Of a DNA stretch of 56,801 nucleotides, positions 1-56,801 are shown in pieces. Where the stretch lies: NCBI GenBank assembly GCA_964594235.1, contig CAZQMF010000005.1, positions 1 to 56,801 of the forward strand, in the 5' to 3' direction. Numbering within the stretch: the stretch's first letter is position 1; every line of letters starts with the position of its first letter. The translations under genes and the position numbers were made by a program. The stretch is from an uncultured Acidimicrobiia bacterium (GTDB taxonomy: Bacteria > Actinomycetota > Acidimicrobiia > Spongiisociales > UBA4744). The notes beneath the pieces are model-generated. The model was given only the letters and a program-made list of their open reading frames with translations, was not told where the DNA came from and made no database searches.

Positions 1-24
1 GTCCCTGAGTCTCGAGACAAACGA

Positions 25-62
25 GGCCGCGTTCTCGCTGAAGACCGCGAGCGAATCGAGCT
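25..62. repeat. Heptamer-armed repeat family, partial copy E0 (cut by the window edge)
   Basis: GGCCGCGTTCTC-GCTGAAGACCG matches the inner inverted-repeat motif plus one heptamer of the other copies. The flank ACCGCGAGCG is shared with copy E5. Confidence 0.5.
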
Positions 63-1475
63 CTAGCCGATTGCGCCGGCTTCCGCCATGTTCAGCTCGA
101 TGAGACGGTTCAGCTCGACCGCATACTCCATGGGGAGTTCCCTGACAATGGGCTCGATGAACCCCGCGACGATCATCGACGTCGCCTGCTCCTCGGAGAG
201 CCCGCGGCTCATCAGATAGAAGAGCTTGTCCTCGCCAACCTTCGAGACGGTAGCCTCGTGGCCGATTTCGGCGTCGGACTCCTCGATCTCCATGTACGGG
301 TACGTGTCGGAACGTGATGCCTCGTCGAGGATCAACGCGTCGCAGCGAACGAACGACTTGGTGCGTTCCGCACCAGGCTCCACCCGGACGAGGCCCCGGT
401 AGCCCGCCCTGCCGCCACCTTTCGAGATCGATTTCGAGGTGATCGTCGAGGTCGTGCCGGAAGCGGCGTGCACCATCTTGGCTCCCGCGTCGAGGTGCTG
501 ACCCGGGCCTGCGAAGGCGATGGAGAGCACCTCGCCGTGGGCTCCCTCACCCATCATCCACACGGCCGGGTACTTCATCGTGAGCCGAGAACCCAGATTG
601 CCGTCGACCCATTCCATCGTCGCGTTCTCATAGGCAGCGGCCCGTTTGGTCACCAGGTTGTAGACGTTGTGGGACCAGTTCTGGATGGTCGTGTAGCGGC
701 ACCTGCCACCACGCTTGATGACGATTTCGACGACCGCCGCATGGAGCGAATTCTTCGAGTAGATCGGTGCGGAGCAGCCCTCCACGTAGTGCACGAACGC
801 GTCCTCATCGACGATGATGAGAGTCCGCTCGAACTGCCCCATGCTCTCGGCATTGATCCGGAAGTAGGCCTGCAGCGGCTGCTCGAGGTGCACCCCGGGC
901 GGCACGTAGATAAACGACCCGCCAGACCAGACCGCCGAGTTGAGGGCAGCGAACTTGTTGTCGTTGGGTGGAATGACCGTTCCGATGTACTCGCGGACAA
1001 TATCGGGATGCTCTCGCAGGGCCGTGTCCATGTCGGAGAAGAGCACACCGAGCCCCTCGAGCTCCTGCCTGTTGCGGTGGTAGACGACCTCCGAGTCGTA
1101 CTGGGCGCTCACACCCGCCAGGTATTTGCGTTCAGCTTCAGGGATGCCCAGCTTCTCGTAGGTCTGCTGAATCTCCTCGGGGACCATGTCCCAGTCCTCG
1201 ACGGTGCCCTCCGACGGCTTGATGTAGTAGTACATGTCGTCGAAGTCGATCTCCTCCAACAGCCCGCCGCCGCCCCATGTTGGAACGGGCTTGCGAAGAA
1301 AACGCTTGTAGGCGCGCAGACGGAACTCCAGCATCCACTCGGGCTCGCCCTTCATTGTGGACATTTCCCGGATCACGTCTTCGTCGAGTCCCTTGCGGGC
1401 CCTGAAGACCGTCTCTGCTCCGGAGTCGTGCCAGCCGAGTGAGTAGGCACTGAGATCGATATCGAGAGTCGCCAT
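63..1475 (-). CDS. sufB: Fe-S cluster assembly scaffold SufB
   Basis: Motifs [42 protein letters not shown]-like and [13 protein letters not shown]; 470 aa. Confidence 0.95.
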
Positions 1476-1488
1476 GTCGCACCTTTTC

Positions 1489-1504
1489 CACTATGTCGAT
1501 AGTG
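1489..1504. promoter_or_regulatory. 6-4-6 palindrome (candidate operator) just upstream of sufB
   Basis: CACTAT-GTCG-ATAGTG lies 14-29 nt upstream of the sufB ATG. It abuts a TATTAT -10-like hexamer on the minus strand (1510-1505). Confidence 0.35.
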
Positions 1505-1541
1505 ATAATAACAGAGGTCGGCACATGGGACCCTTGGCATG

Positions 1542-1571
1542 CGAGGAGCGGCCCCGCGGGGCCGCTCCTCG
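1542..1571. terminator. GC-rich hairpin, probable terminator of the upstream minus-strand gene
   Basis: Perfect 13-bp stem CGAGGAGCGGCCC / GGGCCGCTCCTCG, 16 nt past the stop at 1588. Confidence 0.6.
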
Positions 1572-1587
1572 ATCGAAGTGTCTCAGG

Positions 1588-2133
1588 CTACGAGTTCGAG
1601 TGGGGGTTGTGCGGGTTGGACCACCCCTTTGGCTGACCATCCTCGGTCTCTACGATCGACGTCTCGTCGCCGGCCTTGGGGCCCTTGCCGAAGCCGTCCT
1701 TTGCCGCCTGCTTCACGAGTTGTCCTCGTGGACCGTCGTACGACCCGAGTAGGGCCATCCCTTCAGGGCTCTTCAGCCAATGGACGAAACTCGACACGAA
1801 CGTGCCGTGATTCACCTGACCATTGGGTCCAGCAACGTCGAGGCAGACGGAAGTCGTATCTGTGCTCACGGGTGTGACCGTGCTTTCGAGCGTCGTGTCC
1901 AGGCACGGAGACGGCGGGTACGCGATATCGATCTCCGCCTGATTTCCCCAGAAGAGGACGAAGCTGATGAGCTCACCCGCGAACCCGAGGTTGAATGAGG
2001 TGTCGTAGCCGGGCGCGACCGTCGTTGGAGTGGTCGCTGTCTCGGTCCCCGGATCATCGGCGCTGGCGAGGCCGGCCATTGACACCACCATCGCCATCAC
2101 GAGGGTCACGACCCCCAGTCCTCTCAGTTTCAT
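1588..2133 (-). CDS. Secreted hypothetical protein
   Basis: Start re-set to MKLRGLGVV, with GGAG upstream. Signal peptide ends ...AGLASA/DD. Thr-rich linker, two Cys, coding-like codon bias. Confidence 0.75.
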   Translation of the reverse strand: MKLRGLGVVTLVMAMVVSMAGLASADDPGTETATTPTTVAPGYDTSFNLGFAGELISFVLFWGNQAEIDIAYPPSPCLDTTLESTVTPVSTDTTSVCLDVAGPNGQVNHGTFVSSFVHWLKSPEGMALLGSYDGPRGQLVKQAAKDGFGKGPKAGDETSIVETEDGQPKGWSNPHNPHSNS

Positions 2134-2213
2134 GTTCACTCCATTCTTCCTTACGAAGGACAAGTCTCGGCACGGGTCGAAACGTTACGCCACTCTCTGT
2201 GGTCACATGGCCA

Positions 2214-3992
2214 CTATACGTTGTTCTTCCCGATCCAGACCTCGTTGAGGTACGCGTAGTGCCCGCCGCCGGCGAGCAACTCAGAGTGGCTCCCCTGCTC
2301 GACGATTCGCCCACCGTCCATGACGATCACCCGATCTGCCCGCTGGGCAGTCGTCAAACGGTGGGCGATCACGATCGCCGTGCGCCTTTCGAGAAGATGA
2401 TCGAGCGCCGATTCGACCATCTCTTCCGTTTCCGGATCGAGGTTGGACGTTGCCTCGTCGAGTACGACCACCGCAGGGTTCGCAACGAACGCTCTCGCGA
2501 GCGCAACGAGCTGCCGTTCACCGGACGACAGCCGGCTCCCCCGCTCGCGGACATCCGTGTCGAGGCGCTCGGGAAGCGAGCGGACCCACTCGGCGATCCC
2601 CATCGATTCACAGATACGCCACAACTCCTCATCCGCTATGCCGGGCCTCGCGAATGACAGGTTCTCCCTCAAGGAGCCGGAGAAGAGAAAACCCTCCTGG
2701 GGAACCATCGAGAGCGACCGCCTGAGATCGCCCGACGACAGCTCACGCAGGTCCACGCCATCGAGAGCGATTCGACCCTCGGACGGATCGTAGAAGCGGA
2801 CGGCGAGCTTGGCGATGGTCGACTTGCCGGCACCTGTCTCACCCACAACGGCAATCCGCTCTCCGCAGCGGACCGTCAGATCGATGTCGTGGAGCACCGG
2901 CACATCGGGGCTGTAGCCAAAGGTCACGTGCTCGAAGACGATCTGGCCGCACGCGTCGTCCTGGATCGGAACCGGGACCTCGGCAATCGCGAGAGCAGGC
3001 TCCGTGTCGAGAATGCCAAACAGCTTGCCCAGTGCGGCCAAAGCAGCTTGGAGGAGGTTGTAGACATTCGAGAGCTGCACGATCGGGTCGAAGAAGTACC
3101 CGAGATAGAGGAGGAACGCGACGAGCGATCCGAAGCTCAGATCGCCGGCGAGCACGCGACGGCCCCCGAACAGAAGTACCAGCGCCGTGCCGACCGTCGA
3201 GATGAAGTCGACCGACGGGAAGTAGGAGGCAATGGCCCTGGCTGCCTGGAGGTTCGCTTCGAAGTACTTCTGGTTCACCCGACCGAACTCGAGGAGCTGC
3301 CTCCGCTCCTGCGTATAGGCCTGCACGACTCGGACACCCGAGATCCCCTCCTGAAGCGTCCCCAGCACTCGGCCGATCTGCTCCCTGATCGCTTCGTACG
3401 CCCGGTTCGCATAGGTGCGGAACACGATCGAGACGACGACCAGCGCCGGCAGCAATGTGAGGACAGTCCACGCGAGCCCGGTATCGATCGAGAACATGGC
3501 CACAGTCACACCGACCACCATCAGCACGCTCGTGATCACCGAGATCGCCCCTTGGTCTACGAACGCCGTCAGTGCTTCGACGTCGGACGTCATGCGAGAC
3601 ACCAGGACCCCGACCTTGGATCTCGAGAAGAACCCTACGTCGAGGCTCATCATGTGCCGGAAGACTCGTACCCGCATGCCCTGGAGATAGCGCTCACCCA
3701 CCGCGGCGACCTGATACACGGAGAACCTCTGCGTGAAGTACTGAGCGACAAGCACGACGAGGTAGGCGACTGTCGCTTCAACGACGACCCTGATGTCCCC
3801 GGACGTGACCCCATCGTCGATGCCGACGCGCAGAACGAGCGGCCCGGCGAGCCTGGCGAGCGTCGCGAGGAAGGTCAGGGCAAGCGCCCACAGGGCTGCG
3901 CCAAGGAGGGGCCGTCCATGCCTGGCTGCTCTGCGGATGAGGTGAAAGGGACGCTCGATCTTGTGATCGCCGCCGTAGCGCGCATACATCAT
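2214..3992 (-). CDS. ABC exporter, permease plus ATP-binding domain
   Basis: N-terminal TMD, Walker A GETGAGKST, signature LSSGERQ, Walker B VVLDEAT, switch IAHRL. Confidence 0.93.
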   Translation of the reverse strand: MMYARYGGDHKIERPFHLIRRAARHGRPLLGAALWALALTFLATLARLAGPLVLRVGIDDGVTSGDIRVVVEATVAYLVVLVAQYFTQRFSVYQVAAVGERYLQGMRVRVFRHMMSLDVGFFSRSKVGVLVSRMTSDVEALTAFVDQGAISVITSVLMVVGVTVAMFSIDTGLAWTVLTLLPALVVVSIVFRTYANRAYEAIREQIGRVLGTLQEGISGVRVVQAYTQERRQLLEFGRVNQKYFEANLQAARAIASYFPSVDFISTVGTALVLLFGGRRVLAGDLSFGSLVAFLLYLGYFFDPIVQLSNVYNLLQAALAALGKLFGILDTEPALAIAEVPVPIQDDACGQIVFEHVTFGYSPDVPVLHDIDLTVRCGERIAVVGETGAGKSTIAKLAVRFYDPSEGRIALDGVDLRELSSGDLRRSLSMVPQEGFLFSGSLRENLSFARPGIADEELWRICESMGIAEWVRSLPERLDTDVRERGSRLSSGERQLVALARAFVANPAVVVLDEATSNLDPETEEMVESALDHLLERRTAIVIAHRLTTAQRADRVIVMDGGRIVEQGSHSELLAGGGHYAYLNEVWIGKNNV

Positions 3993-5740
3993 GACGACGG
4001 CTCCGTCATCGTCTCGGCGAGTATCTGGCGGTACCGAGCGGACTCGACGAGGAGCCGCTCGTGTGTGCCGGACGCGATCACTCGCCCGTCGTCGAGCAAC
4101 AGCACATTGTCGGCGAGTGTCAAGGTGGATGTGCGATGGGCGATGATGATCGTCGTCCGGTCCTCCATCACTTCTTCGAGTGCATCTCTGATCTCGCGTT
4201 CGGTGATCGCATCGACCGACGAGGTTGCGTCGTCCAGAATCAGAATCCTCGGATCACGCAGGATCGCCCTCGCCAGAGCGATCCGCTGACGCTGTCCACC
4301 GCTGAGGCTGTAGCCTCGTTCGCCGACGACGGTGTCATAGCCATCGGCGAGTTGCGAGATGAATTCGTGCGCCTGGGCGAGACGCGCGGCGAGACGTACC
4401 TGTTCTTCGGTGGCGTCGGGCGCGCCGAACGCGATGTTCTCCCCGATGGTCGCCGAGAACAAGAATGGTTCTTCGAACACGAGGGCCACTTGGTTTCGAA
4501 GGTCGTCGATCCGGAGCCTGCGTACGTCGACGCCGTCGATGGTGACGGTTCCACTGTCCGGGTCGTAGAAGCGGGGCACAAGGTAGGCGAAGGTCGTTTT
4601 GCCGGATCCTGTTGATCCGACGAGCGCGACGGACGTGCCGGCGGGAATCGTCAGATCGACGTCACGCAGGACCGCAGACCCGTCCGGGTAGGCGAACGAG
4701 ACATGTTCCAGCCTGAGCATCCCCAGCCCGTCGGGAATGGCTACCGGGTGTTCGGGTGATGAGATGTCGGGGGCGGTGCGTAGCAGCTCCATCACTCTCG
4801 ATGCTGCTGCTGCCGACCTGGGCAGCTCGGCGAAGAACCAACCGGTGATCCGAAGCGGGAACATCAGCACGGCCATGTACTGAGTGAACGCGACGAAATC
4901 ACCGAGCGTCATCGAGCCCCCGATCACCCTGCTGCCTCCCACCGCCAACACGGCGGCCGTTGCGAGAGCCGGGATCAGCTCGAACATCGGCACGTAGACC
5001 GAACGAAGGTGGAGCATCTCCATGGTGCGGGAGTAGATGCGGTCGGCGCTCGCCGACAGACGCCCGACGACTGTGTCTTCCCGCCCATACGACTTGACGA
5101 CGCGCACGCCTGCGACCACCTCTTCAACCACTCGCGACAAGTCTGCGAGCCGTTGTTGCACTTCCCACGAGACGCCGAGGATGCGCGTCGCGTAGCGGTT
5201 GGCGAGTAGGAACAGCGCCGGTACGGATAGCGCGGCGATCACGCCAAGCACCGGGTCCAGCACGATGAGCATCACCACCACGATCACGGTGAGGGCAACG
5301 TTGGCGACGGTGATGGGCAACATCGAGAAGATCACCCGAACCTGCGAGAGGTCAGAGGAGGCACGAGCCATGAGTTCCCCGGTCGGGACCCTGTCGTGAA
5401 AGCTGAACGCGAGACGCTGGACATGTTCGAACAGCCGGTTCCTCAGATCGGTTTCGGCCCTATAGGCAAGGCTGAACGCGAAGAACCTCCGGCCGCCAAT
5501 GCCGAGTGCTTTCAGGAGACCGACTGCGACGATCAACCAGAACAACGGCACGAGGAGATCAGGTCGACTTCCGTCAATGGCCCTGTCCACGACGAGCTTC
5601 GTCAGGTAGGGGACGGCTGCGACCATCGACATCCAGAGGAGGGCGCTGCCGATCGAGAGTGCCGACGCCTTTCGGTACCGGAGGAGGGTTCTGCCGAGCA
5701 GGCCCATGCCCACTCTGACCGCGGGATCGCGAAGCGTCAT
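3989..5740 (-). CDS. ABC exporter, permease plus ATP-binding domain (partner of a probable heterodimer)
   Basis: GSTGSGKTT, LSGGQRQ, LILDDAT. The real start MTLRDP overlaps the upstream stop (ATGA); the extra 149 aa of the track ORF overlap the YihY gene. Confidence 0.92.
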   Translation of the reverse strand: MTLRDPAVRVGMGLLGRTLLRYRKASALSIGSALLWMSMVAAVPYLTKLVVDRAIDGSRPDLLVPLFWLIVAVGLLKALGIGGRRFFAFSLAYRAETDLRNRLFEHVQRLAFSFHDRVPTGELMARASSDLSQVRVIFSMLPITVANVALTVIVVVMLIVLDPVLGVIAALSVPALFLLANRYATRILGVSWEVQQRLADLSRVVEEVVAGVRVVKSYGREDTVVGRLSASADRIYSRTMEMLHLRSVYVPMFELIPALATAAVLAVGGSRVIGGSMTLGDFVAFTQYMAVLMFPLRITGWFFAELPRSAAAASRVMELLRTAPDISSPEHPVAIPDGLGMLRLEHVSFAYPDGSAVLRDVDLTIPAGTSVALVGSTGSGKTTFAYLVPRFYDPDSGTVTIDGVDVRRLRIDDLRNQVALVFEEPFLFSATIGENIAFGAPDATEEQVRLAARLAQAHEFISQLADGYDTVVGERGYSLSGGQRQRIALARAILRDPRILILDDATSSVDAITEREIRDALEEVMEDRTTIIIAHRTSTLTLADNVLLLDDGRVIASGTHERLLVESARYRQILAETMTEPSS

Positions 5741-6567
5741 CGGAGGCGACGACGCCGGGTGATCTCGGCGGAGACGGACGCGGTAAGGATGATCACATAG
5801 GCGATGATGTAGAGCCAGAGCAGCAACACGGCGAGAGTGAAGACCGCGAACGTCGCGCCGGGCGCTCCGCCACGCCAGTCGATGAACACCTGGAATGCGA
5901 GGGAGAATCCGACGATCCCCGCCGTGCTTGCCAGCGATGCCATAGCGATCCCCGGCAGGCGTCGCGGGGGCCCGTACCGGTAGAACAGCCAGAGGAAAGC
6001 AAGAACACCGACCGAGGCGATCGGGATCCTGAGCGACGACCAGACGGTATGAAGTCCGCTGATGCCCGTGATCGTCTCGAGTTGATCGGCAATGACGCCG
6101 CCGACGGGAATCAGCAGCATCGTGAGTGCGAACACGATGGCGCCGCCCATGGTGAGCATGATCGATACGAGCCTGACTTTCCACCACGGGCGGTCTTCCT
6201 CGAGTTCCTCGATCTGACGCAAGACGCGAATCAGGGTGAGTACGCCGCGAGAGGCGGACCAGCCGGCGACAAGGAGGCCGACGACGATGAATGCGCCCGT
6301 CCGGGAGGGCAGCACCTCAGCGACTCCGTTGATCACTTCGGCGATCTGTCTCGCCATGTCGGGCGGGAGTAGACCGGACAGCGCGGCCTCGGTCGCCTGT
6401 GCGTCCTTGCCGAACAGCGACGCGACGAGCAACAGCACGGCGGCGATCGGCACGAGCGCGAAGAACAGGTTGTAGGCGACCGCGGCCGCGAGAACGCTCG
6501 GTTCGGCGGAGCTGAAGCGTTTCATGAATCGGAACGCGGGTCGATGTTCGATGCGGTCGAGGTTCAC
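5737..6567 (-). CDS. YihY/virulence factor BrkB family membrane protein
   Basis: AAAVAYNLFFALVP, WSASRG, LFWLFYRYGP and about 6 hydrophobic helices. Confidence 0.85.
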   Translation of the reverse strand: MNLDRIEHRPAFRFMKRFSSAEPSVLAAAVAYNLFFALVPIAAVLLLVASLFGKDAQATEAALSGLLPPDMARQIAEVINGVAEVLPSRTGAFIVVGLLVAGWSASRGVLTLIRVLRQIEELEEDRPWWKVRLVSIMLTMGGAIVFALTMLLIPVGGVIADQLETITGISGLHTVWSSLRIPIASVGVLAFLWLFYRYGPPRRLPGIAMASLASTAGIVGFSLAFQVFIDWRGGAPGATFAVFTLAVLLLWLYIIAYVIILTASVSAEITRRRRLR

Positions 6568-6611
6568 CGGGGCAAGGTTAGAAGCACATGCCGCAGACCC
6601 GGCATATGCGG

Positions 6612-7046
6612 TCAGACGCGAAGGTGCTCGCGCACCCTGAACGTGATTCGCTGTGCCTCCACCCCGTCGATCGAGACAACGAACGAATACCCTCCTTCGC
6701 GCGGGAAGACGAGCCCATTGATGGTGAGCGCTCGAACGACCCCCACGTCCACACCGTCAGGGAGGCCACTGGGACGTCCGGACCGGAACTTCTGGGTGAT
6801 CGTCTTGCCTCCGAACACGCTGTGCCCGTCCTCATCGACGAGATCGACAGACAGGGTGAACTCGTTTTCGATCTGCGTCCATGGCACTCGGACACGCACG
6901 CCGACACCGAGACTCGGGTGTCGTGCCGGGAAACGTGCTGCATAGAGCGTGTCCCAGCCGCCGCCCAGCACGTACAGCTTGCCGGCGACCGCCTGCACGG
7001 CGTCCGCCAGGATGGCAACCTCGATCTCAGGGGCGAACAACGTCAT
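6612..7046 (-). CDS. Conserved hypothetical protein (DUF6941-like)
   Basis: LADAVQAVAGKLYVLGGGWD at the N-terminus and FPREGGYSFVVSIDG at the C-terminus resemble DUF6941 proteins; family name recalled from memory. Confidence 0.6.
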   Translation of the reverse strand: MTLFAPEIEVAILADAVQAVAGKLYVLGGGWDTLYAARFPARHPSLGVGVRVRVPWTQIENEFTLSVDLVDEDGHSVFGGKTITQKFRSGRPSGLPDGVDVGVVRALTINGLVFPREGGYSFVVSIDGVEAQRITFRVREHLRV

Positions 7047-7068
7047 GGGACAAGCCTAGGGCCCTAGG

Positions 7069-7173
7069 CAGTCTCCAGCTTCCAGCGGCCAGCCCGCGAT
7101 CGCGAGAGCTTGGCGCCCTCGGGGCGACCCTGCCGACTCTTGCTAGAGACTGAAGACTGAAGACTGAAGACTC
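7069..7173. repeat. Heptamer-armed repeat E1
   Basis: Left arm (CAGTCTC)(CAGCTTC)(CAGCGGC); right arm (CTAGAGA)(CTGAAGA)x3, complementary to the left. Flanked by GCCCTAGG at 7061 and 7183. Confidence 0.8.
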
Positions 7174-7198
7174 GCCCCACGAGCCCTAGGCTCTCCCC

Positions 7199-8800
7199 AT
7201 GGACTGGTACAAGGATGCGATCTTCTACGAAACCCACATCCGCTCCTTCTACGACTCGAACGGTGACGGCTTTGGCGACCTTCGGGGTCTGACCTCGAGA
7301 CTCGACTACCTGGTCGATCTCGGCATCACCGCCATCTGGCTCCTGCCCTTCTACCCGTCACCCCTCAGGGACGACGGGTACGACGTCGCCGATTACACGT
7401 CGATCGATCCGAGATACGGGACGATCGGCGACTTCACGGCTCTCCTCGCCGAGGCGCACCGACGGAACCTCAGAATCGTCACCGAGCTGATCGTCAACCA
7501 CACCTCCGATCAGCACCCGTGGTTCCAACGAGCACGACGTGCGCCGGTCGGTTCGATCGAACGGAACTTCTACGTGTGGAGCGACTCGCCGGACCGATAC
7601 CCCGACACACGCATCATCTTCACCGACAGCGAGGACTCGAACTGGGCATGGGATCAGATCGCAGGTGCCTACTACTGGCATCGATTCTTCTCCCATCAGC
7701 CGGATCTCAACTACGACAACCCTGCCGTTCGCCAGGCGGTGCTCGACGCGATGGACTTCTGGCTCGACCTCGGCGTCGACGGGTTGCGCCTGGATGCGGT
7801 CCCCTACCTGTATGAACGCGACGGCACCAACTGCGAGAACCTGCCCGAAACGCATGCCGAGCTGAAGCACATCCGCTCACACATGGACACGAAATATCGG
7901 GATCGAATGCTGCTCGCCGAGGCCAACCAGTGGCCCGGCGACGCGGTCGAGTACTTCGGGGAGGGTGACGAGAGCCACATGAACTACCACTTCCCGCTGA
8001 TGCCCCGCCTGTTCCTCGCGTTGGCACGCAGTGATCGGGGGCCTATCGAGTGGATCCTCGATCGCACTCCAGAGATCCCCACCTCGGCTCAGTGGGGCAT
8101 CTTCCTTCGGAACCACGATGAGCTGACCTTGGAGATGGTCACCGAGGAGGAGCGGGCCGAGATGTACGCCTTCTACGCCAGGGACCCTCGCGCCAAGCTC
8201 AACGTCGGTATCAGGAGGCGTCTCGCGCCGCTGCTCGACAATGATCCGCGGCGGCTCCGTCTCATGTTCTCCCTTCTGCTTGGTCTGCCCGGGAGCCCGT
8301 TCATCTACTACGGCGACGAACTTGGCATGGGTGACGATCTGAAGCTTCCCGACAGGGACGGCGTTCGGACCCCCATGCAGTGGGATGGATCCCGCAACGG
8401 CGGGTTCTCGACCTCGAGCGAGACGTTCGCCCCGATCATCGACGACGACGTGTTCGGGTATCGAGCGGTGAACGTGGCTGCGGCCGTCGGCGATGAGTCC
8501 TCACTGTGGCATTGGATTCGAAAGGCGATCGCGATCCGGCAGCGGCACCCGGCGTTCGGGCGGGGATCGGTCGAGTTCCTGCGTCCGTCGGACTCGGCGG
8601 TGCTCGCGTTTGCCCTCCACTACGAGCAGGACTCTGTGGTCGTCGTTGCGAATCTGTCCGACAGTGTCCGTCGCGCAGACGTTGGTGTCGAGGGGATCGA
8701 CGAGTTCAGTGGCACGAGGTACACAGGGCAACCGCTCGAGATCGAACCGTACGGCTACCGCTGGATCACTCGGCTTCCGGTGGGCGGCGAAGGCGCTTGA
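7199..8800 (+). CDS. treS: Trehalose synthase / maltose alpha-D-glucosyltransferase (GH13)
   Basis: WYKDAIFYE, YPSPLRDDGYD, FFSHQPDLN, GLRLDAVPY, LLAEANQW, FLRNHDELTLE, LNVGIRRRLAPL. Confidence 0.93.
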   Translation: MDWYKDAIFYETHIRSFYDSNGDGFGDLRGLTSRLDYLVDLGITAIWLLPFYPSPLRDDGYDVADYTSIDPRYGTIGDFTALLAEAHRRNLRIVTELIVNHTSDQHPWFQRARRAPVGSIERNFYVWSDSPDRYPDTRIIFTDSEDSNWAWDQIAGAYYWHRFFSHQPDLNYDNPAVRQAVLDAMDFWLDLGVDGLRLDAVPYLYERDGTNCENLPETHAELKHIRSHMDTKYRDRMLLAEANQWPGDAVEYFGEGDESHMNYHFPLMPRLFLALARSDRGPIEWILDRTPEIPTSAQWGIFLRNHDELTLEMVTEEERAEMYAFYARDPRAKLNVGIRRRLAPLLDNDPRRLRLMFSLLLGLPGSPFIYYGDELGMGDDLKLPDRDGVRTPMQWDGSRNGGFSTSSETFAPIIDDDVFGYRAVNVAAAVGDESSLWHWIRKAIAIRQRHPAFGRGSVEFLRPSDSAVLAFALHYEQDSVVVVANLSDSVRRADVGVEGIDEFSGTRYTGQPLEIEPYGYRWITRLPVGGEGA

Positions 8801-9188
8801 GGACTCCCCTCGCACGTTTCGCTTGGATACGCCGTCGGCGTGCCTCGGGGGGCGGTTTGGTCGGAACGCGAGGCGTCTCCTCGACCAGTGCCTCCCGGAG
8901 GGTTGCGACGAGTCGTCGTCTCGCCGTCTGACGGTTGCGCCATTGCGAGCGTTCCTCGTCGGCGCCGACAACCAGCATCCCGCCCTTCAGTGTGAGCCGT
9001 TCGACCAGCTTGCCTCTCGTCACCTCGTCGAACGCAACGGACGCGCCGACGTCGAACACCAACTCCACGCCGGTGTGCGAACGGTTCGCATGCTGACCTC
9101 CTGGACCGCCGGTTGTGCGAAACCGCCATACGAGCTCGTCGGCCGGGATCTCGATCTGCTCCGTGACGCGGAGTGGGTCACCGCTCAT
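8766..9188 (-). CDS. arfB: Alternative ribosome rescue peptidyl-tRNA hydrolase ArfB
   Basis: GGPGGQHAN (GGQ motif), ERSQWRNR, basic C-terminal tail PTKP...KRARG..KRLR. Confidence 0.88.
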   Translation of the reverse strand: MSGDPLRVTEQIEIPADELVWRFRTTGGPGGQHANRSHTGVELVFDVGASVAFDEVTRGKLVERLTLKGGMLVVGADEERSQWRNRQTARRRLVATLREALVEETPRVPTKPPPEARRRRIQAKRARGVLKRLRRPPEAE

Positions 9189-10468
9189 TGCTCACTCCGT
9201 TTCGGTTTGCCGAGGTCGGTTCGGGGAATCCGATCCACGAGGCTCCACAGTTTGGGCACCTTGTAGCCGGCCAGACGATCCCTGGCCCACGCAGCAAGCT
9301 CGGCCTCGTCGACGGTCGGCGCCACAACGACCGCTCGCAGCGTACGTCCCCACCGTTGGTCGTCCACACCGGTAACGACCACATCCACGACCTGCGGATG
9401 CTGCGACAGCACCGCTTCCACCTCGGCCGGGTACACGTTCTCTCCTCCGGTGATCACCATGTCGTCCAGGCGTCCCAGCACGACGAGCTTTCCCTCGTCG
9501 TCCATCATGCCGGCATCACCCGTGCGGTACGGCCCGACTCGTGGGGTCTGTCGCCAGTACCCGGACGACACCATCGGCCCCTCGACAACGATCTCACCGT
9601 GGTCGATGCCGATAGCTACACCGGGGAGCGGTGTGACCGCGCGGGCACCGGGACGACCCGTTGCCACCTGCGCGGCGGTCTCGGTCGCCCCATATGTGGG
9701 TACTGCGGGAATGCCGAGATCGTTCGCCTGCTCGAGCAGTCCGGGAGGTAGTGGGCCACCCCCGACCAGCACCGTCCTGAGCCGCTCGAACGGTCCCTCG
9801 GCGTAGGGGATGAGTCTCGAGAGCATGTTCGGTACGAATGACGCGAACTCCACGTCGTGAAGTAGCGACGCGGTGCGTTCCGGATCGAAGCGACGCTCCA
9901 GAACAACGGTGCCACCCACATGCACCGACCTGGTCAGGATCGAGAAACCGCCCACGTGGTTGAGTGGTAGGACTGCCAGCCAGCGGTCGCCCGAACGGTG
10001 ACCGAGAAACGAGGCCGATGCGTCTGCTGCAGCGAGCAGGTTCCCCGCCGTCAGCACGACGCCCTTGGGTTCGCCGGTCGAGCCGGACGTGGAGAACACC
10101 GCGACCGGTCGGCTCGCATCGGTCTCGTGAGGTTCGATCTCAGGCCCGTCGAGACCCAGCGGCTCGACGAGTTTCGCATCGAACCTTCGGCACAGTTCGG
10201 CGATTTCGGACCCGGTCAGCGCGGTTCCGATCGGCAACAAGATTCCTCCGGCTCGCGGCACGGCGAGCATCGTGATCACCGCCTCGACCGTCGATTCGGC
10301 CACCACCCCAACCAGCTCACCAGGCTCGATCACCGCGCGCACGTGGCCCGCCTCGCGGCTGATCATCTCCTCCGCGTGGGCGTACGAGATCGACTCCCCG
10401 CCCGTCACGAGGAACGCCGTGTCGGGGATGCGTTTCGCCTGTTCCGACGGCCACTCATTCACCCTCAC
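9185..10468 (-). CDS. menE: o-succinylbenzoate-CoA ligase
   Basis: AMP-binding motifs STSGSTGEPKG, YGATET, TGD, GRLDDMVITGGENV, PRTDLGK; lies next to menB. Confidence 0.85.
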   Translation of the reverse strand: MRVNEWPSEQAKRIPDTAFLVTGGESISYAHAEEMISREAGHVRAVIEPGELVGVVAESTVEAVITMLAVPRAGGILLPIGTALTGSEIAELCRRFDAKLVEPLGLDGPEIEPHETDASRPVAVFSTSGSTGEPKGVVLTAGNLLAAADASASFLGHRSGDRWLAVLPLNHVGGFSILTRSVHVGGTVVLERRFDPERTASLLHDVEFASFVPNMLSRLIPYAEGPFERLRTVLVGGGPLPPGLLEQANDLGIPAVPTYGATETAAQVATGRPGARAVTPLPGVAIGIDHGEIVVEGPMVSSGYWRQTPRVGPYRTGDAGMMDDEGKLVVLGRLDDMVITGGENVYPAEVEAVLSQHPQVVDVVVTGVDDQRWGRTLRAVVVAPTVDEAELAAWARDRLAGYKVPKLWSLVDRIPRTDLGKPKRSEQ

Positions 10469-10497
10469 TACAGTACCGGGCAGGCAACGGAGGCTCG

Positions 10498-11388
10498 ATG
10501 ACCACAGTCTCAGAGTTGTTCGACCCCGACCGATGGGTAGAGGTCGAACGGTTCGACGACATCACCTACCACCGTGCGATCGATCAAGGCACCGTACGGA
10601 TCGCGTTCAACCGACCGGAAGTCCGCAACGCCTTTCGTCCGCACACCGTCGATGAGTTGCATGCGGCGCTGGACCACGCACGTATGACCACTGACGTGGG
10701 AGTCGTCCTGCTCACCGGCAACGGCCCGTCTCCCAAGGATGGGGGATGGGCGTTCTGCTCCGGGGGGGACCAACGCATCCGAGGCGCCGACGGCTACCTG
10801 TACGAAGACGCCGATGGCGTCGACGCTGCCCGTCTCGGCAGGCTCCACATCCTCGAGGTTCAGCGCCTCATCCGCTTCATGCCGAAGGTGGTCATCGCAC
10901 TCGTACCCGGCTGGGCCGTGGGCGGTGGCCACAGCCTTCACGTGGTATGCGATTTGACGATCGCGTCACGCGAGCACGGGATCTTCAAGCAGACGGACGC
11001 CGACGTCGCGTCCTTCGACGGAGGCTACGGCTCGGCACTCCTCGCCCGCCAGATCGGGCAGAAGCGGGCCAGAGAAGTGTTCTTCCTCGGACGTGACTAC
11101 TCGGCGGACGAGGCGTTGGCGATGGGTGCGATCAACGCGTCGGTGCCGCATGTCGACCTGGAGAAGATCGGGCTCGAGTGGGCGGCCGAGATCAACGGGA
11201 AGAGCCCGACGGCGGTTCGGATGCTCAAGTTTGCCTTCAACCTGCTCGACGACGGCCTGGTCGGCCAACAACTCTTCGCCGGCGAAGCGACCCGTCTCGC
11301 CTACGGCACCGACGAAGCCAGAGAGGGCCGTGACGCGTTCCTCGAGAAGCGCCGGCCCGACTGGTCCCGCTACCCGCACCACTTCTGA
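10498..11388 (+). CDS. menB: 1,4-dihydroxy-2-naphthoyl-CoA synthase
   Basis: AFNRPEVRNAF, FCSGGDQ, LHILEVQRLIR, FKQTDADVASFDGGYG, GQQLFAGEAT. Confidence 0.97.
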   Translation: MTTVSELFDPDRWVEVERFDDITYHRAIDQGTVRIAFNRPEVRNAFRPHTVDELHAALDHARMTTDVGVVLLTGNGPSPKDGGWAFCSGGDQRIRGADGYLYEDADGVDAARLGRLHILEVQRLIRFMPKVVIALVPGWAVGGGHSLHVVCDLTIASREHGIFKQTDADVASFDGGYGSALLARQIGQKRAREVFFLGRDYSADEALAMGAINASVPHVDLEKIGLEWAAEINGKSPTAVRMLKFAFNLLDDGLVGQQLFAGEATRLAYGTDEAREGRDAFLEKRRPDWSRYPHHF

Positions 11389-11389
11389 G

Positions 11390-12283
11390 ATGCCGCCCGA
11401 TCCCGAAACGAGACTCGGTGCCTGGTACCTGGCATCGCGTCCTCACACGCTCCCTGCGGCGGTCGCCCCGGTCGCCGTGGCAGCGGGGTTGGCCATCAAG
11501 GACGGCGTCTTCCGATGGGGTCCCTTCCTCGCAGCTGCGATCGGGGCGCTCGCGATTCAGGTTGCCGCCAATTTCACGAACGACCTATCCGATGCGCGCA
11601 AAGGAGCCGACAACGAGGATCGCATCGGACCGCGCCGTGCGGTCGCGTCGGGGCTGTTGAGCGAACCGGCGATGACGGTCGCCACCGTCATGGCGTTCTC
11701 GGTCGCAACCGCTGCCGGCGTGTACCTCGTCACGCAGGCCGGTTGGATCATCGTCATCGTCGGAGTGGCGTCGATCTTCGCCACGCTGGGATACGTCGGA
11801 GGGCCGCGACCGTACGGGTACCGGGGGCTTGGTGAGGTGTTCGTGTTCGTGTTCTTCGGCCTGGTGGCAACGGTCGTGTCGCGCTTCGTGTACGACCGAA
11901 GCGCCCCTGCCGATGCCTGGCTACTTGCGATCCCCATGGGCTTTCTGGTCACCGCGATCCTGGTCGCGAACAACGTTCGGGACATCGACACCGATCGAGC
12001 GGCAGGCAAGCGGACGCTGGCAGTGATCCTGGGGCGTGAACGAACGCGCGTCTTCTTCGATGTGTTGGTGTGGGGCGCGTTCGTTCTGGTGGTCGTGTTC
12101 GTCGTGGGAGGGTGGACGCCACCGCTGTCCCTCTTGACGCTGCTGGCGGCCCCTTTGGCCGTCCCGATCACCAGAGCCATTCGCACGGCGACTGACGGTC
12201 CCTCCCTGATCGTCGCTCTGAAGGGGATCGCTCGGCTGGACTTGATCTTCGGCCTTCTCCTTGCGCTCGGGGTCGCTCTGTGA
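11390..12283 (+). CDS. menA: 1,4-dihydroxy-2-naphthoate polyprenyltransferase
   Basis: ASRPHTLPAA, ANFTNDLSD, YGYRGLGE, NNVRDIDTDRAAGKRTL; ATG 1 nt after the menB stop. Confidence 0.92.
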   Translation: MPPDPETRLGAWYLASRPHTLPAAVAPVAVAAGLAIKDGVFRWGPFLAAAIGALAIQVAANFTNDLSDARKGADNEDRIGPRRAVASGLLSEPAMTVATVMAFSVATAAGVYLVTQAGWIIVIVGVASIFATLGYVGGPRPYGYRGLGEVFVFVFFGLVATVVSRFVYDRSAPADAWLLAIPMGFLVTAILVANNVRDIDTDRAAGKRTLAVILGRERTRVFFDVLVWGAFVLVVVFVVGGWTPPLSLLTLLAAPLAVPITRAIRTATDGPSLIVALKGIARLDLIFGLLLALGVAL

Positions 12284-12360
12284 ACCAACCAAGGCAGTCT
12301 CTTATACTCGGGTGCGTCTTACATACAACAGGCTGATACTGCGCGCTCTCGAGGTTCGAA

Positions 12361-12380
12361 TAAGGGACTTTCGGCCCTAT
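12361..12380 (+). promoter_or_regulatory. DosR/DevR-type box upstream of the hexaheme lipoprotein
   Basis: TAAGGGACTTTCGGCCCTAT versus mycobacterial consensus TTSGGGACTWWAGTCCCSAA. Candidate -10 TACAGT at 12412-12417. Confidence 0.7.
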
Positions 12381-12443
12381 TCCAACAGCATGTCGGCAAC
12401 GATCCATGGCGTACAGTTTTGGGGTCGACAGAAAGGGTCGAGG

Positions 12444-13445
12444 ATGAGACGCTCGTTGTTGCTCTTGGCCGTGCTCGCGCTGGTCGTCGCGGCATGCACA
12501 GGCCCGGCAGGCCCGGTTGGACCCGAGGGTCCCCAGGGTGTCGCCGGTCCTGCGGGACCGCAGGGACCGGCAGGAGAGAACGCCACCTTCACCGCGACCG
12601 ACCTCACGTGCACGGAGTGCCACAACGACGGGTCGACGCTCACCGGCAAGGCCCTCGAGTGGTCGACGTCGGGACATGGAATGGGAACCACGTACCTACG
12701 CGCGACCACTGCCTCGTGCGCGGGATGCCACTCGGGCAACGGCTTCACCGACCGCATCACCGCAGGGATCTCGAATCCCGATGAGGTCGCTGATGGCCAG
12801 CACGACCCGACGAGGGAAGACTGCCGCGCCTGCCACCAGATCCACACCACGTACACCAGCGACGACTTCGCGTTGACGACGACGGACCCGGTGGTCCTGT
12901 ACGCGAGCGGCGAAACGTTCGATCTCGGAATGGGCAACCTGTGCGCCAACTGCCACCAGCCGAGGAGAACCCTCCCCGAGGCCGCTGCGGATGGCACGAT
13001 CGAGATCGACAGCACGCACTGGGGCCCGCACCATGGTCCGCAGTCGGCGGTCATGTTGGGCATCGGCGGTTCGACGGACGGTAGCCCCGCGGCCCACTAC
13101 CAGCTGATTGCAGATGGCTGTCCTGCATGCCATATGGGTGAGAACGCCAACCACTCGTTCGCTCCCGACACGGCCAACTGCCAGGGGTGCCACGAGGGCC
13201 TGGACACGTTCGACTACAACGGTGTCCAAACCGAGATCAAGGATCTCTTCGACCAGCTCGGCCAGGCCCTCCAGGCCAAAGGGCTGCTCGATGCGGACCT
13301 GACGCTGGTTCCAGGAAGCTATCCAGCAGCACAAGCAGGAGCCGCGTGGGACTACGAGATGATCAGCGACGACGGAAGCTGGGGTGTGCACAACCCGGGC
13401 TATGTCAAGGCACTGCTCACCGCAGACATCGCAGCCCTGCAGTAG
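12444..13445 (+). CDS. Hexaheme c-type cytochrome lipoprotein with collagen-like stalk
   Basis: MRRSLLLLAVLALVVAA-C lipobox, then (G-X-Y)9. Six CxxCH: CTECH, CAGCH, CRACH, CANCH, CPACH, CQGCH. C-terminal GSWGVHNPGY; 333 aa. Confidence 0.92.
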   Translation: MRRSLLLLAVLALVVAACTGPAGPVGPEGPQGVAGPAGPQGPAGENATFTATDLTCTECHNDGSTLTGKALEWSTSGHGMGTTYLRATTASCAGCHSGNGFTDRITAGISNPDEVADGQHDPTREDCRACHQIHTTYTSDDFALTTTDPVVLYASGETFDLGMGNLCANCHQPRRTLPEAAADGTIEIDSTHWGPHHGPQSAVMLGIGGSTDGSPAAHYQLIADGCPACHMGENANHSFAPDTANCQGCHEGLDTFDYNGVQTEIKDLFDQLGQALQAKGLLDADLTLVPGSYPAAQAGAAWDYEMISDDGSWGVHNPGYVKALLTADIAALQ

Positions 13446-13465
13446 AACACACGTCGACCCTTGTG

Positions 13466-13492
13466 AGAGCGGCGCCCGTCGGGCGCCGCTCT
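13466..13492 (+). terminator. Hairpin downstream of the lipoprotein cytochrome
   Basis: Perfect 12-bp stem AGAGCGGCGCCC-gtc-GGGCGCCGCTCT, 20 nt after the stop. Confidence 0.65.
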
Positions 13493-13501
13493 TGCGTTCT
13501 C

Positions 13502-13595
13502 AATCTTCAGTCTCCAGTCCTCAGTCCTCAGTCAGAACGCTGCCTGCAGCACCGCTAGACCGTGGGCGAGTGTGGACTACCGAGAACCTAGAGCT
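13502..13595. repeat. Heptamer-armed repeat E2
   Basis: AATCTTC AGTCTCC AGTCCTC AGTCCTC AGTC-AGAACGCTGCC ... GGCGAG.. GACTACC GAGAACC TAGAGCT. Confidence 0.75.
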
Positions 13596-13720
13596 GTCCT
13601 CCCGCTTCCTCCCCGGCGCGCCGAGTGTTGGGGGTCCGGCCGCCCCACCCAAGACTGACACAGTGAGATGTCCGAGGCGCAGACGAGGCCGGAGGGGGCC
13701 GTTCCCACCGATCTGGGCCG

Positions 13721-14089
13721 TCAACCCTTGACCGCAGCGACCCAAAACCGGTGAGCCGTCGCTCGGAGCGGTGCACCCGCCTTTTCGACTTCCGAGTGTG
13801 GCCGCTCGAGGTGCGTGCGATCGCGTCGAACGCCGCTACTCGCCACGGGACCGCTCTCAGGTAGGAGACGAGTGCGCCGACGTCTGAGAACTTCTCCAAG
13901 GACCTCATCGCCGGCATTCACCTCGATCCCGGCCTGCTCGTCCGCGGCAAACGTGAGATCCCATCAGGCAACCTCCGTCCGAACCACGCAACACTTCGCG
14001 GAGCCGTCCCGCTGCGTGAGGAAGACTCCACCGGGTGACCCGTTCGGTCGGCGAGTGGCCTCATGCCGGTTCATGATCAGATCGAACGC
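13721..14089 (-). pseudogene. Degraded C-terminal half of a class I SAM-dependent methyltransferase
   Basis: Collinear family motifs spread over two frames with an internal TGA: AFDLIMNRHEA, PGGVFLTQ, WDLTFAAD, FSDVGALVSYLRAVPW, then LERPH..ATAHRFWVAAVKG*. No N-terminal SAM-binding motif. Confidence 0.7.
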
Positions 14090-14183
14090 TCTCAGCCATC
14101 AGCCATCAATGACGAAGCTGCTCACCGCGAGCCGCGGTTCATGATTCGGGCGGATGACTGATGACTCAGGACTGAAGACTCAG
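14090..14183. repeat. Heptamer-armed repeat E3
   Basis: Left TCTC AGCCATC AGCCATC; right GATGACT GATGACT CAGGACT GAAGACT CAG, which overlaps the cytochrome stop codon. Confidence 0.75.
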
Positions 14184-15772
14184 TACCCCTGCTCGGGTGT
14201 GTGGCACGAGGTGCATTTCTCTATCTTCCATGCGCCCCCGATCGGAACGGGATGCTTGAAATCGAGACCGTTGATGCTGGAGTCGAGATCGGCGAGGTTC
14301 GCAGATTGTCCTTGCGCGGTGATGATGTGGCACACGTCACACTCCGACGAGACCGTTGTCCCGTCATACGTCTGGAGATCCGAGTTGTGGCATCTGAAGC
14401 AGCCGTCGTTGGTGAAGTGGCTGAGGTTGTTCTCACGAGTCCTGTAGTCGGTCTTCATCTCGGGGAAGAAGTTCTGGTTGTAGATCACCACTAGCGTCGC
14501 GGCCGCCTGGTCGACCTTCGCCTGATCCACGGTGCCCGCATACTTCTCTGAATAGAACGCCTCGAGACCCGTCCTGATGGCTTCGTCGGCCTGGTCCCTG
14601 GTCGTGTAGGGAGCGTTCAGGAGGTTGAGCCCCTCCCATCGCACGAACGGCAGGTCGGTCGAGATGGTGCCCTTGGTCATCTCGAGGTTGATAGCGGTGG
14701 CCGGCGGCTCGTAGTCGTGACTTGGCCTGTTGTGGCAGTCGATGCAGTCGAGCGTCCTCACTTCGATGCCTGCGGCGTTCAAGTCGACCTGCTGACCGTT
14801 CTTCCAGTACTCGGTCACCTTGTCGGTCGTCTTGTCGGTCAGCCGAACCCAGACCATGTCCTGTCGTTTCGGATCGTCGGTCGCGTACTCGATCGTGGTG
14901 CTGCCGAGCATATGCCAGTGGATGCCTCCCACCTGGCCGGTTCTCGGGTCACCGCCACCGATCTTGACAGCGAGACTGATCGTCCACGGAGTGTTGTTCT
15001 CGTCCGTGCGGAAGTACGTCTTCGTGACGAGCTTGTCGCCGTAGAACTGCTGGGGCCAGTGACATCCTTCGCACGTCTCCTGCGCGGGACGGAGGCTGGT
15101 CACCGGAGTGACGATAGGCCGATCGTAGGTATTGGTGATCGTCTTCCACACCTGCCGCAAACCGTCGATCTTCGACCTCACGAAGAACGATGCGCCCGGT
15201 CCGATGTGGCACTGGGCGCAGGCAACCTTGGCGTGCGGCGAATGCTGGTATGTGACCCACTCCGGTTCCATTACGGTGTGGCACGACTCGCCACAGAACG
15301 ACGACGAGTCGGTCACCTCGTACCCCTTGAACCCGCCCCATGCGACCGTACCAACGAGTACAGCGGAAAGGACGCCGAATATCGCGAGGGACCGCATGTA
15401 CCTGGGGCTGGACGGCTCAACGCGAAGATTGAACCGGATGCGCTCGCCGCGCTTGCGGGCTCTCACGACCTGGATCCGGATCGCGATCGCAAACAGAATC
15501 GCGCCCAACAGGACGATTACAGGGAACCCGATGAAGGTAACGAGTCCCCTATACGGGTTGGAGACGGGTGAACTGAGGTCGACGAACGCCAGGACCGCGA
15601 ATCCCAACAGCCCTGCGAGTACCAACGCCCCACCGACGGCAGCGAGCGGATGTCGGTACAGGCTCCGTACCTCGGTCTTCACCTCTTCGGTGTCGGTGCC
15701 GTTGCCGCCGGTGTTCTCGTCGCTACCGGTGTTCTCGGTGTTCTCGGCCGAATCCTCGATCTCGTCGCTCAC
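14180..15772 (-). CDS. imcH: ImcH-like membrane multiheme cytochrome c (NapC/NirT N-terminal domain, 7 heme motifs)
   Basis: Three N-terminal TM helices. CGESCH, SPHAKVACAQCHIGPGA, LRPAQETCEGCHWP, GIHWH, DCIDCHNRP, NFFP, GCFRCH, CDVCH, CTSCH. GTG start with GAGGAGG RBS. Confidence 0.88.
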   Translation of the reverse strand: MSDEIEDSAENTENTGSDENTGGNGTDTEEVKTEVRSLYRHPLAAVGGALVLAGLLGFAVLAFVDLSSPVSNPYRGLVTFIGFPVIVLLGAILFAIAIRIQVVRARKRGERIRFNLRVEPSSPRYMRSLAIFGVLSAVLVGTVAWGGFKGYEVTDSSSFCGESCHTVMEPEWVTYQHSPHAKVACAQCHIGPGASFFVRSKIDGLRQVWKTITNTYDRPIVTPVTSLRPAQETCEGCHWPQQFYGDKLVTKTYFRTDENNTPWTISLAVKIGGGDPRTGQVGGIHWHMLGSTTIEYATDDPKRQDMVWVRLTDKTTDKVTEYWKNGQQVDLNAAGIEVRTLDCIDCHNRPSHDYEPPATAINLEMTKGTISTDLPFVRWEGLNLLNAPYTTRDQADEAIRTGLEAFYSEKYAGTVDQAKVDQAAATLVVIYNQNFFPEMKTDYRTRENNLSHFTNDGCFRCHNSDLQTYDGTTVSSECDVCHIITAQGQSANLADLDSSINGLDFKHPVPIGGAWKIEKCTSCHTPEQGY

Positions 15773-15792
15773 GGTCCCTCCTCGAGGCACCG

Positions 15793-15859
15793 ACGGTAGC
15801 CGGTGCCCAGTCCCCTCCCGTAGGGCTGATAGACCCTTCTACGGGACTCCTGTCCCCTT
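15793..15859 (-). promoter_or_regulatory. imcH-like promoter: two adjacent DosR-type 20-mers plus -10 TACCGT
   Basis: 15840-15859 TACGGGACTCCTGTCCCCTT (perfect GGGAC-N4-GTCCC) and 15820-15839 GTAGGGCTGATAGACCCTTC. The -10 at 15798-15793 would centre the boxes near -63.5 and -43.5. Confidence 0.7.
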
Positions 15860-15916
15860 TTCCTCCACCCCTCAGCCATAACCGGATGGCCGAAGATGTC
15901 GTCCCAACCATAATCG

Positions 15917-17221
15917 TCACAGGCCCCGCACGAGTTCCTCGATGGACGGCCCCTCCACCACCTCGATGCCGTACGTCACACGGGTTCCAGGCATCTCGAG
16001 ATCGAGCAACGGCAGCAGGTTGACGGGTGTGGCGACGATCACCACATCCGGCTTGGATCGTCTGATCGTTTCTGCGAGTTCGTCCCGCTGGACCTGCCCA
16101 TAGCCCATGGCGGGAAGCAGCGCCCCGATGTGCGGGTACTTCTCGAACGTTGCAGCGATCGACCCGACGGCGAACGGTCTCGGGTCGATCAGTTCGGCCG
16201 CTCCTCCGGTCTGGGCCGCGATGACTCCCGCACCGTACGCCATGCTTCCGTGGGTGAGGGTCGGACCGTCCTCGATGACGAGCACCCGCTTCCCCACGAT
16301 GAACTGGGGATCGGCGACGGTGATCGGTGACGTCGTCTTCACGAGGATGGCACCGGGGTTTGCGAGCCGCACATTCCGAACCACCTGGTCGACGTCATCC
16401 GGTTTGGCCGTCCCGACCTTGTTCACGACGACCACGTCGGCCCGTCGAAGGTTGGCTTCACCCGGCCAGTACCGCAGTTCGTGTCCGGGACGGTGGGGAT
16501 CGACGACGCAGATGTGCAGATCCGGTCGATAGAACGGCAGGTCGTTGTTGCCTCCATCCCACAGGATGACGTCGGCCTCTTGCTCGGCGACCTTCAGGAT
16601 GGCCCCGTAGTCGACACCGGCGAAGATCACCCCACCCTGTTCGATGTAGGGCTCGTACTCCTCGCGCTCTTCGATCGTGCAGTCCGCATCGATGAAATCC
16701 TGGTACGTCGCGAACCGCTGGACGGCCTGCGCGGCGAGGTCTCCGTAGGGCATCGGATGCCTGACTGCCGCGACCCGCTTCCCGTCGCCGGCGAGGGCGT
16801 GCCATACGGCTCGACTGAGTGGCGACTTGCCGGAACCCGTCCGAACGGCTGTGACTGCAACGACAGGGAGACGCGAGTCGATCATCGTCTCTGAGCCGAG
16901 CAACTCGAACGATGCGCCGGCCGCCACCGTCCGAGCGGCCATGTGCATCACATGCTCATGGGTGACATCCGAGTACGAAAAGACCGCGGTGTCGACCGCA
17001 TATGCCGCAATCAATCGCTCCAACTCCACTTCGGACACGATCGGGATGCCGTCGGTGTACAGAGGTCCGGCGAGCGCGGCGGGGTATCTCCGATCGTCGA
17101 TGTTGGGGATCTGTGTGGCAGTGAACGCGACCACCTCTACGTCGGGATCATCGCGATACATCACATTGAAGTTGTGGAAGTCCCGCCCTGCGGCGCCCAA
17201 GATCAGTATCCGCTTGCCCAT
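15917..17221 (-). CDS. Cyclic 2,3-diphosphoglycerate synthetase-like P-loop NTPase (COG2403-like)
   Basis: ILGAAGRDFHNFN, AVRTGSGKS, VRHPMPYG, CTIEEREEYE, WDGGNND, EDGPTLTHG. Confidence 0.8.
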   Translation of the reverse strand: MGKRILILGAAGRDFHNFNVMYRDDPDVEVVAFTATQIPNIDDRRYPAALAGPLYTDGIPIVSEVELERLIAAYAVDTAVFSYSDVTHEHVMHMAARTVAAGASFELLGSETMIDSRLPVVAVTAVRTGSGKSPLSRAVWHALAGDGKRVAAVRHPMPYGDLAAQAVQRFATYQDFIDADCTIEEREEYEPYIEQGGVIFAGVDYGAILKVAEQEADVILWDGGNNDLPFYRPDLHICVVDPHRPGHELRYWPGEANLRRADVVVVNKVGTAKPDDVDQVVRNVRLANPGAILVKTTSPITVADPQFIVGKRVLVIEDGPTLTHGSMAYGAGVIAAQTGGAAELIDPRPFAVGSIAATFEKYPHIGALLPAMGYGQVQRDELAETIRRSKPDVVIVATPVNLLPLLDLEMPGTRVTYGIEVVEGPSIEELVRGL

Positions 17222-17251
17222 ACCTATCCTCCTCGGTTCCATTCTCGTCCG

Positions 17252-18010
17252 TCAACTGCTCCCGACCAGAAACCGGCCCACCTCGTCAGCGACCTTGTCG
17301 GGCGCTTCACCAATCACAGCATGACCCGCTCCTTCCACCGTGACAAGCATCCCGCGTGGAGCTGCAGAGGCGATTCGCGTGCCGATCGCAACGTAGGCAG
17401 GGTCGAGTGCACCAGCGACGACCAGCACTGGCATCCGGAGCTCCCCCAGTCGGCCACCGAAGTATGGTTGAGAGCCCTGACCCATTCCGCGAAGCGCGGC
17501 TGCGAGCCCCGCTGTGCGGTTCTCGAGACGAAGCTTCCTGTCCCGTTCACACCACTCGGATCCACGACGGTGCAGGCCATCGAGCAACGGCTGAGCGAGC
17601 CAGCGATCGATGAACGGCTCGAGTCCCTCGCTCTCGATCCGGTCGGCGAGCACGGCGTCCGACTTCAGCCGATCTCTGCGCAGGCCTGGATCGGCGATTC
17701 CGGGGCTGGACGACACGAGGATCAGGTGAGATACCGACCGGGGATACTCGACGGCTACTCCCAACGCGATGCGCCCGCCCTGTGAGTAGCCGAGGAGGGG
17801 CCTGCGCTCGACGGTCTGCGCCACCGACCTCACGGCCGACTCGAAGGCGGGCGGAATGCCACCCGCTGCTCCATGGCCGGGCAGATCCGGTGCGTCCACC
17901 TGCCACGGAAGGAACGCAGCGAACTCCTCGAACATCCCTCCGTGCTGTGTGAAGCCATGCAACGCGACGATCGCCGGTTCGACGCCTGGGAATCTTCGAA
18001 CGGTTTCCAT
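17252..18010 (-). CDS. menH: SHCHC synthase (alpha/beta hydrolase)
   Basis: LHGFTQ, GYSQGGRIAL, FIDRWLAQPLL, LRGMGQGSQP, GAGHA; divergent from menD. Confidence 0.85.
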   Translation of the reverse strand: METVRRFPGVEPAIVALHGFTQHGGMFEEFAAFLPWQVDAPDLPGHGAAGGIPPAFESAVRSVAQTVERRPLLGYSQGGRIALGVAVEYPRSVSHLILVSSSPGIADPGLRRDRLKSDAVLADRIESEGLEPFIDRWLAQPLLDGLHRRGSEWCERDRKLRLENRTAGLAAALRGMGQGSQPYFGGRLGELRMPVLVVAGALDPAYVAIGTRIASAAPRGMLVTVEGAGHAVIGEAPDKVADEVGRFLVGSS

Positions 18011-18018
18011 CGCCTGTA

Positions 18019-19656
18019 TTGTTGCTCCCCGTGAACGACAGCGCCTATCAGGCGGCCGCCCTATTCGTCGATGCGCTCGCACGACTCGGGCTTCGCCACG
18101 CGTGCGTCACGCCCGGATCTCGAAGCACTCCCCTCGCCCTGGCGTTCGCCGAGCATCCTGACGTCGCCGACTGGATCCACCACGACGAACGGTCATCGGC
18201 GTTCTTTGCCCTCGGAATCGCGAAAGTGACTCGAACTCCCGCCGCGATCATCACCACATCCGGCACAGCTGCGGCCGAACTCCTCCCTGCTGCCGTCGAA
18301 GCACGCCACGCGGGGGTTCCCCTGCTCTTGCTCACCGCCGACCGGCCCCCCGAGCTCAGAGGAATCGGCACTCCGCAGACGATCGACCAGGTGAACCTGT
18401 TTGCGAACGCGACCCGAATGTCGCTCGATGTCCTCCTGGTGGACATGCCTACGGGAGAAGTCGAGGCGCTCGCCGTGACGGCGTGGAGTGAGGCGGTGCG
18501 AAGACCCCGTCGCCCCGTCCACATCAACATGGCATTCCGAGAACCCTTCGTACCCACGACACTCGACCGACCCAGGGCGTCGGTGACTCCGACGCGAACA
18601 ACCGATCCCGTCCTCGAGGAGGACGAGCTCCGCGAGATGTCATCGATGCTCGGTGCGAAGCGTGCCCTGACGATTGCCGGCCCAATCGACGAGCCGGGGT
18701 TCCCCGACCATGTTCTCGCGTTGGCGACGACCTCCGGGTGGCCGATCGTCGCGGACCCTCTGAGCCAGCTCCGGAGCAAGGTTTCCGATCTCGTCCTCGA
18801 TGCCGGGGACGCCCTGTTTGCCGCCGGTCGTCTGCCGGCGAAGCCCGAGGTGATCGTCCGGCTCGGGGCAACGGTCACGTCGAAGGCGATCTCCTCCTGG
18901 CTGGCGGATCATCGGAAGATTCCACAGGTCGTCGTCGACGAAGAAGGTCGGGACGCGTCGCGCAGCGCAGCGAAGGTTCTCTCCATCGACCCGATCACGT
19001 TCGTTCGTTCACTCCAAGTGGAGCCGGCCCCCGACGAGTGGGCCGACCAGTGGACGGACGCCGACCGGCGAGCACGCGCCGCGCTTCGAGGATCACCATT
19101 TCCTTCGGAACCAGCGGTGGTCGAGATCCTTGCCGAGTGCCTCCCCATCGAGTCGGTGCTCTTCGTGGCATCGTCCATGCCGATTCGCAATGTCGACCGA
19201 TACCTTTCACGGGTCGATGCCCGCGTCCTGTCCAACAGGGGCGCAAACGGGATCGACGGCCTGATCTCATCTGCACTGGGTGTCGCAGCGACGGGGCGGC
19301 GCACATTCGTACTGGCCGGTGATCTCTCGTTGTTGCATGACGTAGGTTCCCTTGCGACTGCCGTTCGACTCGACCTTCCGATCACGATCGTCGTCGTGAA
19401 CAACGATGGCGGCGGGATCTTCTCGTTCCTCCCCCAGGTGGCGCTTCCCCGCCACTTCGAGCGTGTCTTCGGCACACCCCACGGCCTCTCGTTCGTGCCC
19501 ATCGCCGACGCATTCGGGCTCCGCGCCGTGCACGCCGACACCGCCGATCGGCTGGCATCGGAACTCGCCCTACCAGGCCTCATAGAGGTGACGACCGACA
19601 GGGCTCGCGAAGTCGAGCTGCAGGCAAGAGCCCTCGAGAGAGTCGCGTCGTCGTAG
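18019..19656 (+). CDS. menD: SEPHCHC synthase (ThDP-dependent)
   Basis: PGSRSTPL, DERSSAFFALG, TTSGTA, LTADRPPEL, SNRGANGIDG, GDLSLLHD, NNDGGGIF. Start may be GTG at 18031. Confidence 0.95.
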   Translation: MLLPVNDSAYQAAALFVDALARLGLRHACVTPGSRSTPLALAFAEHPDVADWIHHDERSSAFFALGIAKVTRTPAAIITTSGTAAAELLPAAVEARHAGVPLLLLTADRPPELRGIGTPQTIDQVNLFANATRMSLDVLLVDMPTGEVEALAVTAWSEAVRRPRRPVHINMAFREPFVPTTLDRPRASVTPTRTTDPVLEEDELREMSSMLGAKRALTIAGPIDEPGFPDHVLALATTSGWPIVADPLSQLRSKVSDLVLDAGDALFAAGRLPAKPEVIVRLGATVTSKAISSWLADHRKIPQVVVDEEGRDASRSAAKVLSIDPITFVRSLQVEPAPDEWADQWTDADRRARAALRGSPFPSEPAVVEILAECLPIESVLFVASSMPIRNVDRYLSRVDARVLSNRGANGIDGLISSALGVAATGRRTFVLAGDLSLLHDVGSLATAVRLDLPITIVVVNNDGGGIFSFLPQVALPRHFERVFGTPHGLSFVPIADAFGLRAVHADTADRLASELALPGLIEVTTDRAREVELQARALERVASS

Positions 19657-19658
19657 CG

Positions 19659-20786
19659 TCAGCCGGTCAGGACATCGAGGATCGCTGCGAGTTTCGCCTC
19701 GGTCTCGGCCACCTCGGCTGCCGGGATGGAATCCCGGACGATCCCGGCCCCCGCGTAGACCTGCGCGATCGAGCTACGAAACAGAGTCCCTCGGAGAGCG
19801 ATGATGGCCTCTCCGTCGCCGTTCTCATCCATCCAGCCCAGCGCTCCCGCGTACCACCCCCGGTCGAATGGCTCGTTCTCTTTGATGAAGAGGAGTGCAG
19901 CATCGGTTGGCGTGCCCGCAACGGCAGGGGTCGGGTGCAACGCCTGCGCGAGGTCGATGAGGCTGACGCCCGGGAGCGCCGTTCCAACGATCTCCGTCCC
20001 GAGGTGTTGAATGTTGGGCAGGCGAACCACCGATGGCGTGTCGGGGACGGCCAGCTCGGTCGTGACGGCCCTCAAGATGCGAGCGACCTCGTCGACGACG
20101 ATTCGATGTTCCTCGCCTTCCTTCGAAGCAGCGAGCAGTGCGATCGCGATCCGTTCGTCGTCATCATGCCCTGTCCCACGAGGGGCGCTCCCAGCGAGTG
20201 GGAACGACCGGACGGACGCGCCATGTCTCTCGATGAGCAGTTCCGGGCTGGCACCGAGAAACGCGGTCCCCTGCTCGATCCACCCGTAGAGGAACGTGTT
20301 CGGAAACCGTTCACCCATCGGGGCAAGAAGATCGAAGGGATGCCCGCGCTCCACGGCGACGTCGACCCGCCGAGCGAGCACGACCTTCGACAGCACGCCG
20401 GAGTCGATCTCGTCTATAGCTCGTCTGACGAGCCCGGCCCACTCATCCGCCGTGGGCACTTCGGCAACCACCCGACCTCTCGGCACATCGGGCGGCCCCG
20501 GCACACGAAGTGACTCGAGGAGACCCTCCGCACCGGGCGCGGTATGGACCCGAACCCCCTCGTCGTCCTTGACGACGGTTACCGCCGGAACCACGACGCT
20601 GCCGGCCGACTTCGGCTCGAAAGGAAGCACGAACATGCACCGTGGACCCTCGGGACGCGGCGTTCTCAGATCGGCGGAGCGCCACGCGACACCGATCCCG
20701 GCGAACTCCTCCCTGCCCCGGAAGTAGACAACCGGGTGCCCGGCCGCGGCCCCGGCCCTGGCTACGTCGAAGGGTTCCGGTTCCAC
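19659..20786 (-). CDS. menF: Isochorismate synthase
   Basis: KVVLARR, GASPELL, LAGSAPRG, KEGEEHRIVV, LHPTPAVAG, RGWYAG, AGAGIVRDS. Start uncertain. Confidence 0.88.
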   Translation of the reverse strand: MEPEPFDVARAGAAAGHPVVYFRGREEFAGIGVAWRSADLRTPRPEGPRCMFVLPFEPKSAGSVVVPAVTVVKDDEGVRVHTAPGAEGLLESLRVPGPPDVPRGRVVAEVPTADEWAGLVRRAIDEIDSGVLSKVVLARRVDVAVERGHPFDLLAPMGERFPNTFLYGWIEQGTAFLGASPELLIERHGASVRSFPLAGSAPRGTGHDDDERIAIALLAASKEGEEHRIVVDEVARILRAVTTELAVPDTPSVVRLPNIQHLGTEIVGTALPGVSLIDLAQALHPTPAVAGTPTDAALLFIKENEPFDRGWYAGALGWMDENGDGEAIIALRGTLFRSSIAQVYAGAGIVRDSIPAAEVAETEAKLAAILDVLTG

Positions 20787-20796
20787 GGCGGGCAGT

Positions 20797-21576
20797 CTAC
20801 GAGTCGAAGTACCCGACGATCTCATCGGCCACCAAACCGGGCCGTTCCATCGGAAGGAAGTGCGACGCGCCGGCAACGATCTCGTAGCGGGCGTTGGGCA
20901 TTCGTCTGGTCAGAGCGGCGGTCGACGCGTCGCTGAGCGTCGTGGAGTTCTCCCCGGCGAGTACAAGTACAGGACACCCAACTTCGTCGAGTCGGTCGTA
21001 CAGGCCGTGCGCTGTCGCGGCTCGGTACACCTCGGCCTCCACTTCCGGCCTGCACTTGAGCCACCAGCGGCCGTCTCGCTCGACGAATCCTCCGTCGACG
21101 TAGGCGGCGAGGACATCGGGACTCCAGGACGCAAAGGGGTCTTTGCCCCGGTAGTTGTCGATGATGGCCTCGCGGCTATGGAATCCGTCCCGCCGCCGCA
21201 GCGCGCCTTCGGCAAGAGGAATGTGCTCCATTCTCCTGTACGGCGGGGGGAAGATGATCGGTTCGATAACGACGAGCGCCTTGAACCGGCCGGGTCGTAG
21301 CACCTCCGCCATGAGCAGTGTTGCTCCTCCCATCGAGTGGCCCACCCCGATTGGGTGACCATCGAACGGTTCGAGGACGTCCAGCGCGTGGCGAGCGAAG
21401 GACCACCAGTCCGCCGGGGGAACGAACCCGTTGGCATCGCCGTGACCGGGGGCGTCCCAGGCGGTGAACGGTCGCCCGGCGAGCTGTTCTCCGACCGGCC
21501 CCCACACCTCCTTGCAGAATCCGGTCGCGTGGGCGAACGCGACGAACTCGGAGTTCACTCTCGTCTCAACCGTCAT
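20797..21576 (-). CDS. Alpha/beta hydrolase
   Basis: HATGF, DAPGHG, nucleophile elbow GHSMGG, C-terminal HFLPME. Confidence 0.88.
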   Translation of the reverse strand: MTVETRVNSEFVAFAHATGFCKEVWGPVGEQLAGRPFTAWDAPGHGDANGFVPPADWWSFARHALDVLEPFDGHPIGVGHSMGGATLLMAEVLRPGRFKALVVIEPIIFPPPYRRMEHIPLAEGALRRRDGFHSREAIIDNYRGKDPFASWSPDVLAAYVDGGFVERDGRWWLKCRPEVEAEVYRAATAHGLYDRLDEVGCPVLVLAGENSTTLSDASTAALTRRMPNARYEIVAGASHFLPMERPGLVADEIVGYFDS

Positions 21577-22201
21577 CCACGTCGAAGGCGACGTGAGACT
21601 CCAGCCTGACCACGCCGTCGATGCGACGAATCAGCGCCTCCAGGAGCCGCGCGTCGGTCGCGGTCGGCGCGGTACCGGAGATCGTCACCACCCCGTTCGC
21701 GACATCGACATCGAGCGAGTTCGCTTCCAAGAGGAGCACTCGTTTGACGATGTCTTCGCGGATCTCGTCTTCGATCACGTCGTCGGGTCGCGTGAATACG
21801 GCCACCACGTCGGCCCTGCTGATGATTCCGACCAGCGCTCCGCTCGAGTCGACCACAGGAAGCCTCTTCACGTGGTGGTGTGCCATCACACGGGCGGCTT
21901 CCGTGACAGTCGCTTCGGGAAAGATGACGACCGGTTCGCGCGTCATCACCTCACCAACCGTTTCGGCATCGACGATCGGACCGCGCTCTTCGATCATTGC
22001 ACTGAGGAGTCGCCGCTGAGGTCGATCCGCTTCCCTCTCGAGGAAGTCCGCCTCGGTGATGATTCCGACCAGCGTGCCCGATTCGTCGACGACTGGGAGT
22101 CCGCTGACACCGGCTCCGACCATCACGCGGGCAGCCTCCTTGAGGTAGGTCGATGGCGTGGTCGTGATCACATCGATGGTCATGATGTCGAGGACCCTCA
22201 C
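21566..22201 (-). CDS. CBS-domain pair plus C-terminal BON domain protein
   Basis: VSGLPVVD..GIITEAD and VKRLPVVD..GIISRAD, then DVDVANGVVTISG. GTG overlaps the USP stop (GTGA). Confidence 0.9.
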   Translation of the reverse strand: MRVLDIMTIDVITTTPSTYLKEAARVMVGAGVSGLPVVDESGTLVGIITEADFLEREADRPQRRLLSAMIEERGPIVDAETVGEVMTREPVVIFPEATVTEAARVMAHHHVKRLPVVDSSGALVGIISRADVVAVFTRPDDVIEDEIREDIVKRVLLLEANSLDVDVANGVVTISGTAPTATDARLLEALIRRIDGVVRLESHVAFDVDDG

Positions 22202-22629
22202 GTGCACGGTCCCTTCACCACGAGCACATCGCACGAGGAAAGGTGCACGACCCTGTGGCTCGTGCTACCCAACACGAGCGCTGCGAGTTCGCCCCGTCCT
22301 CTCGATCCGACGACGATGAGCTCAGCCTCGACCTTCTTGGCGTACTCGACGAGCGCATCCGCCGGATATCCGTCCAGGTCGACCTTGTGGATGTCCACCG
22401 AGGTATCGACAATCAGTGGATCGACGACACTCCATACGAGTTCCCGCTGCGACTGCACCAATGTTGAGAGATCGGCCGGCACCTGACTCAGCGCTCCGAG
22501 CAGGCTGCTCGGGATGTGCGATACGTGCACGACATGGAGATCGGTCCCTCGAGACTCGGCAAACTCCACCGCTCGTCGAACCGCGAGAAGCGAGTGCTCC
22601 GATCCGTCCGTCCCAACGACGATACTCAT
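22198..22629 (-). CDS. Universal stress protein (UspA family)
   Basis: IVVGTDGSEHS, LIVVGSRGRG, LGSTSHRVVH; start MSIVVG overlaps the response-regulator stop. Confidence 0.93.
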   Translation of the reverse strand: MSIVVGTDGSEHSLLAVRRAVEFAESRGTDLHVVHVSHIPSSLLGALSQVPADLSTLVQSQRELVWSVVDPLIVDTSVDIHKVDLDGYPADALVEYAKKVEAELIVVGSRGRGELAALVLGSTSHRVVHLSSCDVLVVKGPCT

Positions 22630-23294
22630 GACTCCTCCCACTGTTCCGGCGGATACTCCCGCTCGCGTTTGGCCGCGAGTCGTGCCGAGTAGGCCGCAGC
22701 TTCCGTCCTGCGTGTCATTCCGAGCTTGTTCAGAAGGTTCGACACATAGTTCTTGACCGTCTTCTCGGCGAGGAACAGCTCTTCTGCGATCTCCTTGTTC
22801 GTGAGGCCCTCTGAGATCAAGTCGAGGATCTTGCGCTCCTGGGGCGACAGCCTCGCCACGAGCGGATCGGTTGGTTCGTCGCCACGGATCCGACGGAAGA
22901 CATGTTCGGTCATCGTCGGGTCGAGGAGCGACTCGCCGGCGCCGACTCGGCGGATGCTGTCGATCAGCTGGCGAGCATCGACGCGCTTGAGGACGTAGCC
23001 CGACGCACCGGCCATGATCGACGCGAACAGAGCCTCTTCGTCGGCGAATGACGTCAGCATCAGCACGCGCACGTCCGGCCAGCGTGAACGGATCTCTCTG
23101 CACGCCTCGATGCCGGTCCCGTCTGGCAAACGCACATCCATGACGACCACTTCCGGCCGGTCGTACCCCACACGGCGAATGGCCGATTCGACGGTGCCCG
23201 CCTCGCCGACGACCTCGAGGCCGTCCTCTCCGCCGAGCAGCGTCACCAGACCCTTTCTCACGATCTCGTGGTCATCGACGATCAGAATCCGCAC
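22626..23294 (-). CDS. dosR: DosR/DevR-like NarL-family response regulator
   Basis: VDDHEIVRKGL, DVRLPDG, LTSF, GASGYVLK, GESLLDP. HTH EGLTNKEIA..FLAEKTVKNYVS carries the same recognition helix as M. tuberculosis DevR. Confidence 0.85.
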   Translation of the reverse strand: MRILIVDDHEIVRKGLVTLLGGEDGLEVVGEAGTVESAIRRVGYDRPEVVVMDVRLPDGTGIEACREIRSRWPDVRVLMLTSFADEEALFASIMAGASGYVLKRVDARQLIDSIRRVGAGESLLDPTMTEHVFRRIRGDEPTDPLVARLSPQERKILDLISEGLTNKEIAEELFLAEKTVKNYVSNLLNKLGMTRRTEAAAYSARLAAKREREYPPEQWEES

Positions 23295-23330
23295 ATGTCC
23301 TCCTTACCTTTTCAGGCTACCGGGTCGGGC

Positions 23331-23491
23331 GGTCTTGGGTTCTCGGTCTTGGGTTCTCGGTAAGAGGGATCCCTTCGCTCGCCCTTCTGAGTTCATGGTT
23401 CTCGGTCTTCGATGAGACCGTCGCTGTCCCGTGGACTCGTGGTCTCCGGGATCGCGCTCCTACCCACAACCGACAACCGAGAACCCAAGAC
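23331..23491. repeat. Heptamer-armed repeat E4, followed by GC hairpin 23493-23511
   Basis: (GGTCTTG GGTTCTC)x2 GGT ... ACCCACA ACCGACA ACCGAGA ACCCAAG AC; the arms share a 16-nt perfect complement. Confidence 0.85.
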
Positions 23492-23531
23492 GGGGCGGGC
23501 TCCGCCCGCCCTGGCACTAGCCTGATCGACA

Positions 23532-24647
23532 ATGACGCGGCCCATGATCCCCGCCTCGCGGCTCTCCGACCTGATCGGTGCGGCAGCACGTGTCACCGGT
23601 CAGACCGAACTCACCGCAGTCCTGGAGACGGTGGTGGCAACTGCCATGGACCTGACGGGAGCACCGTACGGCGCCCTCGGCGTCGTCAGCGAGAACGGCC
23701 AGCTCATCCAGTTCGTCCATCAGGGCATGCCCGAGAAGATCGCTGAGCTGATCGGTGCACCTCCGAAGGGTCGGGGTCTGCTCGGTGCGGTTACATGGCA
23801 GCCAAACCCGATCCGGCTCGAGAATGCCCAATCCCACCCTCGTGCCAGCGGCTTTCCCAAGCATCATCCGCAGCTCGACGGCTTTCTCGGTGTCTCGATC
23901 CGCATCGGCGGCGACGTATTCGGAAACCTGTATCTCGGAGCGTCGCAAGGAGGCTTCACAGAACAGGATGAGACGCTGATCCAGGCCCTCGCGCTCATCG
24001 CAGGGTCGGCGATCTCGACTCTCAGGCTGCAGGCGCGGCTTCGGAGGGCCGCCGTCCTGGAGGACCGTCAGCGCATCGCTCGGGACCTCCACGACTCCAT
24101 CATCCAGGACCTCTTCGCCGTCGGTCTGTCCCTCCAGGCTCTCACATCCCGCCTCTCCGACCCCGAGATGCGCACGAGCCTGGAGGAGGCCGCACTGCAT
24201 CTCGACGACTCGATCACCGCGCTGCGACGGTTCATCTTCGATCTTCGTCCGGCCACCCTGGGCACGCGCAATCTCAAGGACGAGCTGTCGGAGCTGCTCG
24301 GACGCCTGGCCGTTCCCTACGAAGCAAGCATCGGCATCGGCGTGACCGGTCCAGTCGACGACCTCGTTCCGGAACTGGTCGACAACGTTCTCCAGATCAC
24401 GAGGGAAGCGGTGAGCAACGCGTTGCGCCACTCGGGAGCGGACGTGGTGAGTATCTCCGTCAGTCGAGGCATCGATCGGCTCGTATTGACGGTCGTCGAC
24501 AAGGGCAAGGGCTTCGACATCGAATCGATCGCCCGCGGCATGGGTCTCGACAACATCCGGAGCCGCGCCGAGACGGCAGGGGGCGAGGCCGACGTGGAGA
24601 GCAAGGTTGGTGAGGGGACCACCGTTCGGGTGGTGCTTCCTCTCTAG
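23532..24647 (+). CDS. DosS/DosT-like sensor kinase: single heme-type GAF + HisKA_3 + HATPase
   Basis: YGALGV, GFPKHHP, FGNLYL (DosS GAF-A motifs); IARDLHDSIIQ H-box; EAVSNALRH, VVDKGKGF, GMGLDNI. Confidence 0.88.
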   Translation: MTRPMIPASRLSDLIGAAARVTGQTELTAVLETVVATAMDLTGAPYGALGVVSENGQLIQFVHQGMPEKIAELIGAPPKGRGLLGAVTWQPNPIRLENAQSHPRASGFPKHHPQLDGFLGVSIRIGGDVFGNLYLGASQGGFTEQDETLIQALALIAGSAISTLRLQARLRRAAVLEDRQRIARDLHDSIIQDLFAVGLSLQALTSRLSDPEMRTSLEEAALHLDDSITALRRFIFDLRPATLGTRNLKDELSELLGRLAVPYEASIGIGVTGPVDDLVPELVDNVLQITREAVSNALRHSGADVVSISVSRGIDRLVLTVVDKGKGFDIESIARGMGLDNIRSRAETAGGEADVESKVGEGTTVRVVLPL

Positions 24648-24665
24648 GCGGGGCTCCGCCCCGCC

Positions 24666-24817
24666 GGTGATGGGTCATGGGTCGTCAGTTCTCGGTGAGA
24701 ACGCGACCTGATTAACCACGAGACCGCCGAGCGACAACCGTTTTGTCGGAAACCCATAGCCCAAAACGGCCGAAGCGAGGCTCCTACCGAAAACTGAGAA
24801 CCGACAACCGAGAACCG
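24666..24817. repeat. Heptamer-armed repeat E5, preceded by GC hairpin 24647-24665
   Basis: GGTGATG GGTCATG GGTCGTC AGTTCTC GGT-GAGAACGCGACC ... GCTCCT-ACCGAAA ACTGAGA ACCGACA ACCGAGA ACCG. Confidence 0.85.
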
Positions 24818-24840
24818 CGAGCGGAGCTCGGCTCGGGAGG

Positions 24841-24859
24841 TACCCCCACGGAGTATCAT
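24841..24859 (+). promoter_or_regulatory. CsoR-family operator (TAC-N9-GTA with C-tract) overlapping -10 TATCAT
   Basis: TACCCCCACGGAGTA directly upstream of the csoR-family gene; matches the known CsoR/CstR operator form. Confidence 0.6.
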
Positions 24860-24884
24860 TGGGGCACCTCGCAGAAGGACACTT

Positions 24885-25142
24885 ATGCAGCTCGATGAGC
24901 AATCACGGAACGCGGTTCTCCCTCGACTGCGCCGCATCGAGGGTCAGGTTTCAGGCATCATTCGCATGATCGAAGATGGGCGCGAGTGCACCGACATCAT
25001 CACGCAGGTGGCGGCAGCCTCGAAAGCGCTCGACAAGGTCGGCTTCAAACTGCTCGCAGCCAACCTGACCCGGTGCATTCTCGACGATCAGCAGGTCGAG
25101 GACACGGCAGCGCTCGAGAAGCTCTTCATGACCCTCGCCTAG
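24885..25142 (+). CDS. CsoR/RcnR/CstR-family repressor (Cys35-Asn60-Cys64)
   Basis: RLRRIEGQV.GI.RMIE.GREC.DI..Q.AA; C-terminal LEKLFMTLA; Asn replaces the Cu-ligand His. Confidence 0.9.
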   Translation: MQLDEQSRNAVLPRLRRIEGQVSGIIRMIEDGRECTDIITQVAAASKALDKVGFKLLAANLTRCILDDQQVEDTAALEKLFMTLA

Positions 25143-25203
25143 CGGTGAAAGTCGCCCCTTGGGGACTCGGGCATATCGACCGGTTCGACCCGACCGCTAT
25201 CCT
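25139..25203 (+). promoter_or_regulatory. Candidate nifJ promoter: -10 TATCCT with two degenerate DosR-like sites
   Basis: 25159-25178 begins TTGGGGACT (consensus left half); 25139-25158 ends AAAGTCGCCCC; TATCCT at 25198-25203. Confidence 0.35.
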
Positions 25204-25261
25204 TGCCTGGACTCGACCTGACCTGGGGTCGAGAGAACTGCATCAATGAGGAGGCCGAGAA

Positions 25262-28200
25262 GTGGAGCACGAGGTTGCGACACTCGATGGCAATGAGGCA
25301 GCTGCCTACATAGCCCACAAGACAAACGAAGTCATCGCCATCTACCCGATTACACCGTCTTCGCCGATGGGGGAACACGCCGACGACTGGTCGGCGCAAG
25401 GGAAGACGAACATCTGGGGCGAGATTCCCGAAGTCGTCGAGATGCAGAGTGAAGGGGGTGCGTCTGGCGCGGTCCATGGCGCCCTGCAGGGTGGGGCGCT
25501 CACCACGACCTTCACGGCGTCGCAGGGCCTCCTCCTGATGATCCCGAACATGTTCAAGATCGCCGGTGAGCTTCTGCCGACGGTGTTCCACGTAGCTGCT
25601 CGGTCGGTCGCAACCCACGCCCTGTCCATCTTCGGCGACCACAGCGACGTCATGGCGACGCGCAGCACCGGATTCGGCCTGTTGGCGTCCACATCGATCC
25701 AGGAAGTGCACGACTTCGCGCTGATCGCGCAGGCAGCCACGCTTGCATCGCGGGTTCCGCTCGTGCACTTCTTCGACGGGTTCAGGACTTCACACGAAGT
25801 CAACAAGATCGAGCTGATCCCCGACGAGATCATCGCCGCGATGATGGACGGAGACGCCATCAGAGCGCATCATGAGCGTCGTCTCAGCGCCGAACACCCT
25901 GTCCTGCGGGGCTCTGCGCAGAATCCGGACGTGTTCTTCCAGGCACGAGAGGCGGCGAATCCCTACTACATCGCAGCGCCCGATCACCTGCAGGACGCGA
26001 TGGACAGGTTCGCGGAACTCACGGGACGTTCCTATCACCTCTTCGACTACTTCGGGGCACCCGACGCAGATCGGGTGATCGTCCTCATGGGCTCTGGTGT
26101 TGGCGCGGTCCGTGAGACGGTCGACACGCTTACATCCAGCGGTGAGAAGGTGGGGGTTGTGGCGGTACGCGCCTACCGGCCGTTCTCGACGGAGGCATTC
26201 ATCGCTTCCCTCCCCGGCACGACGAAGACGATCGCCGTTCTCGACCGGACGAAGGAACCCGGCGCGCTTGGCGAACCGTTGTACGTCGATGTCCTGGCCG
26301 GCCTGGCGGAGGCGAAAGCGGCCGGGCGTGTCGCGTGGAGCGAACTACCGACCGTGGTCGGTGGCCGGTACGGATTGTCTTCGAAAGAGTTCACCCCGGC
26401 GATGGTGGCCGGCATCTTCGAAGAGATGCAGTCCGAAACACCGAAGAACCACTTCACCGTTGGCATCGTCGACGACGTGACCGGTACGAGCCTCACACCG
26501 GTCGAAGGCTTCGATGCGGAGCCCAAGGGTAGAGTCAAGGCACTCTTCTACGGGCTCGGAAGTGACGGCACGGTCGGCGCATCGAAGAACTCGGTGAAGA
26601 TCATCGGCACGAACACGCCATTGAACGCACAGGGCTACTTCGTGTACGACTCCCGCAAGGCGGGATCGGTCACGGTCTCCCACCTCCGCTTCGATGAGGA
26701 CCCGATCCAATCGACCTACTTGATCGACAAGGCGAACTTCGTCGGCTGCCACCAGTTCGTGTTCCTGGAGAAGATGGACGTGCTGGAACACGCAGCCGAA
26801 GGAGCAACATTCCTTCTGAACAGCCCGTACGGTCCCGACGAGGTGTGGGACAACATCCCGGCGGAGGTGCAACGCCAGATCATCGACAAGCACCTCAAGT
26901 TCTACGTCGTCGACGGCTACTCGGTGGCTCGCGATGCAGGCATGCCCGGACGGATCAACACGGTGCTGCAAACCTGCTTCTTCGCGCTCAGCGGCATCCT
27001 GCCACGCGAGCAGGCGATCACCGAGATCAAAGACGCCATCGACAAGACCTACGGCAAGTTCGGAGAATCGGTCCTCGAGAAGAACTACGCGGCGGTCGAC
27101 GGTGCGTTGGCCGCGCTGCACCCGGTGGAGGTGCCTTCGGAGTCGACATCGACGATTCACATGCGCCGGCCCGTTCCGGAGCAAGCACCAGACTTCGTCC
27201 AGCGGGTCACGTCGCTCATGCTGGAGGGCAAGGGAGACCTGCTGCCGGTGAGCGCCATGCCCGTAGATGGCACGTTCCCGACTGCCACGACCAAGTGGGA
27301 GAAGCGCAACATCGCTGAAGAGATCCCGATCTGGGATGCCGACATCTGTATCGATTGCGCCAAGTGCGCGCTGGTGTGCCCACACGCTGCGATCAGGATG
27401 AAAGTGTACGACCCTGCGTTCCTCGAGGACGCCCCTACGACCTTCAAGTCCAAGGAGTGGCGCAGTCGCGAAATGCCCGGAATGGTCATGACCATCCAGG
27501 TGGCACCTGAGGACTGCACCGGCTGCGGTGTATGCGTCGACATCTGCCCCGCCAAGTCCAAGGAGATCGTCAGGCACAAGTCGATCAACATGCGGCCGCA
27601 TCTCGACCACGTGGACGAAGAGAAGGTGAACTTCGACTTCTTCCTTTCGATCCCGGAGATGGACAGGACGAAGGTGAAGACGGATACGGTGAAGGGATCG
27701 CAGATGCTCCAGCCGCTGTTCGAGTTCTCCGGAGCATGCGCCGGGTGCGGCGAGACCCCCTACATCAAGCTGCTCACCCAGATGTTCGGGGATCGGACGG
27801 TCATCGCCAACGCGACCGGTTGCTCGTCGATCTACGGCGGCAACCTGCCGACTACCCCGTACTCACAGAACGCCGACGGGCGTGGCCCCGCCTGGGCGAA
27901 CTCGTTGTTCGAGGACAACGCCGAGTACGGCATGGGCATGCGACTCGCATTCGATGCCGAGACCTCCCAAGCCAGGTTGCTGGTCAAGACACTCACGAAG
28001 GAGATCGGGCTCGAACTCGCACACGGGCTGCTCGACGCCGACCAGTCCGACGAAGCCGGCATCGCGGCTCAACGGGTTCGGGTCTCCCAACTGAAAGAGA
28101 AGCTGGCGACCATGGACTCGGAGGACGCCAGGACTCTTCTCTCGATCGTCGATTCGCTCGTCACCCAGAGCGTGTGGATCGTCGGCGGTGACGGTTGGGC

Positions 28201-28837
28201 CTACGACATCGGGTTCGGAGGTCTGGACCACGTTCTTGCGTCCGGTCGGAACGTCAACGTGCTCGTGCTCGACACCGAGGTGTACTCCAACACCGGTGGA
28301 CAGGCGTCGAAGGCCACCCCGCTCGGTGCGGTCGCCAAGTTCGCGGCGTCGGGAAAGGGGGTCCCCAAGAAGGACCTCGGCATGATCGCTATGCAGTACG
28401 GCAACATCTATGTCGCCCAGATCGCCGTTGCGGCGAACAACATACAGGCGGTCAAGGCGTTCCAGGAGGCAGAATCGTACGACGGACCCTCGCTGATCAT
28501 CGCCTACAGCCAGTGCATCGCACACGGCATCGACATGGAAACCGGCATGTCCCATCAGACGGAGGCGGTGAACAGTGGGTTCTGGCCGCTCTTCCGGTTC
28601 GATCCCCGCAGGGAGAACCGTCACCCGTTCAAGCTGGACAGCAAGAAACCCTCGATCACGTTCGAGGAGTTCGCCGACAAAGAAGCTCGGTTTGCGATGC
28701 TGAAGCGCACCGACCCGGAACGGTCGAAGAAGCTCCACGAGGACGCGCAAGCGATGATCGACGCACGCTGGTCCTACTACGAGCAGACATCCGACATCGA
28801 GAGAGACTTTCTCGAAGAAGAGGAGGCAGGCGTATGA
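25262..28837 (+). CDS. nifJ: Pyruvate:ferredoxin (flavodoxin) oxidoreductase, single-chain type
   Basis: YPITPSS, EMQSEGGA, TTFTASQGLLLM, GLGSDGTVGA, two 4Fe-4S motifs (CIDCAKC..CP, CTGCGVC..CP), FEFSGACAGCGETPY, GGDGWAYDIG, NTGGQASKATP. Confidence 0.97.
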   Translation: MEHEVATLDGNEAAAYIAHKTNEVIAIYPITPSSPMGEHADDWSAQGKTNIWGEIPEVVEMQSEGGASGAVHGALQGGALTTTFTASQGLLLMIPNMFKIAGELLPTVFHVAARSVATHALSIFGDHSDVMATRSTGFGLLASTSIQEVHDFALIAQAATLASRVPLVHFFDGFRTSHEVNKIELIPDEIIAAMMDGDAIRAHHERRLSAEHPVLRGSAQNPDVFFQAREAANPYYIAAPDHLQDAMDRFAELTGRSYHLFDYFGAPDADRVIVLMGSGVGAVRETVDTLTSSGEKVGVVAVRAYRPFSTEAFIASLPGTTKTIAVLDRTKEPGALGEPLYVDVLAGLAEAKAAGRVAWSELPTVVGGRYGLSSKEFTPAMVAGIFEEMQSETPKNHFTVGIVDDVTGTSLTPVEGFDAEPKGRVKALFYGLGSDGTVGASKNSVKIIGTNTPLNAQGYFVYDSRKAGSVTVSHLRFDEDPIQSTYLIDKANFVGCHQFVFLEKMDVLEHAAEGATFLLNSPYGPDEVWDNIPAEVQRQIIDKHLKFYVVDGYSVARDAGMPGRINTVLQTCFFALSGILPREQAITEIKDAIDKTYGKFGESVLEKNYAAVDGALAALHPVEVPSESTSTIHMRRPVPEQAPDFVQRVTSLMLEGKGDLLPVSAMPVDGTFPTATTKWEKRNIAEEIPIWDADICIDCAKCALVCPHAAIRMKVYDPAFLEDAPTTFKSKEWRSREMPGMVMTIQVAPEDCTGCGVCVDICPAKSKEIVRHKSINMRPHLDHVDEEKVNFDFFLSIPEMDRTKVKTDTVKGSQMLQPLFEFSGACAGCGETPYIKLLTQMFGDRTVIANATGCSSIYGGNLPTTPYSQNADGRGPAWANSLFEDNAEYGMGMRLAFDAETSQARLLVKTLTKEIGLELAHGLLDADQSDEAGIAAQRVRVSQLKEKLATMDSEDARTLLSIVDSLVTQSVWIVGGDGWAYDIGFGGLDHVLASGRNVNVLVLDTEVYSNTGGQASKATPLGAVAKFAASGKGVPKKDLGMIAMQYGNIYVAQIAVAANNIQAVKAFQEAESYDGPSLIIAYSQCIAHGIDMETGMSHQTEAVNSGFWPLFRFDPRRENRHPFKLDSKKPSITFEEFADKEARFAMLKRTDPERSKKLHEDAQAMIDARWSYYEQTSDIERDFLEEEEAGV

Positions 28838-29844
28838 GCGTCGATCTGACCACCACCTACCTCGGCCTGAAGCTCGCACATCCAATCGTTCCTTCTGCAT
28901 CCCCGATCACCGGGAAGCTCGACGTGCTGAAGCGCCTTCAGGACGCCGGTGCGCCGGCCGTCGTGCTCCCTTCACTGTTCGAAGAGCAGATCACCCACGA
29001 GGAAGAGGAGATGCAACGCCTCGCCGAGTTCGCTTCCGAGAGCTTCGCCGAGGCAACCTTCGGCTACTTCCCCGAGATGCGGGACTACAACACGGGTCCC
29101 GGCAGCTATCTGAAACTGATCGAGGACGCCAAAGCAACGCTCGACATCCCCGTCATCGCGAGCCTCAATGGTTCATCGGCGAGTGGATGGCTCACGTACG
29201 CGAAGCGTATCCAAGAGGCGGGCGCCGATGCGCTCGAACTCAATGTGTACTACGTGCCCGCAGACCCGAACGACTCAGGTGCTGCCGTCGAGGAACGCTA
29301 TCTGAGCCTCGTCAGGGCGTGCCGGGAATCGATCACGATTCCGATGACGGTGAAGATCGGGCCGTACTTCAGCTCGGTGGTCAACATGGTGGGCAACATC
29401 GTCGCCGCCGGCGCCGACGGTGTCGTGCTCTTCAATCGCTATCTGATGCCCGACATCGACCTCGAGAACCTCGAAGTCACTCCGGCGTTGAAGCTGTCCG
29501 ATCCATCGGAGCTGCGTCTCCCGCTGCGCTGGGTCGCGCTCATCCGAGGCAAGGTGCACACGTCCCTCGCCTTGTCGAGTGGTGTGCACTCGGCAGCAGA
29601 CGCCATCAAGGCGGTGCTGGCCGGTGCGGATGTGGCGATGACGACGTCGGCTCTGCTCAGACATGGACCCGAGTACCTGACGACGCTGCTCGAAGGGTTC
29701 CGCACGTGGTTCGAAGACAACGAGTACGCGTCGGTCGAGCAGGCAAAGGGATCGCTCAGCGAGGAGGCCGCTCCGAACCCGGAGGCGTTCTCCCGCGCCA
29801 ACTACATGAAGGCGTTGGTTTCATACTCCGGAACTCCCGTCTGA
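28834..29844 (+). CDS. Dihydroorotate dehydrogenase-like FMN protein (nifJ-associated)
   Basis: YLGLKLAHPIVPSASP, VIASLNG, ALELNVY, VLFNRY, LRLPLRW; ATG overlaps the nifJ stop. Confidence 0.9.
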   Translation: MSVDLTTTYLGLKLAHPIVPSASPITGKLDVLKRLQDAGAPAVVLPSLFEEQITHEEEEMQRLAEFASESFAEATFGYFPEMRDYNTGPGSYLKLIEDAKATLDIPVIASLNGSSASGWLTYAKRIQEAGADALELNVYYVPADPNDSGAAVEERYLSLVRACRESITIPMTVKIGPYFSSVVNMVGNIVAAGADGVVLFNRYLMPDIDLENLEVTPALKLSDPSELRLPLRWVALIRGKVHTSLALSSGVHSAADAIKAVLAGADVAMTTSALLRHGPEYLTTLLEGFRTWFEDNEYASVEQAKGSLSEEAAPNPEAFSRANYMKALVSYSGTPV

Positions 29845-29846
29845 GG

Positions 29847-30506
29847 TCAACGGGCGCCGCGCTGCTCCACTCGCCACACGACATACGAGTAGATCAGGGA
29901 TGCGAAGAACGTCCCGATCGAACCCGCGATCACGACCCACAGCATGATCGAAGTGTCGTCGACGAACACCCCGAGCATCAACGCGACGCCGAGCGCGACG
30001 AACAGACGCCCCGCGAGACGGTGCGTTCGAGACCACGCCAGGTCGCTCGCCATCGTCCAGGGAGTGCGAATCCCCATCGACGTGTTCCGTTTCAGCCCGG
30101 GAAGGAACACGCCCACGACGATGAACAGGACACCGACCAGCACCAACACGATCGTGGTCGTGTTCACTTGGCGTCCGAGCGCCGAGAACAGCACTACCGC
30201 ATGGACCGAGCCGAGCAGCAGCATCAGCACGGTCCACATGGCAACATACGTCTTGCCCATCAGCCCAACGCGGGTCGACTCGAACCTGGGAAGCACAGCG
30301 AACAGCGCGGCCGCCCCGAGCCCTATCAGGGGCACGAGATAGAGGATCTGGAACCTCGTTGCGGATCCGCCACCCATCTCGCCGAACCGCACCGGAAGAC
30401 GACTCCCGGACGGAAGCCTCCCGGAGGCCCACAGTGACAGCCCGAGCATCGCCACGATGACGAAAGAGCTCAGTCCGAGCCCCGTCCGGATCCTCCGGTC
30501 GGTCAC
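29847..30506 (-). CDS. SdpI/YhfL family membrane protein with DUF1648 N-terminus
   Basis: LPVRFG, KRNTSMGIRTPWT, WSRTHRLAG; six hydrophobic segments. Confidence 0.85.
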   Translation of the reverse strand: MTDRRIRTGLGLSSFVIVAMLGLSLWASGRLPSGSRLPVRFGEMGGGSATRFQILYLVPLIGLGAAALFAVLPRFESTRVGLMGKTYVAMWTVLMLLLGSVHAVVLFSALGRQVNTTTIVLVLVGVLFIVVGVFLPGLKRNTSMGIRTPWTMASDLAWSRTHRLAGRLFVALGVALMLGVFVDDTSIMLWVVIAGSIGTFFASLIYSYVVWRVEQRGAR

Positions 30507-30513
30507 GACCGAT

Positions 30514-33243
30514 TCACTTGACCGGGTTCGTGAGACCGGGCAGGTCGATCAGTTCGGGCGTCCATCCCGACTCGACCGGATTGACGCGGATCCTCGCGTC
30601 GACCAGCGACACTCCTTCACCGGGTGCGAGCACCTTGACGGGGTTGAGGTCCATCTCGGAGATCTCCGGAACCGCTTCGGCGAGTGCCGAAACCCGCAGG
30701 ATCACCTGTTCGAGGGCCGCAACGTCCGCGGGCGGTGTCGATCGGTACCCGTCCAGGAGCTTGGCCGACTTGATCGATCGCACCATCTCCGCAGCTTCGA
30801 GATCCGTAACGGGGTTCAGGCGAAACGCGACATCGCCGACGAGCTCCACAAGCACTCCACCCATACCGAAGACGATGAGTGGACCGAATGCCGGATCCTC
30901 GGTCATGCCGACGAGCACCTCCAGTCCGCCTTCGATCATCTCCTGCACCATCACGCCGGTCGCATCGTTGGTGAGACTCATCAGCCGTTTGAACGTCTCA
31001 CGGACCTCCTTGTCCCCTTCGACATGCAGAGCGACGCCGCCGACGTCCGACTTGTGGAGCGCGGAGGGCGACACCAGCTTCATCGCAACGGGACGGCCGA
31101 GCTTCTTCGCGAACTCGACGGCGCCGGAGGCATCAGACACCGTTGTCGAGGCCGGGAGGCACAGGCCGAACTCGCTCAAGATCTCACCGACTTCGTCCGG
31201 CTCGAGCCAGCCGCCGGAGCCACCCAGCCGCTCGAGCGCCTTCTGTGCTACCTCGCGTGCGGCCTCGGGTTTGACGTCGTCGAAGACAGGGACGGTCCCT
31301 TCGGGCTTGGCGAGCCACTCCCCGTGGCGAACCACCCTGGAAAGAGCAACCGCCGCCGCCTCGGGGAACCTGTAGCTGGGGATCTTGACCCGGTCGTCCG
31401 AGAGCAGTTCGGCTGCATTGCCCGCAGACATGAAGACCGAAAGGAGCGTCTTGTCACCCTTGTAGCCGGCCGCGGTGTCCCGAATGACTTCCGCGATCAC
31501 CCGCTCGGCACCCGGTGTCGTCGGGATGTAGCTCACGATGAGCGCGTCGATCTCGTCCGAGGCGAGCATGGTCTCGATCTCATGTCGGTACTCCTCCGGT
31601 CCCGCCGAGGCGATCATGTCGACGGGGTTCCTCGTCGACGCTTCGGCGGAAAGCCCTTCGGCGAGTGCGGCCCTGAGGGTCGCTGAGAACTCGGGCACCT
31701 CCAAACCGTGCGACTCGAGGGCGTCCGCGGCAAGGATGCCCGGTCCCCCGGCGTTTGTGAGGATCCCCACTCGCTTGCCCTTCGGAATCGGCTGGCTCGC
31801 GAGAAGCACCGCAACGTCGAACAGCTCCTCCAAGGTCGCCGTCCGGATCACGCCCGCCTGGTGGAAGAGGGCGTCGACCGCAACGTCGACCGACGCAAGT
31901 GCGCCGGTGTGGCTGCTTGCGGCCCTCGTCCCTGCTTTCGTTCGTCCCGATTTCACGGCGACGATCGGCTTTTTGCGAGCGATGCGCCGCGCGAGCCGAC
32001 CGAACCGTCGAGGATTGCCGAACGACTCGAGGTACAGCACGATGACGTCAGTGTTGGGATCACCCTCCCAGTACAGGAGCAGGTCGTTTCCGGAGATGTC
32101 GGCCTTGTTGCCCACAGATACGAACGAAGAGATCCCGATCGCGTTTCGGTTGGCGTAGTCGAGGATCGCGATCCCCAAAGCGCCGGACTGACTTGACATG
32201 GCCACGTTGCCTGGCGTTGGGAAGAACGGCGAAAACTGCCCATCGACGACAATCCTCGGGTCCGTATTGAGAACTCCCATGCAGTTCGGACCGACCATGC
32301 GCATGCCCGCAGCTCGAACCGTTTCGACGAGCTCACGTTCGAGGGCCGCACCTTCGGGCCCGATCTCGGAAAACCCCGCCGAGATCACGACGACACCCTT
32401 GACACCCTTCTCGGCGCAATCCTTCACGGCTGGGATCACCAGCGGCGCCGGCACCACGATGAACGCCAGGTCGATCGGGTCCGGAATCTCAGAGACAGTC
32501 TTGTAGGCACGAACGGAGTGCACGTAGGCTGCGGCCGGGTTCACCGGGTAGATGGGACCCGAGAACCGACCCTGGATCAGGTTGTGGAACAGGCGTCCAC
32601 CGATCGACTCGGAGTTGCGGCTCGCACCGATCACGGCAATCGACCGCGGGTAGAAGATCGGGTTCAGTGAGGTGGCGATGGCCCGTCGTTCGCGTTCCTG
32701 CTCAGCCGCCCTCGTTCCCTCCGACTGCGCTACGGGGAAGGCGACGCTGTAGACGCCCTCCTCCATCGTCCGCTCGATCTTGTAGCCGGAGTGTCGAAAC
32801 ATCCGGATCATCTGTACGTTGTCGGGGAGCACAAGGGCTTTGAACCCGCGAATGCCATGGGTACGGGCGTACGCGGTCATCAGCTGCAACAGCTGTGTTC
32901 CGATCCCCCGGTTCTGGTGGGCATCGACGACGGCGAACGCAACCTCGGCTTGGTCGGGTTCGTCTTGATCGCGGTCATACCTCCCGACGCCGATCATCTT
33001 GCCCTCGAGAAGGACGGCGAATGCCATACGGTTCTCGTAGTCGACGTTGGTGAAGTAGTCGAGCTCGGTTGACGAAAGATCGTCTTTCTCCTGGAAGAAG
33101 CGGAAGTAGCGTGACCTCTGCCCCATCCCCTGAAACAGCTCATAGAGGCGTTCTCGATCGTCTGGCACGATTGGTCTGACACGGACGACGCCGCCGTCTC
33201 TCAGCACGGCGTCGACGACGAATTCGGTGGGATACTCGGCCAT
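30514..33243 (-). CDS. GNAT acetyltransferase fused to ADP-forming acyl-CoA ligase alpha+beta domains (PatA-like architecture)
   Basis: N-terminal GNAT (AEVAF, QNRGIG); CoA-binding IAVIGAS, GPNCMG, SQSG, GNKAD; SSHTGALA; TNAGGPG; ATP-grasp HKSDVGGV, FGPLIVFG, DLNPV. Confidence 0.92.
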   Translation of the reverse strand: MAEYPTEFVVDAVLRDGGVVRVRPIVPDDRERLYELFQGMGQRSRYFRFFQEKDDLSSTELDYFTNVDYENRMAFAVLLEGKMIGVGRYDRDQDEPDQAEVAFAVVDAHQNRGIGTQLLQLMTAYARTHGIRGFKALVLPDNVQMIRMFRHSGYKIERTMEEGVYSVAFPVAQSEGTRAAEQERERRAIATSLNPIFYPRSIAVIGASRNSESIGGRLFHNLIQGRFSGPIYPVNPAAAYVHSVRAYKTVSEIPDPIDLAFIVVPAPLVIPAVKDCAEKGVKGVVVISAGFSEIGPEGAALERELVETVRAAGMRMVGPNCMGVLNTDPRIVVDGQFSPFFPTPGNVAMSSQSGALGIAILDYANRNAIGISSFVSVGNKADISGNDLLLYWEGDPNTDVIVLYLESFGNPRRFGRLARRIARKKPIVAVKSGRTKAGTRAASSHTGALASVDVAVDALFHQAGVIRTATLEELFDVAVLLASQPIPKGKRVGILTNAGGPGILAADALESHGLEVPEFSATLRAALAEGLSAEASTRNPVDMIASAGPEEYRHEIETMLASDEIDALIVSYIPTTPGAERVIAEVIRDTAAGYKGDKTLLSVFMSAGNAAELLSDDRVKIPSYRFPEAAAVALSRVVRHGEWLAKPEGTVPVFDDVKPEAAREVAQKALERLGGSGGWLEPDEVGEILSEFGLCLPASTTVSDASGAVEFAKKLGRPVAMKLVSPSALHKSDVGGVALHVEGDKEVRETFKRLMSLTNDATGVMVQEMIEGGLEVLVGMTEDPAFGPLIVFGMGGVLVELVGDVAFRLNPVTDLEAAEMVRSIKSAKLLDGYRSTPPADVAALEQVILRVSALAEAVPEISEMDLNPVKVLAPGEGVSLVDARIRVNPVESGWTPELIDLPGLTNPVK

Positions 33244-33312
33244 TCACCCTCCTTGTACCCTCGATTCTGGCACGATCGATGGCACCCTCGGGCGGAACGG
33301 TATCGTGCCCAC

Positions 33313-34425
33313 ATGAGTGTGATCGCGATCCCCTTCACCGACGAGCCCGCGTCGACCGTGGTAGCAAACGTCGAAACGGCAGCAAGTCACCCGAAAGTCG
33401 ACCGGGTGCTGTGTGTCGGATCGAAACGCAACGCAACGTTCGAGGAACTCGAAGCGATCCAGTCTCCCGACATCATTGTCATGACGCAGCAGAGGCTCGG
33501 CTCGAAGCGCCCGGGCAAGGGCGACGCTATGAACACGGCTCTGCTGCACTTCCTGGATCACACCGAGTCGGACCGGATCCACTTCTACGACGCCGACATC
33601 ACCAACTTCGACTCGACCTGGATTGACCGTGCCGAGGCGGCCGCAGACACGGGCGTCGATGTCGTCCGGCACTCGTTTCCAAGGGCCTCGACGGACGCGA
33701 TGATCACATGGATGATCACCCGTTTCGGTTTCGCCGTACTCTGGCCCGACACCGAGCTCCCCACGATCGGACAGCCGCTGGGAGGGGAACTGCTGCTCAA
33801 GAGAGCGTCGGCCGAGACACTCGCGACCGATCCGCGCGTCATCGACCGCAGCGATTGGGGAATCGATACGCTGTACACCTTTGCCGTGGTTCAGGCCGGG
33901 CTCAGCCTCCACGAGACCTTCATCCCCGAAGGCAAACGGCATCGCCTGTACGGCAGCCTTCGCGAATTGTCCACGATGCTCAACGAGTGCTTCGGGGCAC
34001 TTCAGTCGCTCGCCGGCGAAACCGTACCGACGGGCACACCCCACCAGGCGACTCCCCCGACCCCGCCTGTCGGAGGGGTCGCGTCGGCCGTCGGGTACTC
34101 GGTCGATGACACGATCGGCCTTCTTCGGCTCGGTTGGACCGAACGTCAGATGCAACTCCTGGGCCTGTTCCCTCGCGAGGTTCAGTCGGGAATGGGCGCG
34201 CTCCGGGACTACCCGTCAGTCGGTTTCATGGACGAGGACACCTGGTACGAGACTTTCCTCCGGCTCCTCACCCACTACGACGCCGACGATGCCGACTGGC
34301 ACGAGCTGCTGTTCCGGCTCTGGGTCGTTCGGGTTCTCAACTACACGTTCACCGAGGCCATGAGAGGCCACGCCGCCGCCACCAGCTATCTCGAAGGGAT
34401 GATCGAGCGAGCGATGAGAACGTAG
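33313..34425 (+). CDS. mgs: Mannosylglycerate synthase (GT78)
   Basis: Collinear with my recollection of Rhodothermus marinus MGS: RPGKGDAMNTAL, IHFYDADIT, FPRASTDAMITWMITR, QPLGGELL, SDWGIDTLYTF, IPEGKRHRLYG, RVLNYT. Confidence 0.9.
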   Translation: MSVIAIPFTDEPASTVVANVETAASHPKVDRVLCVGSKRNATFEELEAIQSPDIIVMTQQRLGSKRPGKGDAMNTALLHFLDHTESDRIHFYDADITNFDSTWIDRAEAAADTGVDVVRHSFPRASTDAMITWMITRFGFAVLWPDTELPTIGQPLGGELLLKRASAETLATDPRVIDRSDWGIDTLYTFAVVQAGLSLHETFIPEGKRHRLYGSLRELSTMLNECFGALQSLAGETVPTGTPHQATPPTPPVGGVASAVGYSVDDTIGLLRLGWTERQMQLLGLFPREVQSGMGALRDYPSVGFMDEDTWYETFLRLLTHYDADDADWHELLFRLWVVRVLNYTFTEAMRGHAAATSYLEGMIERAMRT

Positions 34426-34436
34426 ACGTTCTCATC

Positions 34437-34544
34437 GGTCATCCGTTTTCGGTTGTCAGTCGTCGGTATGAACGCGGCCGAACACCGTGAGGGACAGCAC
34501 GGCGAGTTTCTTACCGAGAACCGAGGACCGACAACTGAAGACCG
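34437..34544. repeat. Heptamer-armed repeat E6
   Basis: GGTCATC CGTTTTC GGTTGTC AGTCGTC GGT-ATGAACGCGGCC ... GGCGAGTTTCTT-ACCGAGA ACCGAGG ACCGACA ACTGAAG ACCG. Confidence 0.85.
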
Positions 34545-34564
34545 CCCACAGGGCGGGCGGTACC

Positions 34565-36487
34565 ATGCGGTCCATGGACGATGTCGTGTGGACCCCATCC
34601 GACCCCGAGTCCAGTCTGCTACATCGATTCATGTCGCAGCTCTCAACACGACCGGCTTCATACGACGAACTCTGGCACTGGTCGATCGACCATCGCTCGG
34701 AGTTCTGGCAATCCGTCTGGCAGTTTGCCGGCGTGGTCGCATCCCGGCCGGCGTCGGTCCCGATTGGTGTCGAAGCGATGCCTGGAACCGAATGGTTTCC
34801 CGACGCTCTTCTCAACTACGCAGAGAACCTGCTGCAACGGCGAGACGACGGGATTGCGGTCATCGCCGCAGGTGAAGGACGGCCCACCGAGCGAATCACG
34901 TGGGCCGAACTCGCCCGCCGGGTAGCTCGCGTGCAGGCCGGTCTCGTCGCCCTGGGCGTGGAGGCAGGAGACAGAGTCGCGGCCCTGATTCCGAACTCCT
35001 CGTTCGCCGTCATCGGGATGCTCGCGACCGCTGCGATCGGGGCGATCTGGTCGTCGTGTTCGCCGGACTTCGGTCCACTCGGGGTGATCGACCGGTTCAG
35101 CCAGATCCGACCGAAGGTGTTGATCGCTGCGGACGGGTACCGCTACAACGGCCGGGCGCACGTCCTCGAGGACACCGTGCGATCGGTGACTGGGGCGCTC
35201 TCAGACCTACGAAGTCTGATCCTCGTCGACTTCGTCGGAGCGCCATGGCACCTCGACGGCGTTCCGACGATCTCGTGGTCCGATCTCGAGGCCGGCTCGG
35301 CAGCGGAGCCCCGATTCGCGCAACTCCCCTTCGACCACCCCCTGTTCATCATGTACTCCTCAGGAACCACCGGTCCCCCGAAGAGCATCGTTCACGGTTC
35401 CGGCGGAACGCTCCTGAAACACCTCTCGGAGCATCAGCTCCACTCAGACGTTCGCCCGGGAGACGTCGTCTTCTGGTTCAGCACGTGCGGGTGGATGATG
35501 TGGAACTGGCTCGTTACCGCGCTCGCTTCTCGTGCGACGATCGTCGTCTACGACGGAAGCCCTGCTCATCCCGACCTTCGTGTGCTTTGGCGCCTCGCGG
35601 AGGAAGCGGGCATCACTCACTTCGGAACGAGCCCGAAGTTCCTGTCCGCGAACGCCAACGCAGGGGTCATCCCAGCCCAGAACGTCGATCTCTCGGCGAT
35701 GCGTTGGCTTGGTTCGACGGGCATGCCACTCAACCCGGAGCAGTTCGACTGGGTGTACGAGAACGTCAAACGAGACATCCAACTCGCATCGATCTCCGGC
35801 GGCACCGACATCATCGGATGCTTCGCTCTCGGGGTCCCGATCCTGCCGGTCCGGCGTGGACAGCTTCAGGCGCGGGCGCTCGGCATGGCAGTAGAGTCGT
35901 GGGACGACGACGGTGTCGCCCACGTAGGCCGCAAAGGTGAGCTGGTCTGCACGAAGCCATTCCCGTCGATGCCGGTGTCATTCTGGAACGATCCGACCGG
36001 CGAACGCTATCGCAAGGCCTACTTCGAGCAGTACCCCGGCGTGTGGACGCACGGCGACTTCATCGAGATCCGGCCCGAGGGTGGCGTCATCATCTACGGC
36101 CGGTCGGACACCACGCTCAACCCGTCCGGTGTGCGGATCGGAACCGCAGAGATCTACCGTGCGATCGAGACGATGCCGGAGATCGAAGACTCGATCGTCG
36201 TCGGCCACCAAACCGCCGACAACGTCGAGGTCGTTCTGTGCGTGAAGCTCGCAACGGGACATCGACTCGACGACGCCCTCAGGGACGCGATCAAGCACCG
36301 GATCAGATCGGAAACGTCCCCCCGCCACGTTCCCCGACACGTCTTCCAGGTCGATTCCATCCCCTACACGCTGAGCGGCAAGAAGGTGGAGAAGGCGGTC
36401 CGGAAGTCACTTGCGGGCGAACCGGTGTCCAACGCCGACGCGCTCATCAACCCGGAATCCCTCGAGCAGTACCGACATCTCTTCTAG
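34565..36487 (+). CDS. aacS: Acetoacetate-CoA ligase
   Basis: EWFPDALLNYAENLL, CSPDFG, MYSSGTTGPPKSIVH, GWMMWNW, ISGGTD, WTHGD, GRSDTTLNPSGVRIGTAEIY, PYTLSGKKVE. Confidence 0.93.
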   Translation: MRSMDDVVWTPSDPESSLLHRFMSQLSTRPASYDELWHWSIDHRSEFWQSVWQFAGVVASRPASVPIGVEAMPGTEWFPDALLNYAENLLQRRDDGIAVIAAGEGRPTERITWAELARRVARVQAGLVALGVEAGDRVAALIPNSSFAVIGMLATAAIGAIWSSCSPDFGPLGVIDRFSQIRPKVLIAADGYRYNGRAHVLEDTVRSVTGALSDLRSLILVDFVGAPWHLDGVPTISWSDLEAGSAAEPRFAQLPFDHPLFIMYSSGTTGPPKSIVHGSGGTLLKHLSEHQLHSDVRPGDVVFWFSTCGWMMWNWLVTALASRATIVVYDGSPAHPDLRVLWRLAEEAGITHFGTSPKFLSANANAGVIPAQNVDLSAMRWLGSTGMPLNPEQFDWVYENVKRDIQLASISGGTDIIGCFALGVPILPVRRGQLQARALGMAVESWDDDGVAHVGRKGELVCTKPFPSMPVSFWNDPTGERYRKAYFEQYPGVWTHGDFIEIRPEGGVIIYGRSDTTLNPSGVRIGTAEIYRAIETMPEIEDSIVVGHQTADNVEVVLCVKLATGHRLDDALRDAIKHRIRSETSPRHVPRHVFQVDSIPYTLSGKKVEKAVRKSLAGEPVSNADALINPESLEQYRHLF

Positions 36488-36506
36488 ACCGGCTTCGCCG
36501 GTCTAG
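36484..36506. terminator. Hairpin at the aacS 3' end
   Basis: Perfect 10-bp stem CTAGACCGGC-ttc-GCCGGTCTAG overlapping the stop codon. Confidence 0.6.
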
Positions 36507-36600
36507 GTTTTCGGTTGTCAGTTTCCAGTACGCGACCACCGGCGGTTCTGCACCACTGGGCGAGAGTTCTACCGATGACCGAGAACCGACAACTGAGAAC
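36506..36600. repeat. Heptamer-armed repeat E7
   Basis: GGTTTTC GGTTGTC AGTTTCC AGT-ACGCGACC ... GGCGAGAGTTCT-ACCGATG ACCGAGA ACCGACA ACTGAGA AC. Confidence 0.85.
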
Positions 36601-36615
36601 GGCCCTGGGCGAGCC

Positions 36616-38139
36616 TCAGCTCTCGGTAGAGAGTGGACATCCTGCAAGGACTCCGAGTGCGAAAGGCTCGGACTCGTTCAATTCCGGTACGAACCGTTCG
36701 AGACTCGCCACCTGCACCTCGAATGTCTCAGGAAGACCCGTCCCGACCAACCTCCGAGCGATCCTGACCAGCTCGTCGTGGACCATCCTCACGAATCGCT
36801 GCTCACTCCGGAGCTCAGACGGGATCTCTTTGAACTCGAAATACTCCGACATGCTCTGCGGGCCCTTGAGGATGACCACCGGCTCGTGCTGCTCGTTCTC
36901 TTCGAGCCGCCCCCGCACCGTTGCAGCGAAGAACATCGGAGAGAGATCCTCGTGCCCCATGTTCCACAACCGTTCGTACGGCTTGTGGGAGAACATCTCG
37001 AGACGGCCGTCCTCGGCGACTCCGATCGCGAAGATGCATCCGGGATAGTCGGACGTCGATCTTCGGTAGTCGCTGTAGACATCGAAGCCGCAGGTCCCTT
37101 CCGAGTCTTGCGGAGAGAGCGGCTTCAGCGTGGCCCGCCTCTCGACGGGAGCAACGTCGTACTCCTTGCAGAGTGAACCCCGGCGGGGCGGTGGCGTCAC
37201 ACCTTCGAGATACGGGAAGTGAACGGTGATCGTGGTCCCCTTTCCCAACTCGCTGTCGATCGTGAGGGTCCCCCCGAAATCGGCGACGGTCTGGCGCACG
37301 AACACGAACCCGAGCGAATGCAGCTCACCGTCCAGCGTCTCCCTGTCGGTCAGCAGCTGCGTCATCTTCTCAGGGGTCATCCCAGACCCGTCGTCGCTTA
37401 CCGTCAAGATGACTTCACCGCCGTTGGTGAGTTCCTCGATCCGGATCACCCCGAGGTTCTTGTCCGCCATCGCGTCGACCGAATTCATCACCAGGTTGAA
37501 GTACATGCGGCGGAAGCGAAATCGGTTGCCATCGACCACGGCTGGCTGGAGCAGTCCGACCTCCAGCTCCACCCGACCTGAGCTCTTCTCTGTCACGTAC
37601 CCGTAGACGACGTTGCGAACGTAGTCCTCGATGTCGCCTGCGACATCGAACATCTCGGACACGTCCTCCAGTCGCTGCTCCGCCCAGAAGTGCTCGATCC
37701 TGTAGTACACACCGCATAGCCAGCGGATCGTGTTCCGGTAGTGGTTCTTCGACTGCACGGTTCTCGACTGATCGGGAAGACGCGCCATTGCCTCTTCGAT
37801 GTGGACCCAGAGGGGGTGCAGGATCAGCTCGCACAAGTCGTGGATGGACTTGATGTACAGGTTCCCCAGTTCGAGGATTCGATCCGGATCGGCGAACCCG
37901 CGAACCGAGTCCTCGTACTCGTTGAACACTGCCCGAAGCTCGGCCGCCCGAGCACGAAGCGCAAGCAGGTCATCTCCCGTAGGCAAATCCAGATCGGTGA
38001 TCGCGTAGAGCTCGAGATCGGTATCGAGTGCGACGTGAAAGTGGATGACCTCATCGATGAACCGCTCAACCCTGAGATCGTGGATGAGGAATTTGACCTC
38101 GTCGACGTCCCTCTTGATTCCCTGTTCGCGGTCGGGCAT
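36616..38139 (-). CDS. Orphan HATPase_c (histidine kinase-like) protein with unrecognised N- and C-terminal domains
   Basis: N box FNLVMNSVDA, G1 VSDDGSGM, degenerate G2 HSLGFVFV, G3 GKGTTITVHF; possible H-box SIHDL; no TM segments seen. Confidence 0.75.
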   Translation of the reverse strand: MPDREQGIKRDVDEVKFLIHDLRVERFIDEVIHFHVALDTDLELYAITDLDLPTGDDLLALRARAAELRAVFNEYEDSVRGFADPDRILELGNLYIKSIHDLCELILHPLWVHIEEAMARLPDQSRTVQSKNHYRNTIRWLCGVYYRIEHFWAEQRLEDVSEMFDVAGDIEDYVRNVVYGYVTEKSSGRVELEVGLLQPAVVDGNRFRFRRMYFNLVMNSVDAMADKNLGVIRIEELTNGGEVILTVSDDGSGMTPEKMTQLLTDRETLDGELHSLGFVFVRQTVADFGGTLTIDSELGKGTTITVHFPYLEGVTPPPRRGSLCKEYDVAPVERRATLKPLSPQDSEGTCGFDVYSDYRRSTSDYPGCIFAIGVAEDGRLEMFSHKPYERLWNMGHEDLSPMFFAATVRGRLEENEQHEPVVILKGPQSMSEYFEFKEIPSELRSEQRFVRMVHDELVRIARRLVGTGLPETFEVQVASLERFVPELNESEPFALGVLAGCPLSTES

Positions 38140-38195
38140 CTGGCGATCATCATAGGCGGACCCCTGTGGTGAGACCTGTAGGCTGCACCCTCACA

Positions 38196-40889
38196 ATGAA
38201 CTCCGACACACCCGCCTGGCATTCCCTCGGCACGCGCGAGGTCATCCACCGGCTCGACACGTCGCCCGCCACCGGCCTCACGAGCGAAGAGGCGGCCACC
38301 CGTCTCGAACGTTCCGGTCCGAACCGCATCCAGGAAGTACACGCTGCCCGCTGGTATGACGTGCTCGCACGCCAGTTCACCGACGTGCTCATCCTCATCC
38401 TCCTCGCCGCAGCTGCCGTTTCCTTCGCCGTGGGCGAGATCGTGGATGCCGTCACGATCTTGGTGATCGTCGTACTCAACGGCGCATTGGGATTCGTTCA
38501 GGAGTGGAAGGCCGAACAGGCGCTCGAAGCGCTCCGGAGCATGCTGTCACCGACCTGCACCGTCGTACGCGACGGACAGCAGTCGGAGATCGAACGAGTC
38601 GATCTCGTGCCCGGCGACGTCGTCGTCCTCGAGATCGGTGACCAGGTACCAGCCGACGTTCGCATCGTCGAGAGCGTCGGTCTCAAGATCGACGAGTCGG
38701 CGCTGACCGGCGAGTCCGAGTCTGTGTCCAAGAGTGGAGAGCCTGTCGAACCAGACTCCCACCTCGCGGAGCGGTCGTCGATGGCGTGGATGGGCACGAG
38801 TATCACCAACGGGCGTGCTCGCGGAATCGTGGCGGCGACGGGTATGGCCACCGAGTTCGGCAAGATCGCGGAGCTGACCCAGAGCCTCGGACAAGAACCC
38901 ACACCGCTCCAACGCAAACTCGCCGTGCTAGGTCGTCAACTCGGCCTGATCTCGATCGCCATCTCGGCAGGGGTCGCCCTTGTCGGGCTCATCCTCGGCA
39001 AACCGCCGCTCGAGATGTTCCTCACCGGCGTATCGCTCGCCGTCGCGGTGGTCCCGGAAGGGCTCCCCGCCGTCGTCACCATCACCCTGGCACTCGGCAT
39101 TCGAGCAATGGTTCAGCGCCACGCGCTCCTTCGCCGACTTCAGGCGGCCGAGGCGCTCGGCTCGGCAACTGTCATCTGCACCGACAAAACAGGCACCCTG
39201 ACCCAGAACGAGATGACGGTCACCCGGATCTGGCTCCCAACAGGCGCAGTCGAAGTCACCGGCGTGGGATACGAGCCGAAGGGCACATTCGTCGCAAACG
39301 GCGTGTCCGTCGATCCGGAACAGCGACACGATATACGCTCACTGCTCGAAGCCGGTCTCGTCTGCAACCACGCGAGCCTCACAAGAACCGAGTTGGGATG
39401 GCGTGCCCTCGGCGAGCCGACCGAAGCAGCGTTGGTGGTGGCCGCGTCGAAAGCAGGGATATACACCGATACGACCGGAATCACCGAGTTCTCGTTCAAC
39501 TCCACCCGCAAACGAATGACGGTCATTGCGCAACGGCCAGAGGGACCGGTCGCGTTCATCAAGGGAGCACCCGAAGTCATCCTTGGCAGAGCTACGACAA
39601 TCCTCGACGGCCCCGACACCCGGCCCCTCACCGACGCGGACCGCTCGGCGTTCGAACGCGCCTACCGGTCTCTGGCCGAGCAAGGCCTGCGGATCCTCGC
39701 TCTGGCCCGCAGGCGGCTTCCTCCTCACGTCGAGCTGAACGAGGACGAGGTGGAAGTCGAACTGACCCTGCTGGGCTGCGTTGGAATTGTCGATCCGCCG
39801 CGTCCGGAGGTGCCCCACGCGATCACCCTTGCCCGCCGCGCTGGTGTGCGCCCGATCATGATCACGGGCGACGCAGCGGAGACCGCGCTCGCCATCGGCC
39901 GGCACGTCGGCATGCCTGTCGAGCGAGCCGTCACCGGAATAGAACTCGAGGCGATGGATGACACCGAGCTCGACGAGTTGCTGACGCATGACATCCTTTT
40001 CGCGAGGACGACGCCGGAGCACAAGCTTCGCATCGTGACCCACCTCCAGAACCAAGGACACATCGTCGCGATGACCGGCGACGGGGTGAACGACGCCCCT
40101 GCGCTGAAGAAGGCCGATATCGGCGTTGCGATGGGCATGCGTGGTACCGATGTGGCCAAGGCCGCCTCCGACATGGTGCTGACCGATGACAACTTCGCGT
40201 CGATCGTCGGGGCCGTCGAGGAGGGCCGTCGACAGTACGAGAACATCCAGAAGTTCGTCCGCTATCTGCTGTCTTCGAACACCGGTGAGGTGGTCGCCGT
40301 GTTCATCAACATCCTCCTCCGTGGCCCGCTCATCCTGCTACCAGTACAGATCTTGTGGATGAATCTCGTGACCGACGGAATGACCGCGGTCGCTCTCGGG
40401 CTCGAACCCGGCTCGGACGACTTGATGGAACGCCCACCGAGGGGGGCCCGCCAACCGATCCTCGATCGCTACGGAGCTGCACTGCTCCTCGGGCTCGGCG
40501 GCTACATCGGCCTCGGGACCTTGTGGCTGTTCCACCACTACCTCGCGGTTCTCGGCACCGGCGCCGAGGCGGTCGCGACAGCGCAGACAGTCGCCTTCAC
40601 AGGCATCATCCTGTTGGAGAAGATGAACGTGTTCAACTTCCGATCGCTTCGACGCCCGTTGCACCGCATCGGTTTCTGGACCAATCCGTGGGTGCTCGCT
40701 GCCTGGACGTTGACGATTGGTGCCCAGGTGGCGGCGGTGTACGTTCCGTTCCTCCAGAAGGTCCTGCACACCGTTCCTTTGAAGTTCTCCGACTGGCTCC
40801 TCATGCTTGCCGTGGCGCTCCCGATCTTCGTCATCGTCGAAGGAATCAAGCTTTGGCGGGATCGTAGGGTGGTCTCAGCAGGCGCGTAG
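38196..40889 (+). CDS. P-type ATPase, type IIA (Ca2+-type)
   Basis: LTGES, VPEGLP, DKTGTLT, KGAPE, MITGD, TGDGVNDAPALK, SSNTGEV, WMNLVTD. Confidence 0.95.
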   Translation: MNSDTPAWHSLGTREVIHRLDTSPATGLTSEEAATRLERSGPNRIQEVHAARWYDVLARQFTDVLILILLAAAAVSFAVGEIVDAVTILVIVVLNGALGFVQEWKAEQALEALRSMLSPTCTVVRDGQQSEIERVDLVPGDVVVLEIGDQVPADVRIVESVGLKIDESALTGESESVSKSGEPVEPDSHLAERSSMAWMGTSITNGRARGIVAATGMATEFGKIAELTQSLGQEPTPLQRKLAVLGRQLGLISIAISAGVALVGLILGKPPLEMFLTGVSLAVAVVPEGLPAVVTITLALGIRAMVQRHALLRRLQAAEALGSATVICTDKTGTLTQNEMTVTRIWLPTGAVEVTGVGYEPKGTFVANGVSVDPEQRHDIRSLLEAGLVCNHASLTRTELGWRALGEPTEAALVVAASKAGIYTDTTGITEFSFNSTRKRMTVIAQRPEGPVAFIKGAPEVILGRATTILDGPDTRPLTDADRSAFERAYRSLAEQGLRILALARRRLPPHVELNEDEVEVELTLLGCVGIVDPPRPEVPHAITLARRAGVRPIMITGDAAETALAIGRHVGMPVERAVTGIELEAMDDTELDELLTHDILFARTTPEHKLRIVTHLQNQGHIVAMTGDGVNDAPALKKADIGVAMGMRGTDVAKAASDMVLTDDNFASIVGAVEEGRRQYENIQKFVRYLLSSNTGEVVAVFINILLRGPLILLPVQILWMNLVTDGMTAVALGLEPGSDDLMERPPRGARQPILDRYGAALLLGLGGYIGLGTLWLFHHYLAVLGTGAEAVATAQTVAFTGIILLEKMNVFNFRSLRRPLHRIGFWTNPWVLAAWTLTIGAQVAAVYVPFLQKVLHTVPLKFSDWLLMLAVALPIFVIVEGIKLWRDRRVVSAGA

Positions 40890-40890
40890 C

Positions 40891-41392
40891 CTGATCTTGG
40901 CCGCACTCGAAGGAATGATGGGCGTCACCTCCGGCATGACGATCCTGCCCATCGGCGGCGCGACCAACGCCGGCCACTACCTGCGGCCGCTCGGGCCACA
41001 GGGGTTCGATCTCAGGTTGGCGGGTCTCTGCGACGTCGGCGAAGAAGGCGCGTTCCGCCGCGGACTCGAACCAGGCTTCGGGTCCGATCTCACCAGGGCG
41101 GACATGGAGTCGATGGGGTTCTTCGTCTGTATCGAAGATCTGGAAGACGAACTGATCCGCTCGATCGGCGTCGGCATGGCACAGCAGGTCGTGAACAAGG
41201 AGGGCGAGCTTCACTCGTTCCGGGTGTTCCAGGGGCAGCCCGCTCAACGAGACCGAAGCATCGAACAGCAGCTCGGACGTTTCATGGGCACCCGGGCAGG
41301 GAGAAAAGCCCGCTACGGAAACGCGCTCGTGGCATCTCTGGATCTCGACCTCCGTCCCCCGACCGCTCGAGCCCGTGCTCGATCATGTCTAG
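40891..41392 (+). pseudogene. 5'-truncated, frameshifted TOPRIM (OLD-type) domain gene
   Basis: LPIGGATN, LAGLCD, GFFVCIEDLEDELIRS, FQGQPAQR, KARY. The N-terminal VEGxSD motif is missing. A +1 shift near 41353 restores VPRPLEPVLDHV*. Confidence 0.65.
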
Positions 41393-41447
41393 CTTCGCCC
41401 GAGACCGCGGAGAGCTCCGACGCTAGCCTCGAAGCAGGAGGTGCACC

Positions 41448-42071
41448 ATGCGAGTGAGCAGCTCGAGTTTCCAACACGACACACCGATTTCTGGAACTTA
41501 TGCGTTCTGTGTTCCCGACCCGGATACGCACGCCACGTTCGCACCGAACCGCAACCCCGAGGTGCGGTGGTTTGAGCTGCCCGAAGGAACACGCTCGGTC
41601 GCAATCGTCTGCCACGATCCCGTCGCGCCAACCATGCCCGACACCGTCAACCAGGTTGGCCGAGAAGTACCTCCCGAACTCCCTCGAACGGACTTCTTCC
41701 ACTGGGTACTGGTAGATCTCGACCCGGCCATGGGTGGCATCGACGAGGGGTCCTGTTCCGACGGGGTCGTCCCGAGAGGCAAGGTGCCGGAGGCGCCGTT
41801 CGGGAGACACGGGCTCAATGACTACACCGGGTGGTTCGCAGGCGATCCGGACATGGACGGCGAGTACTACGGCTACGACGGACCGTGCCCTCCATGGAAC
41901 GACTCACTCGTTCACCAATACGTTTTCACGTTGTACGCACTGGACGTCGAACGCCTCGACGTCGACGGCGGGTTCACCGGCACCGACGTTCGCACGGCGG
42001 TCGAGGGCCATGTGCTCGACACGGCATCGATGAGCGGGACCTACACGCTCAACCCCCGACTCAGAGAGTAG
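41448..42071 (+). CDS. YbhB/YbcL (PEBP/Raf kinase inhibitor-like) protein
   Basis: NRNPEVRW, CHDPVAP, FFHWVLVD, YDGPCPPWND, HQYVFTLYALD; AGGAGG RBS. Confidence 0.93.
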   Translation: MRVSSSSFQHDTPISGTYAFCVPDPDTHATFAPNRNPEVRWFELPEGTRSVAIVCHDPVAPTMPDTVNQVGREVPPELPRTDFFHWVLVDLDPAMGGIDEGSCSDGVVPRGKVPEAPFGRHGLNDYTGWFAGDPDMDGEYYGYDGPCPPWNDSLVHQYVFTLYALDVERLDVDGGFTGTDVRTAVEGHVLDTASMSGTYTLNPRLRE

Positions 42072-42074
42072 GCG

Positions 42075-42698
42075 TCACGCGCCGAGCAGGGTCACCCCGA
42101 GCGTCCCCCCTGCGCTAACGCGCCTTCCCCGGATGAACAGTCCCCGCGCATCGGCGAGCGAGTCCAGACCGCCGCGGCGCAGGAAGTCACGGTGGTTGCA
42201 CCAGTGGTCACGCCCGGCCCCAACCTCGATGACGACGACGCCTCCCCGTATGAGCAGTCCGCTGAACCCCCGGTATGGACCCGGAAGGAAGTCGATCACG
42301 AGTATCCCTCCACCGGGGCGCACCACCCGCTGCATCTCGCAGAGGATCACCTCCCGATCATCTGAGGGAACCTCGTGAAGGACAAACGAGATGGTGGAGA
42401 GATCAAACGTGTCGTCGGCGAACGGGATCTTCGTCCCGCTCGCCTCTCGAACGTCAGCCTCCGGCCCGAGCCTGCGACGGGCCACGCCGAGCATGCCAGG
42501 TGAGAGATCGACACACGACACCCGACAACCGGCATCCGCGTAGGCGGAAAGCTGGGCCCCGGTTCCGCACCCGACATCCAGCACACGCATGCCCTTCCAC
42601 GGCGGGTACATCCCCAGCGCCGTTTCGCGGACTCCGGCGACGAGAGGCCCGATGAACCGGTCATACCTCCGCGCCGCCCGTTCGTATCTGTCGATCAC
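42075..42698 (-). CDS. Class I SAM-dependent methyltransferase
   Basis: VLDVGCGTG, VDLSPGML, FADDTFD, LHEVP, VVRPGG. The track's first 27 codons are actually the tRNA; the real start is probably GTG 42698. Confidence 0.85.
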   Translation of the reverse strand: MIDRYERAARRYDRFIGPLVAGVRETALGMYPPWKGMRVLDVGCGTGAQLSAYADAGCRVSCVDLSPGMLGVARRRLGPEADVREASGTKIPFADDTFDLSTISFVLHEVPSDDREVILCEMQRVVRPGGGILVIDFLPGPYRGFSGLLIRGGVVVIEVGAGRDHWCNHRDFLRRGGLDSLADARGLFIRGRRVSAGGTLGVTLLGA

Positions 42699-42699
42699 G

Positions 42700-42785
42700 T
42701 GCCCGGGGTGGGAGTCGAACCCACACGCCCCGAACGGGGCAGCGGAGTTTAAGTCCACCACGTCTACCGGTTCCGTCACCCGGGC
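42700..42785 (-). tRNA. tRNA-Leu (anticodon UAA), CCA not encoded
   Basis: GCCCGGG acceptor / CCCGGGC-A; D-loop GGTAGAC; anticodon stem GTGGA/TCCGC with CT-TAA-AC; long variable arm GCCCC-GTTC-GGGGC; T-arm GTGGG-TTCGACT-CCCAC. Confidence 0.95.
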
Positions 42786-42807
42786 TTGCTGCGCTCGCCC
42801 GAAGCTA

Positions 42808-43038
42808 ACAGCTCACAGGTCACAGCTCACAGGTCGGGCCATCCACTGGTTGTCTGCTGTCGGCTCCGATTGGTAGCTGGAGACCGGGGACGGGACGCCC
42901 GCTCGCTGTCGTCTTCGGTTGAAGGTCATCGGTTCAGGTCCACCGGCAGCCAGGCACCGACGGAGAGAAGTACGATTGTGCCTTGATTCACGCCGGCCGC
43001 GTTTCTTACCCACAACCGAAAACCGAGAACCCAAAACC
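42808..43038. repeat. Compound heptamer-armed repeat E8
   Basis: (ACAGCTC ACAGGTC)x2, then GGTTGTC TGCTGTC, a spacer of about 130 bp, then GGCCGCGTTTCTT-ACCCACA ACCGAAA ACCGAGA ACCCAAA ACC. Confidence 0.75.
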
Positions 43039-43053
43039 GGTAGCCTTGCTGCC

Positions 43054-43539
43054 ATGCCATGGGACACGCTGTGGGCAGGGTGGCGAAGCGAGTACGTTTC
43101 CTCGCCGGACGATCCGGAAGGCTGCCTGTTCTGCCGGCTGCCGGACGGATCCGACCGAGACGCACTGATCCTTGACCGGGGAGCGGAGTCGTTTGCGGCG
43201 CTGAACCGGTACCCCTACACGACCGGGCACGTCATGGTCGCCCCCTATCGGCATGCCGACCGTCCGACCGACCTCACCGCCGAAGAGCAGGCAGAGATGT
43301 GGCGGCTGCTGGACAGGGCGATGCGGGCGATCGACGAGACGATGCATCCGGACGGCTACAACATGGGTGCGAACATCGGCCGGATCGCGGGAGCAGGAGT
43401 GCCCGGCCACTTCCACCTCCATCTCGTTCCCCGATGGGCGGGAGACGCCAACTTCATGACGACCATCGGCGGCACTCGAGTCGTGCCTGAAGACCTCGTC
43501 GTCACCTGGCGCCGCATCCGGGATTCGTTGCCTCGCTGA
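43054..43539 (+). CDS. HIT family protein (Ap4A phosphorylase-like)
   Basis: LWAGWRSEY, CLFC, LNRYPYTTGHVMVAPYRH, GYNMGANIG, HFHLHLVPRW. Confidence 0.92.
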   Translation: MPWDTLWAGWRSEYVSSPDDPEGCLFCRLPDGSDRDALILDRGAESFAALNRYPYTTGHVMVAPYRHADRPTDLTAEEQAEMWRLLDRAMRAIDETMHPDGYNMGANIGRIAGAGVPGHFHLHLVPRWAGDANFMTTIGGTRVVPEDLVVTWRRIRDSLPR

Positions 43540-43717
43540 GCCTGCTCAGGAGCAGCTTCTTGGCGGTGCAGGGAGGGTTCTCGGCCGGAAGGGTGATGCC
43601 GGCCGGAGGAGGGGTGCTTGTCCCTGATATCCCGGATGTCGGCAGATGCGCCGGACTCACCGCTCCACAAAGGGACGGTCTTCTACGTGATGGCGAGCTC
43701 TGACGGTGCGCACTCCT

Positions 43718-44230
43718 TCAGCGAGGCTCCGACCATGCGGGGTTCGTCACCGGCGGGTCGTCGGTGACGCATGGAACCGTGCAGTCCAGCGGCTCCACCC
43801 ACGGTGCCACCAGTGCGCCGATCGGGTTGTCGTTGCCTGCGGCATGATCGGCGTAGTGGGCGTGCAGGCACTTCACACCCCCAGTGCTACCGCCAACTCC
43901 TCCAACCGGGCGGTGAACGGCGCCGGGTGAAAGGAGAACATCCCTCTGTAGCGCGTATCGATGGTTGGCCACGGCCATGGCTTCCTCGAAAGGTGGGTCG
44001 TTGCGAAGACGCCGATCCATCGCCTTGACACCGCCGGCCGCCTCGAGCCTCCCGATCCGTGCCCTTGCCGCCGGACAGGACAGCCAGTAGCGCGTTGGGA
44101 ACGGCGTACCGTCGTCCAGCAACGGAGGGACTGCAACCACGACCGGCAAACCGAGCGGGCACCTGGCCATGACCTCGACAGAGGCGCGGAGTGGCCGTCC
44201 CAGCTGAGCCGAGACGACCACATCATCCAT
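43718..44230 (-). CDS. DUF501 domain protein
   Basis: RCPLGLPVV, DGTPFPTRYWL, GVGG, VKCLHAHYA; conserved eno-divIC-DUF501 context. Confidence 0.92.
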   Translation of the reverse strand: MDDVVVSAQLGRPLRASVEVMARCPLGLPVVVAVPPLLDDGTPFPTRYWLSCPAARARIGRLEAAGGVKAMDRRLRNDPPFEEAMAVANHRYALQRDVLLSPGAVHRPVGGVGGSTGGVKCLHAHYADHAAGNDNPIGALVAPWVEPLDCTVPCVTDDPPVTNPAWSEPR

Positions 44231-44620
44231 TGGAGAGGTCGCGGCCCGTCAGAAAGTCCCAGATGTGCTGCCACCAGGGCATCGACTGCTGTTCGACCTG
44301 GGGCGTGGTGGTGGTCGGAACGTCGGGAGTGAATCCTTCGTCGTTCGGGTCTACCACCACATATGCGGTGTCCCCCGGTTTCACGAGACCGAAGTCGCGA
44401 CGGGCGACCATCTCCACTCCAGCGTCCGACGACAGGAAGTCTGCATCTGCTTGGAGTTTCGCGTTCTCCTGCTGAATCGTGGCGAGTTGGTCACGCGCTT
44501 GGTCGACACGCCGCTGTTCGGCCATGAGACTGCGAATCGGCAGCACGTTCGTCAGCAGAACGGCTGCAACGACGATTACGCCGATCACGGCAAGAAGTGC
44601 GGCGCGCGACCAGAACCTCA

Positions 44621-44621
<1 letters not shown>
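44223..44621 (-). CDS. Septum formation initiator (DivIC/FtsB family)
   Basis: One TM helix, coiled coil, VARRDFGLVKPGD; follows eno. Confidence 0.85.
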
Positions 44622-47371
<2,750 letters not shown>

Positions 47372-47372
<1 letters not shown>

Positions 47373-48289
47373 CAGGCCGGCGGGTTGATCTTGTAGTCCG
47401 GCGATCCCGCCCAGGTGCCGTACTTCTGATCGACGTCGATCGTTGCAGCATCCAGCTTGCTCATGATCCAGTCGGAGAACAGCTGTGAAGACTGGTCACT
47501 CTTGAGCTGCGTGATCAGGTCCGCCCTCATGTCGTCGAACGTCGGCACTTCTCGAGAGTCGACGATCAGTACGTGGTACCCGTATTGGGTTTGAACCGGT
47601 CCGTACACCTCGCCGATAGGAGCTGTCAGCGTCGCTGCCGCAAACTCGGGAACGTACGAGGAGGGTGCGGCGCATCCGAGGTCGCCACCGTTCTGGCCGG
47701 AAGCGGTGTCGGTGGACACCTCCGCCGCGACATCTGCGAACGACTCGCCGTTGTTCAGCCGATCGATCACCGTGTTCGCTTCCTCTTCCGTGTCGACGAG
47801 GATGTGGTGGACGCACACCGTTGTCTTGGCATCCTTGTTCGCGTCGTAGGCGGCCTGGAGTTCCTCCTCGGTCGGCTCCGTCACCTGCGCAGAGAGTTTG
47901 TCGTCGATCGCCGCTCCGAGCAGCTGCTGGATGGCGACGTGGCGGATGGTGTCGCGTGTGATGCTATTGGAGGTGAGGTATGCATCGATGGTGGCATCAT
48001 CGGAGCCGATCGACGCAAGCAGATCGTTGTACTTGGTGTCGACGGCGTTCTGGTCGATGCCCAAACCCCACTCCTGCTCGGCTGCTTGTTCGACAGCCTT
48101 CTCGATAATGAGATTCCTGAGGTTCCCGTCGAATGTGGCCGTGTCGACGGTGCCCTCAGAGGGGGCGAGGGCCTGGACATCGCTGAGGCTGATCTCGTAG
48201 CCGTTGACTGTCGCAACCGTCTTGGATCCGCTCGAACAGGCGGATCCCACGAGTGCGAGCACGAAGAAGAGAAGAAGGACCTTGCGCAC
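47372..48289 (-). CDS. Parvulin-type peptidyl-prolyl isomerase lipoprotein (PrsA-like foldase)
   Basis: Lipobox GSA-C, VCVHHILV, FADVAAEVSTD, GGDLG, YVPEF, VQTQYGYHV. Confidence 0.9.
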
Positions 48290-48355
48290 GAGATTCACAC
48301 CTTTCTGGACGAGTGAGATAGTAGGCGAGCGGCCAAACAAGCCGTAAAGGGTAGG

Positions 48356-51300
48356 TTACCCGGGCCACATCTTGTGGATGAATCGAGTCAGCGATGTGGC
48401 GATCTCCGATCTCGGCAGCGGCAGGAACAGAACGCTTTCCGCAGCGCGCAACACGGCCTTCGGAGCGATCCGTTCGAGACGGACTTCCTGTGACGCGGAG
48501 AGATCTACCGGGGCGAGTCGAACCTCCTTGCCCAGCGACACGATCTCTGTGAGCCCCACACGCAGAGCTTCGGCTCGAAGCTCTGCGATCTCCAACAGCG
48601 CCTTGACGGCTTCGGGCCACTCGCCGTACCGGTCCTTCCACTCGTCTGCGACGTCGTTCACGTCCTCGGTGGTCTGGGTTGTCGCGAGGCGCCGGTAGGC
48701 CTCGAGCCGCGTGTCCTGATCGGGGATGAACTCCTCGGGGAGGAACGCGTCGACCGGCACCTCGATGCGGACTTCCGCCGGGCGATCTTCGACGACCGTT
48801 CTCCCTTCCAGCTCGTTGACCGCATCGGCGACGAGACGGGCATACAGGTCGAATCCTACGGCGGCGATGTGGCCGGACTGTACCTCGCCGAGGATGCTGC
48901 CCGCTCCTCTGATCTCGAGGTCCCGCATGGCGATATCGAAACCCGACCCGAGGTCGGTGTGCTCGCCGATGGCCTGGAGTCGCCGCCGTGCCTCCTCCGT
49001 CAAGGACTGTTCCGGAGGATGGAACAGGTATGCATATGCCCGTTGAGATGACCGCCCGACTCGCCCTCGAAGTTGATAGAGCTGGGCGAGTCCGAGAAGG
49101 TCGGCTCGTTCGACGATGAGGGTGTTGACGGAAGGAAGGTCGAGGCCGGATTCGATGATGGTGGTGGCGACCAGCACGTCGTAGGTATGGTTCCAGAAGT
49201 CCAGCATGACCTGTTCGAGCTGTCCTTCGCTCATCTGGCCGTGTGCGACGGCGAAGCGCGCGTTCGGAACGAGTTCTCGCAGACGGGCGACGGCCCTGTC
49301 GATCGACTGGACCCGATTGTGGACGTAGAACACTTGACCTTCCCGTAGCAACTCCCTGCGAATCGCAGCCGAGACGGAGCGCTCGTCGAACGGGCCGACG
49401 TACGTCAGGATCGGGTGGCGATCCTCGGGTGGAGTCTTGATGTGGCTGACGTCGCGTATCCCGGTGAGTGCCATCTCGAGCGTTCTCGGAATCGGTGTGG
49501 CAGTCAGAGTGAGGACGTCGACACCGACCCGCAGCCGCTTGATGGCGTCCTTGGCTCCGACGCCAAAACGCTGTTCCTCGTCGACGACGAGCAGGCCGAG
49601 ATCCTTGAATCTGACATCGTCGCTGAGAAGGCGATGCGTCCCAATCACGATATCGATCTCGCCGGTGGCGAGCCCGCGCACGAGTGCCCGCTGTTCGCGT
49701 TGGCTGAGGAAACGGCTGAGCATCCCGACCTTGATCGGAAACTGTTCGAACCGCTCGCTGAACGTCTGGAAATGTTGCTGAGCGAGGAGTGTCGTCGGGC
49801 AGAGCACGGCTGCTTGTCGACCGGCCGAGACGGCCCTGAACGCCGCCCTGAGGGCGACCTCCGTCTTTCCGAACCCGACGTCCCCGAACACGAGTCGATC
49901 CATTGGCCTGTCGGACTGCATATCGTCGCGAACGTCTTCGATCGCGTGAAGCTGGTCGGTCGTCTCCTCATAGGGAAACGCAGCTTCGAGCTCGCGCTGC
50001 CACGGCCCGTCGGGACCGAAGGAATGTCCGCTCGCCATCGCCCGCGCCCGGTGAAGGCTCACGACCTCCTCTGCGACGGCGGCAACGGCCTTGCGGACCC
50101 GGTCCTTCGTTGCAGCCCAGTCGGCACCTCCCATGCGCGAAACCCGCGGTGTCTCTCCTCCGGTGTAGCGCCGGATTGCGGCAAGCTGATCGGTTGGGAC
50201 GTACAGCTTGTCGCCGGCCGCATACGCAACGATCAGATAGTCACGTTCGACTCCCGCGACGGTCTTGGCGACAAGACCTTCGAATCTCCCGATGCCGTGC
50301 CGGTGATGGACGACATAGTCCCCTTCTTGAAGATCCCGGTAGGTGGTGGCCTCGCCCCGGACCCTACGACCGGGCCGACGGTGCGCCCGTTGACGGCCGG
50401 CGATGGAGTGCTCGCCGAAGACGGCGACTCTGGCGACCTCGTGGTGGAACCCGAGGTGGATGCCGGTACCGAGCACCGCCGACTGCATACCTTCGAGATG
50501 ATCGACCCGAGGAAGGTCGAGCCCGTTCGATGCAAGCACCCTCGCGACTCGATCTGCAGCGGTGTCGCCGTCCATGGCAACGATCGTGGCGACGCCTTCG
50601 CCGATCAGCCTCCCAAGCGCACCGGCGACCGACTCGGGATCTCCGGGGACCGCACCGAGACCGGTAACTCGAAGGACCGGGTCGTCAGGTCCGGTGGGAA
50701 CCGGCGGCACGAGAAGCGCCGGTCGCTCCTCGAAGGGGATAGGGAGGTAGAGCGGTGGATGCTCGGTTGGAGCTCCCCATGTCGGCGCGAGCGCATCGGC
50801 GAGGTCCCTCTCCTCCGAGGCGAGATCTCGTATTCGATCCGCCACACCGACCGGGTCAAACACGACCAGGCGGCCGCCCGGGGGCAGATCGGACAGGACG
50901 GTCGTCGGGGGCGCCAACCACGACAGCCACGACTCGATCCCCGCAAAGGTGGCCTTCTGAGCGATTCGATCCCACGTTTCGGACGCCCATAGCTCGACGT
51001 GATGGGAAGCGAGCTCAGCCATCGTGTCGTCGGGACGGACCTCTCTCGGGGGAAACGCGACAAGCCCGGCCACTTCGTGCTCCGAGCGCTGCGACGCAAC
51101 CGAGAACGAGCGGGCGCCTTCCACGTGGTCGCCGAAGAAGTCGAGCCTGACTGGATCCCCGTCTTGGGCGGGGAATACGTCGACGATGCCGCCCCGCACC
51201 GCGAACTCACCTCGTGCTTCGACGCGGATCGTTCTCTCGTAGCCTGCCATGGCCAGTGCCGTGACGAATCCCTCGAAGTCGACGTCCGCTCCAACACGGA

Positions 51301-51685
51301 CCGTCACCGGCTCGACGGGCGAAGGGCTGACCCGTTGCGATGCGGCCCGAGCCGAGGCGATCACAACTCCCGTTGACGATTGCAGCGCGAAGCGTGCCTG
51401 AGCTCGCCTGGCCATCGTCTCTTCGTTCGGTGACACATGCTCGAACGGGAGCGTCTCCCAGGCCGGGAGCAACAGGGCCGAGTCGATGAACAGCGACACA
51501 TCGTCGAGAAGTTCCTCGGCTTCCCGTTCGCGGGGGACGAGGGCGAGAACCGGCCCATCGGAGACAAGATCGAGTCCCGCGAGGAGGAATGCCCGCCCGG
51601 GAGGAGACAGGGCGACAGTGGCCGAACCCGAGGGTGGTGGCGATCGACGCCAGGCTTCGAGAAGTGAGGAGAGCGGCGCCGGCAT
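48356..51685 (-). CDS. mfd: Transcription-repair coupling factor
   Basis: RGEFAVRGGIVD, CarD-like VVHHRHGIG, GDVGFGKTEV, DEEQRFG, TATPIPRTL, QLRGRVGRS, RDLEIRGAG. Confidence 0.97.
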   Translation of the reverse strand: MPAPLSSLLEAWRRSPPPSGSATVALSPPGRAFLLAGLDLVSDGPVLALVPREREAEELLDDVSLFIDSALLLPAWETLPFEHVSPNEETMARRAQARFALQSSTGVVIASARAASQRVSPSPVEPVTVRVGADVDFEGFVTALAMAGYERTIRVEARGEFAVRGGIVDVFPAQDGDPVRLDFFGDHVEGARSFSVASQRSEHEVAGLVAFPPREVRPDDTMAELASHHVELWASETWDRIAQKATFAGIESWLSWLAPPTTVLSDLPPGGRLVVFDPVGVADRIRDLASEERDLADALAPTWGAPTEHPPLYLPIPFEERPALLVPPVPTGPDDPVLRVTGLGAVPGDPESVAGALGRLIGEGVATIVAMDGDTAADRVARVLASNGLDLPRVDHLEGMQSAVLGTGIHLGFHHEVARVAVFGEHSIAGRQRAHRRPGRRVRGEATTYRDLQEGDYVVHHRHGIGRFEGLVAKTVAGVERDYLIVAYAAGDKLYVPTDQLAAIRRYTGGETPRVSRMGGADWAATKDRVRKAVAAVAEEVVSLHRARAMASGHSFGPDGPWQRELEAAFPYEETTDQLHAIEDVRDDMQSDRPMDRLVFGDVGFGKTEVALRAAFRAVSAGRQAAVLCPTTLLAQQHFQTFSERFEQFPIKVGMLSRFLSQREQRALVRGLATGEIDIVIGTHRLLSDDVRFKDLGLLVVDEEQRFGVGAKDAIKRLRVGVDVLTLTATPIPRTLEMALTGIRDVSHIKTPPEDRHPILTYVGPFDERSVSAAIRRELLREGQVFYVHNRVQSIDRAVARLRELVPNARFAVAHGQMSEGQLEQVMLDFWNHTYDVLVATTIIESGLDLPSVNTLIVERADLLGLAQLYQLRGRVGRSSQRAYAYLFHPPEQSLTEEARRRLQAIGEHTDLGSGFDIAMRDLEIRGAGSILGEVQSGHIAAVGFDLYARLVADAVNELEGRTVVEDRPAEVRIEVPVDAFLPEEFIPDQDTRLEAYRRLATTQTTEDVNDVADEWKDRYGEWPEAVKALLEIAELRAEALRVGLTEIVSLGKEVRLAPVDLSASQEVRLERIAPKAVLRAAESVLFLPLPRSEIATSLTRFIHKMWPG

Positions 51686-51848
51686 CGTTTGACACAGCGT
51701 AGTGTCCGGTCGTCGAATTCCGCCAAGATCCACTGCTCGCGAGGTACGGTATCGGCGGCGGCCATCCGAGTCCCCAGAACTGAACCGATTCTTACTTCGC
51801 AATGCCCCCCAGCGACGGTTCAGCCTCCCAGTCGGGTGGCCGCCTCAA

Positions 51849-52805
51849 TCACATGTGGCCGGCGTCGCGGAACCAGGCGATGGTTCGTTCGAGCGTTTCG
51901 CGGGGATTCGCGTATGTGAGCCCGAGCACGTCAGCTGCCTTTGAACCGTCATAGCGATGGCCGAAGGAGAGCACCTTCGCCATCTCTACGCAGAACGGGC
52001 GGCCGGGTACGAGCGTCTGCACCAGCCAGCCCCCTGCCACCAGCAGACCTGAAGGCACCCGGATGGTACGGGCCCGCTTCCGTGAGATGTCGGCCAGCAT
52101 GTCGACAGCATCACGCATGGAGATGCTGAAGCCGGATAGGACGTACCGCTCGCCGGGCACACCGTTGGCTTCGGCGAGCAGGTGACCCCGTGCCGCATCG
52201 GTGATGTCGACGATGCTGACGGTCGTGTCGATGAGCACGGGCAGTCTCCCCGAGGCGATGGCCAGCAGCAGCTTGCCGGTTCCGGTGACCCGTCCTGGCC
52301 CTTGCACGGAGGAAGGGTTGACCGCGACGACCTCGACCCCCACATGTTCGCCCAACGCGACCTGTTCCGCCTCGTACTTGGTTCGTTCGTAGGAGGACAG
52401 GAACCACCCTCGGTGCACCGTGTCTTCCGAACCGATCGTTCCTCTCGCCTCACCAAGCGTGACCGCGGAGGAGGTGTAGACGACCCGGCGCGCGCTCGCC
52501 GCGGCGGCGGCTCGAATGACGTTCCTGGTCCCCTGCACATTGACGCGCCGCATCGGCTCGATCGAGGTGACACACATGGCGTTCATCCCTGCCACGTGGT
52601 ACACGACCTCGGCACCGTTGATCACATCGACGAGTTTCGGGAAGTCGAGAATATCTCCGTCGACCGGCTCCGCCCCGAGCCCCTGCACGATGTCGGCCGC
52701 TGCCTTGGTTCGGGCAAGCGCCTTGACGTGTCGGCCTTCGTCCACGAGGAGACGAACTACTTCTCGCCCGACGACGCCAGACCCACCGGTGACGAGAACG
52801 GTCAC
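51849..52805 (-). CDS. NAD-dependent epimerase/dehydratase family protein
   Basis: TGGSGVVG, VVYTSS, YERTK, VNPSSVQGPG; GTG overlaps the pgsA stop. Confidence 0.9.
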   Translation of the reverse strand: MTVLVTGGSGVVGREVVRLLVDEGRHVKALARTKAAADIVQGLGAEPVDGDILDFPKLVDVINGAEVVYHVAGMNAMCVTSIEPMRRVNVQGTRNVIRAAAAASARRVVYTSSAVTLGEARGTIGSEDTVHRGWFLSSYERTKYEAEQVALGEHVGVEVVAVNPSSVQGPGRVTGTGKLLLAIASGRLPVLIDTTVSIVDITDAARGHLLAEANGVPGERYVLSGFSISMRDAVDMLADISRKRARTIRVPSGLLVAGGWLVQTLVPGRPFCVEMAKVLSFGHRYDGSKAADVLGLTYANPRETLERTIAWFRDAGHM

Positions 52806-53350
52806 GAGTCGACCTTGCGGACGATCGCGCCAAACGCCCGCACGTACCCCCATCCCGAGGCGATCGTCAGCGCGACCGCGAACCACATCACCCACTGGTC
52901 GAGATACAGACCGCCGAGTTGCTGAAAGGGCCTGAGAATCGCGAGGACGATGGCGAGGAACTGTACGTTGGCTTTCGTCTTGCCAAGGGCCGAAGGCTTG
53001 ACCACGTGCCCTTCGATTGCGACGAGGCCCCTCAGCGTCATGACGAACAGCTCTCGGGCGATGATGATCAGCGCCGCCCACACCGATACCCGGTCCGTAG
53101 CGATGAGAGCGAGAAGCGCCCCGGTGACGAGGAGTTTGTCGGCGATCGAGTCGAGGAACGCGCCGAGGATCGTTCCGATCTTCCAGCGCCGTGCCAGGTA
53201 GCCGTCGAGGAAGTCGGTCGCGGCCGCGATGATGAAGAGGACCGCCGCGATGACGGCCGCGTGCGGTGTGTGCCCATCGGCGAGCACGAGCACCATGACG
53301 ATCGGCGTCATCAAAATCCTGATCACGCCCAGCAGATTCGGCACCGACAC
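52802..53350 (-). CDS. pgsA: CDP-diacylglycerol--glycerol-3-phosphate phosphatidyltransferase
   Basis: PNLL..IR, TDFLDGYLARR, GAFLDSIADK, RELFV, GKTK. Confidence 0.9.
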   Translation of the reverse strand: MSVPNLLGVIRILMTPIVMVLVLADGHTPHAAVIAAVLFIIAAATDFLDGYLARRWKIGTILGAFLDSIADKLLVTGALLALIATDRVSVWAALIIIARELFVMTLRGLVAIEGHVVKPSALGKTKANVQFLAIVLAILRPFQQLGGLYLDQWVMWFAVALTIASGWGYVRAFGAIVRKVDS

Positions 53351-53445
53351 CCTTGGCCCTCCTTCCCGCGGGATGCTACCGCCCCGTGTCGGCGGGCTGT
53401 GGCAAGGGCCGATGACCCACCTAGAGCACAGTCGGAGCGGGGAGG

Positions 53446-53904
53446 CTAGACGTCTGGGTCGACATCGATCACCTCGCCGCCGCCGAAAGAGCCGGTCTCG
53501 ACGGTCTGGAAGCCGGAGGGGAAGACTGTCACACGCGCTGACAGCCACTTCGAACCGATCCGATAGATCACTTCCCGAACGGGAGGGAGAAGCAGCATGA
53601 ATCCGAGTGTGTCGGTGATGAAGCCGGGGGAGATGAGGAAGGCTCCAGCGACCAGGATCATCGCACCGTCGCCCAGTTCACGACCAGGCAACCCTCCTTG
53701 CTGCACCCGGCGCGTGAAACGATCGACCGCTGAGAGGCCGACTCGACGTACGAGCACGGAGCCGATGAGAGCAGTGGCGAGCGCCAACCCGAGGGCAACG
53801 CCCAGACCGACTCTGGACTCGACCCAGAAGAAGGTGGCCATCTCGGCGACGGCGAGAACTCCGAATGCTGCAAGGAACCGCATCGCGTACCACGGTACCC
53901 GCAA
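53446..53904 (-). CDS. fxsA: FxsA family membrane protein
   Basis: AEMA, ATALIG, AGAFLISPGFITD..G..LLLP. Confidence 0.88.
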   Translation of the reverse strand: MRVPWYAMRFLAAFGVLAVAEMATFFWVESRVGLGVALGLALATALIGSVLVRRVGLSAVDRFTRRVQQGGLPGRELGDGAMILVAGAFLISPGFITDTLGFMLLLPPVREVIYRIGSKWLSARVTVFPSGFQTVETGSFGGGEVIDVDPDV

Positions 53905-54015
53905 CTGAAACCAACCCGGTCCCCTCGAAGCCGCTCCGGTCCCTGAACGACCGGGGCAGGATCCTCCGTGCGTCGGTCGCCCCTGCCTTCAGCCTTCCGC
54001 TCGTAGACTCGCCGC

Positions 54016-54807
54016 ATGGCAGCCGGCCCACGAGATCACGAAGGCAGGGTGATCGACTTCGGGCGTGCAGCCGGCGACTACGACCGCTATCGCCCGGGCT
54101 TTCCAGAGAGTTTCTTCGACCATCTCGACCAGAAGGGTTGGATCGCACCAGGACTACGAGCGCTCGATCTCGGGACCGGGACCGGTTCGCTCGCACTGGG
54201 ATTCGCAGCGAGAGGTGTCGTGGCCACGGGGTTGGACATCGCTCCCGATCTGCTCGACGTTGCGCGGCGAACCGCCACCGCGCACGGCCTTGCCGCCGAG
54301 TTCGTGGAGGGCAGCGCCGAAGATACCGGCCTACCCGGCAGGAGCTTCGATCTCGTGAGCGCCGGTCAATGCTGGTGGTGGTTCGACAGCGACCGTGCGG
54401 CACAGGAAGCGGTGCGCTTGCTCGTGTCGGGCGGGAGGCTGCTGATCTGTGACTTCAGCTATCTCCCGCTGCCGGGGAATGTGTGCGCCCTCTCCGAGAA
54501 GCTCGTCCTCGAGCACAACCCGGGCTGGCCGAGGGCGGGATGGAGGGGTGTTCACCCCGAGCAGGTGCAGGCCCTCGACGTCGCCGGCTTTCGGGATGTC
54601 GAAAGCTTCAGCTACACAGTGGGCCTCCCGTTCACCCACGAGGCGTGGCGCGGCCGCATGCGCACCTGCAACGGGGTCGGCTCTGCGCTCGAACCCGAGC
54701 AGGTCGAGCGGTTCGATCGTGACCTCGCCAAACTCCTCGCCCAGGAGTTTCCTGGTGAGCTGTCCGTGCCGCACAGGGTGTTCGCAACGAGCGGGGTCAA
54801 GCCCTGA
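54016..54807 (+). CDS. Class I SAM-dependent methyltransferase
   Basis: DFGRAAGDYDRYRPG, LDLGTGTG, GSAEDTGL, AGQCWWWFD. Confidence 0.9.
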   Translation: MAAGPRDHEGRVIDFGRAAGDYDRYRPGFPESFFDHLDQKGWIAPGLRALDLGTGTGSLALGFAARGVVATGLDIAPDLLDVARRTATAHGLAAEFVEGSAEDTGLPGRSFDLVSAGQCWWWFDSDRAAQEAVRLLVSGGRLLICDFSYLPLPGNVCALSEKLVLEHNPGWPRAGWRGVHPEQVQALDVAGFRDVESFSYTVGLPFTHEAWRGRMRTCNGVGSALEPEQVERFDRDLAKLLAQEFPGELSVPHRVFATSGVKP

Positions 54808-54868
54808 TCGATGCTGACTCACTGCTGGCCGTACCGAGCCGGTCGTGATGCAATCGCAGGAACACCGC

Positions 54869-56080
54869 TCAGACTGCGCGCCCTGCCCACACCACGAACC
54901 CGATCATGAAGAGTCCGAAGACCAGGAAGCTCAGGGCGAACGGAGTCACCGAGTCCGAAACGACGGCGGCCACCGCAGCGCCAAGCAGGGATCCGCCGAC
55001 CAGCGTCACAGTGCCGATGAGGGCCGAAGCCGTGCCGGCGACGTGGCCGACATCTTCCATCGCGACCGACGTCAAGATGGCTCGAGAGATGATGATCGCG
55101 ACGATCAGCAAGGTGGTGAGGGTGTAGAACGCCGCGAACGACGGTTGCCCGCTCGACGCGACTGCCGTCATGACGAACACAACGGCCACCACCGCGTAGA
55201 CCCAGAGGACGCCGCTGAGAACTCGACCGGAACCGATTCGCCTGATCAACCGTGACGAGCCGACCGACGCAACAGCCATGAACACCGCTGCGAGCCCGAA
55301 CCAGTAGGCGAACTGGTCGGCGCGCCCGTAGATCTCCTCGTAGATCAACTGGCTGGAACCGAGGTAGGGGATGAACGCCGCCATGCCGAACATCAACGCG
55401 AGCATCATCCGCGTTGTGGTGCGGTGCCGAAAGACTTCACGGGTCGACGAAATCGTGTTTCGAATGCTGAACGAGATCCGTCTGTCTACCGGCAGCGTCT
55501 CGCTGAGCCTGATCGACCACAACCCGACCGCACCTGCGAAGAGTGCAGAGAAGAGAAACGGATATCGCCACGAACCGAACGCCATCACCGCTTGTCCGAC
55601 GGTTGGTGCGACGGCCGGAGCAACCATGAACACGCCGCTCACGATCGCCAGCACACGCGCCATCTCGTCGCCGTGGTAGCGATCGCGAACGATCGCCCGT
55701 GAGACCACACGTGGACCTCCAGCGCCGAGCCCCCACAGGAACCTGAACACGATCATTGCCGAGAGTGTTGGTGCAAGGATGGTTCCTGCGGCACCGGCAA
55801 GGTAGAGCACCACGCCCCCATAGAGGACCGGCTTTCGACCGAACGCGTCGGTGATCGGCCCGAAGATGTACTGGCCGAAGCCAAGACCCACCAGGAAGAC
55901 CGTGATGATCAGGGAGACCTGCGTGGCGTCGGGGGCGAGACCAAACGACTCACGCACCGCCCCCATCGCAGGGAGCATCACGTCGATGGCGATGGCGTTG
56001 AGTGCGGTGATGAAGGCGATCAGGACCACGAACTCGGCCTCGCCAACGCGGTAGCGCCCTGCCCGTGTGGAGTCTTTCAC
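54869..56080 (-). CDS. Bcr/CflA family MFS efflux transporter
   Basis: AIAIDVMLPA, GQYIFGPITDAFGRKP, RAIVRDRY, APAVAPTVG, LSETLP; 12 TM pattern. Confidence 0.92.
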   Translation of the reverse strand: MKDSTRAGRYRVGEAEFVVLIAFITALNAIAIDVMLPAMGAVRESFGLAPDATQVSLIITVFLVGLGFGQYIFGPITDAFGRKPVLYGGVVLYLAGAAGTILAPTLSAMIVFRFLWGLGAGGPRVVSRAIVRDRYHGDEMARVLAIVSGVFMVAPAVAPTVGQAVMAFGSWRYPFLFSALFAGAVGLWSIRLSETLPVDRRISFSIRNTISSTREVFRHRTTTRMMLALMFGMAAFIPYLGSSQLIYEEIYGRADQFAYWFGLAAVFMAVASVGSSRLIRRIGSGRVLSGVLWVYAVVAVVFVMTAVASSGQPSFAAFYTLTTLLIVAIIISRAILTSVAMEDVGHVAGTASALIGTVTLVGGSLLGAAVAAVVSDSVTPFALSFLVFGLFMIGFVVWAGRAV

Positions 56081-56151
56081 CGGTGCAACCTATCAGCGTC
56101 CGGCGACCTACTTCATCTCGGACAAGCCCCGGCCCCGTGACAAATGGGCTC

Positions 56152-56801
56152 CTACAGCGGCTCGAACCGTGCCGTGAAGTGCCGCAGCCAGGCAGCTTGT
56201 TCGACGATGCGGTAGCCGCGGATCGTACCGGCATGCTCTGCAACGGCAATCACGACCTCGCCGACGTAGTCGACGTGGCTCTGGGTATAGGTGCGTCTCG
56301 GCACGGCGAGACGCACCAGTTCCATGTCGGCGGGCGTCTCGGTCCCGTCATCGTGGGGTTTGCCGAACATGACGGAGCCGATCTCGACGCCTCTCACGCC
56401 ACCTTCTCGATACAGCTCGATGGCGAGCGCCTGCGCCGGATACTGACTCGGCGGGATATCGGGCAGGAACGCCTTCGCGTCGAGGTACACGGCGTGCCCG
56501 CCGGGCGGCCGGACGATCGGCACGCCCGCGGACCTGACCTTCTCGGCGAGGTAGGCCGTAGAGCGGATCCGGTACCGCAGGTACTCCTCGTCGAGAACCT
56601 CACGCAGACCGATAGCGATTGCCTCCAGGTCGTAGCCGGCAAGTCCCCCATACGTCGGGAATCCTTCGGTGAGGATCAGCAAGTTCCTTGCCTCTTGTGC
56701 GATCGCCGGGTCGCGCAGCCCGATGAAGCCTCCGATGTTGGCGAGTCCGTCCTTCTTGGCGGACATCGTGCACCCGTCGACGAGCGAGAACATCTCGCGG
56801 G
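56152..56801 (-). CDS. tnaA: Tryptophanase (or tyrosine phenol-lyase), C-terminal part; 5' end lies outside the window
   Basis: PLP motif TMSAKKD, EGFPTYGGL, PGGHAVYLDA, ELVRLAVPRRTYTQSH, LRHFTARF. Confidence 0.85.
   Translation of the reverse strand, partial: REMFSLVDGCTMSAKKDGLANIGGFIGLRDPAIAQEARNLLILTEGFPTYGGLAGYDLEAIAIGLREVLDEEYLRYRIRSTAYLAEKVRSAGVPIVRPPGGHAVYLDAKAFLPDIPPSQYPAQALAIELYREGGVRGVEIGSVMFGKPHDDGTETPADMELVRLAVPRRTYTQSHVDYVGEVVIAVAEHAGTIRGYRIVEQAAWLRHFTARFEPL

Follow-up and report, generated by a model that had tools for sequence, protein, structure and literature searches.

The nine intergenic elements of the window, by which we mean the whole 56,801-nucleotide stretch analyzed here, are genuine members of a gene-less family of long hairpins, with about 90 copies of the heptamer-armed element in a 1.94-Mb uncultured Acidimicrobiia MAG. 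Whether they also fall within a wider class of "heptamer-armed hairpin" cassettes, the full-length members of which carry a PF05635 gene in the loop, is in our judgment an evenly balanced question.

Genome-wide counts set these arrays apart from chance repeats. RGTYNTS arrays of at least three units numbered 87 and 89 on the two strands, compared to 0 in a shuffled genome, and there were 91 arrays with a period of 7, 78 of them intergenic, compared to at most 27 for other periods (5, 6, and 8-12). Array pairs within 500 nt were arranged left-then-right in 63 cases and in the opposite order in 4, with a modal gap of 51 nt between left and right arrays. The complete element consists of a GC mini-hairpin cap, an RGTYNTS arm, an asymmetric core of ~51 nt, a SANRACY arm, and an inverted cap; arms of either kind contain three to five heptamers (mode four), and the median element length is 101 nt. 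The core, GGTAAGAACGCGACC...CGAGACC.CGGGGCGAG.GTCCTACC, occurs in either orientation, with a mean column identity of 68% in alignment. The first-pass annotation had described an inner inverted repeat; the motif is indeed shared, but it is not inverted within a copy, as the same core end occurs in either orientation and only GGTARGA/TCYTACC is truly inverted. Including this sequence, predicted stems span 28-42 bp with free energies of -30 to -52 kcal/mol. These data support the original proposal of a non-coding family scattered through the genome, its members having inverted ends and a core in common, although the suggested hundreds of copies proved too many, the covariance model giving 116 hits with both strands counted. 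A search of the window against Rfam at the gathering score returned tRNA only and no match to the element.

Heptamer arrays were confirmed at all nine annotated places (Table 1), and an ORF map verified that every copy is intergenic, lying between protein-coding genes and not in helix 25 or 45 of 23S rRNA. Five of the nine match the family covariance model at E <= 2e-8 (hits at 13516, 23397, 24680, 34451, and 36513), while copies 7069 and 14090 are diverged. The annotated copy 42808 was found to be two adjacent elements of different arm types rather than one.

Table 1. Heptamer-armed elements in the window, with their parts, surroundings, and covariance-model E values.
Copy	Extent	Strand	Parts	Setting	E value
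25	1..62	+	core 3' end GGCCGCGTTCTCGCT at 25-39 retained; heptamer GAAGACC 40-46; cap-like GC stretch 47-62	cut by contig start; abuts TAG stop (CTA, 63-65) of minus-strand sufB	
7069	7069..7172	-	diverged; left AGTCTCC AGCTTCC; 58-nt core including CGGGGCGAC; right AGAGACT (GAAGACT)x3	divergent intergenic region; CCTAGG-type flanks	
13502	13488..13602	-	left array 13488-13529; core AGTCAGAACGCTGCC...GGGCGAGTGTGGACTACC; short right arm GAGAACC	after multiheme cytochrome gene and that gene's terminator-like hairpin	1.8e-8
14090	14090..14187	-	left (AGCCATC)x2; 44-nt core; right GATGACT GATGACT CAGGACT GAAGACT		
23331 (composite), outer part	23331..23510 (whole copy)	+	left array 23331-23358; GGTAAGAGG and cap-like CTTCGCTCGCC 23359-23389	between divergent response-regulator/histidine-kinase gene pair	3.8e-14 (whole copy)
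23331, inner part		+	left array 23390-23410; core 23411-23464; right array 23465-23492; cap hairpin GGGCGGGCTCCGCCCGCC 23493-23510		
24666	24648..24832	-	full copy; cap GCGGGGCTCCGCCCCGC; left array 24666-24693; 95-nt core; right array 24789-24816; cap GCGAGCGGAGCTCGG	first cap directly after TAG stop 24645-24647	3.3e-14
34437	34437..34560	-	canonical; left array 34437-34464; 51-nt core 34465-34515; right array 34516-34543; GC hairpin GCCCACAGGGCGGGC	between mannosylglycerate synthase and acetyl-CoA synthetase genes	5.8e-15
36506	36488..36601	-	canonical; cap ACCGGCTTCGCCGGT; left array 36506-36526; 47-nt core; right array 36574-36601	convergent genes either side; cap directly after TAG stop 36485-36487	1e-12
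42808 (two adjacent elements, different arm types), first element	42803-42875 (whole copy 42800..43038)	+	small AGCTNAC/GCTGTCN-armed hairpin, also in G004 and G001	whole copy adjoins tRNA gene	
42808, second element		+	RGTYNTS type; degenerate left arm; core end GGCCGCGTTTCTTACC; right array 43011-43038		

Comparison with sister species revealed both strong conservation and turnover. Truly orthologous elements are 84-96% identical and differ in unit number, compared to 66%, 62%, and 54% identity at four-fold sites in G004, G001, and G003, respectively, implying purifying selection; retained copies evolve at about the rate of codon positions 1 and 2. Examples include copies 13502 and 34437 (90% and 92% identity to G003), 36506 (93% to G004), and 14090 (96% to G004, where two extra left units are present). 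The core of copy 24666 is the canonical core with an insertion of ~44 nt that G003 lacks. Being far more conserved than neutral sites, the orthologs are unlike selfish junk, and the pattern indicates that copies are kept by selection. At other orthologous sites there is a different heptamer-armed element or none: G004 has an element with different arms at the 7069 site, G004 and G001 have a GTACCTN-armed element at the 34437 site, G001 has a different element at the 36506 site, and the second element of copy 42808 is absent from G004 and G001, which have a plain hairpin in its place. Where occupied and unoccupied sites were compared between species, sequence had been replaced and not simply inserted. 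The first-pass annotation had regarded positions fixed across relatives, with arms evolving by slippage only, as evidence against a mobile family; the outcome is mixed, as many positions are fixed with whole-unit arm changes, while others differ as just described.

A rival reading is that the elements are locally born microsatellite hairpins of the STRR/Xanthomonas type, arising by slippage in place, with the core reflecting a shared functional constraint and no link to any gene. Arm length shifts by whole heptamer units between orthologs, identical units are found within single arrays, several unrelated heptamer types coexist in one genome, and the arm type at one locus varies by species, even around a PF05635 gene; similar behavior has been reported for Xanthomonas arrays (PMC4692102). 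However, an asymmetric core of fixed 51-nt length, together with the arm polarity, is common to dozens of unlinked loci and requires copying, and genes in other genera are surrounded by this arm and cap in an identical order. We consider local slippage an unlikely origin.

Outside the arms lie the caps, 15-nt GC hairpins (GCTCGC-TNC-GCGAGC) inverted at the two ends, which the layout first annotated had missed. The strict pattern is present at 40 of 127 ends, about a third, and most ends have no cap. The cap stem covaries, and the loop has a fixed direction, reading T-N-C inward in 29 cases versus 1, so that it is G-N-A on the 3' side of whichever strand is considered. A GNA triloop closed by C-G forms a very stable DNA mini-hairpin.

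The arms are polarized as well. Arm-to-arm differences are transitions tied to core orientation: at heptamer positions 1 and 4, G.U outnumbers A.C by 145 to 16, pairing being maintained through wobble on one strand, and the sign flips with the orientation of the core (79 G.U to 9 A.C versus 7 G.U to 66 A.C). The wobble strand gives the better fold in 37 of 44 copies. For the window copies, fold z-scores on the better strand range from -1.5 to -4.4, with the exception of the one-armed copy 13502 (z -0.7); copy 34437 gave -3.0 and -4.4, and the minus strand of copy 7069 folds at -51.8 kcal/mol (z -3.1). In most copies, complementarity between arms is ~95% at heptamer positions 2, 3, and 6. The variable heptamer position displayed no covariation (paired in 31%, compared to 36% in shuffles), and none was detected in the core. 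Together with the fixed direction of the GNA cap loop, the G.U versus A.C asymmetry suggests folding as a single strand, and the elements probably act in this form, most likely as RNA stems.

Both of these features, along with the arm complementarity, argue against sites acting at the DNA level, whether heptads that a repeat-reading protein recognizes in double-stranded form (7-bp heptads are bound in this manner by the omega repressor of Inc18 plasmids) or a BIME-like role in nucleoid structure or supercoiling. Consistent with such a role, conservation does not depend on gene direction, the two arms of some copies are unable to base-pair with each other, and all spacer classes are occupied, including divergent promoter regions. 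The balance of these observations leaves DNA-level function with a small probability. The share of elements in convergent, co-directional, and divergent spacers is about that expected from the share of spacers of that size, and thus a role at RNA 3' ends receives no specific support; nor does core orientation follow the direction of the genes on either side (10 vs 6, p 0.45).

A folded RNA might instead present binding-site arrays, one 7-nt unit per domain, to a protein with an OB fold, for example a cold-shock protein, S1, or Rho. By occupying the U-rich 5' arm, this protein would unfold the hairpin and thereby control read-through or translation. Whichever strand is transcribed, the U-rich arm is on the 5' side, four units per arm is the mode, and among one-armed copies the U-rich arm is on the sense strand in 8 versus 2 (p 0.11). 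Bacillus CspB binds a heptanucleotide with the consensus GTCTTTG/T (PMC1904285), which the arm units GTCTTCA and GTTTTCG resemble, and S1, Csp, or CsrA was proposed by MacGregor for TAACTGA repeats (PMC4679880). Yet, in a single register chosen for the comparison, 5-6 of 7 bases agree with the CspB consensus, each genus genome has one weak CSD gene (33-42 bits) with degenerate RNA-binding motifs, and the arrays have no link to cold or stress genes. We give this explanation rather little weight, somewhat less than DNA-level function.

The caps also raise the possibility, akin to the earlier MITE/REPIN-like classification, that they are inverted REP hairpins and that a RAYT moves the elements as single-stranded DNA, with the G.T-tolerant strand being transposed. 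The caps are small GC palindromes inverted at both ends with a loop stable in DNA, and gene direction has no bearing on the polarity. Moreover, 37 of 54 stops beside element ends are TAG, compared to 523 of 1640 genome-wide (odds ratio 4.9, p 4e-8), and GTAG-tagged REPs donate TAG stops (PMC3733652). On the other hand, TAG lies anywhere between 0 and 5 nt from the hairpin, the base before it is G in only 10 of 13 cases at element ends against a background of 52% at all TAG stops, caps are found at only about a third of ends, and orientations are mixed within a single 57-kb window. No RAYT (Y1 transposase, PF01797) was detected in any of the five genus genomes (assemblies 77-96% complete), while 6 of 14 control genomes had hits. 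Mobilization as a REPIN is therefore improbable.

The alternative original assignment, a MITE, fared no better. A classical MITE of a DDE transposon, inserting at TA or CTAG and with its transposase missing from the incomplete assemblies, would account for the inverted ends, the TAG...CTA flanks, and the numerous copies at contig ends (12 of 66). Against this, no fixed direct repeat (target-site duplication) was found flanking the copies, no long element bearing the same ends was found in the genome, near-identical copies and a transposase are absent, and at polymorphic sites sequence is replaced rather than simply inserted. We regard this origin as very improbable. The gene between such arms in relatives, PF05635, is not a transposase.

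The cassette reading derives from relatives, where, as anticipated by the suggestion to search for small four-helix-bundle genes within the same arms, matching arm types enclose PF05635 genes. PF05635 is the "23S rRNA intervening-sequence protein" (IVS protein), an Avd-like four-helix bundle. G016 (locus L133) has an intact gene between left units AGTCATC AGTTCTC AGTTATC AGTTGTC and right units GATGACT GAAGACT, followed by the cap GCGAGCGAAGCTTGC, and intact genes inside arms are also present in G012 and G008; these intact copies are from other genera of the family. Two congeners have broken copies. In G002 (L130), a broken gene lies between (AGTCGTC)3(AATCGTC)6 and GAAGACC CAAGACT GACGACT GAGGACT, the inner left units AATCGTC giving A.C mismatches on the sense strand of the gene; at the same locus in G001 (L132), a broken gene has AGCNNAC/GCTGTCN arms. 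Cassettes L135 and L138 have other arm types. PF05635 is carried by 13 of 20 family genomes versus 1 of 14 control genomes. No PF05635 gene was detected in the window or its genome, or in the element-richest genomes G000, G003, and G004 (assemblies 77-96% complete). Likewise, no reverse transcriptase (RVT_1) was detected in the five genus genomes, and hence no DGR partner for an Avd-like gene. No similarity could be detected between the 51-nt core and the insides of the PF05635 cassettes examined, and descent by internal deletion is thus argued solely from the shared arms and cap.

Heptamer arrays extend well beyond this family. Runs of three GGTTNTC units leading into GGTA were found at more than 120 loci in many phyla, with an inverted array downstream at 27 of 102 and upstream at 1. 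Six loci contain a PF05635 homolog, five of them bordered by heptamer arrays on at least one side, and in at least three of these five the arrays are of the GGTTNTC kind. The closest solved structure to the PF05635 protein is pentameric XCC0516 of Xanthomonas campestris, a species with inverted heptamer arrays (PMC4692102). The PF05635 heptamer cassette is widespread and barely described. In the model we propose, the elements would derive from PF05635 cassettes by gene loss, and their working form would be a folded single strand, likeliest a 30-40-bp imperfect stem in flanking mRNAs. This stem may be processed or protected, as with IVS stems, which are cut by RNase III (PMC4990558); of the 5 genus genomes, 4 have a gene for RNase III (rnc). 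Where present, the PF05635 protein might recognize the heptamer arms.

Several known systems share part of this anatomy. Like bacterial MITEs, the elements are non-coding, of a similar size (~100-170 bp for MITEs), dispersed in spacers, and have a longer gene-carrying relative, with arms and caps supplying terminal inverted repeats; unlike MITEs, they lack target-site duplications, the gene of the longer form is not a transposase, and orthologs are under purifying selection. They resemble REP/BIME/REPIN sequences and GTAG-tagged REP dimers in having inverted small GC palindromes 20-100 bp apart (PMC3733652, PMC3116915), here at the 40 of 127 strictly capped ends, in being extragenic with tens to hundreds of copies, in folding as one long hairpin, and in often supplying the TAG stop of a neighboring gene. 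In contrast with REPs, the genus has no RAYT, the bulk of the element is heptamer arrays and a non-palindromic core, and the cap is just 15 nt and missing at most ends. Cyanobacterial STRRs and the TAACTGA repeats of Beggiatoaceae, Cyanobacteria, and Bacteroidetes are also intergenic tandem heptamers (2-6 units) that vary in unit number and are scattered across phyla (PMC4679880), but these are mostly solitary direct arrays, often just 5' of start codons, whereas here inverted array pairs enclose a conserved core. The host in this case is an actinobacterium, not a cyanobacterium.

The 23S rRNA intervening sequences, which carry an S23p (PF05635) ORF in, for example, Coxiella burnetii and Leptospira (PMC4990558), likewise form a long stem from terminal inverted repeats around a loop, which in relatives of our host contains the PF05635 gene, and they too are a sporadic, mobile-looking family; the host has RNase III. 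The copies described here differ in lying between protein genes, in having no ORF, and in stems built of tandem heptamers. Finally, Xanthomonas campestris and X. axonopodis contain (GGGANTN)n heptamer arrays set in inverted pairs (Rehm et al. 2015, PMC4692102) that are also intergenic, mostly of four heptamers, with unit positions 1-4 and 6 conserved and position 5 free, near the 3' end of the upstream ORF, varying in length between sister species, and with 70-75 convergent pairs per genome capable of forming stem-loops. Since neither RGTYNTS nor SANRACY units contain a GGG run, a quadruplex is impossible here, in contrast with the G-tract units of the Xanthomonas and Nostoc type. The 51-nt core, the GC cap, the G.U strand polarity, and the link to PF05635, all unreported for Xanthomonas, further distinguish the elements of this family.

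Heptamer arrays were found at all nine sites reported by the first-pass annotation, with runs of RGTYNTS on the left and of its reverse complement, SANRACY, on the right. In a simple scan of the genome to which the window belongs (1.94 Mb in 155 contigs, 63.8% G+C), arrays with three or more units numbered 87 of the left type and 89 of the right type, compared to none in a shuffled genome. Genome-wide, 91 strict arrays had a period of 7, 78 of them intergenic, while periods of 5, 6 and 8-12 gave 6-27 each. Left arrays followed by right arrays no more than 500 nt away occurred 63 times and the reverse order 4 times, and the spacing between paired arrays displayed a sharp peak at 51 nt. A covariance model of the family, trained on 28 copies, returned 116 matches in the genome, or approximately 90 loci after subtraction of 24 double-strand duplicates, and matched five of the nine window copies at E <= 2e-8, the remaining copies being truncated, diverged or composite (see table). 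An Rfam search of the window identified tRNA only and no other family. The canonical order of the element is a cap (GCTCGC-TNC-GCGAGC), 3-5 heptamers (mode 4), a core of approximately 51 nt, 3-5 heptamers and an inverted cap. These results show that the family has been copied and has a fixed architecture. Twelve of 66 copies lie at contig ends; heptamer-armed elements break MAG assemblies.

Two further repeat arrangements were observed. A composite layout recurs in the window and on three other contigs, in the order left array, GGTAAGAGG, cap-like GCTCGCTKCGC, second left array, core and long right array, as though a cap module were embedded in the left arm. Additionally, a second and unrelated family of dispersed repeats, located outside the window, consists of long C- and G-runs (…ggggaggaaac… / …ccccccaacgc…) surrounding a CCGGGC-TGC-GCCCGG hairpin; its members often adjoin the heptamer elements.

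The inner inverted repeat proposed in the first-pass annotation did not survive alignment of the copies. The core is one asymmetric sequence, GGTAAGAACGCGACC-(variable)-CGAGACC.CGGGGCGAG.GTCCTACC, which occurs in both orientations relative to the contig, and only its outer seven bases (GGTARGA/TCYTACC) pair, lengthening the stem formed by the arms. The apparent inverted repeat arose because the same core end lies on different sides in different copies. No covariation was found within the core, and RNAalifold supported the outer stem alone, on one strand only. The core of one copy (24666; copies are named by start position) carries an insertion of approximately 44 nt (GAGCGACAACCGTTTTGTCGGAAACCCATAGCCCAAAACGGCC) that is present in G004 and absent in G003, both other species of the genus, indicating that something is able to insert into the loop.

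When the arms are oriented by the core, one strand (strand B) has GGTTNTC as its left arm and GANGACT as its right arm, with heptamer positions 1 and 4 pairing as G.U. At these positions G.U outnumbered A.C by 145 to 16, and the sign of this bias flips with core orientation (79 to 9 vs 7 to 66). Folded as RNA, strand B had the higher stability in 37 of 44 copies (mean, -49 vs -40 kcal/mol). Position 5 (N) paired in 31% of cases compared to 36% in shuffles, i.e., not above chance, and displayed no covariation, and the stem therefore consists of six pairs and one mismatch per unit. Read inward, the cap loops returned by an unbiased hairpin finder were T-N-C in 29 cases and the opposite in 1, so that the 3'-side cap, on either strand, is a G-N-A triloop closed by C-G, which is a mini-hairpin of the d(GCGAAGC) type. 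The sequence of the cap stem is variable, with complementarity kept. The pairing pattern is thus specific to a single strand, and the cap is oriented and stable. Together, the G.U polarity and the oriented cap argue that the folded single strand matters, and not duplex DNA alone, leaving binding sites in duplex DNA as a less probable explanation of the arms. The same polarity could also be read as that of single-stranded DNA, in the manner of REP elements, and this too we consider less probable.

Each of the genus's four other species gave 27-103 matches to the family model; other genera of its family gave weak matches at arm level only, and the order's other families almost none. Contigs of these four species are collinear with the window, the nucleotide identity to G004 and G001 being approximately 84%, and four-fold degenerate sites are identical at 66% in G004, 62% in G001, 54% in G003 and 43% in G002. 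Orthologous elements are far more identical than these four-fold sites (see table), and their differences include changes by whole units and the core insertion described above, indicating that the arms are subject to slippage. For other combinations of species and site a different element, with arms of another heptamer, occupies the position. The outcome for individual copies is thus bimodal, being either strong conservation or replacement, which indicates purifying selection on retained copies with occasional turnover and does not fit neutral decay. A search for clean empty orthologous sites, as suggested in the first-pass annotation, came up short: the polymorphic sites displayed replacement, with no clean insertion junction or target duplication.

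Positions of the elements and of neighbouring features. Positions are in the window unless preceded by a contig handle (C2, C3 and so on, other contigs of the same genome); G001, G003 and G004 are other species of the genus, and L003 and L005 are loci from G004 and G001
Position	Feature	Comparison with other species
25	Copy, truncated	
6582-6624	No element in the window	Element in G004
7069	Copy, diverged	Different element in G004 (CAGCGAA-type arms)
13497-13796	Segment	No alignment with G004
13502	Copy	90% identity to G003
13603-14089	Approximately 490 nt separating two multiheme cytochrome genes, devoid of a convincing ORF and flanked by the 13502 and 14090 elements	
14090	Copy, diverged	96% identity to G004, which has two more units; 88% to G003
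23331-23510	Copy in the spacer separating the starts of response-regulator and kinase genes	
23359-23389	Composite layout	
24666	Copy; core at 24694-24788	84% identity to G004; 88% to G003
29939-30424	Bulk of a minus-strand gene (29847-30506) of membrane-protein-like composition	Lacking in G004 and G001, which have a spacer of 64-172 nt at this site
34437	Copy	92% identity to G003; different element in G004 and G001 (GTACCTN arms)
36506	Copy	93% identity to G004; different element in G001 (GCTGTCN arms)
40867-40937	Segment without the extra sequence	Extra 500-720 nt with an opposite-strand ORF in L003 and L005
42808	Copy, composite	
42910-43038	RGTYNTS element	Absent from G004 and G001
C2:46139-46162; C17:19650-19693; C84:473-496	Composite layout	
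C16:16373; C21:17935; C67:498; C58:153; C50:8473; C17:14183	Second dispersed repeat family	
C3:28094-28258 (minus)	Cold-shock domain (CSD) gene	
C3:28333-28408	Heptamer element and second array	

Gene context was counted with two home-made gene callers, and because these are crude (86-87% coding) the counts are approximate. Caps and the stop codons of adjacent genes are 13-25 nt apart, and 37 of 54 of these stops are TAG, compared to about one-third genome-wide (odds ratio 4.9, p 4e-8). The elements also give stop codons to adjoining genes, which has a bearing on annotation. GTAG-tagged REPs are known donors of TAG stops (PMC3733652), although the spacing from TAG to hairpin is variable here. 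Of the element ends, 60 faced the 3' end of a gene and 38 a 5' end (p 0.03). The spacers with elements (11 convergent, 15 co-directional and 8 divergent) have nearly the same mix as other spacers of similar length (100-500 nt), and placement does not point specifically to a role as terminators. Core orientation displayed no tie to the direction of flanking genes (10 against 6).

The first-pass annotation had proposed a MITE/REPIN-like element. No Y1/RAYT transposase (PF01797) or reverse transcriptase (PF00078) was detected in any of the five genus genomes, while control genomes gave matches for each, and the REPIN reading was rejected on the absence of a RAYT. In the window's genome, four left-then-right pairs lie 300-6000 nt apart, none of them convincing as a long cassette with these ends. 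The elements are neither REPINs nor classical MITEs. The search for small genes flanked by the same arms, also suggested in that annotation, identified genes of PF05635, the "23S rRNA intervening-sequence protein" family of four-helix-bundle proteins, in relatives. Two genomes of the genus, G002 and G001, share such a gene at one locus, next to the 3' end of a gene resembling clpC (identified by translation); the clpC-side end of the orthologous locus is missing from the assembly of the window's genome. In G002 the gene lies between (AGTCGTC)3(AATCGTC)6 and GAAGACC CAAGACT GACGACT GAGGACT and is broken by a TAG after VRNFAKLRVW and a frameshift, and in G001 it lies between AGCNNAC units and seven GCTGTCN units and is broken by a frameshift. 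The genus genomes with the most copies have no detectable PF05635 gene.

Across the family, PF05635 genes are unusually frequent, being detected in 13 of 20 genomes (G006-G019 included), with at most six matches per genome and many genes intact, and in 1 of 14 control genomes. One relative from a sister genus, G016, encodes an intact gene between AGTCATC AGTTCTC AGTTATC AGTTGTC and GATGACT GAAGACT, with its stop codon inside the right arm, followed by GCGAGCGAAGCTTGC, which is the same cap. On the sense strand of this gene, the arms have a U.G pair at position 4, as in strand B. Gene-bearing relatives with the same arms therefore exist in sister genera. Other intact genes in the family have TTTCCAG/CTGGCAA or GTACTTC/GAAGTAC arms, the latter type also occurring without a gene in the window's genus. 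Against the interiors of the PF05635 cassettes, the model of the 51-nt core gave arm-level matches only, so that it is the shared arms, cap and order that suggest an origin by internal deletion.

Based on these data, we consider the chances about evenly balanced that the elements are gene-less derivatives of cassettes like the 23S rRNA intervening sequences (IVS) and act as folded single strands. In the most economical version, they would be transcribed with their neighbours and form imperfect stems of 30-40 bp, which may be processed or protected by RNase III in the manner of IVS stems; RNase III is present. This explanation has to be weighed against an orientation independent of gene direction, a placement that is not 3'-end-specific, the lack of covariation at the variable heptamer position and the absence of PF05635 from the copy-richest genomes. 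The arms also resemble the CspB consensus GTCTTTG/T (PMC1904285), which is suggestive of sites for an OB-fold or cold-shock protein; this possibility was ranked low on account of the genus's single weak CSD gene. Exactly one such gene is present in each of four of the five genus genomes, with none in the 79%-complete G004. The sole CSD gene of the window's genome encodes 69 aa, with a weak match and degenerate RNP motifs, and a heptamer element with a second array lies approximately 30 nt upstream of its start.

Arms of this kind also occur outside the family. When one genome per species was scanned for exact matches to GGTTNTCGGTTNTCGGTTNTCGGTA, more than 120 loci were returned, a lower bound, compared to a chance expectation of approximately 0.07 by our arithmetic. 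The matches listed fell in Acidobacteriota, Desulfobacterota, Chloroflexota, Bacteroidota, Gemmatimonadota, Planctomycetota, Poribacteria, Myxococcota and others. Among them, an inverted GANRACY array lay within 250 nt downstream in 27 of 102 usable loci and upstream in 1, many loci read (GGTTNTC)n-GGTA-loop-TACY-(GANAACY)n, and homologs of the G002 protein are encoded at six. Arrays of the GGTTNTC kind enclose at least three of the homolog genes (at loci L075, L112 and L043), heptamers of other types flank two (L102 and L029), and one (L096) has arrays on the 3' side only.

Among solved structures, the closest to the intact PF05635 protein of the family is pentameric XCC0516 from Xanthomonas campestris. 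In this same organism, approximately 186 arrays of (GGGANTN)n have been described, most of them with four units and with 70 inverted pairs near upstream ORFs among them (Rehm et al., PMC4692102). The S23p ORFs carried by 23S rRNA intervening sequences belong to PF05635, and RNase III cuts the terminal stems of these sequences (PMC4990558). PF05635 also resembles Avd, a protein of diversity-generating retroelements (PMC10053308). Our literature search found no paper linking PF05635 to heptamer arrays, and nothing relevant on the arm sequences or on repeats of Acidimicrobiia; as far as we could find, the wider link is unpublished.

It is conceivable, if rather doubtful, that PF05635 proteins and inverted heptamer arrays form one cis/trans system spanning phyla, in which the small protein would recognise the 7-nt arms of both its own cassette and many gene-less copies. 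Bacterial heptamer repeats have been known for decades, and we know of no function or partner protein for them, nor of a role for the 23S rRNA intervening-sequence protein family. Such a system would explain the long-noted excess of heptamer repeats in bacterial genomes (STRR, Xanthomonas GGGAATC, TAACTGA), the origin of 23S rRNA intervening sequences and the persistence of gene-less copies, following gene loss as in this genus, as selected structural transcript elements. With a defined core, strand polarity, an oriented cap, purifying selection and gene-carrying relatives with the same arms, the family provides a clean test case for binding of the protein to the arms and for processing of the stems in RNA. 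We would classify it as a gene-less variant, new and specific to the genus, within a class of heptamer-armed hairpin cassettes that has received little description. Published relatives of the class are the inverted heptamer arrays of Xanthomonas and the ORF-bearing intervening sequences of 23S rRNA.

Follow-up and report, generated by a model that had tools for sequence, protein, structure and literature searches.

Background

The ImcH family of multiheme cytochromes is defined by three transmembrane helices, a CX3CH motif beside them, six CXXCH motifs and a length of about 500-530 amino acids (PMC6295460). In Geobacter, expression of ImcH is reported to be constitutive, and a survey published in 2018 found ImcH homologs confined to Fe(III) reducers. 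OcwA, a surface cytochrome of the Gram-positive Thermincola, has been reported to reduce nitrite and hydroxylamine, and the sensor kinases DosS and DosT respond to NO. As the initial annotation of the present locus had supposed, we found no description in the literature of DosR-type low-oxygen control tied to multiheme electron export.

The locus lies in a stretch of 56,801 nucleotides (the window) from an Acidimicrobiia MAG, an uncultured bacterium with a genome of 1.94 Mb; the host is thus an actinobacterium, as had been thought probable. The initial annotation proposed a single island that combines menaquinone synthesis, an ImcH-like protein, a surface cytochrome and an oxygen switch. In our analysis, the best explanation of the whole, in which we place moderate confidence, is a minimal version of a DosR-controlled extracytoplasmic electron-export module in a monoderm Acidimicrobiia bacterium. 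A predicted DosR-type cytochrome regulon is well supported, a single men-to-export island is only partly supported, and we infer electron export as the function.

Gene content of the block

In the window, six men genes flank two convergent genes for c-type multiheme cytochromes, and the whole block spans 15.5 kb from menE to the kinase gene, with an unremarkable composition. On one side of the cytochromes are a menE-like o-succinylbenzoate-CoA ligase gene (9185..10468, minus strand; AMP-binding domains, best NCBIfam match TIGR01923 with 284 bits, below the cut-off of 330), menB for 1,4-dihydroxy-2-naphthoyl-CoA synthase (10498..11388, plus strand; NF006186, 560 bits against a cut-off of 378) and menA for DHNA polyprenyltransferase (11390..12283, plus strand, with an ATG at 11390; NF004751, 316 bits against 264). 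On the other side are a menH-like alpha/beta hydrolase gene (SHCHC synthase; 17252..18082, minus strand; best NCBIfam match TIGR03695 with 175 bits, below the cut-off of 209), menD (SEPHCHC synthase; 18019..19656, plus strand; TIGR00173, 408 bits against 244) and menF (isochorismate synthase; 19659..20825, also given to 20876, minus strand; TIGR00543, 267 bits against 225). The cut-offs exceeded by MenB, MenA, MenD and MenF are equivalog or subfamily cut-offs, whereas MenE and MenH are identified by a best match below the cut-off.

Next to menH is the gene of a P-loop protein (15917..17242, minus strand) to which family searches assign no role: it scores above cut-off for no family of Pfam or NCBIfam, matches no PDB sequence, and has relatives that are called 'GTPase' or 'cyclic 2,3-diphosphoglycerate synthase' in different sources. 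This gene adjoins menH in genera g3 and g5 too, with extra genes between it and imcH. Genes for two heme-copper oxidases are also present in the genome, as are ccm genes; the host would therefore respire O2 and be able to mature c-type cytochromes.

The regulatory pair noticed initially is confirmed by its closest matches. The DosR/DevR-like response regulator of the LuxR type (22626..23294, minus strand) has DevR 3c3w as its best PDB match (E 1.2e-67; next match 5e-44) and is 55% identical to DevR of Mycobacterium tuberculosis (Mtb), with the segment AEKTVKNYVS, which holds the DNA-contact residues Lys179, Lys182 and Asn183, identical in the two proteins. It is the only DosR-type regulator in the genome, the nearest NarL-type paralog being 36% identical. 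The divergent gene (23532..24647, plus strand) encodes a DosT/DosS-like sensor kinase of 371 amino acids with a single heme-type GAF domain and HisKA_3 and HATPase domains. The best PDB match of the GAF domain is DosT GAF-A 2vzw (E 5e-37, 48% identity), and the proximal His, the distal Tyr and the Gly at the position of DosT Gly85 are all kept.

The dosR gene heads a same-strand run of overlapping or abutting frames. It is followed by a universal stress protein gene (22198..22629, minus strand; Pfam Usp, E 5e-31), the start of which overlaps the dosR stop codon (GTGATGA), and by two conserved members of the operon: a gene for a CBS-pair and BON protein (21566..22234, minus strand; Pfam CBS, E 1.4e-32, and BON, E 1.7e-11) and one for an alpha/beta hydrolase recognised by Pfam (20797..21576, minus strand), which stands behind dosR-usp-cbs/bon in eight further genomes of four families. 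The final gene is menF, whose start candidates at 20825 (ATG) and 20786 (GTG) overlap or abut the hydrolase gene. This is the sole structural tie between dosR and the men genes, no other men gene being co-oriented with the dosR operon.

The two multiheme cytochromes

The gene of the membrane cytochrome (14180..15772, minus strand) has a GTG start at 15772, preceded by GGAGG, and encodes an ImcH-family heptaheme protein of 530 amino acids, a predicted menaquinol dehydrogenase. With three hydrophobic segments (predicted transmembrane helices), one CX3CH and six CXXCH motifs, the predicted protein bears the published ImcH signature (PMC6295460); it is also collinear from end to end with a homolog from Geomonas (Geobacteraceae), at 39% identity and with all heme motifs in register, which upholds the identity first suggested for it. 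Pfam reports PF03264 (NapC/NirT, E 2e-12), and NrfH 2j7a, which resembles the N-terminal heme region, is the only match in a PDB sequence search. When three species of the genus are compared, a stretch of about 380 bp on the 3' side of imcH (13800..14179), without a common open frame, clearly exceeds the left half of the gap in conservation. It contains indels of 6, 7 and 14 nt, its frames are broken differently in each species, and an Rfam search gave no family match; it is a candidate pseudogene remnant or RNA.

The second cytochrome (12444..13445, plus strand) is a hexaheme lipoprotein of 333 amino acids with the lipobox VVAAC, six CXXCH motifs and a collagen-like stalk, (G-x-y)9. Pfam finds matches to MtrC/MtrF domain II/IV, cytochrome c7 and cytochrome c3, and a Collagen match below the cut-off. 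In an alignment of 45 lipoprotein cytochrome sequences, the Gly periodicity of the stalk is fully or almost fully invariant. All sequences share six His residues outside the heme motifs, which would provide enough ligands for six bis-His hemes; a CXXCK motif is absent. The AF2 model, which is of moderate quality (pLDDT 70.7, and below 50 in the heme-rich N-terminal half), has OcwA 6i5b from Thermincola as its top match with a TM-score of 0.42. OcwA and the next match, the Carboxydothermus S-layer undecaheme cytochrome 6qvm, are Gram-positive surface cytochromes, and all the remaining fold matches are NrfA, octaheme nitrite reductases or MccA. Nine G-x-y triplets would correspond to about 8 nm and may not span a Gram-positive wall.

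A GC-rich hairpin (13467..13491, plus strand; GAGCGGCGCCC-gtc-GGGCGCCGCTC, read from the sequence) lies 3' of the stop codon of this gene and is also kept in genomes G003 and G004. It is likely a terminator, left unflagged by the consensus terminator scan because its T-run is weak.

Candidate operators

The lipoprotein cytochrome gene is preceded by the DosR-type box ATAAGGGACTTTCGGCCCTATT (12360..12381), centred 73.5 nt 5' of the ATG, whose core GGGACtttcGGCCC (12364-12377) has one mismatch to GGGAC-N4-GTCCC. This box is identical in G003 and G004 and near-identical in genus g3, and almost the same box precedes a Rieske operon on contig C90 of the genome. Two abutting boxes lie 5' of imcH (15819..15860), a layout repeated in G003 and G004: the distal box (15839-15860) contains the exact palindrome GGGACtcctGTCCC (15843-15856), centred 77.5 nt before the start codon, and the weaker proximal box (15819-15840) is centred at 57.5 nt. 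The claim that both cytochrome promoters carry such boxes therefore stands, and it extends to relatives. At 12 loci of genera g1, g4 and g10, the proximal box is centred 56.5-61.5 nt before the imcH start, while spacers and flanks vary, and 20 of the 30 imcH loci of the order have a box with at most one mismatch on their 5' side. A negative control set, 46 imcH loci from other phyla, contained no site with a position-weight-matrix (PWM) score of 10 or more and a single box with at most one mismatch. Each of three g4 genomes, 3 Mb in size, holds the exact 14-base extended palindrome just once, at imcH, whereas the reversed pattern does not occur (0). Genera g3 and g5 and some other families show no clear box immediately 5' of imcH; in the larger clusters of g3 and other families, boxes are found 5' of genes for 10-heme, 8-heme collagen-type and 9-heme proteins.

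The signal consists in placement and conservation, not in counts. Matches with at most two mismatches number 49 in the window against 67 expected from shuffles, and GGGAC-N4-GTCCC is not enriched genome-wide (3 exact matches in 1.94 Mb against about 7 expected from base composition). A scan with the mycobacterial 20-mer consensus gave no convincing sites. The top two PWM scores in the host's own genome, 24.7 and 23.1 (the third is 16.1), belong to the lipoprotein cytochrome gene and the Tat-Rieske/cytochrome b/7-heme operon; scores at the lipoprotein gene and imcH are circular because the training sites lie 5' of cytochrome genes, while the Rieske operon is independent of the training set. Both top-scoring boxes have their centres 73.5 nt 5' of the ATG. 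Another box stands in front of an operon for a lipoprotein and a protein with at least nine hemes, which with imcH completes the set of genes behind the genome's best boxes. These data support the boxes 5' of cytochrome genes as conserved candidate operators across genera and families.

No DosR-type box was found at the menE/menB and menH/menD promoters, nor, in this genus, at dosR's own promoter or the second usp gene. Boxes between dosR and dosS in G024 (PWM score 16.7) and G038 (10.6) suggest autoregulation there. Judged from their promoters, the men genes lie outside the DosR-type regulated unit: those around the cytochromes would supply the lineage's only quinone, and yet they are not part of the regulon.

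Comparison with related genomes

Synteny of men, cytochrome and dosRS genes is found only in genera g1, g3 and g5. Three species of the genus share the block order, which recurs in g3 and g5 with added cytochrome genes. The men and dosRS genes lie apart from imcH and its box in g4 and in four further families, and dosRS and imcH are unlinked in most genera. Co-occurrence, on which the original proposal had been made to depend, is seen: the lipoprotein cytochrome is present in 16 of 28 ImcH-positive relatives and in none of 33 ImcH-negative ones, and 27 of the 28 ImcH-positive genomes have a DosR ortholog. Relatives have additional genes for CbcL-like proteins and for 9- and 10-heme proteins, and some of these multiheme proteins are lipoproteins with a Thr/Pro-rich linker. 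In another MAG, one cluster (L116) combines the lipoprotein cytochrome with a 9-heme, a CbcL-like, a Rieske, a cytochrome b, a cytochrome b-C/7-heme fusion and an ImcH-like gene, and adjoins ccm genes and a different LuxR-type two-component system.

Proposed mechanism and alternatives

We propose that the ImcH-family protein, anchored by its three helices, would oxidise menaquinol at the outer face of the membrane. Electrons could leave it directly or via other box-controlled cytochromes encoded elsewhere (the Rieske/cytochrome b/7-heme complex and the protein with at least nine hemes) and pass to the lipid-anchored hexaheme cytochrome, which has an OcwA-like predicted fold and probably bis-His hemes throughout. 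The short collagen-like stalk, probably trimeric, would keep this cytochrome off the membrane, and the final acceptor would be external: Fe(III), Mn(IV), humics or a partner cell. Each promoter of the module bears, at a set spacing from the start codon, a palindromic (TA)GGGAC-N4-GTCCC(TA) candidate operator, to which the DosR ortholog encoded 6.8 kb away would bind. Since the partner kinase has a DosT-like heme-GAF domain, a fall in O2 (alternatively NO, CO or a redox change) is likely to act as the signal; with boxes at both cytochrome promoters, conserved in relatives, low oxygen probably turns on electron export.

The same proteins could instead form an NrfH/NrfA-like reductase, respiratory or detoxifying, whose soluble substrate would be nitrite, NO, hydroxylamine, sulfite or tetrathionate, with ImcH as quinol dehydrogenase, the hexaheme lipoprotein as catalytic subunit and DosR control reflecting NO or hypoxia sensing. 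We consider this unlikely, although it would account for the NrfH-like heme region, the nitrite reductase and MccA matches ranked below OcwA and 6qvm, the activities of OcwA itself and the NO response of DosS and DosT. The missing CXXCK motif argues against it, six bis-His hemes would leave no open site, and the two top fold matches come from Gram-positive metal reducers; a conserved lipid anchor and collagen-like spacer have no obvious use for a soluble substrate, and relatives enlarge the set with 9-/10-heme and CbcL-like genes, as in electron-export clusters. Electron flow might also be reversed: the donor would then be Fe(II), a cathode-like mineral or a syntrophic partner, and the electrons would go either to the menaquinone pool or to the Rieske/cytochrome b complex and the oxidases. 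In principle, multiheme conduits can work both ways, reducers and oxidisers alike have proteins of the CymA and CbcL type, and both a Rieske/cytochrome b/multi-cytochrome c complex under the same boxes and two heme-copper oxidases are at hand. Such uptake is nevertheless improbable, as the surveyed ImcH homologs belong to Fe(III) reducers, transfer from Fe(II) to menaquinone should be energetically uphill, and a DosT-like O2 sensor suits induction without O2, which is wrong for aerobic Fe(II) oxidation.

Regarding control, the boxes might serve another regulator, or DosR might repress or answer a signal other than oxygen, the proximity of dosRS to the cytochromes being coincidental. The bare dosR promoter of this genus, flanks for which the Mtb consensus yields no good sites, the missing dosRS-imcH linkage in most genera and the different two-component system beside L116 would agree with this. 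It is improbable, however, given a core made of DosR half-sites, three base-contacting residues identical to Mtb DosR, a regulator that is the only one of its type in the genome and present in nearly all ImcH-positive genomes, and the intergenic boxes of G024 and G038. The full island, in which menaquinone synthesis, quinol oxidase, surface relay and oxygen switch would be co-regulated and co-inherited, seems to us equally doubtful. Its genes do lie within 15.5 kb, in an order kept within the genus and, with additions, in g3 and g5, and menF comes straight after the dosR operon in the same orientation; but imcH and its box occur without these neighbours elsewhere, the block does not stand out in composition, and the men genes are housekeeping genes because menaquinone is the general respiratory quinone in Actinobacteria. 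Of the single locus first proposed, the cytochromes with their conserved boxes remain, whereas the men genes drop out: the island has only partial support because the men and dosR promoters are without a box and the synteny of the men genes does not extend beyond three genera.

Comparison with known systems

The GGGAC-N4-GTCCC core reproduces the arrangement of DosR half-sites, although its TA...TA flanks are unlike the Mtb consensus. The kinase has one GAF domain instead of two, and the Mtb regulon differs from that of this genus, where the dosR promoter and the second usp gene are without boxes. The OcwA/NrfA superfamily takes in reductases of soluble substrates, and the 9-/10-heme and CbcL-like genes added in relatives resemble those of electron-export clusters.

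Conserved boxes at the cytochrome genes

The initial annotation placed DosR-type boxes (GGGAC-N4-GTCCC) at the promoters of both multiheme cytochrome genes of the window, those for the lipoprotein cytochrome (12444-13445, plus strand, 333 aa) and the ImcH-like protein (14180-15772, minus strand, 530 aa). These boxes are present, and their position is conserved across genera. Of the 30 imcH loci of the order, 20 have an upstream box that departs from the motif at no more than one position, and in 12 loci belonging to three genera the centre of the proximal box is 56.5-61.5 nt before the imcH start codon. The imcH boxes differ in their spacers and flanks, for example GATAGGGACTAACGTCCCTAGG, GATCGGGACCATGGGCCCTATG, and AGAAGGGTCTATCAGCCCTACG. 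Genus g1, which includes the window's genome, has a second, exact imcH box 20 nt farther upstream. In three 3-Mb genomes of genus g4, the extended pattern TAGGGAC-N4-GTCCCTA occurs once per genome, always at imcH, and a reversed-pattern control gave no match. At the collagen-type cytochrome gene, the box is centred 73.5-76.5 nt before the ATG (genera g1 and g3), and in larger clusters of relatives boxes also precede genes for 10-heme, 9-heme, and other multiheme proteins.

For scoring, a PWM was built from 15 such sites upstream of cytochrome genes; because it was trained on these sites, its scores are circular for imcH and the lipoprotein gene. All 46 imcH loci from other phyla stay below a PWM score of 10, and a single one of them has a box within one mismatch of the motif; the scores of the four Acidimicrobiia imcH loci in the same set are 14.7 or higher.

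The boxes are more than chance by position and conservation, not by counts. The window contains 49 matches to GGGAC-N4-GTCCC with up to two mismatches, compared with 67 expected from shuffles, and the exact pattern, with three matches in the 1.94-Mb genome, is not enriched genome-wide either. The mycobacterial 20-mer consensus TTSGGGACTWWAGTCCCSAA has no convincing match in the genome; the best agrees at 16 of 20 positions, and the few matches checked lie inside ORFs.

The palindrome at 15843-15856 was also considered as an intrinsic terminator, and this reading was rejected. The scan flags only the plus strand, where no gene ends, and as a terminator of the upstream gene the palindrome has no U-run on that gene's strand. 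The persistence of the box in genera with different neighbours also opposes a terminator.

Gene content of the window

The window is contig C5 of a MAG that is 1.94 Mb long and 88% complete; its congeners carry the database label "uncultured Acidimicrobiia bacterium". Pfam and NCBIfam annotation, which covered 8.7-28.8 kb of the window, bears out the gene inventory proposed initially (men genes, two cytochromes, and a dosR/dosS-like pair). From the left, the order is an RF-1-domain protein, menE-like (minus), menB (plus), menA (plus), the lipoprotein cytochrome (plus), a 734-bp gap, the ImcH-like gene (minus), a 441-aa P-loop protein (minus), menH-like (minus), and menD (plus). A minus-strand run follows, which consists, in the direction of transcription, of a LuxR-type response regulator (22626-23294), usp, a CBS-BON protein, an alpha/beta hydrolase, and menF. 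Divergent from this run is a GAF histidine kinase (23532-24647, plus strand), and beyond it lie a CsoR-like gene and pyruvate:ferredoxin oxidoreductase (PFOR). The usp start overlaps the stop codon of the regulator gene (GTGATGA), and the menF start lies either inside the hydrolase gene or 10 nt past it; since the frames overlap or abut, a single dosR-to-menF transcript is plausible.

MenF, MenD, MenB, and MenA exceed their NCBIfam cut-offs, and MenE and MenH are best matches under the cut-off; no MenC was seen in the annotated part of the window. A UbiE-like methyltransferase is encoded at 42075-42779 (minus). The 5' end of its longest ORF is overlapped by a tRNA (42700-42785, minus; Rfam, 52 bits), so that the gene must begin directly after the tRNA.

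Several other genes deserve description. The 441-aa P-loop protein (15917-17242, minus) is strongly conserved, adjoins menH in relatives, and is widespread in Acidimicrobiia and Anaerolineae; it has no Pfam family and no PDB sequence match, and its relatives are named "GTPase" or "cyclic 2,3-diphosphoglycerate synthase" by their sources. A single-step mannosylglycerate synthase (33253-34425, plus; Pfam MGS_GT and MGS_C) suggests compatible-solute synthesis and, together with the cDPG-synthase-like gene, gives a hint of an osmotically or thermally stressed habitat. Adjoining dosS is a fermentative or anaerobic block without boxes. It comprises the CsoR/RcnR-like repressor (24885-25142), PFOR (25262-28837), an ORF downstream of PFOR (28838-29846) that is probably dihydroorotate-dehydrogenase-like, as judged from translation alone, and a fusion of GNAT and ADP-forming acyl-CoA synthetase (30514-33243).

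The 734-bp gap between the cytochrome genes contains no shared ORF and no Rfam family. A comparison by tblastx with the extra cytochrome genes that genus g3 has revealed no clear trace of them in the gap. Among three species, the approximately 380 bp on the imcH side (13800-14179, downstream of that gene) clearly exceed the left half in conservation; there are indels whose lengths are not divisible by three, and fragments resembling peptides (MNRHEATRRPNGSPGGVF... and DLTFAADEQAGIEVNAGDEVLGEV...) occur in different frames. Possible readings of this segment are a decayed gene, a frameshifted gene, and an RNA. Short tandem 7-8-mers (CAGTCCT/AGGACTG, GGTTCTC/GAGAACC, and CAACCGA) cluster beside GC-rich hairpins at gene ends, at 13500-13535, 14150-14179, 23330-23365, 23395-23415, 23465-23490, 24680-24700, and 24795-24820. 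They have opposite orientation on either side of genes, their copy number differs between species (e.g., ATCAGCC repeats), and they look like a family of intergenic repeats.

The two cytochromes

ImcH is defined by three N-terminal transmembrane helices, a CX3CH motif adjoining the membrane domain, and six CXXCH motifs; homologs outside Geobacter have five to nine CXXCH motifs, and those outside the Geobacter group are 31.5-49% identical to Geobacter ImcH (PMC6295460). The family is needed for extracellular acceptors above about -0.1 V, and homologs in Actinobacteria were already tabulated in 2018 (PMC6295460). The proposed ImcH-like identity agrees with this description in helices, heme motifs, and full-length homology. 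The window's protein has three hydrophobic segments near the N-terminus (41-71, 74-105, and 125-148 of 530 aa; Kyte-Doolittle), which line up with the helices of Geomonas, Zixibacteria, and Ignavibacteria homologs, and a CX3CH motif (CGESCH) directly past the helices is accompanied by six CXXCH motifs. It is collinear with a 502-aa protein from a Geomonas (Geobacteraceae) MAG, to which it is 39% identical across residues 49-531, and the seven heme motifs of the two proteins all align. Pfam reports a NapC/NirT domain, and the sole PDB sequence match is NrfH. The family is very large and strongly conserved, with 55-60% identity to Zixibacteria and Ignavibacteria proteins.

The lipoprotein cytochrome begins with a signal peptide and lipobox (MRRSLLLLAVLALVVAAC) that fits [LVI][ASTVI][GAS]C, followed by nine G-x-y triplets and then six CXXCH motifs. 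In an alignment of 45 homologs, whose source names are Anaerolineales, Chloroflexi, or none, the lipobox Cys is invariant, and the Gly of each triplet is either invariant or conserved to at least 90%. Six His residues outside the motifs are also invariant, which is enough for all six hemes to be bis-His. The Pfam Collagen match scores 20.3 bits, under the cut-off of 27.2. This architecture, a cytochrome on a collagen-like stalk, recurs in thousands of metagenomic proteins, and we found no description of a collagen-stalked lipoprotein cytochrome in the literature.

A phmmer search of PDB sequences with this cytochrome gave no match. The AlphaFold2 model has a mean pLDDT of 70.7, with a poor heme-rich N-terminal part. 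Its top Foldseek match is OcwA of Thermincola potens (6i5b; E 1e-4, probability 1.0), with a TM-score of 0.42, an rmsd of 7.8 A, and 22% identity for a model that is itself only moderate; the next are the S-layer undecaheme cytochrome of Carboxydothermus ferrireducens and then NrfA-type reductases. The model thus gives only moderate support for a putative OcwA-like fold.

The DosR/DosT-like two-component pair

The dosR/dosS-like pair of the initial annotation proves closest to DevR and DosT. The regulator combines REC and GerE/LuxR HTH domains (Pfam), and its best PDB match is DevR/DosR (3c3w, E 1.2e-67, 55% identity to DevR), followed by VraR (5e-44). No NCBIfam DosR equivalog scored for it, the best NCBIfam match being MadR, under the cut-off. 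Its stretch AEKTVKNYVS is identical to that of DevR bearing Lys179, Lys182, and Asn183, the base-contacting residues of DosR (PMC4082495), and the phospho-acceptor Asp54 of DevR is aligned with the D in vmDvrlpdg. The regulator may activate GGGAC-N4-GTCCC sites under hypoxia, and conserved candidate sites are present.

The 371-aa kinase has one GAF domain (25-161) followed by HisKA_3 and HATPase; it does not have the tandem GAF-A and GAF-B of DosS/DosT and is a single-GAF variant. Its GAF domain matches DosT GAF-A (2vzw) with E 5e-37 and 48% identity, and the kinase core of the protein matches the DosT and DevS kinase cores 3zxq and 3zxo (E about 1e-12). The heme pocket keeps the proximal His (149/147) and distal Tyr (171/169), with GFPKHHPQL and FGNLYL for GFPLHHPPM and FGNLYL in DosT, and Gly occupies the position of DosT Gly85 (Glu87 in DosS). 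No description of a single-GAF DosT-like sensor was found in the literature. The unit of dosS divergent from dosR-usp-cbs/bon-hydrolase is kept in eight further genomes of four families, and 49 of 61 relatives have a regulator ortholog.

Predicted regulon and possible autoregulation

Across the 1.94-Mb genome, the top PWM matches are the sites at the lipoprotein cytochrome (24.7, a circular score) and on contig C90 (23.1), and the third best scores 16.1. The C90 box (GATTGGGACTTTCGGCCCTATC; in the stretch C90:4781-4901 of G000, the window's own genome) nearly equals that of the lipoprotein cytochrome and is centred 73.5 nt before the ATG of a Tat-signal gene that is cut by the contig end. The counterpart in the congener G004 (locus L109, G004:C9, 589-3830) encodes a Rieske protein, then cytochrome b, then a 695-aa fusion of cytochrome b-C with seven c-heme domains. 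The L109 operon thus encodes an alternative complex, the second of its kind, made up of a Rieske protein with a Tat signal, a split cytochrome b, and the fusion, whose seven c domains are monoheme. A weaker box on contig C19 (GGTAGGGCCCTATGGCCCATGT; PWM 12.1, in the stretch G000 C19:27997-30333) lies 96.5 nt before a lipoprotein gene, which is followed by the gene of a cytochrome with at least nine hemes, cut by the contig end.

In the window's genome there is no box at the men promoters, in the dosR-dosS intergenic region, upstream of PFOR, or at the second usp gene. Two relatives from other families have boxes in the divergent dosR-dosS intergenic region (L122, G024:C131, 3071-3092; L125, G038:C66, 2899-2920). 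This ties the motif to the DosR-type regulator and implies a probable autoregulation there; the genus of the window has apparently lost it.

Linkage and synteny

Among 61 relatives, ImcH occurs in 28 and the lipoprotein cytochrome in 16, all of which are ImcH-positive. A survey of men/imcH/lipoprotein/dosR synteny, suggested at the outset, recovered the men/cytochrome/dosRS arrangement only in g1 and in two genera where it contains additional multiheme genes, g3 and g5. In g4 and other families, imcH has other cytochrome genes as neighbours and is remote from men and dosRS. The idea of one island from menaquinone synthesis to electron export therefore holds in part: menF ends the dosR run, but no men promoter has a box and the arrangement is restricted to these three genera. 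The men genes are best read as a housekeeping pathway for quinone synthesis, among whose genes the cytochrome genes have been inserted by happenstance in this lineage, and menF at the end of the dosR run is the sole tie between men and dosR.

In an unrelated MAG with 53% GC, related genes stand in one row (L116; GCA_936417185.1, CAKYTP010000002.1, 4793-16581): a lipoprotein cytochrome (53% identical to the window's), a 9-heme protein, a CbcL-like b/c cytochrome, Rieske, cytochrome b, a cytochrome b-C/7-heme fusion, and an 8-motif ImcH-like protein. The row is flanked by ccmE/F/H and a different LuxR-type two-component system and has no DosR-type boxes. The box-sharing transcription units here thus correspond to one cluster elsewhere, and L116 is possibly the complete form of the electron-transfer system.

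Proposed mechanism and alternatives

DosT/DosR is known as a mycobacterial dormancy switch, and both DosRST and Gram-positive surface cytochromes are well known. We slightly favour a mechanism in which the DosT-like heme kinase would sense O2 loss (alternatively NO, CO, or a change in redox state), DosR would then activate the promoters of an extracytoplasmic electron-transfer network, and menaquinol would feed this network via ImcH, with the stalked surface cytochrome as the end point. Given the two heme-copper oxidases and the ccm genes of the genome, a switch away from O2 makes sense.

A different function for the same proteins is a soluble-substrate reductase of the NrfHA kind, which we consider unlikely. 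Like NrfH-NrfA nitrite reductase, the window's pair joins a NapC/NirT-type quinol dehydrogenase to a multiheme partner with a putative fold of the NrfA-like family. However, CXXCK and any evident catalytic heme are absent, the quinol dehydrogenase, unlike NrfH, carries seven hemes and three helices, and the partner, unlike NrfA, is a stalked lipoprotein, with the genes convergent instead of forming an operon. Electron uptake instead of export is less likely still. Equally improbable, in our judgement, is that another regulator or signal stands behind the boxes; those between dosR and dosS in two other families tie the motif to a DosR-type regulator.

A DosR-type regulon of cytochrome genes has good comparative support. 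In its full form, with electron export, the proposal is put forward tentatively, at somewhat less than an even chance: in uncultured Acidimicrobiia, a DosT/DosR-type O2 sensor would be the master switch of an undescribed monoderm export chain that leads from menaquinol through ImcH (with or without the Rieske/cytochrome b/7-heme complex) to a trimeric, collagen-stalked, lipid-anchored hexaheme cytochrome of a family widespread in Actinomycetota and Chloroflexota, with imcH as the highest-affinity DosR target in the genome. The initial annotation knew of no DosR regulon driving multiheme electron export, and the literature search found none either. No paper joining DosR with multiheme cytochromes was found, co-mentions of DosR and extracellular electron transfer being incidental, nor any account of imcH and its partner cytochrome genes sharing a conserved operator of the DosR type.

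If true, the proposal would join two separate fields, DosRST oxygen sensing and multiheme extracellular electron transfer, and would provide a concrete regulatory logic that sets when the abundant, uncultured Acidimicrobiia of soil and sediment use external electron acceptors. It would also mean that a non-mycobacterial DosR regulon can centre on respiratory cytochromes, not dormancy genes. A simple two-protein route, with a new stalked-cytochrome architecture, could carry electrons from menaquinol to the cell surface without an outer membrane, and the operator offers a sequence tag with which MAGs can be searched for more members of the system.

Comparison with known systems

The window's quinol dehydrogenase resembles ImcH of Geobacter sulfurreducens (GSU3259), an inner-membrane quinol dehydrogenase for high-potential extracellular acceptors, in its three helices, CX3CH, six CXXCH, NapC/NirT-like region, and similar length. 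The 39% identity falls within the reported 31.5-49%, the comparison being with the Geomonas protein and not GSU3259. Unlike Geobacter, the host is a monoderm actinobacterium without a periplasmic cytochrome pool or outer-membrane conduit. The window's protein also has an acidic N-terminal extension of approximately 30-40 residues, and its gene a conserved putative DosR-type operator; for Geobacter ImcH, by contrast, the description is of constitutive expression.

OcwA (with the CwcA/ImdcA chain), a Gram-positive cell-surface terminal reductase, shares with the lipoprotein cytochrome a monoderm host and, as far as the model can be trusted, a multiheme NrfA-like heme-packing fold. The differences are six hemes instead of nine and the lipid anchor with its (G-x-y)9 stalk. 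OcwA has two hemes with an open distal site, whereas the lipoprotein cytochrome probably has no open-coordination heme; the quinol oxidase of Thermincola is a decaheme protein, whereas that of the window is of the ImcH type. As in bacterial collagen-like proteins of the Scl and BclA type, an unbroken Pro-rich G-x-y run with conserved Gly lies directly past the anchor, but it has only nine triplets and is fused to a multiheme cytochrome.

With the DosR/DosS/DosT regulon of M. tuberculosis, the window shares identical base-contact residues, a GAF-A-type heme pocket (His, Tyr, and Gly as in DosT), the core GGGAC-N4-GTCCC, tandem boxes (here at imcH), and usp and CBS-domain genes in the dosR run. 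It differs in the single GAF domain of the kinase (371 aa versus 578), in the TA...TA operator flanks, and in the lack of a box at genus g1's own dosR promoter. Moreover, in place of the usual dormancy genes, its best predicted targets encode multiheme cytochromes and a Rieske/cytochrome b complex.

What the first reader, a model, noticed from the sequence alone, without database searches (positions are those of the whole stretch)
12361..12380. Strong DosR-type box upstream of the hexaheme lipoprotein
TAAGGGACTTTCGGCCCTAT sits in an AT-richer intergenic stretch, 63 nt before the ATG. By eye, this and the imcH-like promoter are the only intergenic regions in the window with full-match boxes. 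This implies the two oppositely oriented cytochrome genes are co-regulated even though they cannot share a transcript.
Basis: partly seen in the sequence, partly recalled or inferred. Interest (0 to 1): 0.65.

Follow-up and report, generated by a model that had tools for sequence, protein, structure and literature searches.

The report
DosR-type operator before six-haem cytochrome gene
A 20-base palindrome in front of a six-haem cytochrome gene of an uncultured Acidimicrobiia bacterium is very probably a binding site for the DosR/DevR oxygen-responsive regulator encoded 10 kb away, so these bacteria likely switch on a small set of respiratory cytochromes when oxygen runs out.

Summary
The box TAAGGGACTTTCGGCCCTAT is at 12361-12380, 63 nt before the ATG of a six-haem lipoprotein gene. 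It is not chance. It is invariant in all five genomes of the genus while the 20 nt just upstream vary. A cognate box (AGGGNC-N4-GNCCCT) lies upstream of orthologues in other Acidimicrobiia genera and families.

A matrix built from sites in other genomes ranks this box first in the whole 1.94-Mb genome (24.4 bits). Only five sites reach 18 bits and all are non-coding. They include the promoters of the convergent ImcH-like cytochrome gene and of a Rieske/cytochrome b operon.

The motif has the GGG-N8-CCC layout of mycobacterial DevR boxes (14/20 to that consensus) and of Streptomyces OsdR boxes (13/16). The window encodes a DevR orthologue, 56% identical, with an identical recognition helix. Beside it are a kinase with a DosT/DevS-type haem-GAF domain and a universal stress protein.

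Differences from mycobacteria: one recognisable box at this promoter, no box at the regulator's own genes, and cytochromes as targets. I rate it a new member of a known kind. Binding and induction remain untested.

The parts
12361..12380 (.). DevR/DosR/OsdR-type operator (Dev box), TAAGGGACTTTCGGCCCTAT. Half-sites are AGGGAC and AGGGCC, with a GGG-N8-CCC core.
   Evidence: It is invariant in the genus, is the top matrix hit of the genome (24.4 bits), and cognate boxes occur in distant orthologue promoters.
12412..12417 (+). Candidate -10 hexamer TACAGT, 31 nt after the box. Inferred; it would put the box centre near -53.5.
   Evidence: Invariant in 5 genus members. The Rieske promoter has the same 31-nt spacing to TATAGT. 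No transcription start data.
12430..12443 (+). Purine-rich leader and ribosome-binding region (AGAAAGGGTCGAGG)
   Evidence: Invariant in the genus alignment.
12444..13445 (+). Six-haem lipoprotein cytochrome gene with a collagen-like Gly-X-Y stalk; the regulated gene
   Evidence: Pfam MtrC/MtrF II-IV, cytochrome c7 and Collagen; six invariant CXXCH motifs.
13466..13492 (+). Perfect 13-bp hairpin after the stop codon; a likely terminator, which would make the gene monocistronic
   Evidence: Inverted repeat I3; sequence.
15820..15839 (-). Proximal (primary) Dev-type box of the ImcH-like promoter, GAAGGGTCTATCAGCCCTAC on the gene strand
   Evidence: 20.5 bits; conserved in 4 genus members, with cognate boxes in other genera.
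15840..15859 (-). Distal (secondary) box, AAGGGGACAGGAGTCCCGTA on the gene strand. Centres of the two boxes are 20 bp apart.
   Evidence: Weak by matrix (0.4 bits) but has perfect GGGAC/GTCCC half-sites.
15793..15798 (-). Candidate -10 hexamer TACCGT, 21 nt after the proximal box. This would place the boxes at about -43.5 and -63.5 (inferred).
   Evidence: A TAnnnT hexamer sits 21-22 nt after the box in every ImcH-like promoter examined.
14180..15772 (-). ImcH/NapC-NirT-like membrane multihaem cytochrome gene (6 CXXCH plus 1 CX3CH). The probable start is GTG 15772, not the longest-ORF start at 15790.
22626..23294 (-). DevR/DosR orthologue (NarL-family response regulator); the proposed binder of the box
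   Evidence: Best solved relative is M. tuberculosis DevR, 3c3w, E 6e-67. It is 56% identical, and FLAEKTVKNYVS is identical. It is one of only four GerE-domain proteins in the genome.
23532..24647 (+). Sensor kinase, GAF-HisKA_3-HATPase. Its GAF domain is closest to the haem-binding GAF-A of DosT and DevS.
   Evidence: 2vzw, E 5e-37; the HHP motif is kept.
22198..22620 (-). Universal stress protein gene directly downstream of the regulator gene
   Evidence: Pfam Usp, 1e-29.

Best explanation
The box is a DNA operator of the DevR/DosR/OsdR type.

Proposed mechanism: a dimer of the response regulator encoded at 22626-23294 binds the two half-sites AGGGAC and AGGGCC. It is activated by phosphorylation from the divergently encoded haem-GAF kinase when oxygen falls, or when NO, CO or redox state changes. 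Bound just upstream of the promoter, with its centre about -53.5 from the inferred start, it activates transcription of the monocistronic six-haem lipoprotein gene.

The same regulator acts at tandem boxes of the convergent ImcH-like cytochrome gene and at a box before a Rieske/cytochrome b operon. Together these form a small respiratory regulon.

Shown here: the sequence, its conservation, the genome-wide specificity of the motif, and the presence and similarity of the regulator and kinase.

Inferred: binding, the direction of control, the signal, and promoter positions.
For: 1. Selection on the site. A 22-nt block, 12359-12380, is invariant in five genomes whose cytochrome proteins are only 75-89% identical. 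The adjacent 20 nt upstream vary freely.

2. Cognate boxes sit upstream of orthologues that are 44-57% identical, in other genera and families. Among 80 species-representative loci, 14 score at least 16 bits. These are all 9 Actinomycetota-labelled loci plus 5 high-GC loci with odd labels. None of the 66 others reaches 16 bits.

3. A matrix built without this genome's sites finds 5 sites of at least 18 bits in 1.94 Mb. All are non-coding, and a reversed-sequence control gives 0. This box ranks first.

4. The motif layout equals that of DevR and OsdR boxes. The essential G5 and C7 of each half-site (PMC3177182) are present. The match is 14/20 to TTSGGGACTWWAGTCCCSAA (PMC2275270) and 13/16 to AGGGCCGATCGGCCCT (PMC5069765).

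5. The regulator is 56% identical to DevR and far closer to it than to any other solved regulator (228.7 bits to DevR against 150.6 to VraR, the next solved regulator). Its recognition helix is identical, including the DNA-contacting Lys179, Lys182 and Asn183 (PMC4082495).

6. The kinase GAF domain matches the DosT/DevS haem domain. A universal stress protein gene and a CBS-domain protein gene follow the regulator gene.

7. Every genome with the hexahaem gene has the regulator (14/14), and 26 of 27 with the ImcH-like gene do.

8. A TAnnnT hexamer lies at a fixed 21-22 or 31 nt after the box. The ImcH tandem at about -43.5/-63.5 mirrors M. tuberculosis tgs1 at -42.5/-63.5 (PMC3177182).

9. No Crp/Fnr-type regulator was detected in the genome.
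Against: - No experiment supports the reading: there are no binding data, no transcription start and no expression data.
- Only one recognisable box is present at this promoter; adjacent 20-mers score from -38 to -19 bits. In M. tuberculosis at least two tandem boxes are the rule (PMC3177182).
- No box lies within 1.5 kb of the regulator gene in any of 12 genomes. The autoregulation that links motif to regulator in mycobacteria and Streptomyces is therefore absent.
- No universal stress protein gene appears among the top sites.
- The regulator is much more widespread than the cytochromes (about 50 of 61 genomes). Co-occurrence is permissive only, and it is phylogenetically non-independent.
- One top site (contig C3:2158) lies between two convergent genes, an odd place for an activator site.
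- The genome is 88% complete, so another regulator could be missing from it.
Confidence: 0.72

Rival explanations
1. The box is a real operator but is bound by a different protein: another NarL-family regulator (contig C10 or C77), or a regulator missing from this 88%-complete genome. The DevR orthologue would then control other genes.
For: There is no box at the DevR orthologue's own locus in 12 genomes. Two other NarL-type regulators exist in the genome. The regulator is far more widespread than the boxed genes.
Against: Only the window's regulator carries the DevR recognition helix. The C10 protein has Asn where DevR has Lys179, and C77 differs throughout. The motif equals experimentally proven DevR and OsdR sites (PMC3177182, PMC5069765). 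The regulator sits in the same menaquinone-cytochrome island in G000, G003 and G004.
Confidence: 0.15
2. The DevR orthologue binds the box but represses rather than activates, or responds to a signal other than oxygen limitation, such as NO, CO or quinone redox state.
For: Promoter positions are only inferred. DosS and DosT haem sensors respond to O2, NO and CO (PMC4082495). The kinase here has one GAF domain, not two.
Against: The box lies upstream of, not over, the inferred -10 hexamer and start. Its fixed spacing of about -43.5 or -53.5 is typical of activators and matches the DevR activator geometry (PMC3177182).
Confidence: 0.08
3. The palindrome acts as RNA. It could be a hairpin in a transcript, or an anti-Shine-Dalgarno partner of the AAGGG ribosome-binding region in read-through transcripts from menA.
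For: Some orthologous boxes could form a 6-bp stem with a GAAA loop. The minimum-energy fold of 12345-12443 pairs the right half of the box with the ribosome-binding region.
Against: - There is no compensatory change at any pair. The only variable pair (5/12) is mismatched in 9 of 23 distinct sites, and pair 3/14 shows A-C mismatches.
- The central four bases are inverted between genera (TTTC against GAAA), which does not matter for a dimer site.
- The fold z-score is only -1.64.
- No Rfam family matches.
- No T-run follows the palindrome.
Confidence: 0.03
4. The box is a chance palindrome without function.
For: The loose pattern GGGNCNNNNGNCCC is not over-represented in the window.
Against: The box is perfectly conserved within the genus beside variable flanks. 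Cognate boxes occur across families, and the motif is specific genome-wide.
Confidence: 0.02

Closest known systems
Dev boxes of the Mycobacterium tuberculosis DevR (DosR) regulon, e.g. tgs1-Rv3131, hspX, narK2 (PMC3177182, PMC2275270)
   Same: It is an 18-20 bp imperfect palindrome with a GGG-N8-CCC core, and the essential G5 and C7 are present in both half-sites. The cognate NarL-family regulator has an identical recognition helix. A haem-GAF kinase and a universal stress protein gene lie beside the regulator gene. The inferred upstream activator position is similar, and the neighbouring ImcH-like promoter has tandem boxes 20 bp apart, compared with -42.5/-63.5 at tgs1.
   Different: The fit to the consensus is 14/20. 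The flanks are TA/TA-like (tAGGG...CCCTa) rather than TTS...SAA. Only one box is recognisable at this promoter. No box is found at the regulator's own operon, and no universal stress protein gene appears among the top sites. The targets are multihaem cytochromes and a Rieske/cytochrome b complex. The kinase has one GAF domain instead of two.
OsdR (SCO0204) binding sites of Streptomyces coelicolor, consensus AGGGCCGATCGGCCCT (PMC5069765)
   Same: It is a 16-nt palindrome of the form AGGGNC-N4-GNCCCT, and the box matches 13/16. Its reverse complement, AGGGCCGAAAGTCCCT, differs by one base from the listed SCO2347 site AGGGCCGAAAGTCCCG. This shows that the DevR-type motif is kept across distant Actinobacteria.
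   Different: The OsdR motif was derived from its own upstream regions (autoregulation), which is absent here. The OsdR regulon covers stress and development genes. The centre of the motif here is A/T-rich rather than CGATCG.
NreC sites of Staphylococcus (GC-rich palindrome TAGGG-N4-CCCTA; recalled from general knowledge, not checked here)
   Same: NreC is an oxygen-responsive NarL-family regulator that uses TAGGG/CCCTA half-sites to switch on anaerobic respiration genes.
   Different: Only four bases separate the GGG and CCC triplets there, against eight here. So this box is not of the NreC type.

Membership tests
DevR/DosR/OsdR-type operator (Dev box) | An 18-20 bp imperfect palindrome with GGG and CCC triplets 8 bp apart. 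G5 and C7 of each half-site in the 18-bp numbering are essential (PMC3177182). | tested here: met
   In AAGGGACTTTCGGCCCTA, G5, C7, G12 and C14 are all present. GGG and CCC are invariant in 23 distinct orthologous sites.
DevR/DosR/OsdR-type operator (Dev box) | Similarity to the published consensus sequences | tested here: met
   14/20 to TTSGGGACTWWAGTCCCSAA and 13/16 to AGGGCCGATCGGCCCT (PMC2275270, PMC5069765). This is not a full match, but it is within the range of accepted sites listed in those papers.
DevR/DosR/OsdR-type operator (Dev box) | A cognate DevR-type regulator with DNA-contacting Lys179, Lys182 and Asn183 is encoded in the genome | tested here: met
   The protein at window 22626-23294 is 56% identical to DevR, and FLAEKTVKNYVS is identical (PMC4082495).
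DevR/DosR/OsdR-type operator (Dev box) | A partner sensor kinase of DevS/DosT type (haem-binding GAF, HisKA_3, HATPase) | tested here: met
   The GAF domain's best hit is the DosT haem domain, 2vzw, at 5e-37. There is one GAF domain only. Haem binding itself was not tested.
DevR/DosR/OsdR-type operator (Dev box) | Tandem arrangement of at least two boxes in helical phase at the promoter (PMC3177182) | tested here: inconclusive
   At the hexahaem promoter the adjacent 20-mers score from -38 to -19 bits, so no second box is recognisable. Secondary boxes in M. tuberculosis are poorly conserved, so one cannot be excluded. The feature is met at the ImcH-like promoter (15820-15859).
DevR/DosR/OsdR-type operator (Dev box) | Box at the regulator's own operon, and universal stress protein genes in the regulon (a hallmark of the regulon, not of a single box) | tested here: not met
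   The best score in the regulator-kinase intergenic region is -7.3 bits. There is no site within 1.5 kb of the regulator gene in 12 genomes.
DevR/DosR/OsdR-type operator (Dev box) | Physical binding by the phosphorylated regulator, and hypoxia-dependent induction | not testable with these tools
CRP/FNR-type site | TGTGA-N6-TCACA or TTGAT-N4-ATCAA half-sites, and a Crp/Fnr-family regulator in the genome | tested here: not met
   The half-sites are GGGAC, not GTGAC. No HTH_Crp_2 match exceeds the cut-off in the genome. Chloroflexota homologues of the cytochrome gene do carry TGTGAC-N4-GTCACA boxes.
Structured RNA element or intrinsic terminator | A stem kept by compensatory changes; a T-run after the stem; a match to a known RNA family | tested here: not met
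   No compensatory change is seen, and 9 of 23 sites are mismatched at pair 5/12. No T-run follows. No Rfam match. Fold z-score is -1.64.

The most novel reading that the evidence does not exclude
In Acidimicrobiia the haem-sensing DosS/T-DosR system may have been rewired. Instead of an autoregulated dormancy and stress regulon, it would be a non-autoregulated switch for a compact respiratory regulon. That regulon comprises an ImcH-like menaquinol-oxidising cytochrome, a Rieske/cytochrome b complex and a collagen-stalked six-haem surface cytochrome. If so, it would be the first described transcriptional control of an extracellular-type electron-transfer chain in Actinomycetota. The homologous cytochrome gene in Chloroflexota would be under a CRP/FNR-type box instead.
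Probability: 0.4. Interest if true: 0.65.

Novelty: new member of a known kind. Interest (0 to 1): 0.5.

Why it matters
DosR/DevR is known mainly as the dormancy switch of mycobacteria, and as OsdR in Streptomyces. Here the same type of operator, regulator and haem kinase appears in uncultured Acidimicrobiia. It is conserved across an order and sits in front of multihaem cytochromes and a Rieske/cytochrome b complex rather than stress genes.

If confirmed, three things follow:
- It gives a concrete, testable hypothesis for when these abundant sediment and soil bacteria use their cytochrome chain, namely under oxygen limitation.
- It extends the known target range of the DosR family to an extracellular-type electron-transfer module.
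- It provides a short sequence signature (tAGGGNC-N4-GNCCCTa) for predicting such regulons in metagenomes.

I found no paper in the searchable library that links DosR to multihaem cytochromes.

Tried and rejected
- Loose pattern GGGNCNNNNGNCCC: not enriched in the window (2 found, about 3 expected). Of 47 copies in the genome, many are GC-rich coding or terminator palindromes. I replaced it with a matrix.
- A 16-mer consensus with one mismatch allowed gave 79 genome hits, mostly coding, including a tRNA arm and sites inside proS and a peroxiredoxin gene. These were discarded.
- The sigma-70 consensus scan found no promoter in 12200-16000. The -10 candidates were instead taken from conservation and fixed spacing.
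- Rfam search of 12200-16000: nothing.
- RNA fold of the leader: not significant.
- Search for an autoregulatory box at the regulator locus: none in 12 genomes.
- Search for a second box beside this one: none.
- Search for a Crp/Fnr regulator: none above cut-off.
- Hits of the simple consensus upstream of Chloroflexota homologues turned out to lie in the Gly-Pro repeat coding region. They vanished with the matrix.
- My own gene caller is crude. It takes the longest ORFs and missed menA and proS, so coding versus non-coding calls for top sites were checked by eye.

Full report
**1. The observation**

The 20-mer TAAGGGACTTTCGGCCCTAT is at window 12361-12380, and 63 nt separate it from ATG 12444. 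It lies in a 160-nt intergenic stretch with 53% G+C, against 63.6% for the window.

The upstream gene is a UbiA-family prenyltransferase (menA-like). The downstream gene encodes a 333-aa protein with a signal peptide, a lipobox cysteine, a Gly-X-Y collagen-like segment and six CXXCH motifs. A perfect 13-bp hairpin follows the stop codon (13466-13492), so the gene is probably monocistronic.

The wider context is a menaquinone-synthesis block (menE, menB, menA, menD-like, menF-like). Inserted in it are two convergent cytochrome genes: the six-haem gene and a NapC/NirT/ImcH-like gene at 14180-15772 on the minus strand.

**2. Chance or selection**

The exact box is unique in the window even with three mismatches allowed. 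A loose palindrome pattern is not enriched, so rarity alone proves little. The decisive evidence is comparative.

- The genome is a 1.94-Mb, 88%-complete Acidimicrobiia metagenome-assembled genome.
- In the four other genomes of the genus, the cytochrome proteins are 75-89% identical. A 22-nt block containing the box is invariant there, while the 20 nt just upstream are almost random.
- Orthologues that are 44-57% identical, in other genera and families of the order, carry a cognate box about 75-100 nt before the start. An example is AAAGGGTCGAAAGACCCTAC.
- Among 80 species-representative loci encoding this cytochrome family, 14 have a box of at least 16 bits within 450 nt upstream. These are all nine loci labelled Actinomycetota or Acidimicrobiia plus five high-GC loci with generic or doubtful labels. 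None of the 66 others, mostly Anaerolineales, has one.

**3. Genome-wide specificity**

I built a symmetrised matrix from 17 sites of other genomes and scanned the whole genome. Five sites reach 18 bits, against none in a reversed-sequence control. All five are non-coding:

| Site | Score (bits) | Location |
|---|---|---|
| C5:12361 (this box) | 24.4 | Before the six-haem gene |
| C34:16855 | 22.6 | Before a gene for an HTH_17-PocR regulator |
| C90:4786 | 22.6 | Before a Rieske/cytochrome b operon |
| C5:15820 | 20.5 | ImcH-like promoter |
| C3:2158 | 20.1 | Just after the stop codon of a hybrid kinase gene, between two convergent genes |

The C34 downstream gene was identified. The Rieske site has the same GGGACTTTCGGCCCTA core as this box and is conserved in two or three genus members. 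In the window itself the next best score after 12361 and 15820 is 9.3 bits.

**4. The partner promoter**

The ImcH-like gene has two abutting boxes, 15820-15839 (strong) and 15840-15859. A cognate box precedes the ImcH-like orthologue in about 20 of 23 genomes. One example is GATAGGGACTAACGTCCCTAGGG in another genus, which is very close to the mycobacterial core.

**5. What kind of box**

The motif is AGGGNC-N4-GNCCCT, usually flanked as tAGGG...CCCTa. Across 23 distinct sites the GGG and CCC triplets and the C6/G11 positions are nearly invariant. This is the layout of two experimentally established motifs:
- M. tuberculosis Dev boxes, consensus TTSGGGACTWWAGTCCCSAA (PMC2275270), with G5 and C7 of each half-site essential (PMC3177182).
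- Streptomyces coelicolor OsdR sites, consensus AGGGCCGATCGGCCCT, confirmed by gel shift (PMC5069765).

The box matches 14/20 and 13/16 respectively. It is a good member of the family rather than a full match.

**6. The regulator**

Only four GerE-type proteins exist in the genome. One is in the window, at 22626-23294.
- Its best solved relative by far is M. tuberculosis DevR (3c3w, E 6e-67, 56% identity). The next hit, VraR, scores 150 bits against 229 for DevR.
- Its recognition helix FLAEKTVKNYVS is identical to DevR's. That helix contains Lys179, Lys182 and Asn183, the residues that contact the bases (PMC4082495).
- The divergent gene at 23532-24647 encodes a GAF-HisKA_3-HATPase kinase. 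Its GAF domain is closest to the haem-binding GAF-A of DosT (2vzw, 5e-37) and DevS, and it keeps the HHP motif.
- A universal stress protein gene and a CBS-BON gene follow the regulator gene.
- The regulator is 65-99% identical across the order. It is present in every genome that has the hexahaem gene (14/14) and in 26 of 27 with the ImcH-like gene; the exception is 52% complete.
- No Crp/Fnr-type regulator was detected.

**7. Promoter geometry (inferred)**

- A TAnnnT hexamer lies 21-22 nt after the 20-mer in all ImcH-like promoters examined.
- An nAnnnT hexamer (GAGAAT, GATAAT and similar) lies 21 nt after it in most distant hexahaem promoters.
- In this genus the hexahaem and Rieske promoters have TACAGT and TATAGT at 31 nt.

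This puts box centres near -43.5 or, one helical turn further, -53.5. The ImcH tandem would sit near -43.5 and -63.5, compared with -42.5 and -63.5 at M. tuberculosis tgs1 (PMC3177182).

**8. Rivals**

- RNA hairpin: not supported. No pair shows a compensatory change. The one variable pair is mismatched in 9 of 23 sites. The centre is inverted between genera. The fold is not significant, and Rfam finds nothing.
- A different binding protein: cannot be excluded, mainly because the motif is absent from the regulator's own locus in 12 genomes. The usual autoregulation link between motif and regulator is therefore missing.
- Repression, or a signal other than oxygen: remains possible.

**9. Differences from the known systems**

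- Only one recognisable box at this promoter.
- No autoregulatory box.
- No stress genes among the top sites.
- A small regulon of about five sites.
- Cytochrome and Rieske/cytochrome b targets.
- A single-GAF kinase.

**10. Verdict**

It is a new member of a known kind of operator. The biological implication is moderately interesting: a haem-sensing DosR-type switch for a multihaem respiratory module in Acidimicrobiia. Searches of the paper library found nothing that links DosR to multihaem cytochromes.

Earlier notes of this scan on the neighbouring ImcH promoter and on the island agree with this reading. I treated them as leads only. The tests reported here were run independently.

Noticed in passing
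window 13496-13537 and 14145-14186: Two 42-nt inverted arms made of 7-base repeats (CAGTCCT... / ...AGGACTG) flank 607 nt between the two convergent cytochrome genes. They resemble the heptamer-armed hairpin repeat family noted earlier in this genome. Same-genus assemblies tend to break here.
   Followed up: partly
window 23330-23491: The intergenic region between the DevR-like regulator gene and the kinase gene has no Dev box. It holds a tandem 14-mer (CGGTCTTGGGTTCT x2) and a perfect 16-nt inverted repeat (GTCTTGGGTTCTCGGT / ACCGAGAACCCAAGAC) 114 nt apart. Function unknown.
   Followed up: partly
G000 contig C90:4786-4805 (also L153, L151): A box with the same core (ATTGGGACTTTCGGCCCTAT) lies 31 nt before TATAGT and about 65 nt before a Tat-signal Rieske protein gene. 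That gene is followed by a split cytochrome b (b6 plus subunit IV-like). The site is conserved in same-genus genomes.
   Followed up: partly
G000 contig C34:16855-16874 and contig C3:2158-2177: Two further high-scoring boxes. One precedes a gene for an HTH_17-PocR sensory regulator, which could indicate a regulatory cascade. The other overlaps the stop codon of a hybrid histidine kinase gene and lies between convergent genes, so it has no obvious promoter.
   Followed up: no
loci L038, L052, L066, L069, L096, L097, L099, L108, L109, L112 (Chloroflexota homologues): Homologues of the six-haem gene in Anaerolineales lack the DosR-type box. In 13 of 66 loci they carry TGTGAC-N4-GTCACA (CRP/FNR-type) palindromes upstream, about 7-fold enriched over the rest of the loci. 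The same gene family therefore seems to be under a different redox regulator in another phylum.
   Followed up: partly
window 15772-15790: The longest ORF of the ImcH-like gene starts at GTG 15790. The conserved GAGGAGGG ribosome-binding site and the conserved N-terminus (MSDE...) point to GTG 15772 as the real start.
   Followed up: partly
window 12301-12335 and 12386-12399: Small conserved islands (CTTATG, ACATA, CTGAT) lie upstream of the box, and a conserved TCCAACAGCnTGTCGGCAAG block lies just downstream of it. A GCATGTC word sits downstream of the box in this genus but about 33 nt upstream of it in distant orthologues. These may be the -35 region or another factor's site.
   Followed up: no
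loci L035-L114: The collagen-stalked six-haem lipoprotein family is far more common in Anaerolineales (Chloroflexota) than in Acidimicrobiia, at 50-59% identity. This suggests transfer between phyla, with the regulatory region replaced afterwards.
   Followed up: no

Follow-up and report, generated by a model that had tools for sequence, protein, structure and literature searches.

A predicted lipid-anchored hexahaem cytochrome with a collagen-like stalk, encoded beside an ImcH-like gene in an uncultured Acidimicrobiia bacterium

The hexahaem locus

The window, that is the whole stretch of 56,801 nucleotides analysed here, carries a gene for a putative hexahaem lipoprotein, and its features are collected in Table 1. 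The gene forms a pair with an imcH-like gene, and the pair is embedded inside a menaquinone cluster. The ATG at 12444 was taken as the true start of the hexahaem gene because close homologues open with the same MRRSLLLL signal. A longer ORF, starting at a TTG at 12261 and overlapping menA, was rejected.

Table 1. Features of the hexahaem locus (positions within the window)
Feature	Position	Strand	Description
menE-like gene	9185-10468		Pfam/HMM match
menB-like gene	10498-11388		Pfam/HMM match
menA	ends 12283		Pfam/HMM match
DosR/NarL-type inverted-repeat box, GGGACTTTCGGCCC	12364..12377	+	67 nt before hexahaem ATG
Hexahaem lipoprotein gene	12444-13445	+	ORF translation of 333 aa
Signal peptide with lipobox V-A-A-C	12444..12497	+	Residues 1-18; Cys18 predicted lipidated mature N-terminus
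T19 and collagen-like stalk, nine Gly-X-Y triplets	12498..12581	+	Stalk residues 20-46
Hexahaem c-type cytochrome domain	12582..13442	+	Residues 47-333; predicted OcwA-like fold with C-terminal three-helix bundle
G+C-rich hairpin, 16 bp, probable terminator	13462..13496	+	Starts 17 nt past the stop codon
ImcH-like heptahaem menaquinol oxidase gene (predicted)	14180..15790	-	Convergent with hexahaem gene; Pfam and ImcH signature
Second DosR-type box, GGGACTCCTGTCCC	15843..15856		53 nt before imcH-like start
menD-like gene	18019-19656		Pfam/HMM match
menF-like gene	19659-20876		Pfam/HMM match
Response_reg+GerE regulator gene	22626-23294	-	Pfam; divergent from kinase
GAF-HisKA_3 kinase gene	23532-24647	+	Pfam; divergent pair spans 22626..24647

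The predicted signal peptide (MRRSLLLLAVLALVVAAC) contains a basic n-region (MRR), a hydrophobic h-region (SLLLLAVLALV) and the lipobox VAAC. It is followed by a threonine, the triplets GPA, GPV, GPE, GPQ, GVA, GPA, GPQ, GPA and GEN, the segment ATFTATDLT and the first haem motif, CTECH. The six CxxCH motifs have their cysteines at positions 56, 92, 127, 167, 226 and 246, and spare histidines are located in SGH78G, QIH134, TH192WGPH196H197, ANH237SF and GVH316N. No CxxCK was found when the translation was scanned. The haem domain comprises 287 residues and the mature protein 315. In a preliminary description of this DNA the product had been read as a lipoprotein with (Gly-X-Y)9 starting one residue past a lipid-anchored cysteine, with six CxxCH motifs and the spare histidines listed above. 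The translation agrees in every respect: Cys18, T19 and nine uninterrupted triplets follow one another, and all motifs and histidines are at the places given. Homologues show the collagen-type segment behind the lipobox to be family-wide. The same genome contains genes for Lgt (PF01790, 60.4 bits, contig C22) and LspA (PF01252, 120.2 bits, contig C6) as well as CcmC/CcmF-like maturation genes (contig C59); ResB was not found in the genome. By its lipobox and the presence of Lgt and LspA the product is predicted to be a bacterial lipoprotein, and by its CxxCH motifs, conserved histidines and the maturation genes an exported multihaem c-type cytochrome.

The hairpin downstream of the gene had a predicted RNA folding energy of -31.4 kcal/mol (z -4.3), and none of 200 shuffled sequences was equally stable. 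It was not called in a scan for the terminator consensus because it lacks a T run. A sigma-70 promoter scan found nothing.

The pattern GGGACN4GNCCC was searched in the 56.8 kb window and occurred at just two sites, before the hexahaem gene and before the imcH-like gene. Box matches in the window numbered three against 1.7 expected, which is not above chance, and only their positions are telling. An identical box is located about 80 nt upstream of the hexahaem orthologues in three related loci (L007, L008 and L009), and variants of it precede the orthologues in L003, L051 and L059. Boxes were also found before the imcH-like genes of L007, L038 and L058. The divergent Response_reg+GerE and GAF-HisKA_3 genes of the window are candidate regulators of both cytochrome genes. 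In many Chloroflexota loci a HisKA_3 kinase gene precedes the hexahaem gene by about 1.3 kb, and in Chloroflexota both a HisKA_3 kinase and a GerE regulator are found directly upstream of it. From the placing of the boxes, both cytochrome genes appear to be jointly switched on by a DosR/NarL-type regulator, and the hexahaem cytochrome is probably induced at low oxygen.

The preliminary description had also mentioned an ImcH head that the stalked protein could reach. ImcH homologues are characterized by three N-terminal transmembrane segments with an atypical CX3CH motif beside them, five to nine CX2CH motifs and a length of about 495-519 aa (PMC6295460). The neighbouring product, of 530-536 aa, has predicted transmembrane segments at 52-70, 86-104 and 135-153, a CX3CH motif (CGESCH) at 166 and six CX2CH motifs, and thus carries the ImcH signature. 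The ImcH-like copies of Actinomycetota share 53-92% identity. The hexahaem gene had a relative of the ImcH-like gene no more than 8 kb away in 33 of 84 loci (39%), many of these loci being short. Upstream of the imcH-like gene there is a gene for a 441-aa product (15917-17242). It was rejected as a partner, as a relative was found in only one of the 84 loci; the product, a cytoplasmic P-loop protein, matched no Pfam family significantly. Beside the hexahaem gene, no genes of the nitrogen or sulfur cycle were found in the window.

The collagen-like stalk in the protein family

A word-indexed search returned more than 2,295 homologues, and the figures given here for the nearest homologues refer to the best 120 of these. 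They share 51-86% identity with the hexahaem protein and carry six CxxCH motifs, except for one sequence with five. All except one N-terminally truncated fragment contain 7-18 triplets, and in every N-terminally complete sequence among the best 120 the lipobox cysteine is followed almost at once by Gly-X-Y. When one genome per species was scanned, a relative of the protein was detected in at least 551 species. The nearest were Acidimicrobiia MAGs (74-89%) and the bulk were Anaerolineales at about 55%; the Gly-X-Y run is kept in homologues of several phyla at protein identities of 35-89%. Nearly all Anaerolineae and Acidimicrobiia copies combine a lipobox with 6-18 triplets. The Gly-X-Y run was absent in 10 of 84 related loci. 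Nine of these, Planctomycetota-type copies with ordinary Sec signals and a few Chloroflexota copies, lack the lipobox as well, and the tenth looks frameshifted.

For an unbiased test, the haem domain alone was used as query against 1.84 billion representatives, which gave 1,222 matches at E values up to 1e-3, 190 of them at 1e-30 or better. Among 136 diverse, N-terminally complete relatives, 102 contained at least four triplets and, once six sequences missed by the lipobox pattern had been corrected, all 102 had the lipobox cysteine; of the 17 proteins without this cysteine, none had a run of that length. The firm correlate of the stalk, as judged from these sequences, is the predicted lipid anchor. 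Cys18 itself is conserved in 92% of 126 diverse members, and in 154 of 194 sequences 7 or 9 residues separate the stalk from the first haem cysteine.

The composition of the stalk differs between branches. In the branch to which the protein of the window belongs, proline occupies position X in 67% of the triplets. A low-G+C branch uses GKD, GTD and GVD triplets with almost no proline, and glycine is still found at every third residue. The shift in composition with the glycine period kept shows that it is the period, not proline richness, which is conserved. Lysine at Y is followed by aspartate at the next X, forming a K-G-D pair, in 9 of 10 cases in the stalks. The low-G+C branch suggests that diderm members of Bacteroidota type are stalked too, and this weakened the idea that the stalk is a marker of monoderm hosts. 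In some relatives the run has no more than 2-5 triplets, or a Ser/Thr/Pro-rich linker occupies the position of the stalk, and in sister proteins a single SLH motif is found in place of it. A FastTree phylogeny of the heads contained at least ten well-supported switches between stalked and unstalked forms, and the stalk is therefore dispensable for the head.

When the entire 1.94 Mb genome was scanned in all six frames, no Gly-X-Y run apart from the stalk reached six triplets. A comparison based on Pfam Collagen matches took in five further genomes of 2-6 Mb, and in all six whole genomes every collagen run on the sense strand belonged to a lipobox multihaem cytochrome. In the five further genomes, stalks were seen on hexahaem paralogues, on an octahaem family whose members measure about 415 aa, on a 443-aa protein and on a 795-aa protein containing ten haems or more. 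The stalk of the window's protein scored 20.3 bits with Pfam Collagen (PF01391), below the cut-off of 27.2 bits which longer-stalked relatives exceed. Compared with three close relatives (L007-L009), the stalk codons showed 23 synonymous and 6 non-synonymous differences; for the glycine codons the numbers were 9 and 0.

On these comparisons the stalk is a selected feature. The opposite explanation, that the G+C-rich gene contains a functionless low-complexity run or array which arose by chance or through recent slippage, could draw on the high G+C content of the genome and on two weak 2-copy traces of 9 bp found by TRF in the stalk. It is almost certainly wrong, being refuted by the conservation of the run among homologues of several phyla at 35-89% identity, by its uniqueness in the genome and by the synonymous divergence of its codons. 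All four glycine codons are used, which likewise argues against a recent slippage array.

Fold and haem ligands of the head

A first AlphaFold model, based on an alignment of 73 close homologues, reached a pLDDT of 75.7 and was poor in its N-terminal half. With a more diverse alignment, AlphaFold2 gave a model of residues 47-333 with a pLDDT of 95.6 and a pTM of 0.91. The top Foldseek match of this model in the PDB was OcwA (6i5b; E 1.5e-6, TMq 0.58), with an rmsd of 5.0 Å and 22% identity over 294 columns. OmhA (6qvm; E 3.2e-4, TMq 0.49) came second, followed by NrfA and octahaem nitrite reductases. Helices were predicted at domain residues 212-232, 249-264 and 272-286, and a C-terminal three-helix bundle is typical of the OcwA/NrfA superfamily (PMC6703420). 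The preliminary description had guessed at an NrfA-fold, OcwA- or OmhA-type protein from the GVHNPxY tail, a guess with which the Foldseek ranking is in good agreement. A sequence search of the PDB with the protein and a family profile returned collagen peptides and short haem-motif matches and no OcwA, and the link to OcwA is one of predicted fold only. Pfam gave generic multihaem matches on the domain, the MtrC/OmcA decahaem model TIGR03507 scored 30 bits against a cut-off of 209.3, and PF22113 matched partially over residues 46-136.

OcwA of Thermincola potens and OmhA of Carboxydothermus ferrireducens, the best structural matches, are cell-surface multihaem reductases of Gram-positive bacteria, and judged by its lineage the host of the hexahaem protein is probably monoderm as well. 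By the model, the head is a pruned six-haem relative of such reductases and shares with them a globular haem domain and the C-terminal three-helix bundle. OcwA has nine haems and OmhA eleven, and the 287-residue domain is too short to hold the beta-sheet domain of OcwA (PMC6703420). The mature N-terminus of OcwA, EKPAD, results from ordinary signal cleavage (PMC6703420), unlike the lipobox and stalk found here.

The non-motif histidines 78, 134, 196, 237 and 316 were conserved at 98% or more in 126 diverse members of the family, and H218 at 84%. Position 197, next to the invariant H196, is occupied by His in 70% of these members and by Tyr in 22%, together 92%. The H196-H197 pair may correspond to the distal HH motifs of OcwA, which are located over its two five-coordinate haems (PMC6703420). 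The preliminary description had regarded a CxxCK-like haem as the sign of a catalytic site. Unlike the pentahaem nitrite reductase NrfA, neither the protein of the window nor any of about 270 family members inspected contains a CxxCK.

Assembly and proposed electron path

The main reading is that the lipid-tethered hexahaem protein takes electrons from the ImcH-like protein and works outside the cytoplasmic membrane on its stalk, most probably as a triple-helix trimer (probability about 0.55). Following Sec export, lipid would be attached to Cys18 and the protein held at the outer face of the cytoplasmic membrane. Menaquinol would be oxidised by the adjacent ImcH-like heptahaem protein, from which electrons would pass to the stalked head. 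The head could then reduce an extracytoplasmic acceptor (a metal oxide or a humic substance, for example), another cytochrome, or a small substrate at a possibly open haem. We infer the path and its direction, as we do the triple helix and the trimer, and for the transfer from ImcH to the hexahaem protein the adjacency in 39% of loci and the common box were used as evidence. Joint DosR/NarL-type induction of the two cytochromes would fit respiration at low oxygen. The stalk would serve as an extended spacer under selection, about 8 nm long (27 residues of about 0.29 nm). Three lipidated chains would zip into a collagen triple helix, giving a trimer with 18 haems. So short a helix would need help to nucleate, which would come from the clustered lipid anchors and from the head domains. 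Lipid tails reportedly stabilise short collagen helices, according to the peptide-amphiphile studies of Fields and Tirrell.

Trimerisation through the stalk, taken as a separate claim, is given about even odds. A triple helix is favoured because the glycine period is strict in two compositional regimes and its glycines are under purifying selection, and because of the K-G-D pairs, which are reported from host-guest peptide work to be strong triple-helix stabilisers. A three-fold assembly of the head is hinted at by the sister proteins which exchange the stalk for a single SLH motif. Single SLH domains are reported to act as homotrimers (PMC12285257). The alternative, that the Gly-X-Y segment is an extended or flexible, polyproline-II-like tether for a monomeric or dimeric cytochrome with neither triple helix nor trimer, is considered less likely, and several observations speak for it. 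Hydroxyproline-free Scl2 helices of 75-237 residues, 3-9 times longer than the stalk, melt at 23.5-35.6°C (PMC7824840), and 27 such residues alone should therefore be marginal or unstable. OcwA is a mixture of monomer and dimer, not a trimer (PMC6703420). A plain spacer may suffice for the relatives with 2-5 triplets or a Ser/Thr/Pro-rich linker, the stalk has often been lost or gained on the family tree, and proline at two thirds of the X positions already favours an extended single chain. A tether would, however, need no glycine at an exact period. Yet the run is uninterrupted over 7-18 triplets in the N-terminally complete sequences of the best 120 homologues, its period outlasts a full change of X and Y to GKD, GTD and GVD in the other branch, and its glycine codons have changed only synonymously. 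The K-G-D pairs and the single-SLH variants of the same head likewise count against a plain tether.

The head could also act chiefly as an enzyme with one five-coordinate haem, a reductase of NrfA/OcwA type for nitrite, hydroxylamine, sulfite or a similar substrate, and this is compatible with a trimeric as well as a monomeric stalk. For its six haems the family has only five non-motif histidines conserved at 98% or more, with H218 the sixth candidate, and the His or Tyr at position 197 stands beside H196. OcwA, with HH motifs over two open haems, reduces nitrite and hydroxylamine in vitro (PMC6703420), and the fold family is rich in enzymes of the nitrogen and sulfur cycles. Such a function is nonetheless improbable: H218 could be the sixth ligand in the window's protein, CxxCK is missing from the family members inspected, and no nitrogen- or sulfur-cycle genes adjoin the hexahaem gene in the window. 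The ImcH-like neighbour points the same way, ImcH being tied to extracellular acceptors in Geobacter (PMC4251993).

The stalk can be compared to the collagens Scl1 and Scl2 of Streptococcus pyogenes, BclA of Bacillus anthracis and Lcl of Legionella, which are likewise hydroxyproline-free Gly-X-Y sequences with proline favoured at X, and to whose families the window's protein gives weak HMM matches. Scl proteins also carry GKD-type triplets, as in the low-G+C branch. Scl1, BclA and Lcl comprise tens to hundreds of triplets. The stalk has nine, with a family range of 7-18, compared with about 79 for the collagen domain of Scl2 (PMC7824840). These collagens are attached through LPXTG or to a basal layer, whereas the predicted anchor here is an N-terminal lipid beside the helix. 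The cargo is a redox protein instead of an adhesin or spore filament, and no recognised trimerisation domain is present. Some members of the hexahaem family have one SLH motif, resembling the single-SLH, trimeric SlpA of Deinococcus and Thermus; the window's protein itself has no SLH domain.

In Geobacter, ImcH feeds soluble periplasmic cytochromes and outer-membrane conduits. The neighbour in the window resembles ImcH of Geobacter sulfurreducens in its three transmembrane segments, CX3CH and six CX2CH motifs, and imcH genes are reported beside other c-type cytochrome genes (PMC6295460). Unlike in Geobacter, the likely acceptor here is a lipid-tethered, stalked cytochrome, the host belongs to Acidimicrobiia and the gene pair lies inside a men cluster.

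A literature search found no paper in which collagen-type repeats are connected to multihaem cytochromes or to extracellular electron transfer. The stalked-cytochrome design, as deduced from sequence, is conserved in hundreds of species and no published description of it was found. New here are an Acidimicrobiia example connected with ImcH, with menaquinone synthesis and with a DosR-type box, the strict pairing of lipobox and stalk, the restriction of the stalk to cytochromes in the six whole genomes scanned, the glycine period that is independent of composition, and the SLH alternative. Sediments, soils and digesters harbour Anaerolineae and related uncultured lineages in abundance. With a conserved collagen stalk, extracellular electron transfer would gain a structural principle, and stalked cytochromes would give bacterial collagen a role outside adhesion. 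A bolder proposal, put forward tentatively and at somewhat under even odds, is that lipobox and stalk form a portable module for homotrimeric, three-headed cytochromes with 18 haems, carried on a genetically tunable rod of 2-18 triplets (about 2-15 nm), level with the ImcH head or partly in the wall. A minimal triple helix lacking hydroxyproline would be nucleated by three acyl-anchored chains at the surface of the membrane, and the heads would be of OcwA type. For Chloroflexota, Acidimicrobiia and other phyla this would be an architecture for crossing the envelope that had not been recognised before, and the helix would be the shortest functional one of collagen type in nature. The protein is small (315 mature residues), so that the choice between tether and trimeric rod is directly testable, and together the ImcH-type quinol oxidase, menaquinone synthesis and DosR-type switch would make up a compact, testable respiratory unit.

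Among 401 genomes sampled in the phylum, no more than 3 carry the hexahaem gene, and this rarity suggests that it was acquired horizontally.

Genomic setting of the cytochrome pair

The genes for the hexahaem cytochrome and the imcH-like protein were found to be inserted within a menaquinone biosynthesis cluster, in the order menE, menB, menA, the two cytochrome genes, menD and menF. Two alpha/beta hydrolases, which may be MenH, are also present in the cluster. The genes upstream of the cytochrome pair are the same in three related loci (L007-L009).

A pattern search of the whole window for DosR-type boxes, GGGACN4GNCCC, gave sites upstream of the two cytochrome genes only. Such boxes are kept upstream of orthologues of the cytochrome genes in other Actinomycetota loci. 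The gene directly upstream of the imcH-like gene encodes a P-loop protein for which no significant Pfam family was found, and a relative was present in only one of the 84 related loci. At an Actinomycetota locus (L003:4291-7426), the hexahaem gene directly follows an iron-dependent repressor and feoA/feoB, for ferrous-iron uptake.

Features in the window, in the source genome (contigs C19, C20 and C59) and in related loci (L)
Feature	Location	Strand	Remark
Menaquinone cluster	9185-20876
DosR-type box	12364-12377		upstream of hexahaem gene
DosR-type box	15843-15856		upstream of imcH-like gene
441-aa cytoplasmic P-loop protein	15917-17242	-	GSGKS; directly upstream of imcH-like gene, same strand
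CcmC- and CcmF-like genes	C59:635-2850		system I cytochrome c maturation
Cytochrome fragment	C19:29510-30331		at least 9 haems; runs off contig end
NapC/NrfH-like membrane protein	C20:13864-14457		5 haems
Stalked unrelated multihaem cytochromes	L012:1179, L025:2553, L032:4415, L079:3742, L070:5150; L095, L089, L096, L098, L099

Cytochrome c maturation and other cytochromes

CcmC- and CcmF-like genes were observed in the source genome. ResB was not found there; it was present in Corynebacterium glutamicum, also an actinobacterium, in the control panel. At the Chloroflexota locus L001, ccmE/F/H adjoin the hexahaem gene. Besides the cytochrome pair, the source genome, which is 88% complete, showed only two multihaem cytochromes.

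The stalk and its alternatives

The lipobox with its Gly-X-Y stalk was also observed in Chloroflexota on multihaem cytochromes unrelated to the hexahaem family, including octahaem proteins about 415-450 aa long, a 443-aa protein and a 795-aa protein with at least ten haems. Because of its presence on unrelated cytochromes, the stalk looks like a portable module.

Within the hexahaem family, lipobox and collagen are replaced in five proteins (P0245, P0258, P0260, P0263 and P0274) by one S-layer-homology motif, which follows the signal peptide and precedes the haem domain. Ser/Thr/Pro-rich linkers are present in P0250 and P0252, and leucine-rich repeats in P0358. In some genomes (L066, L069 and L070) the stalked hexahaem gene occurs as tandem paralogues.
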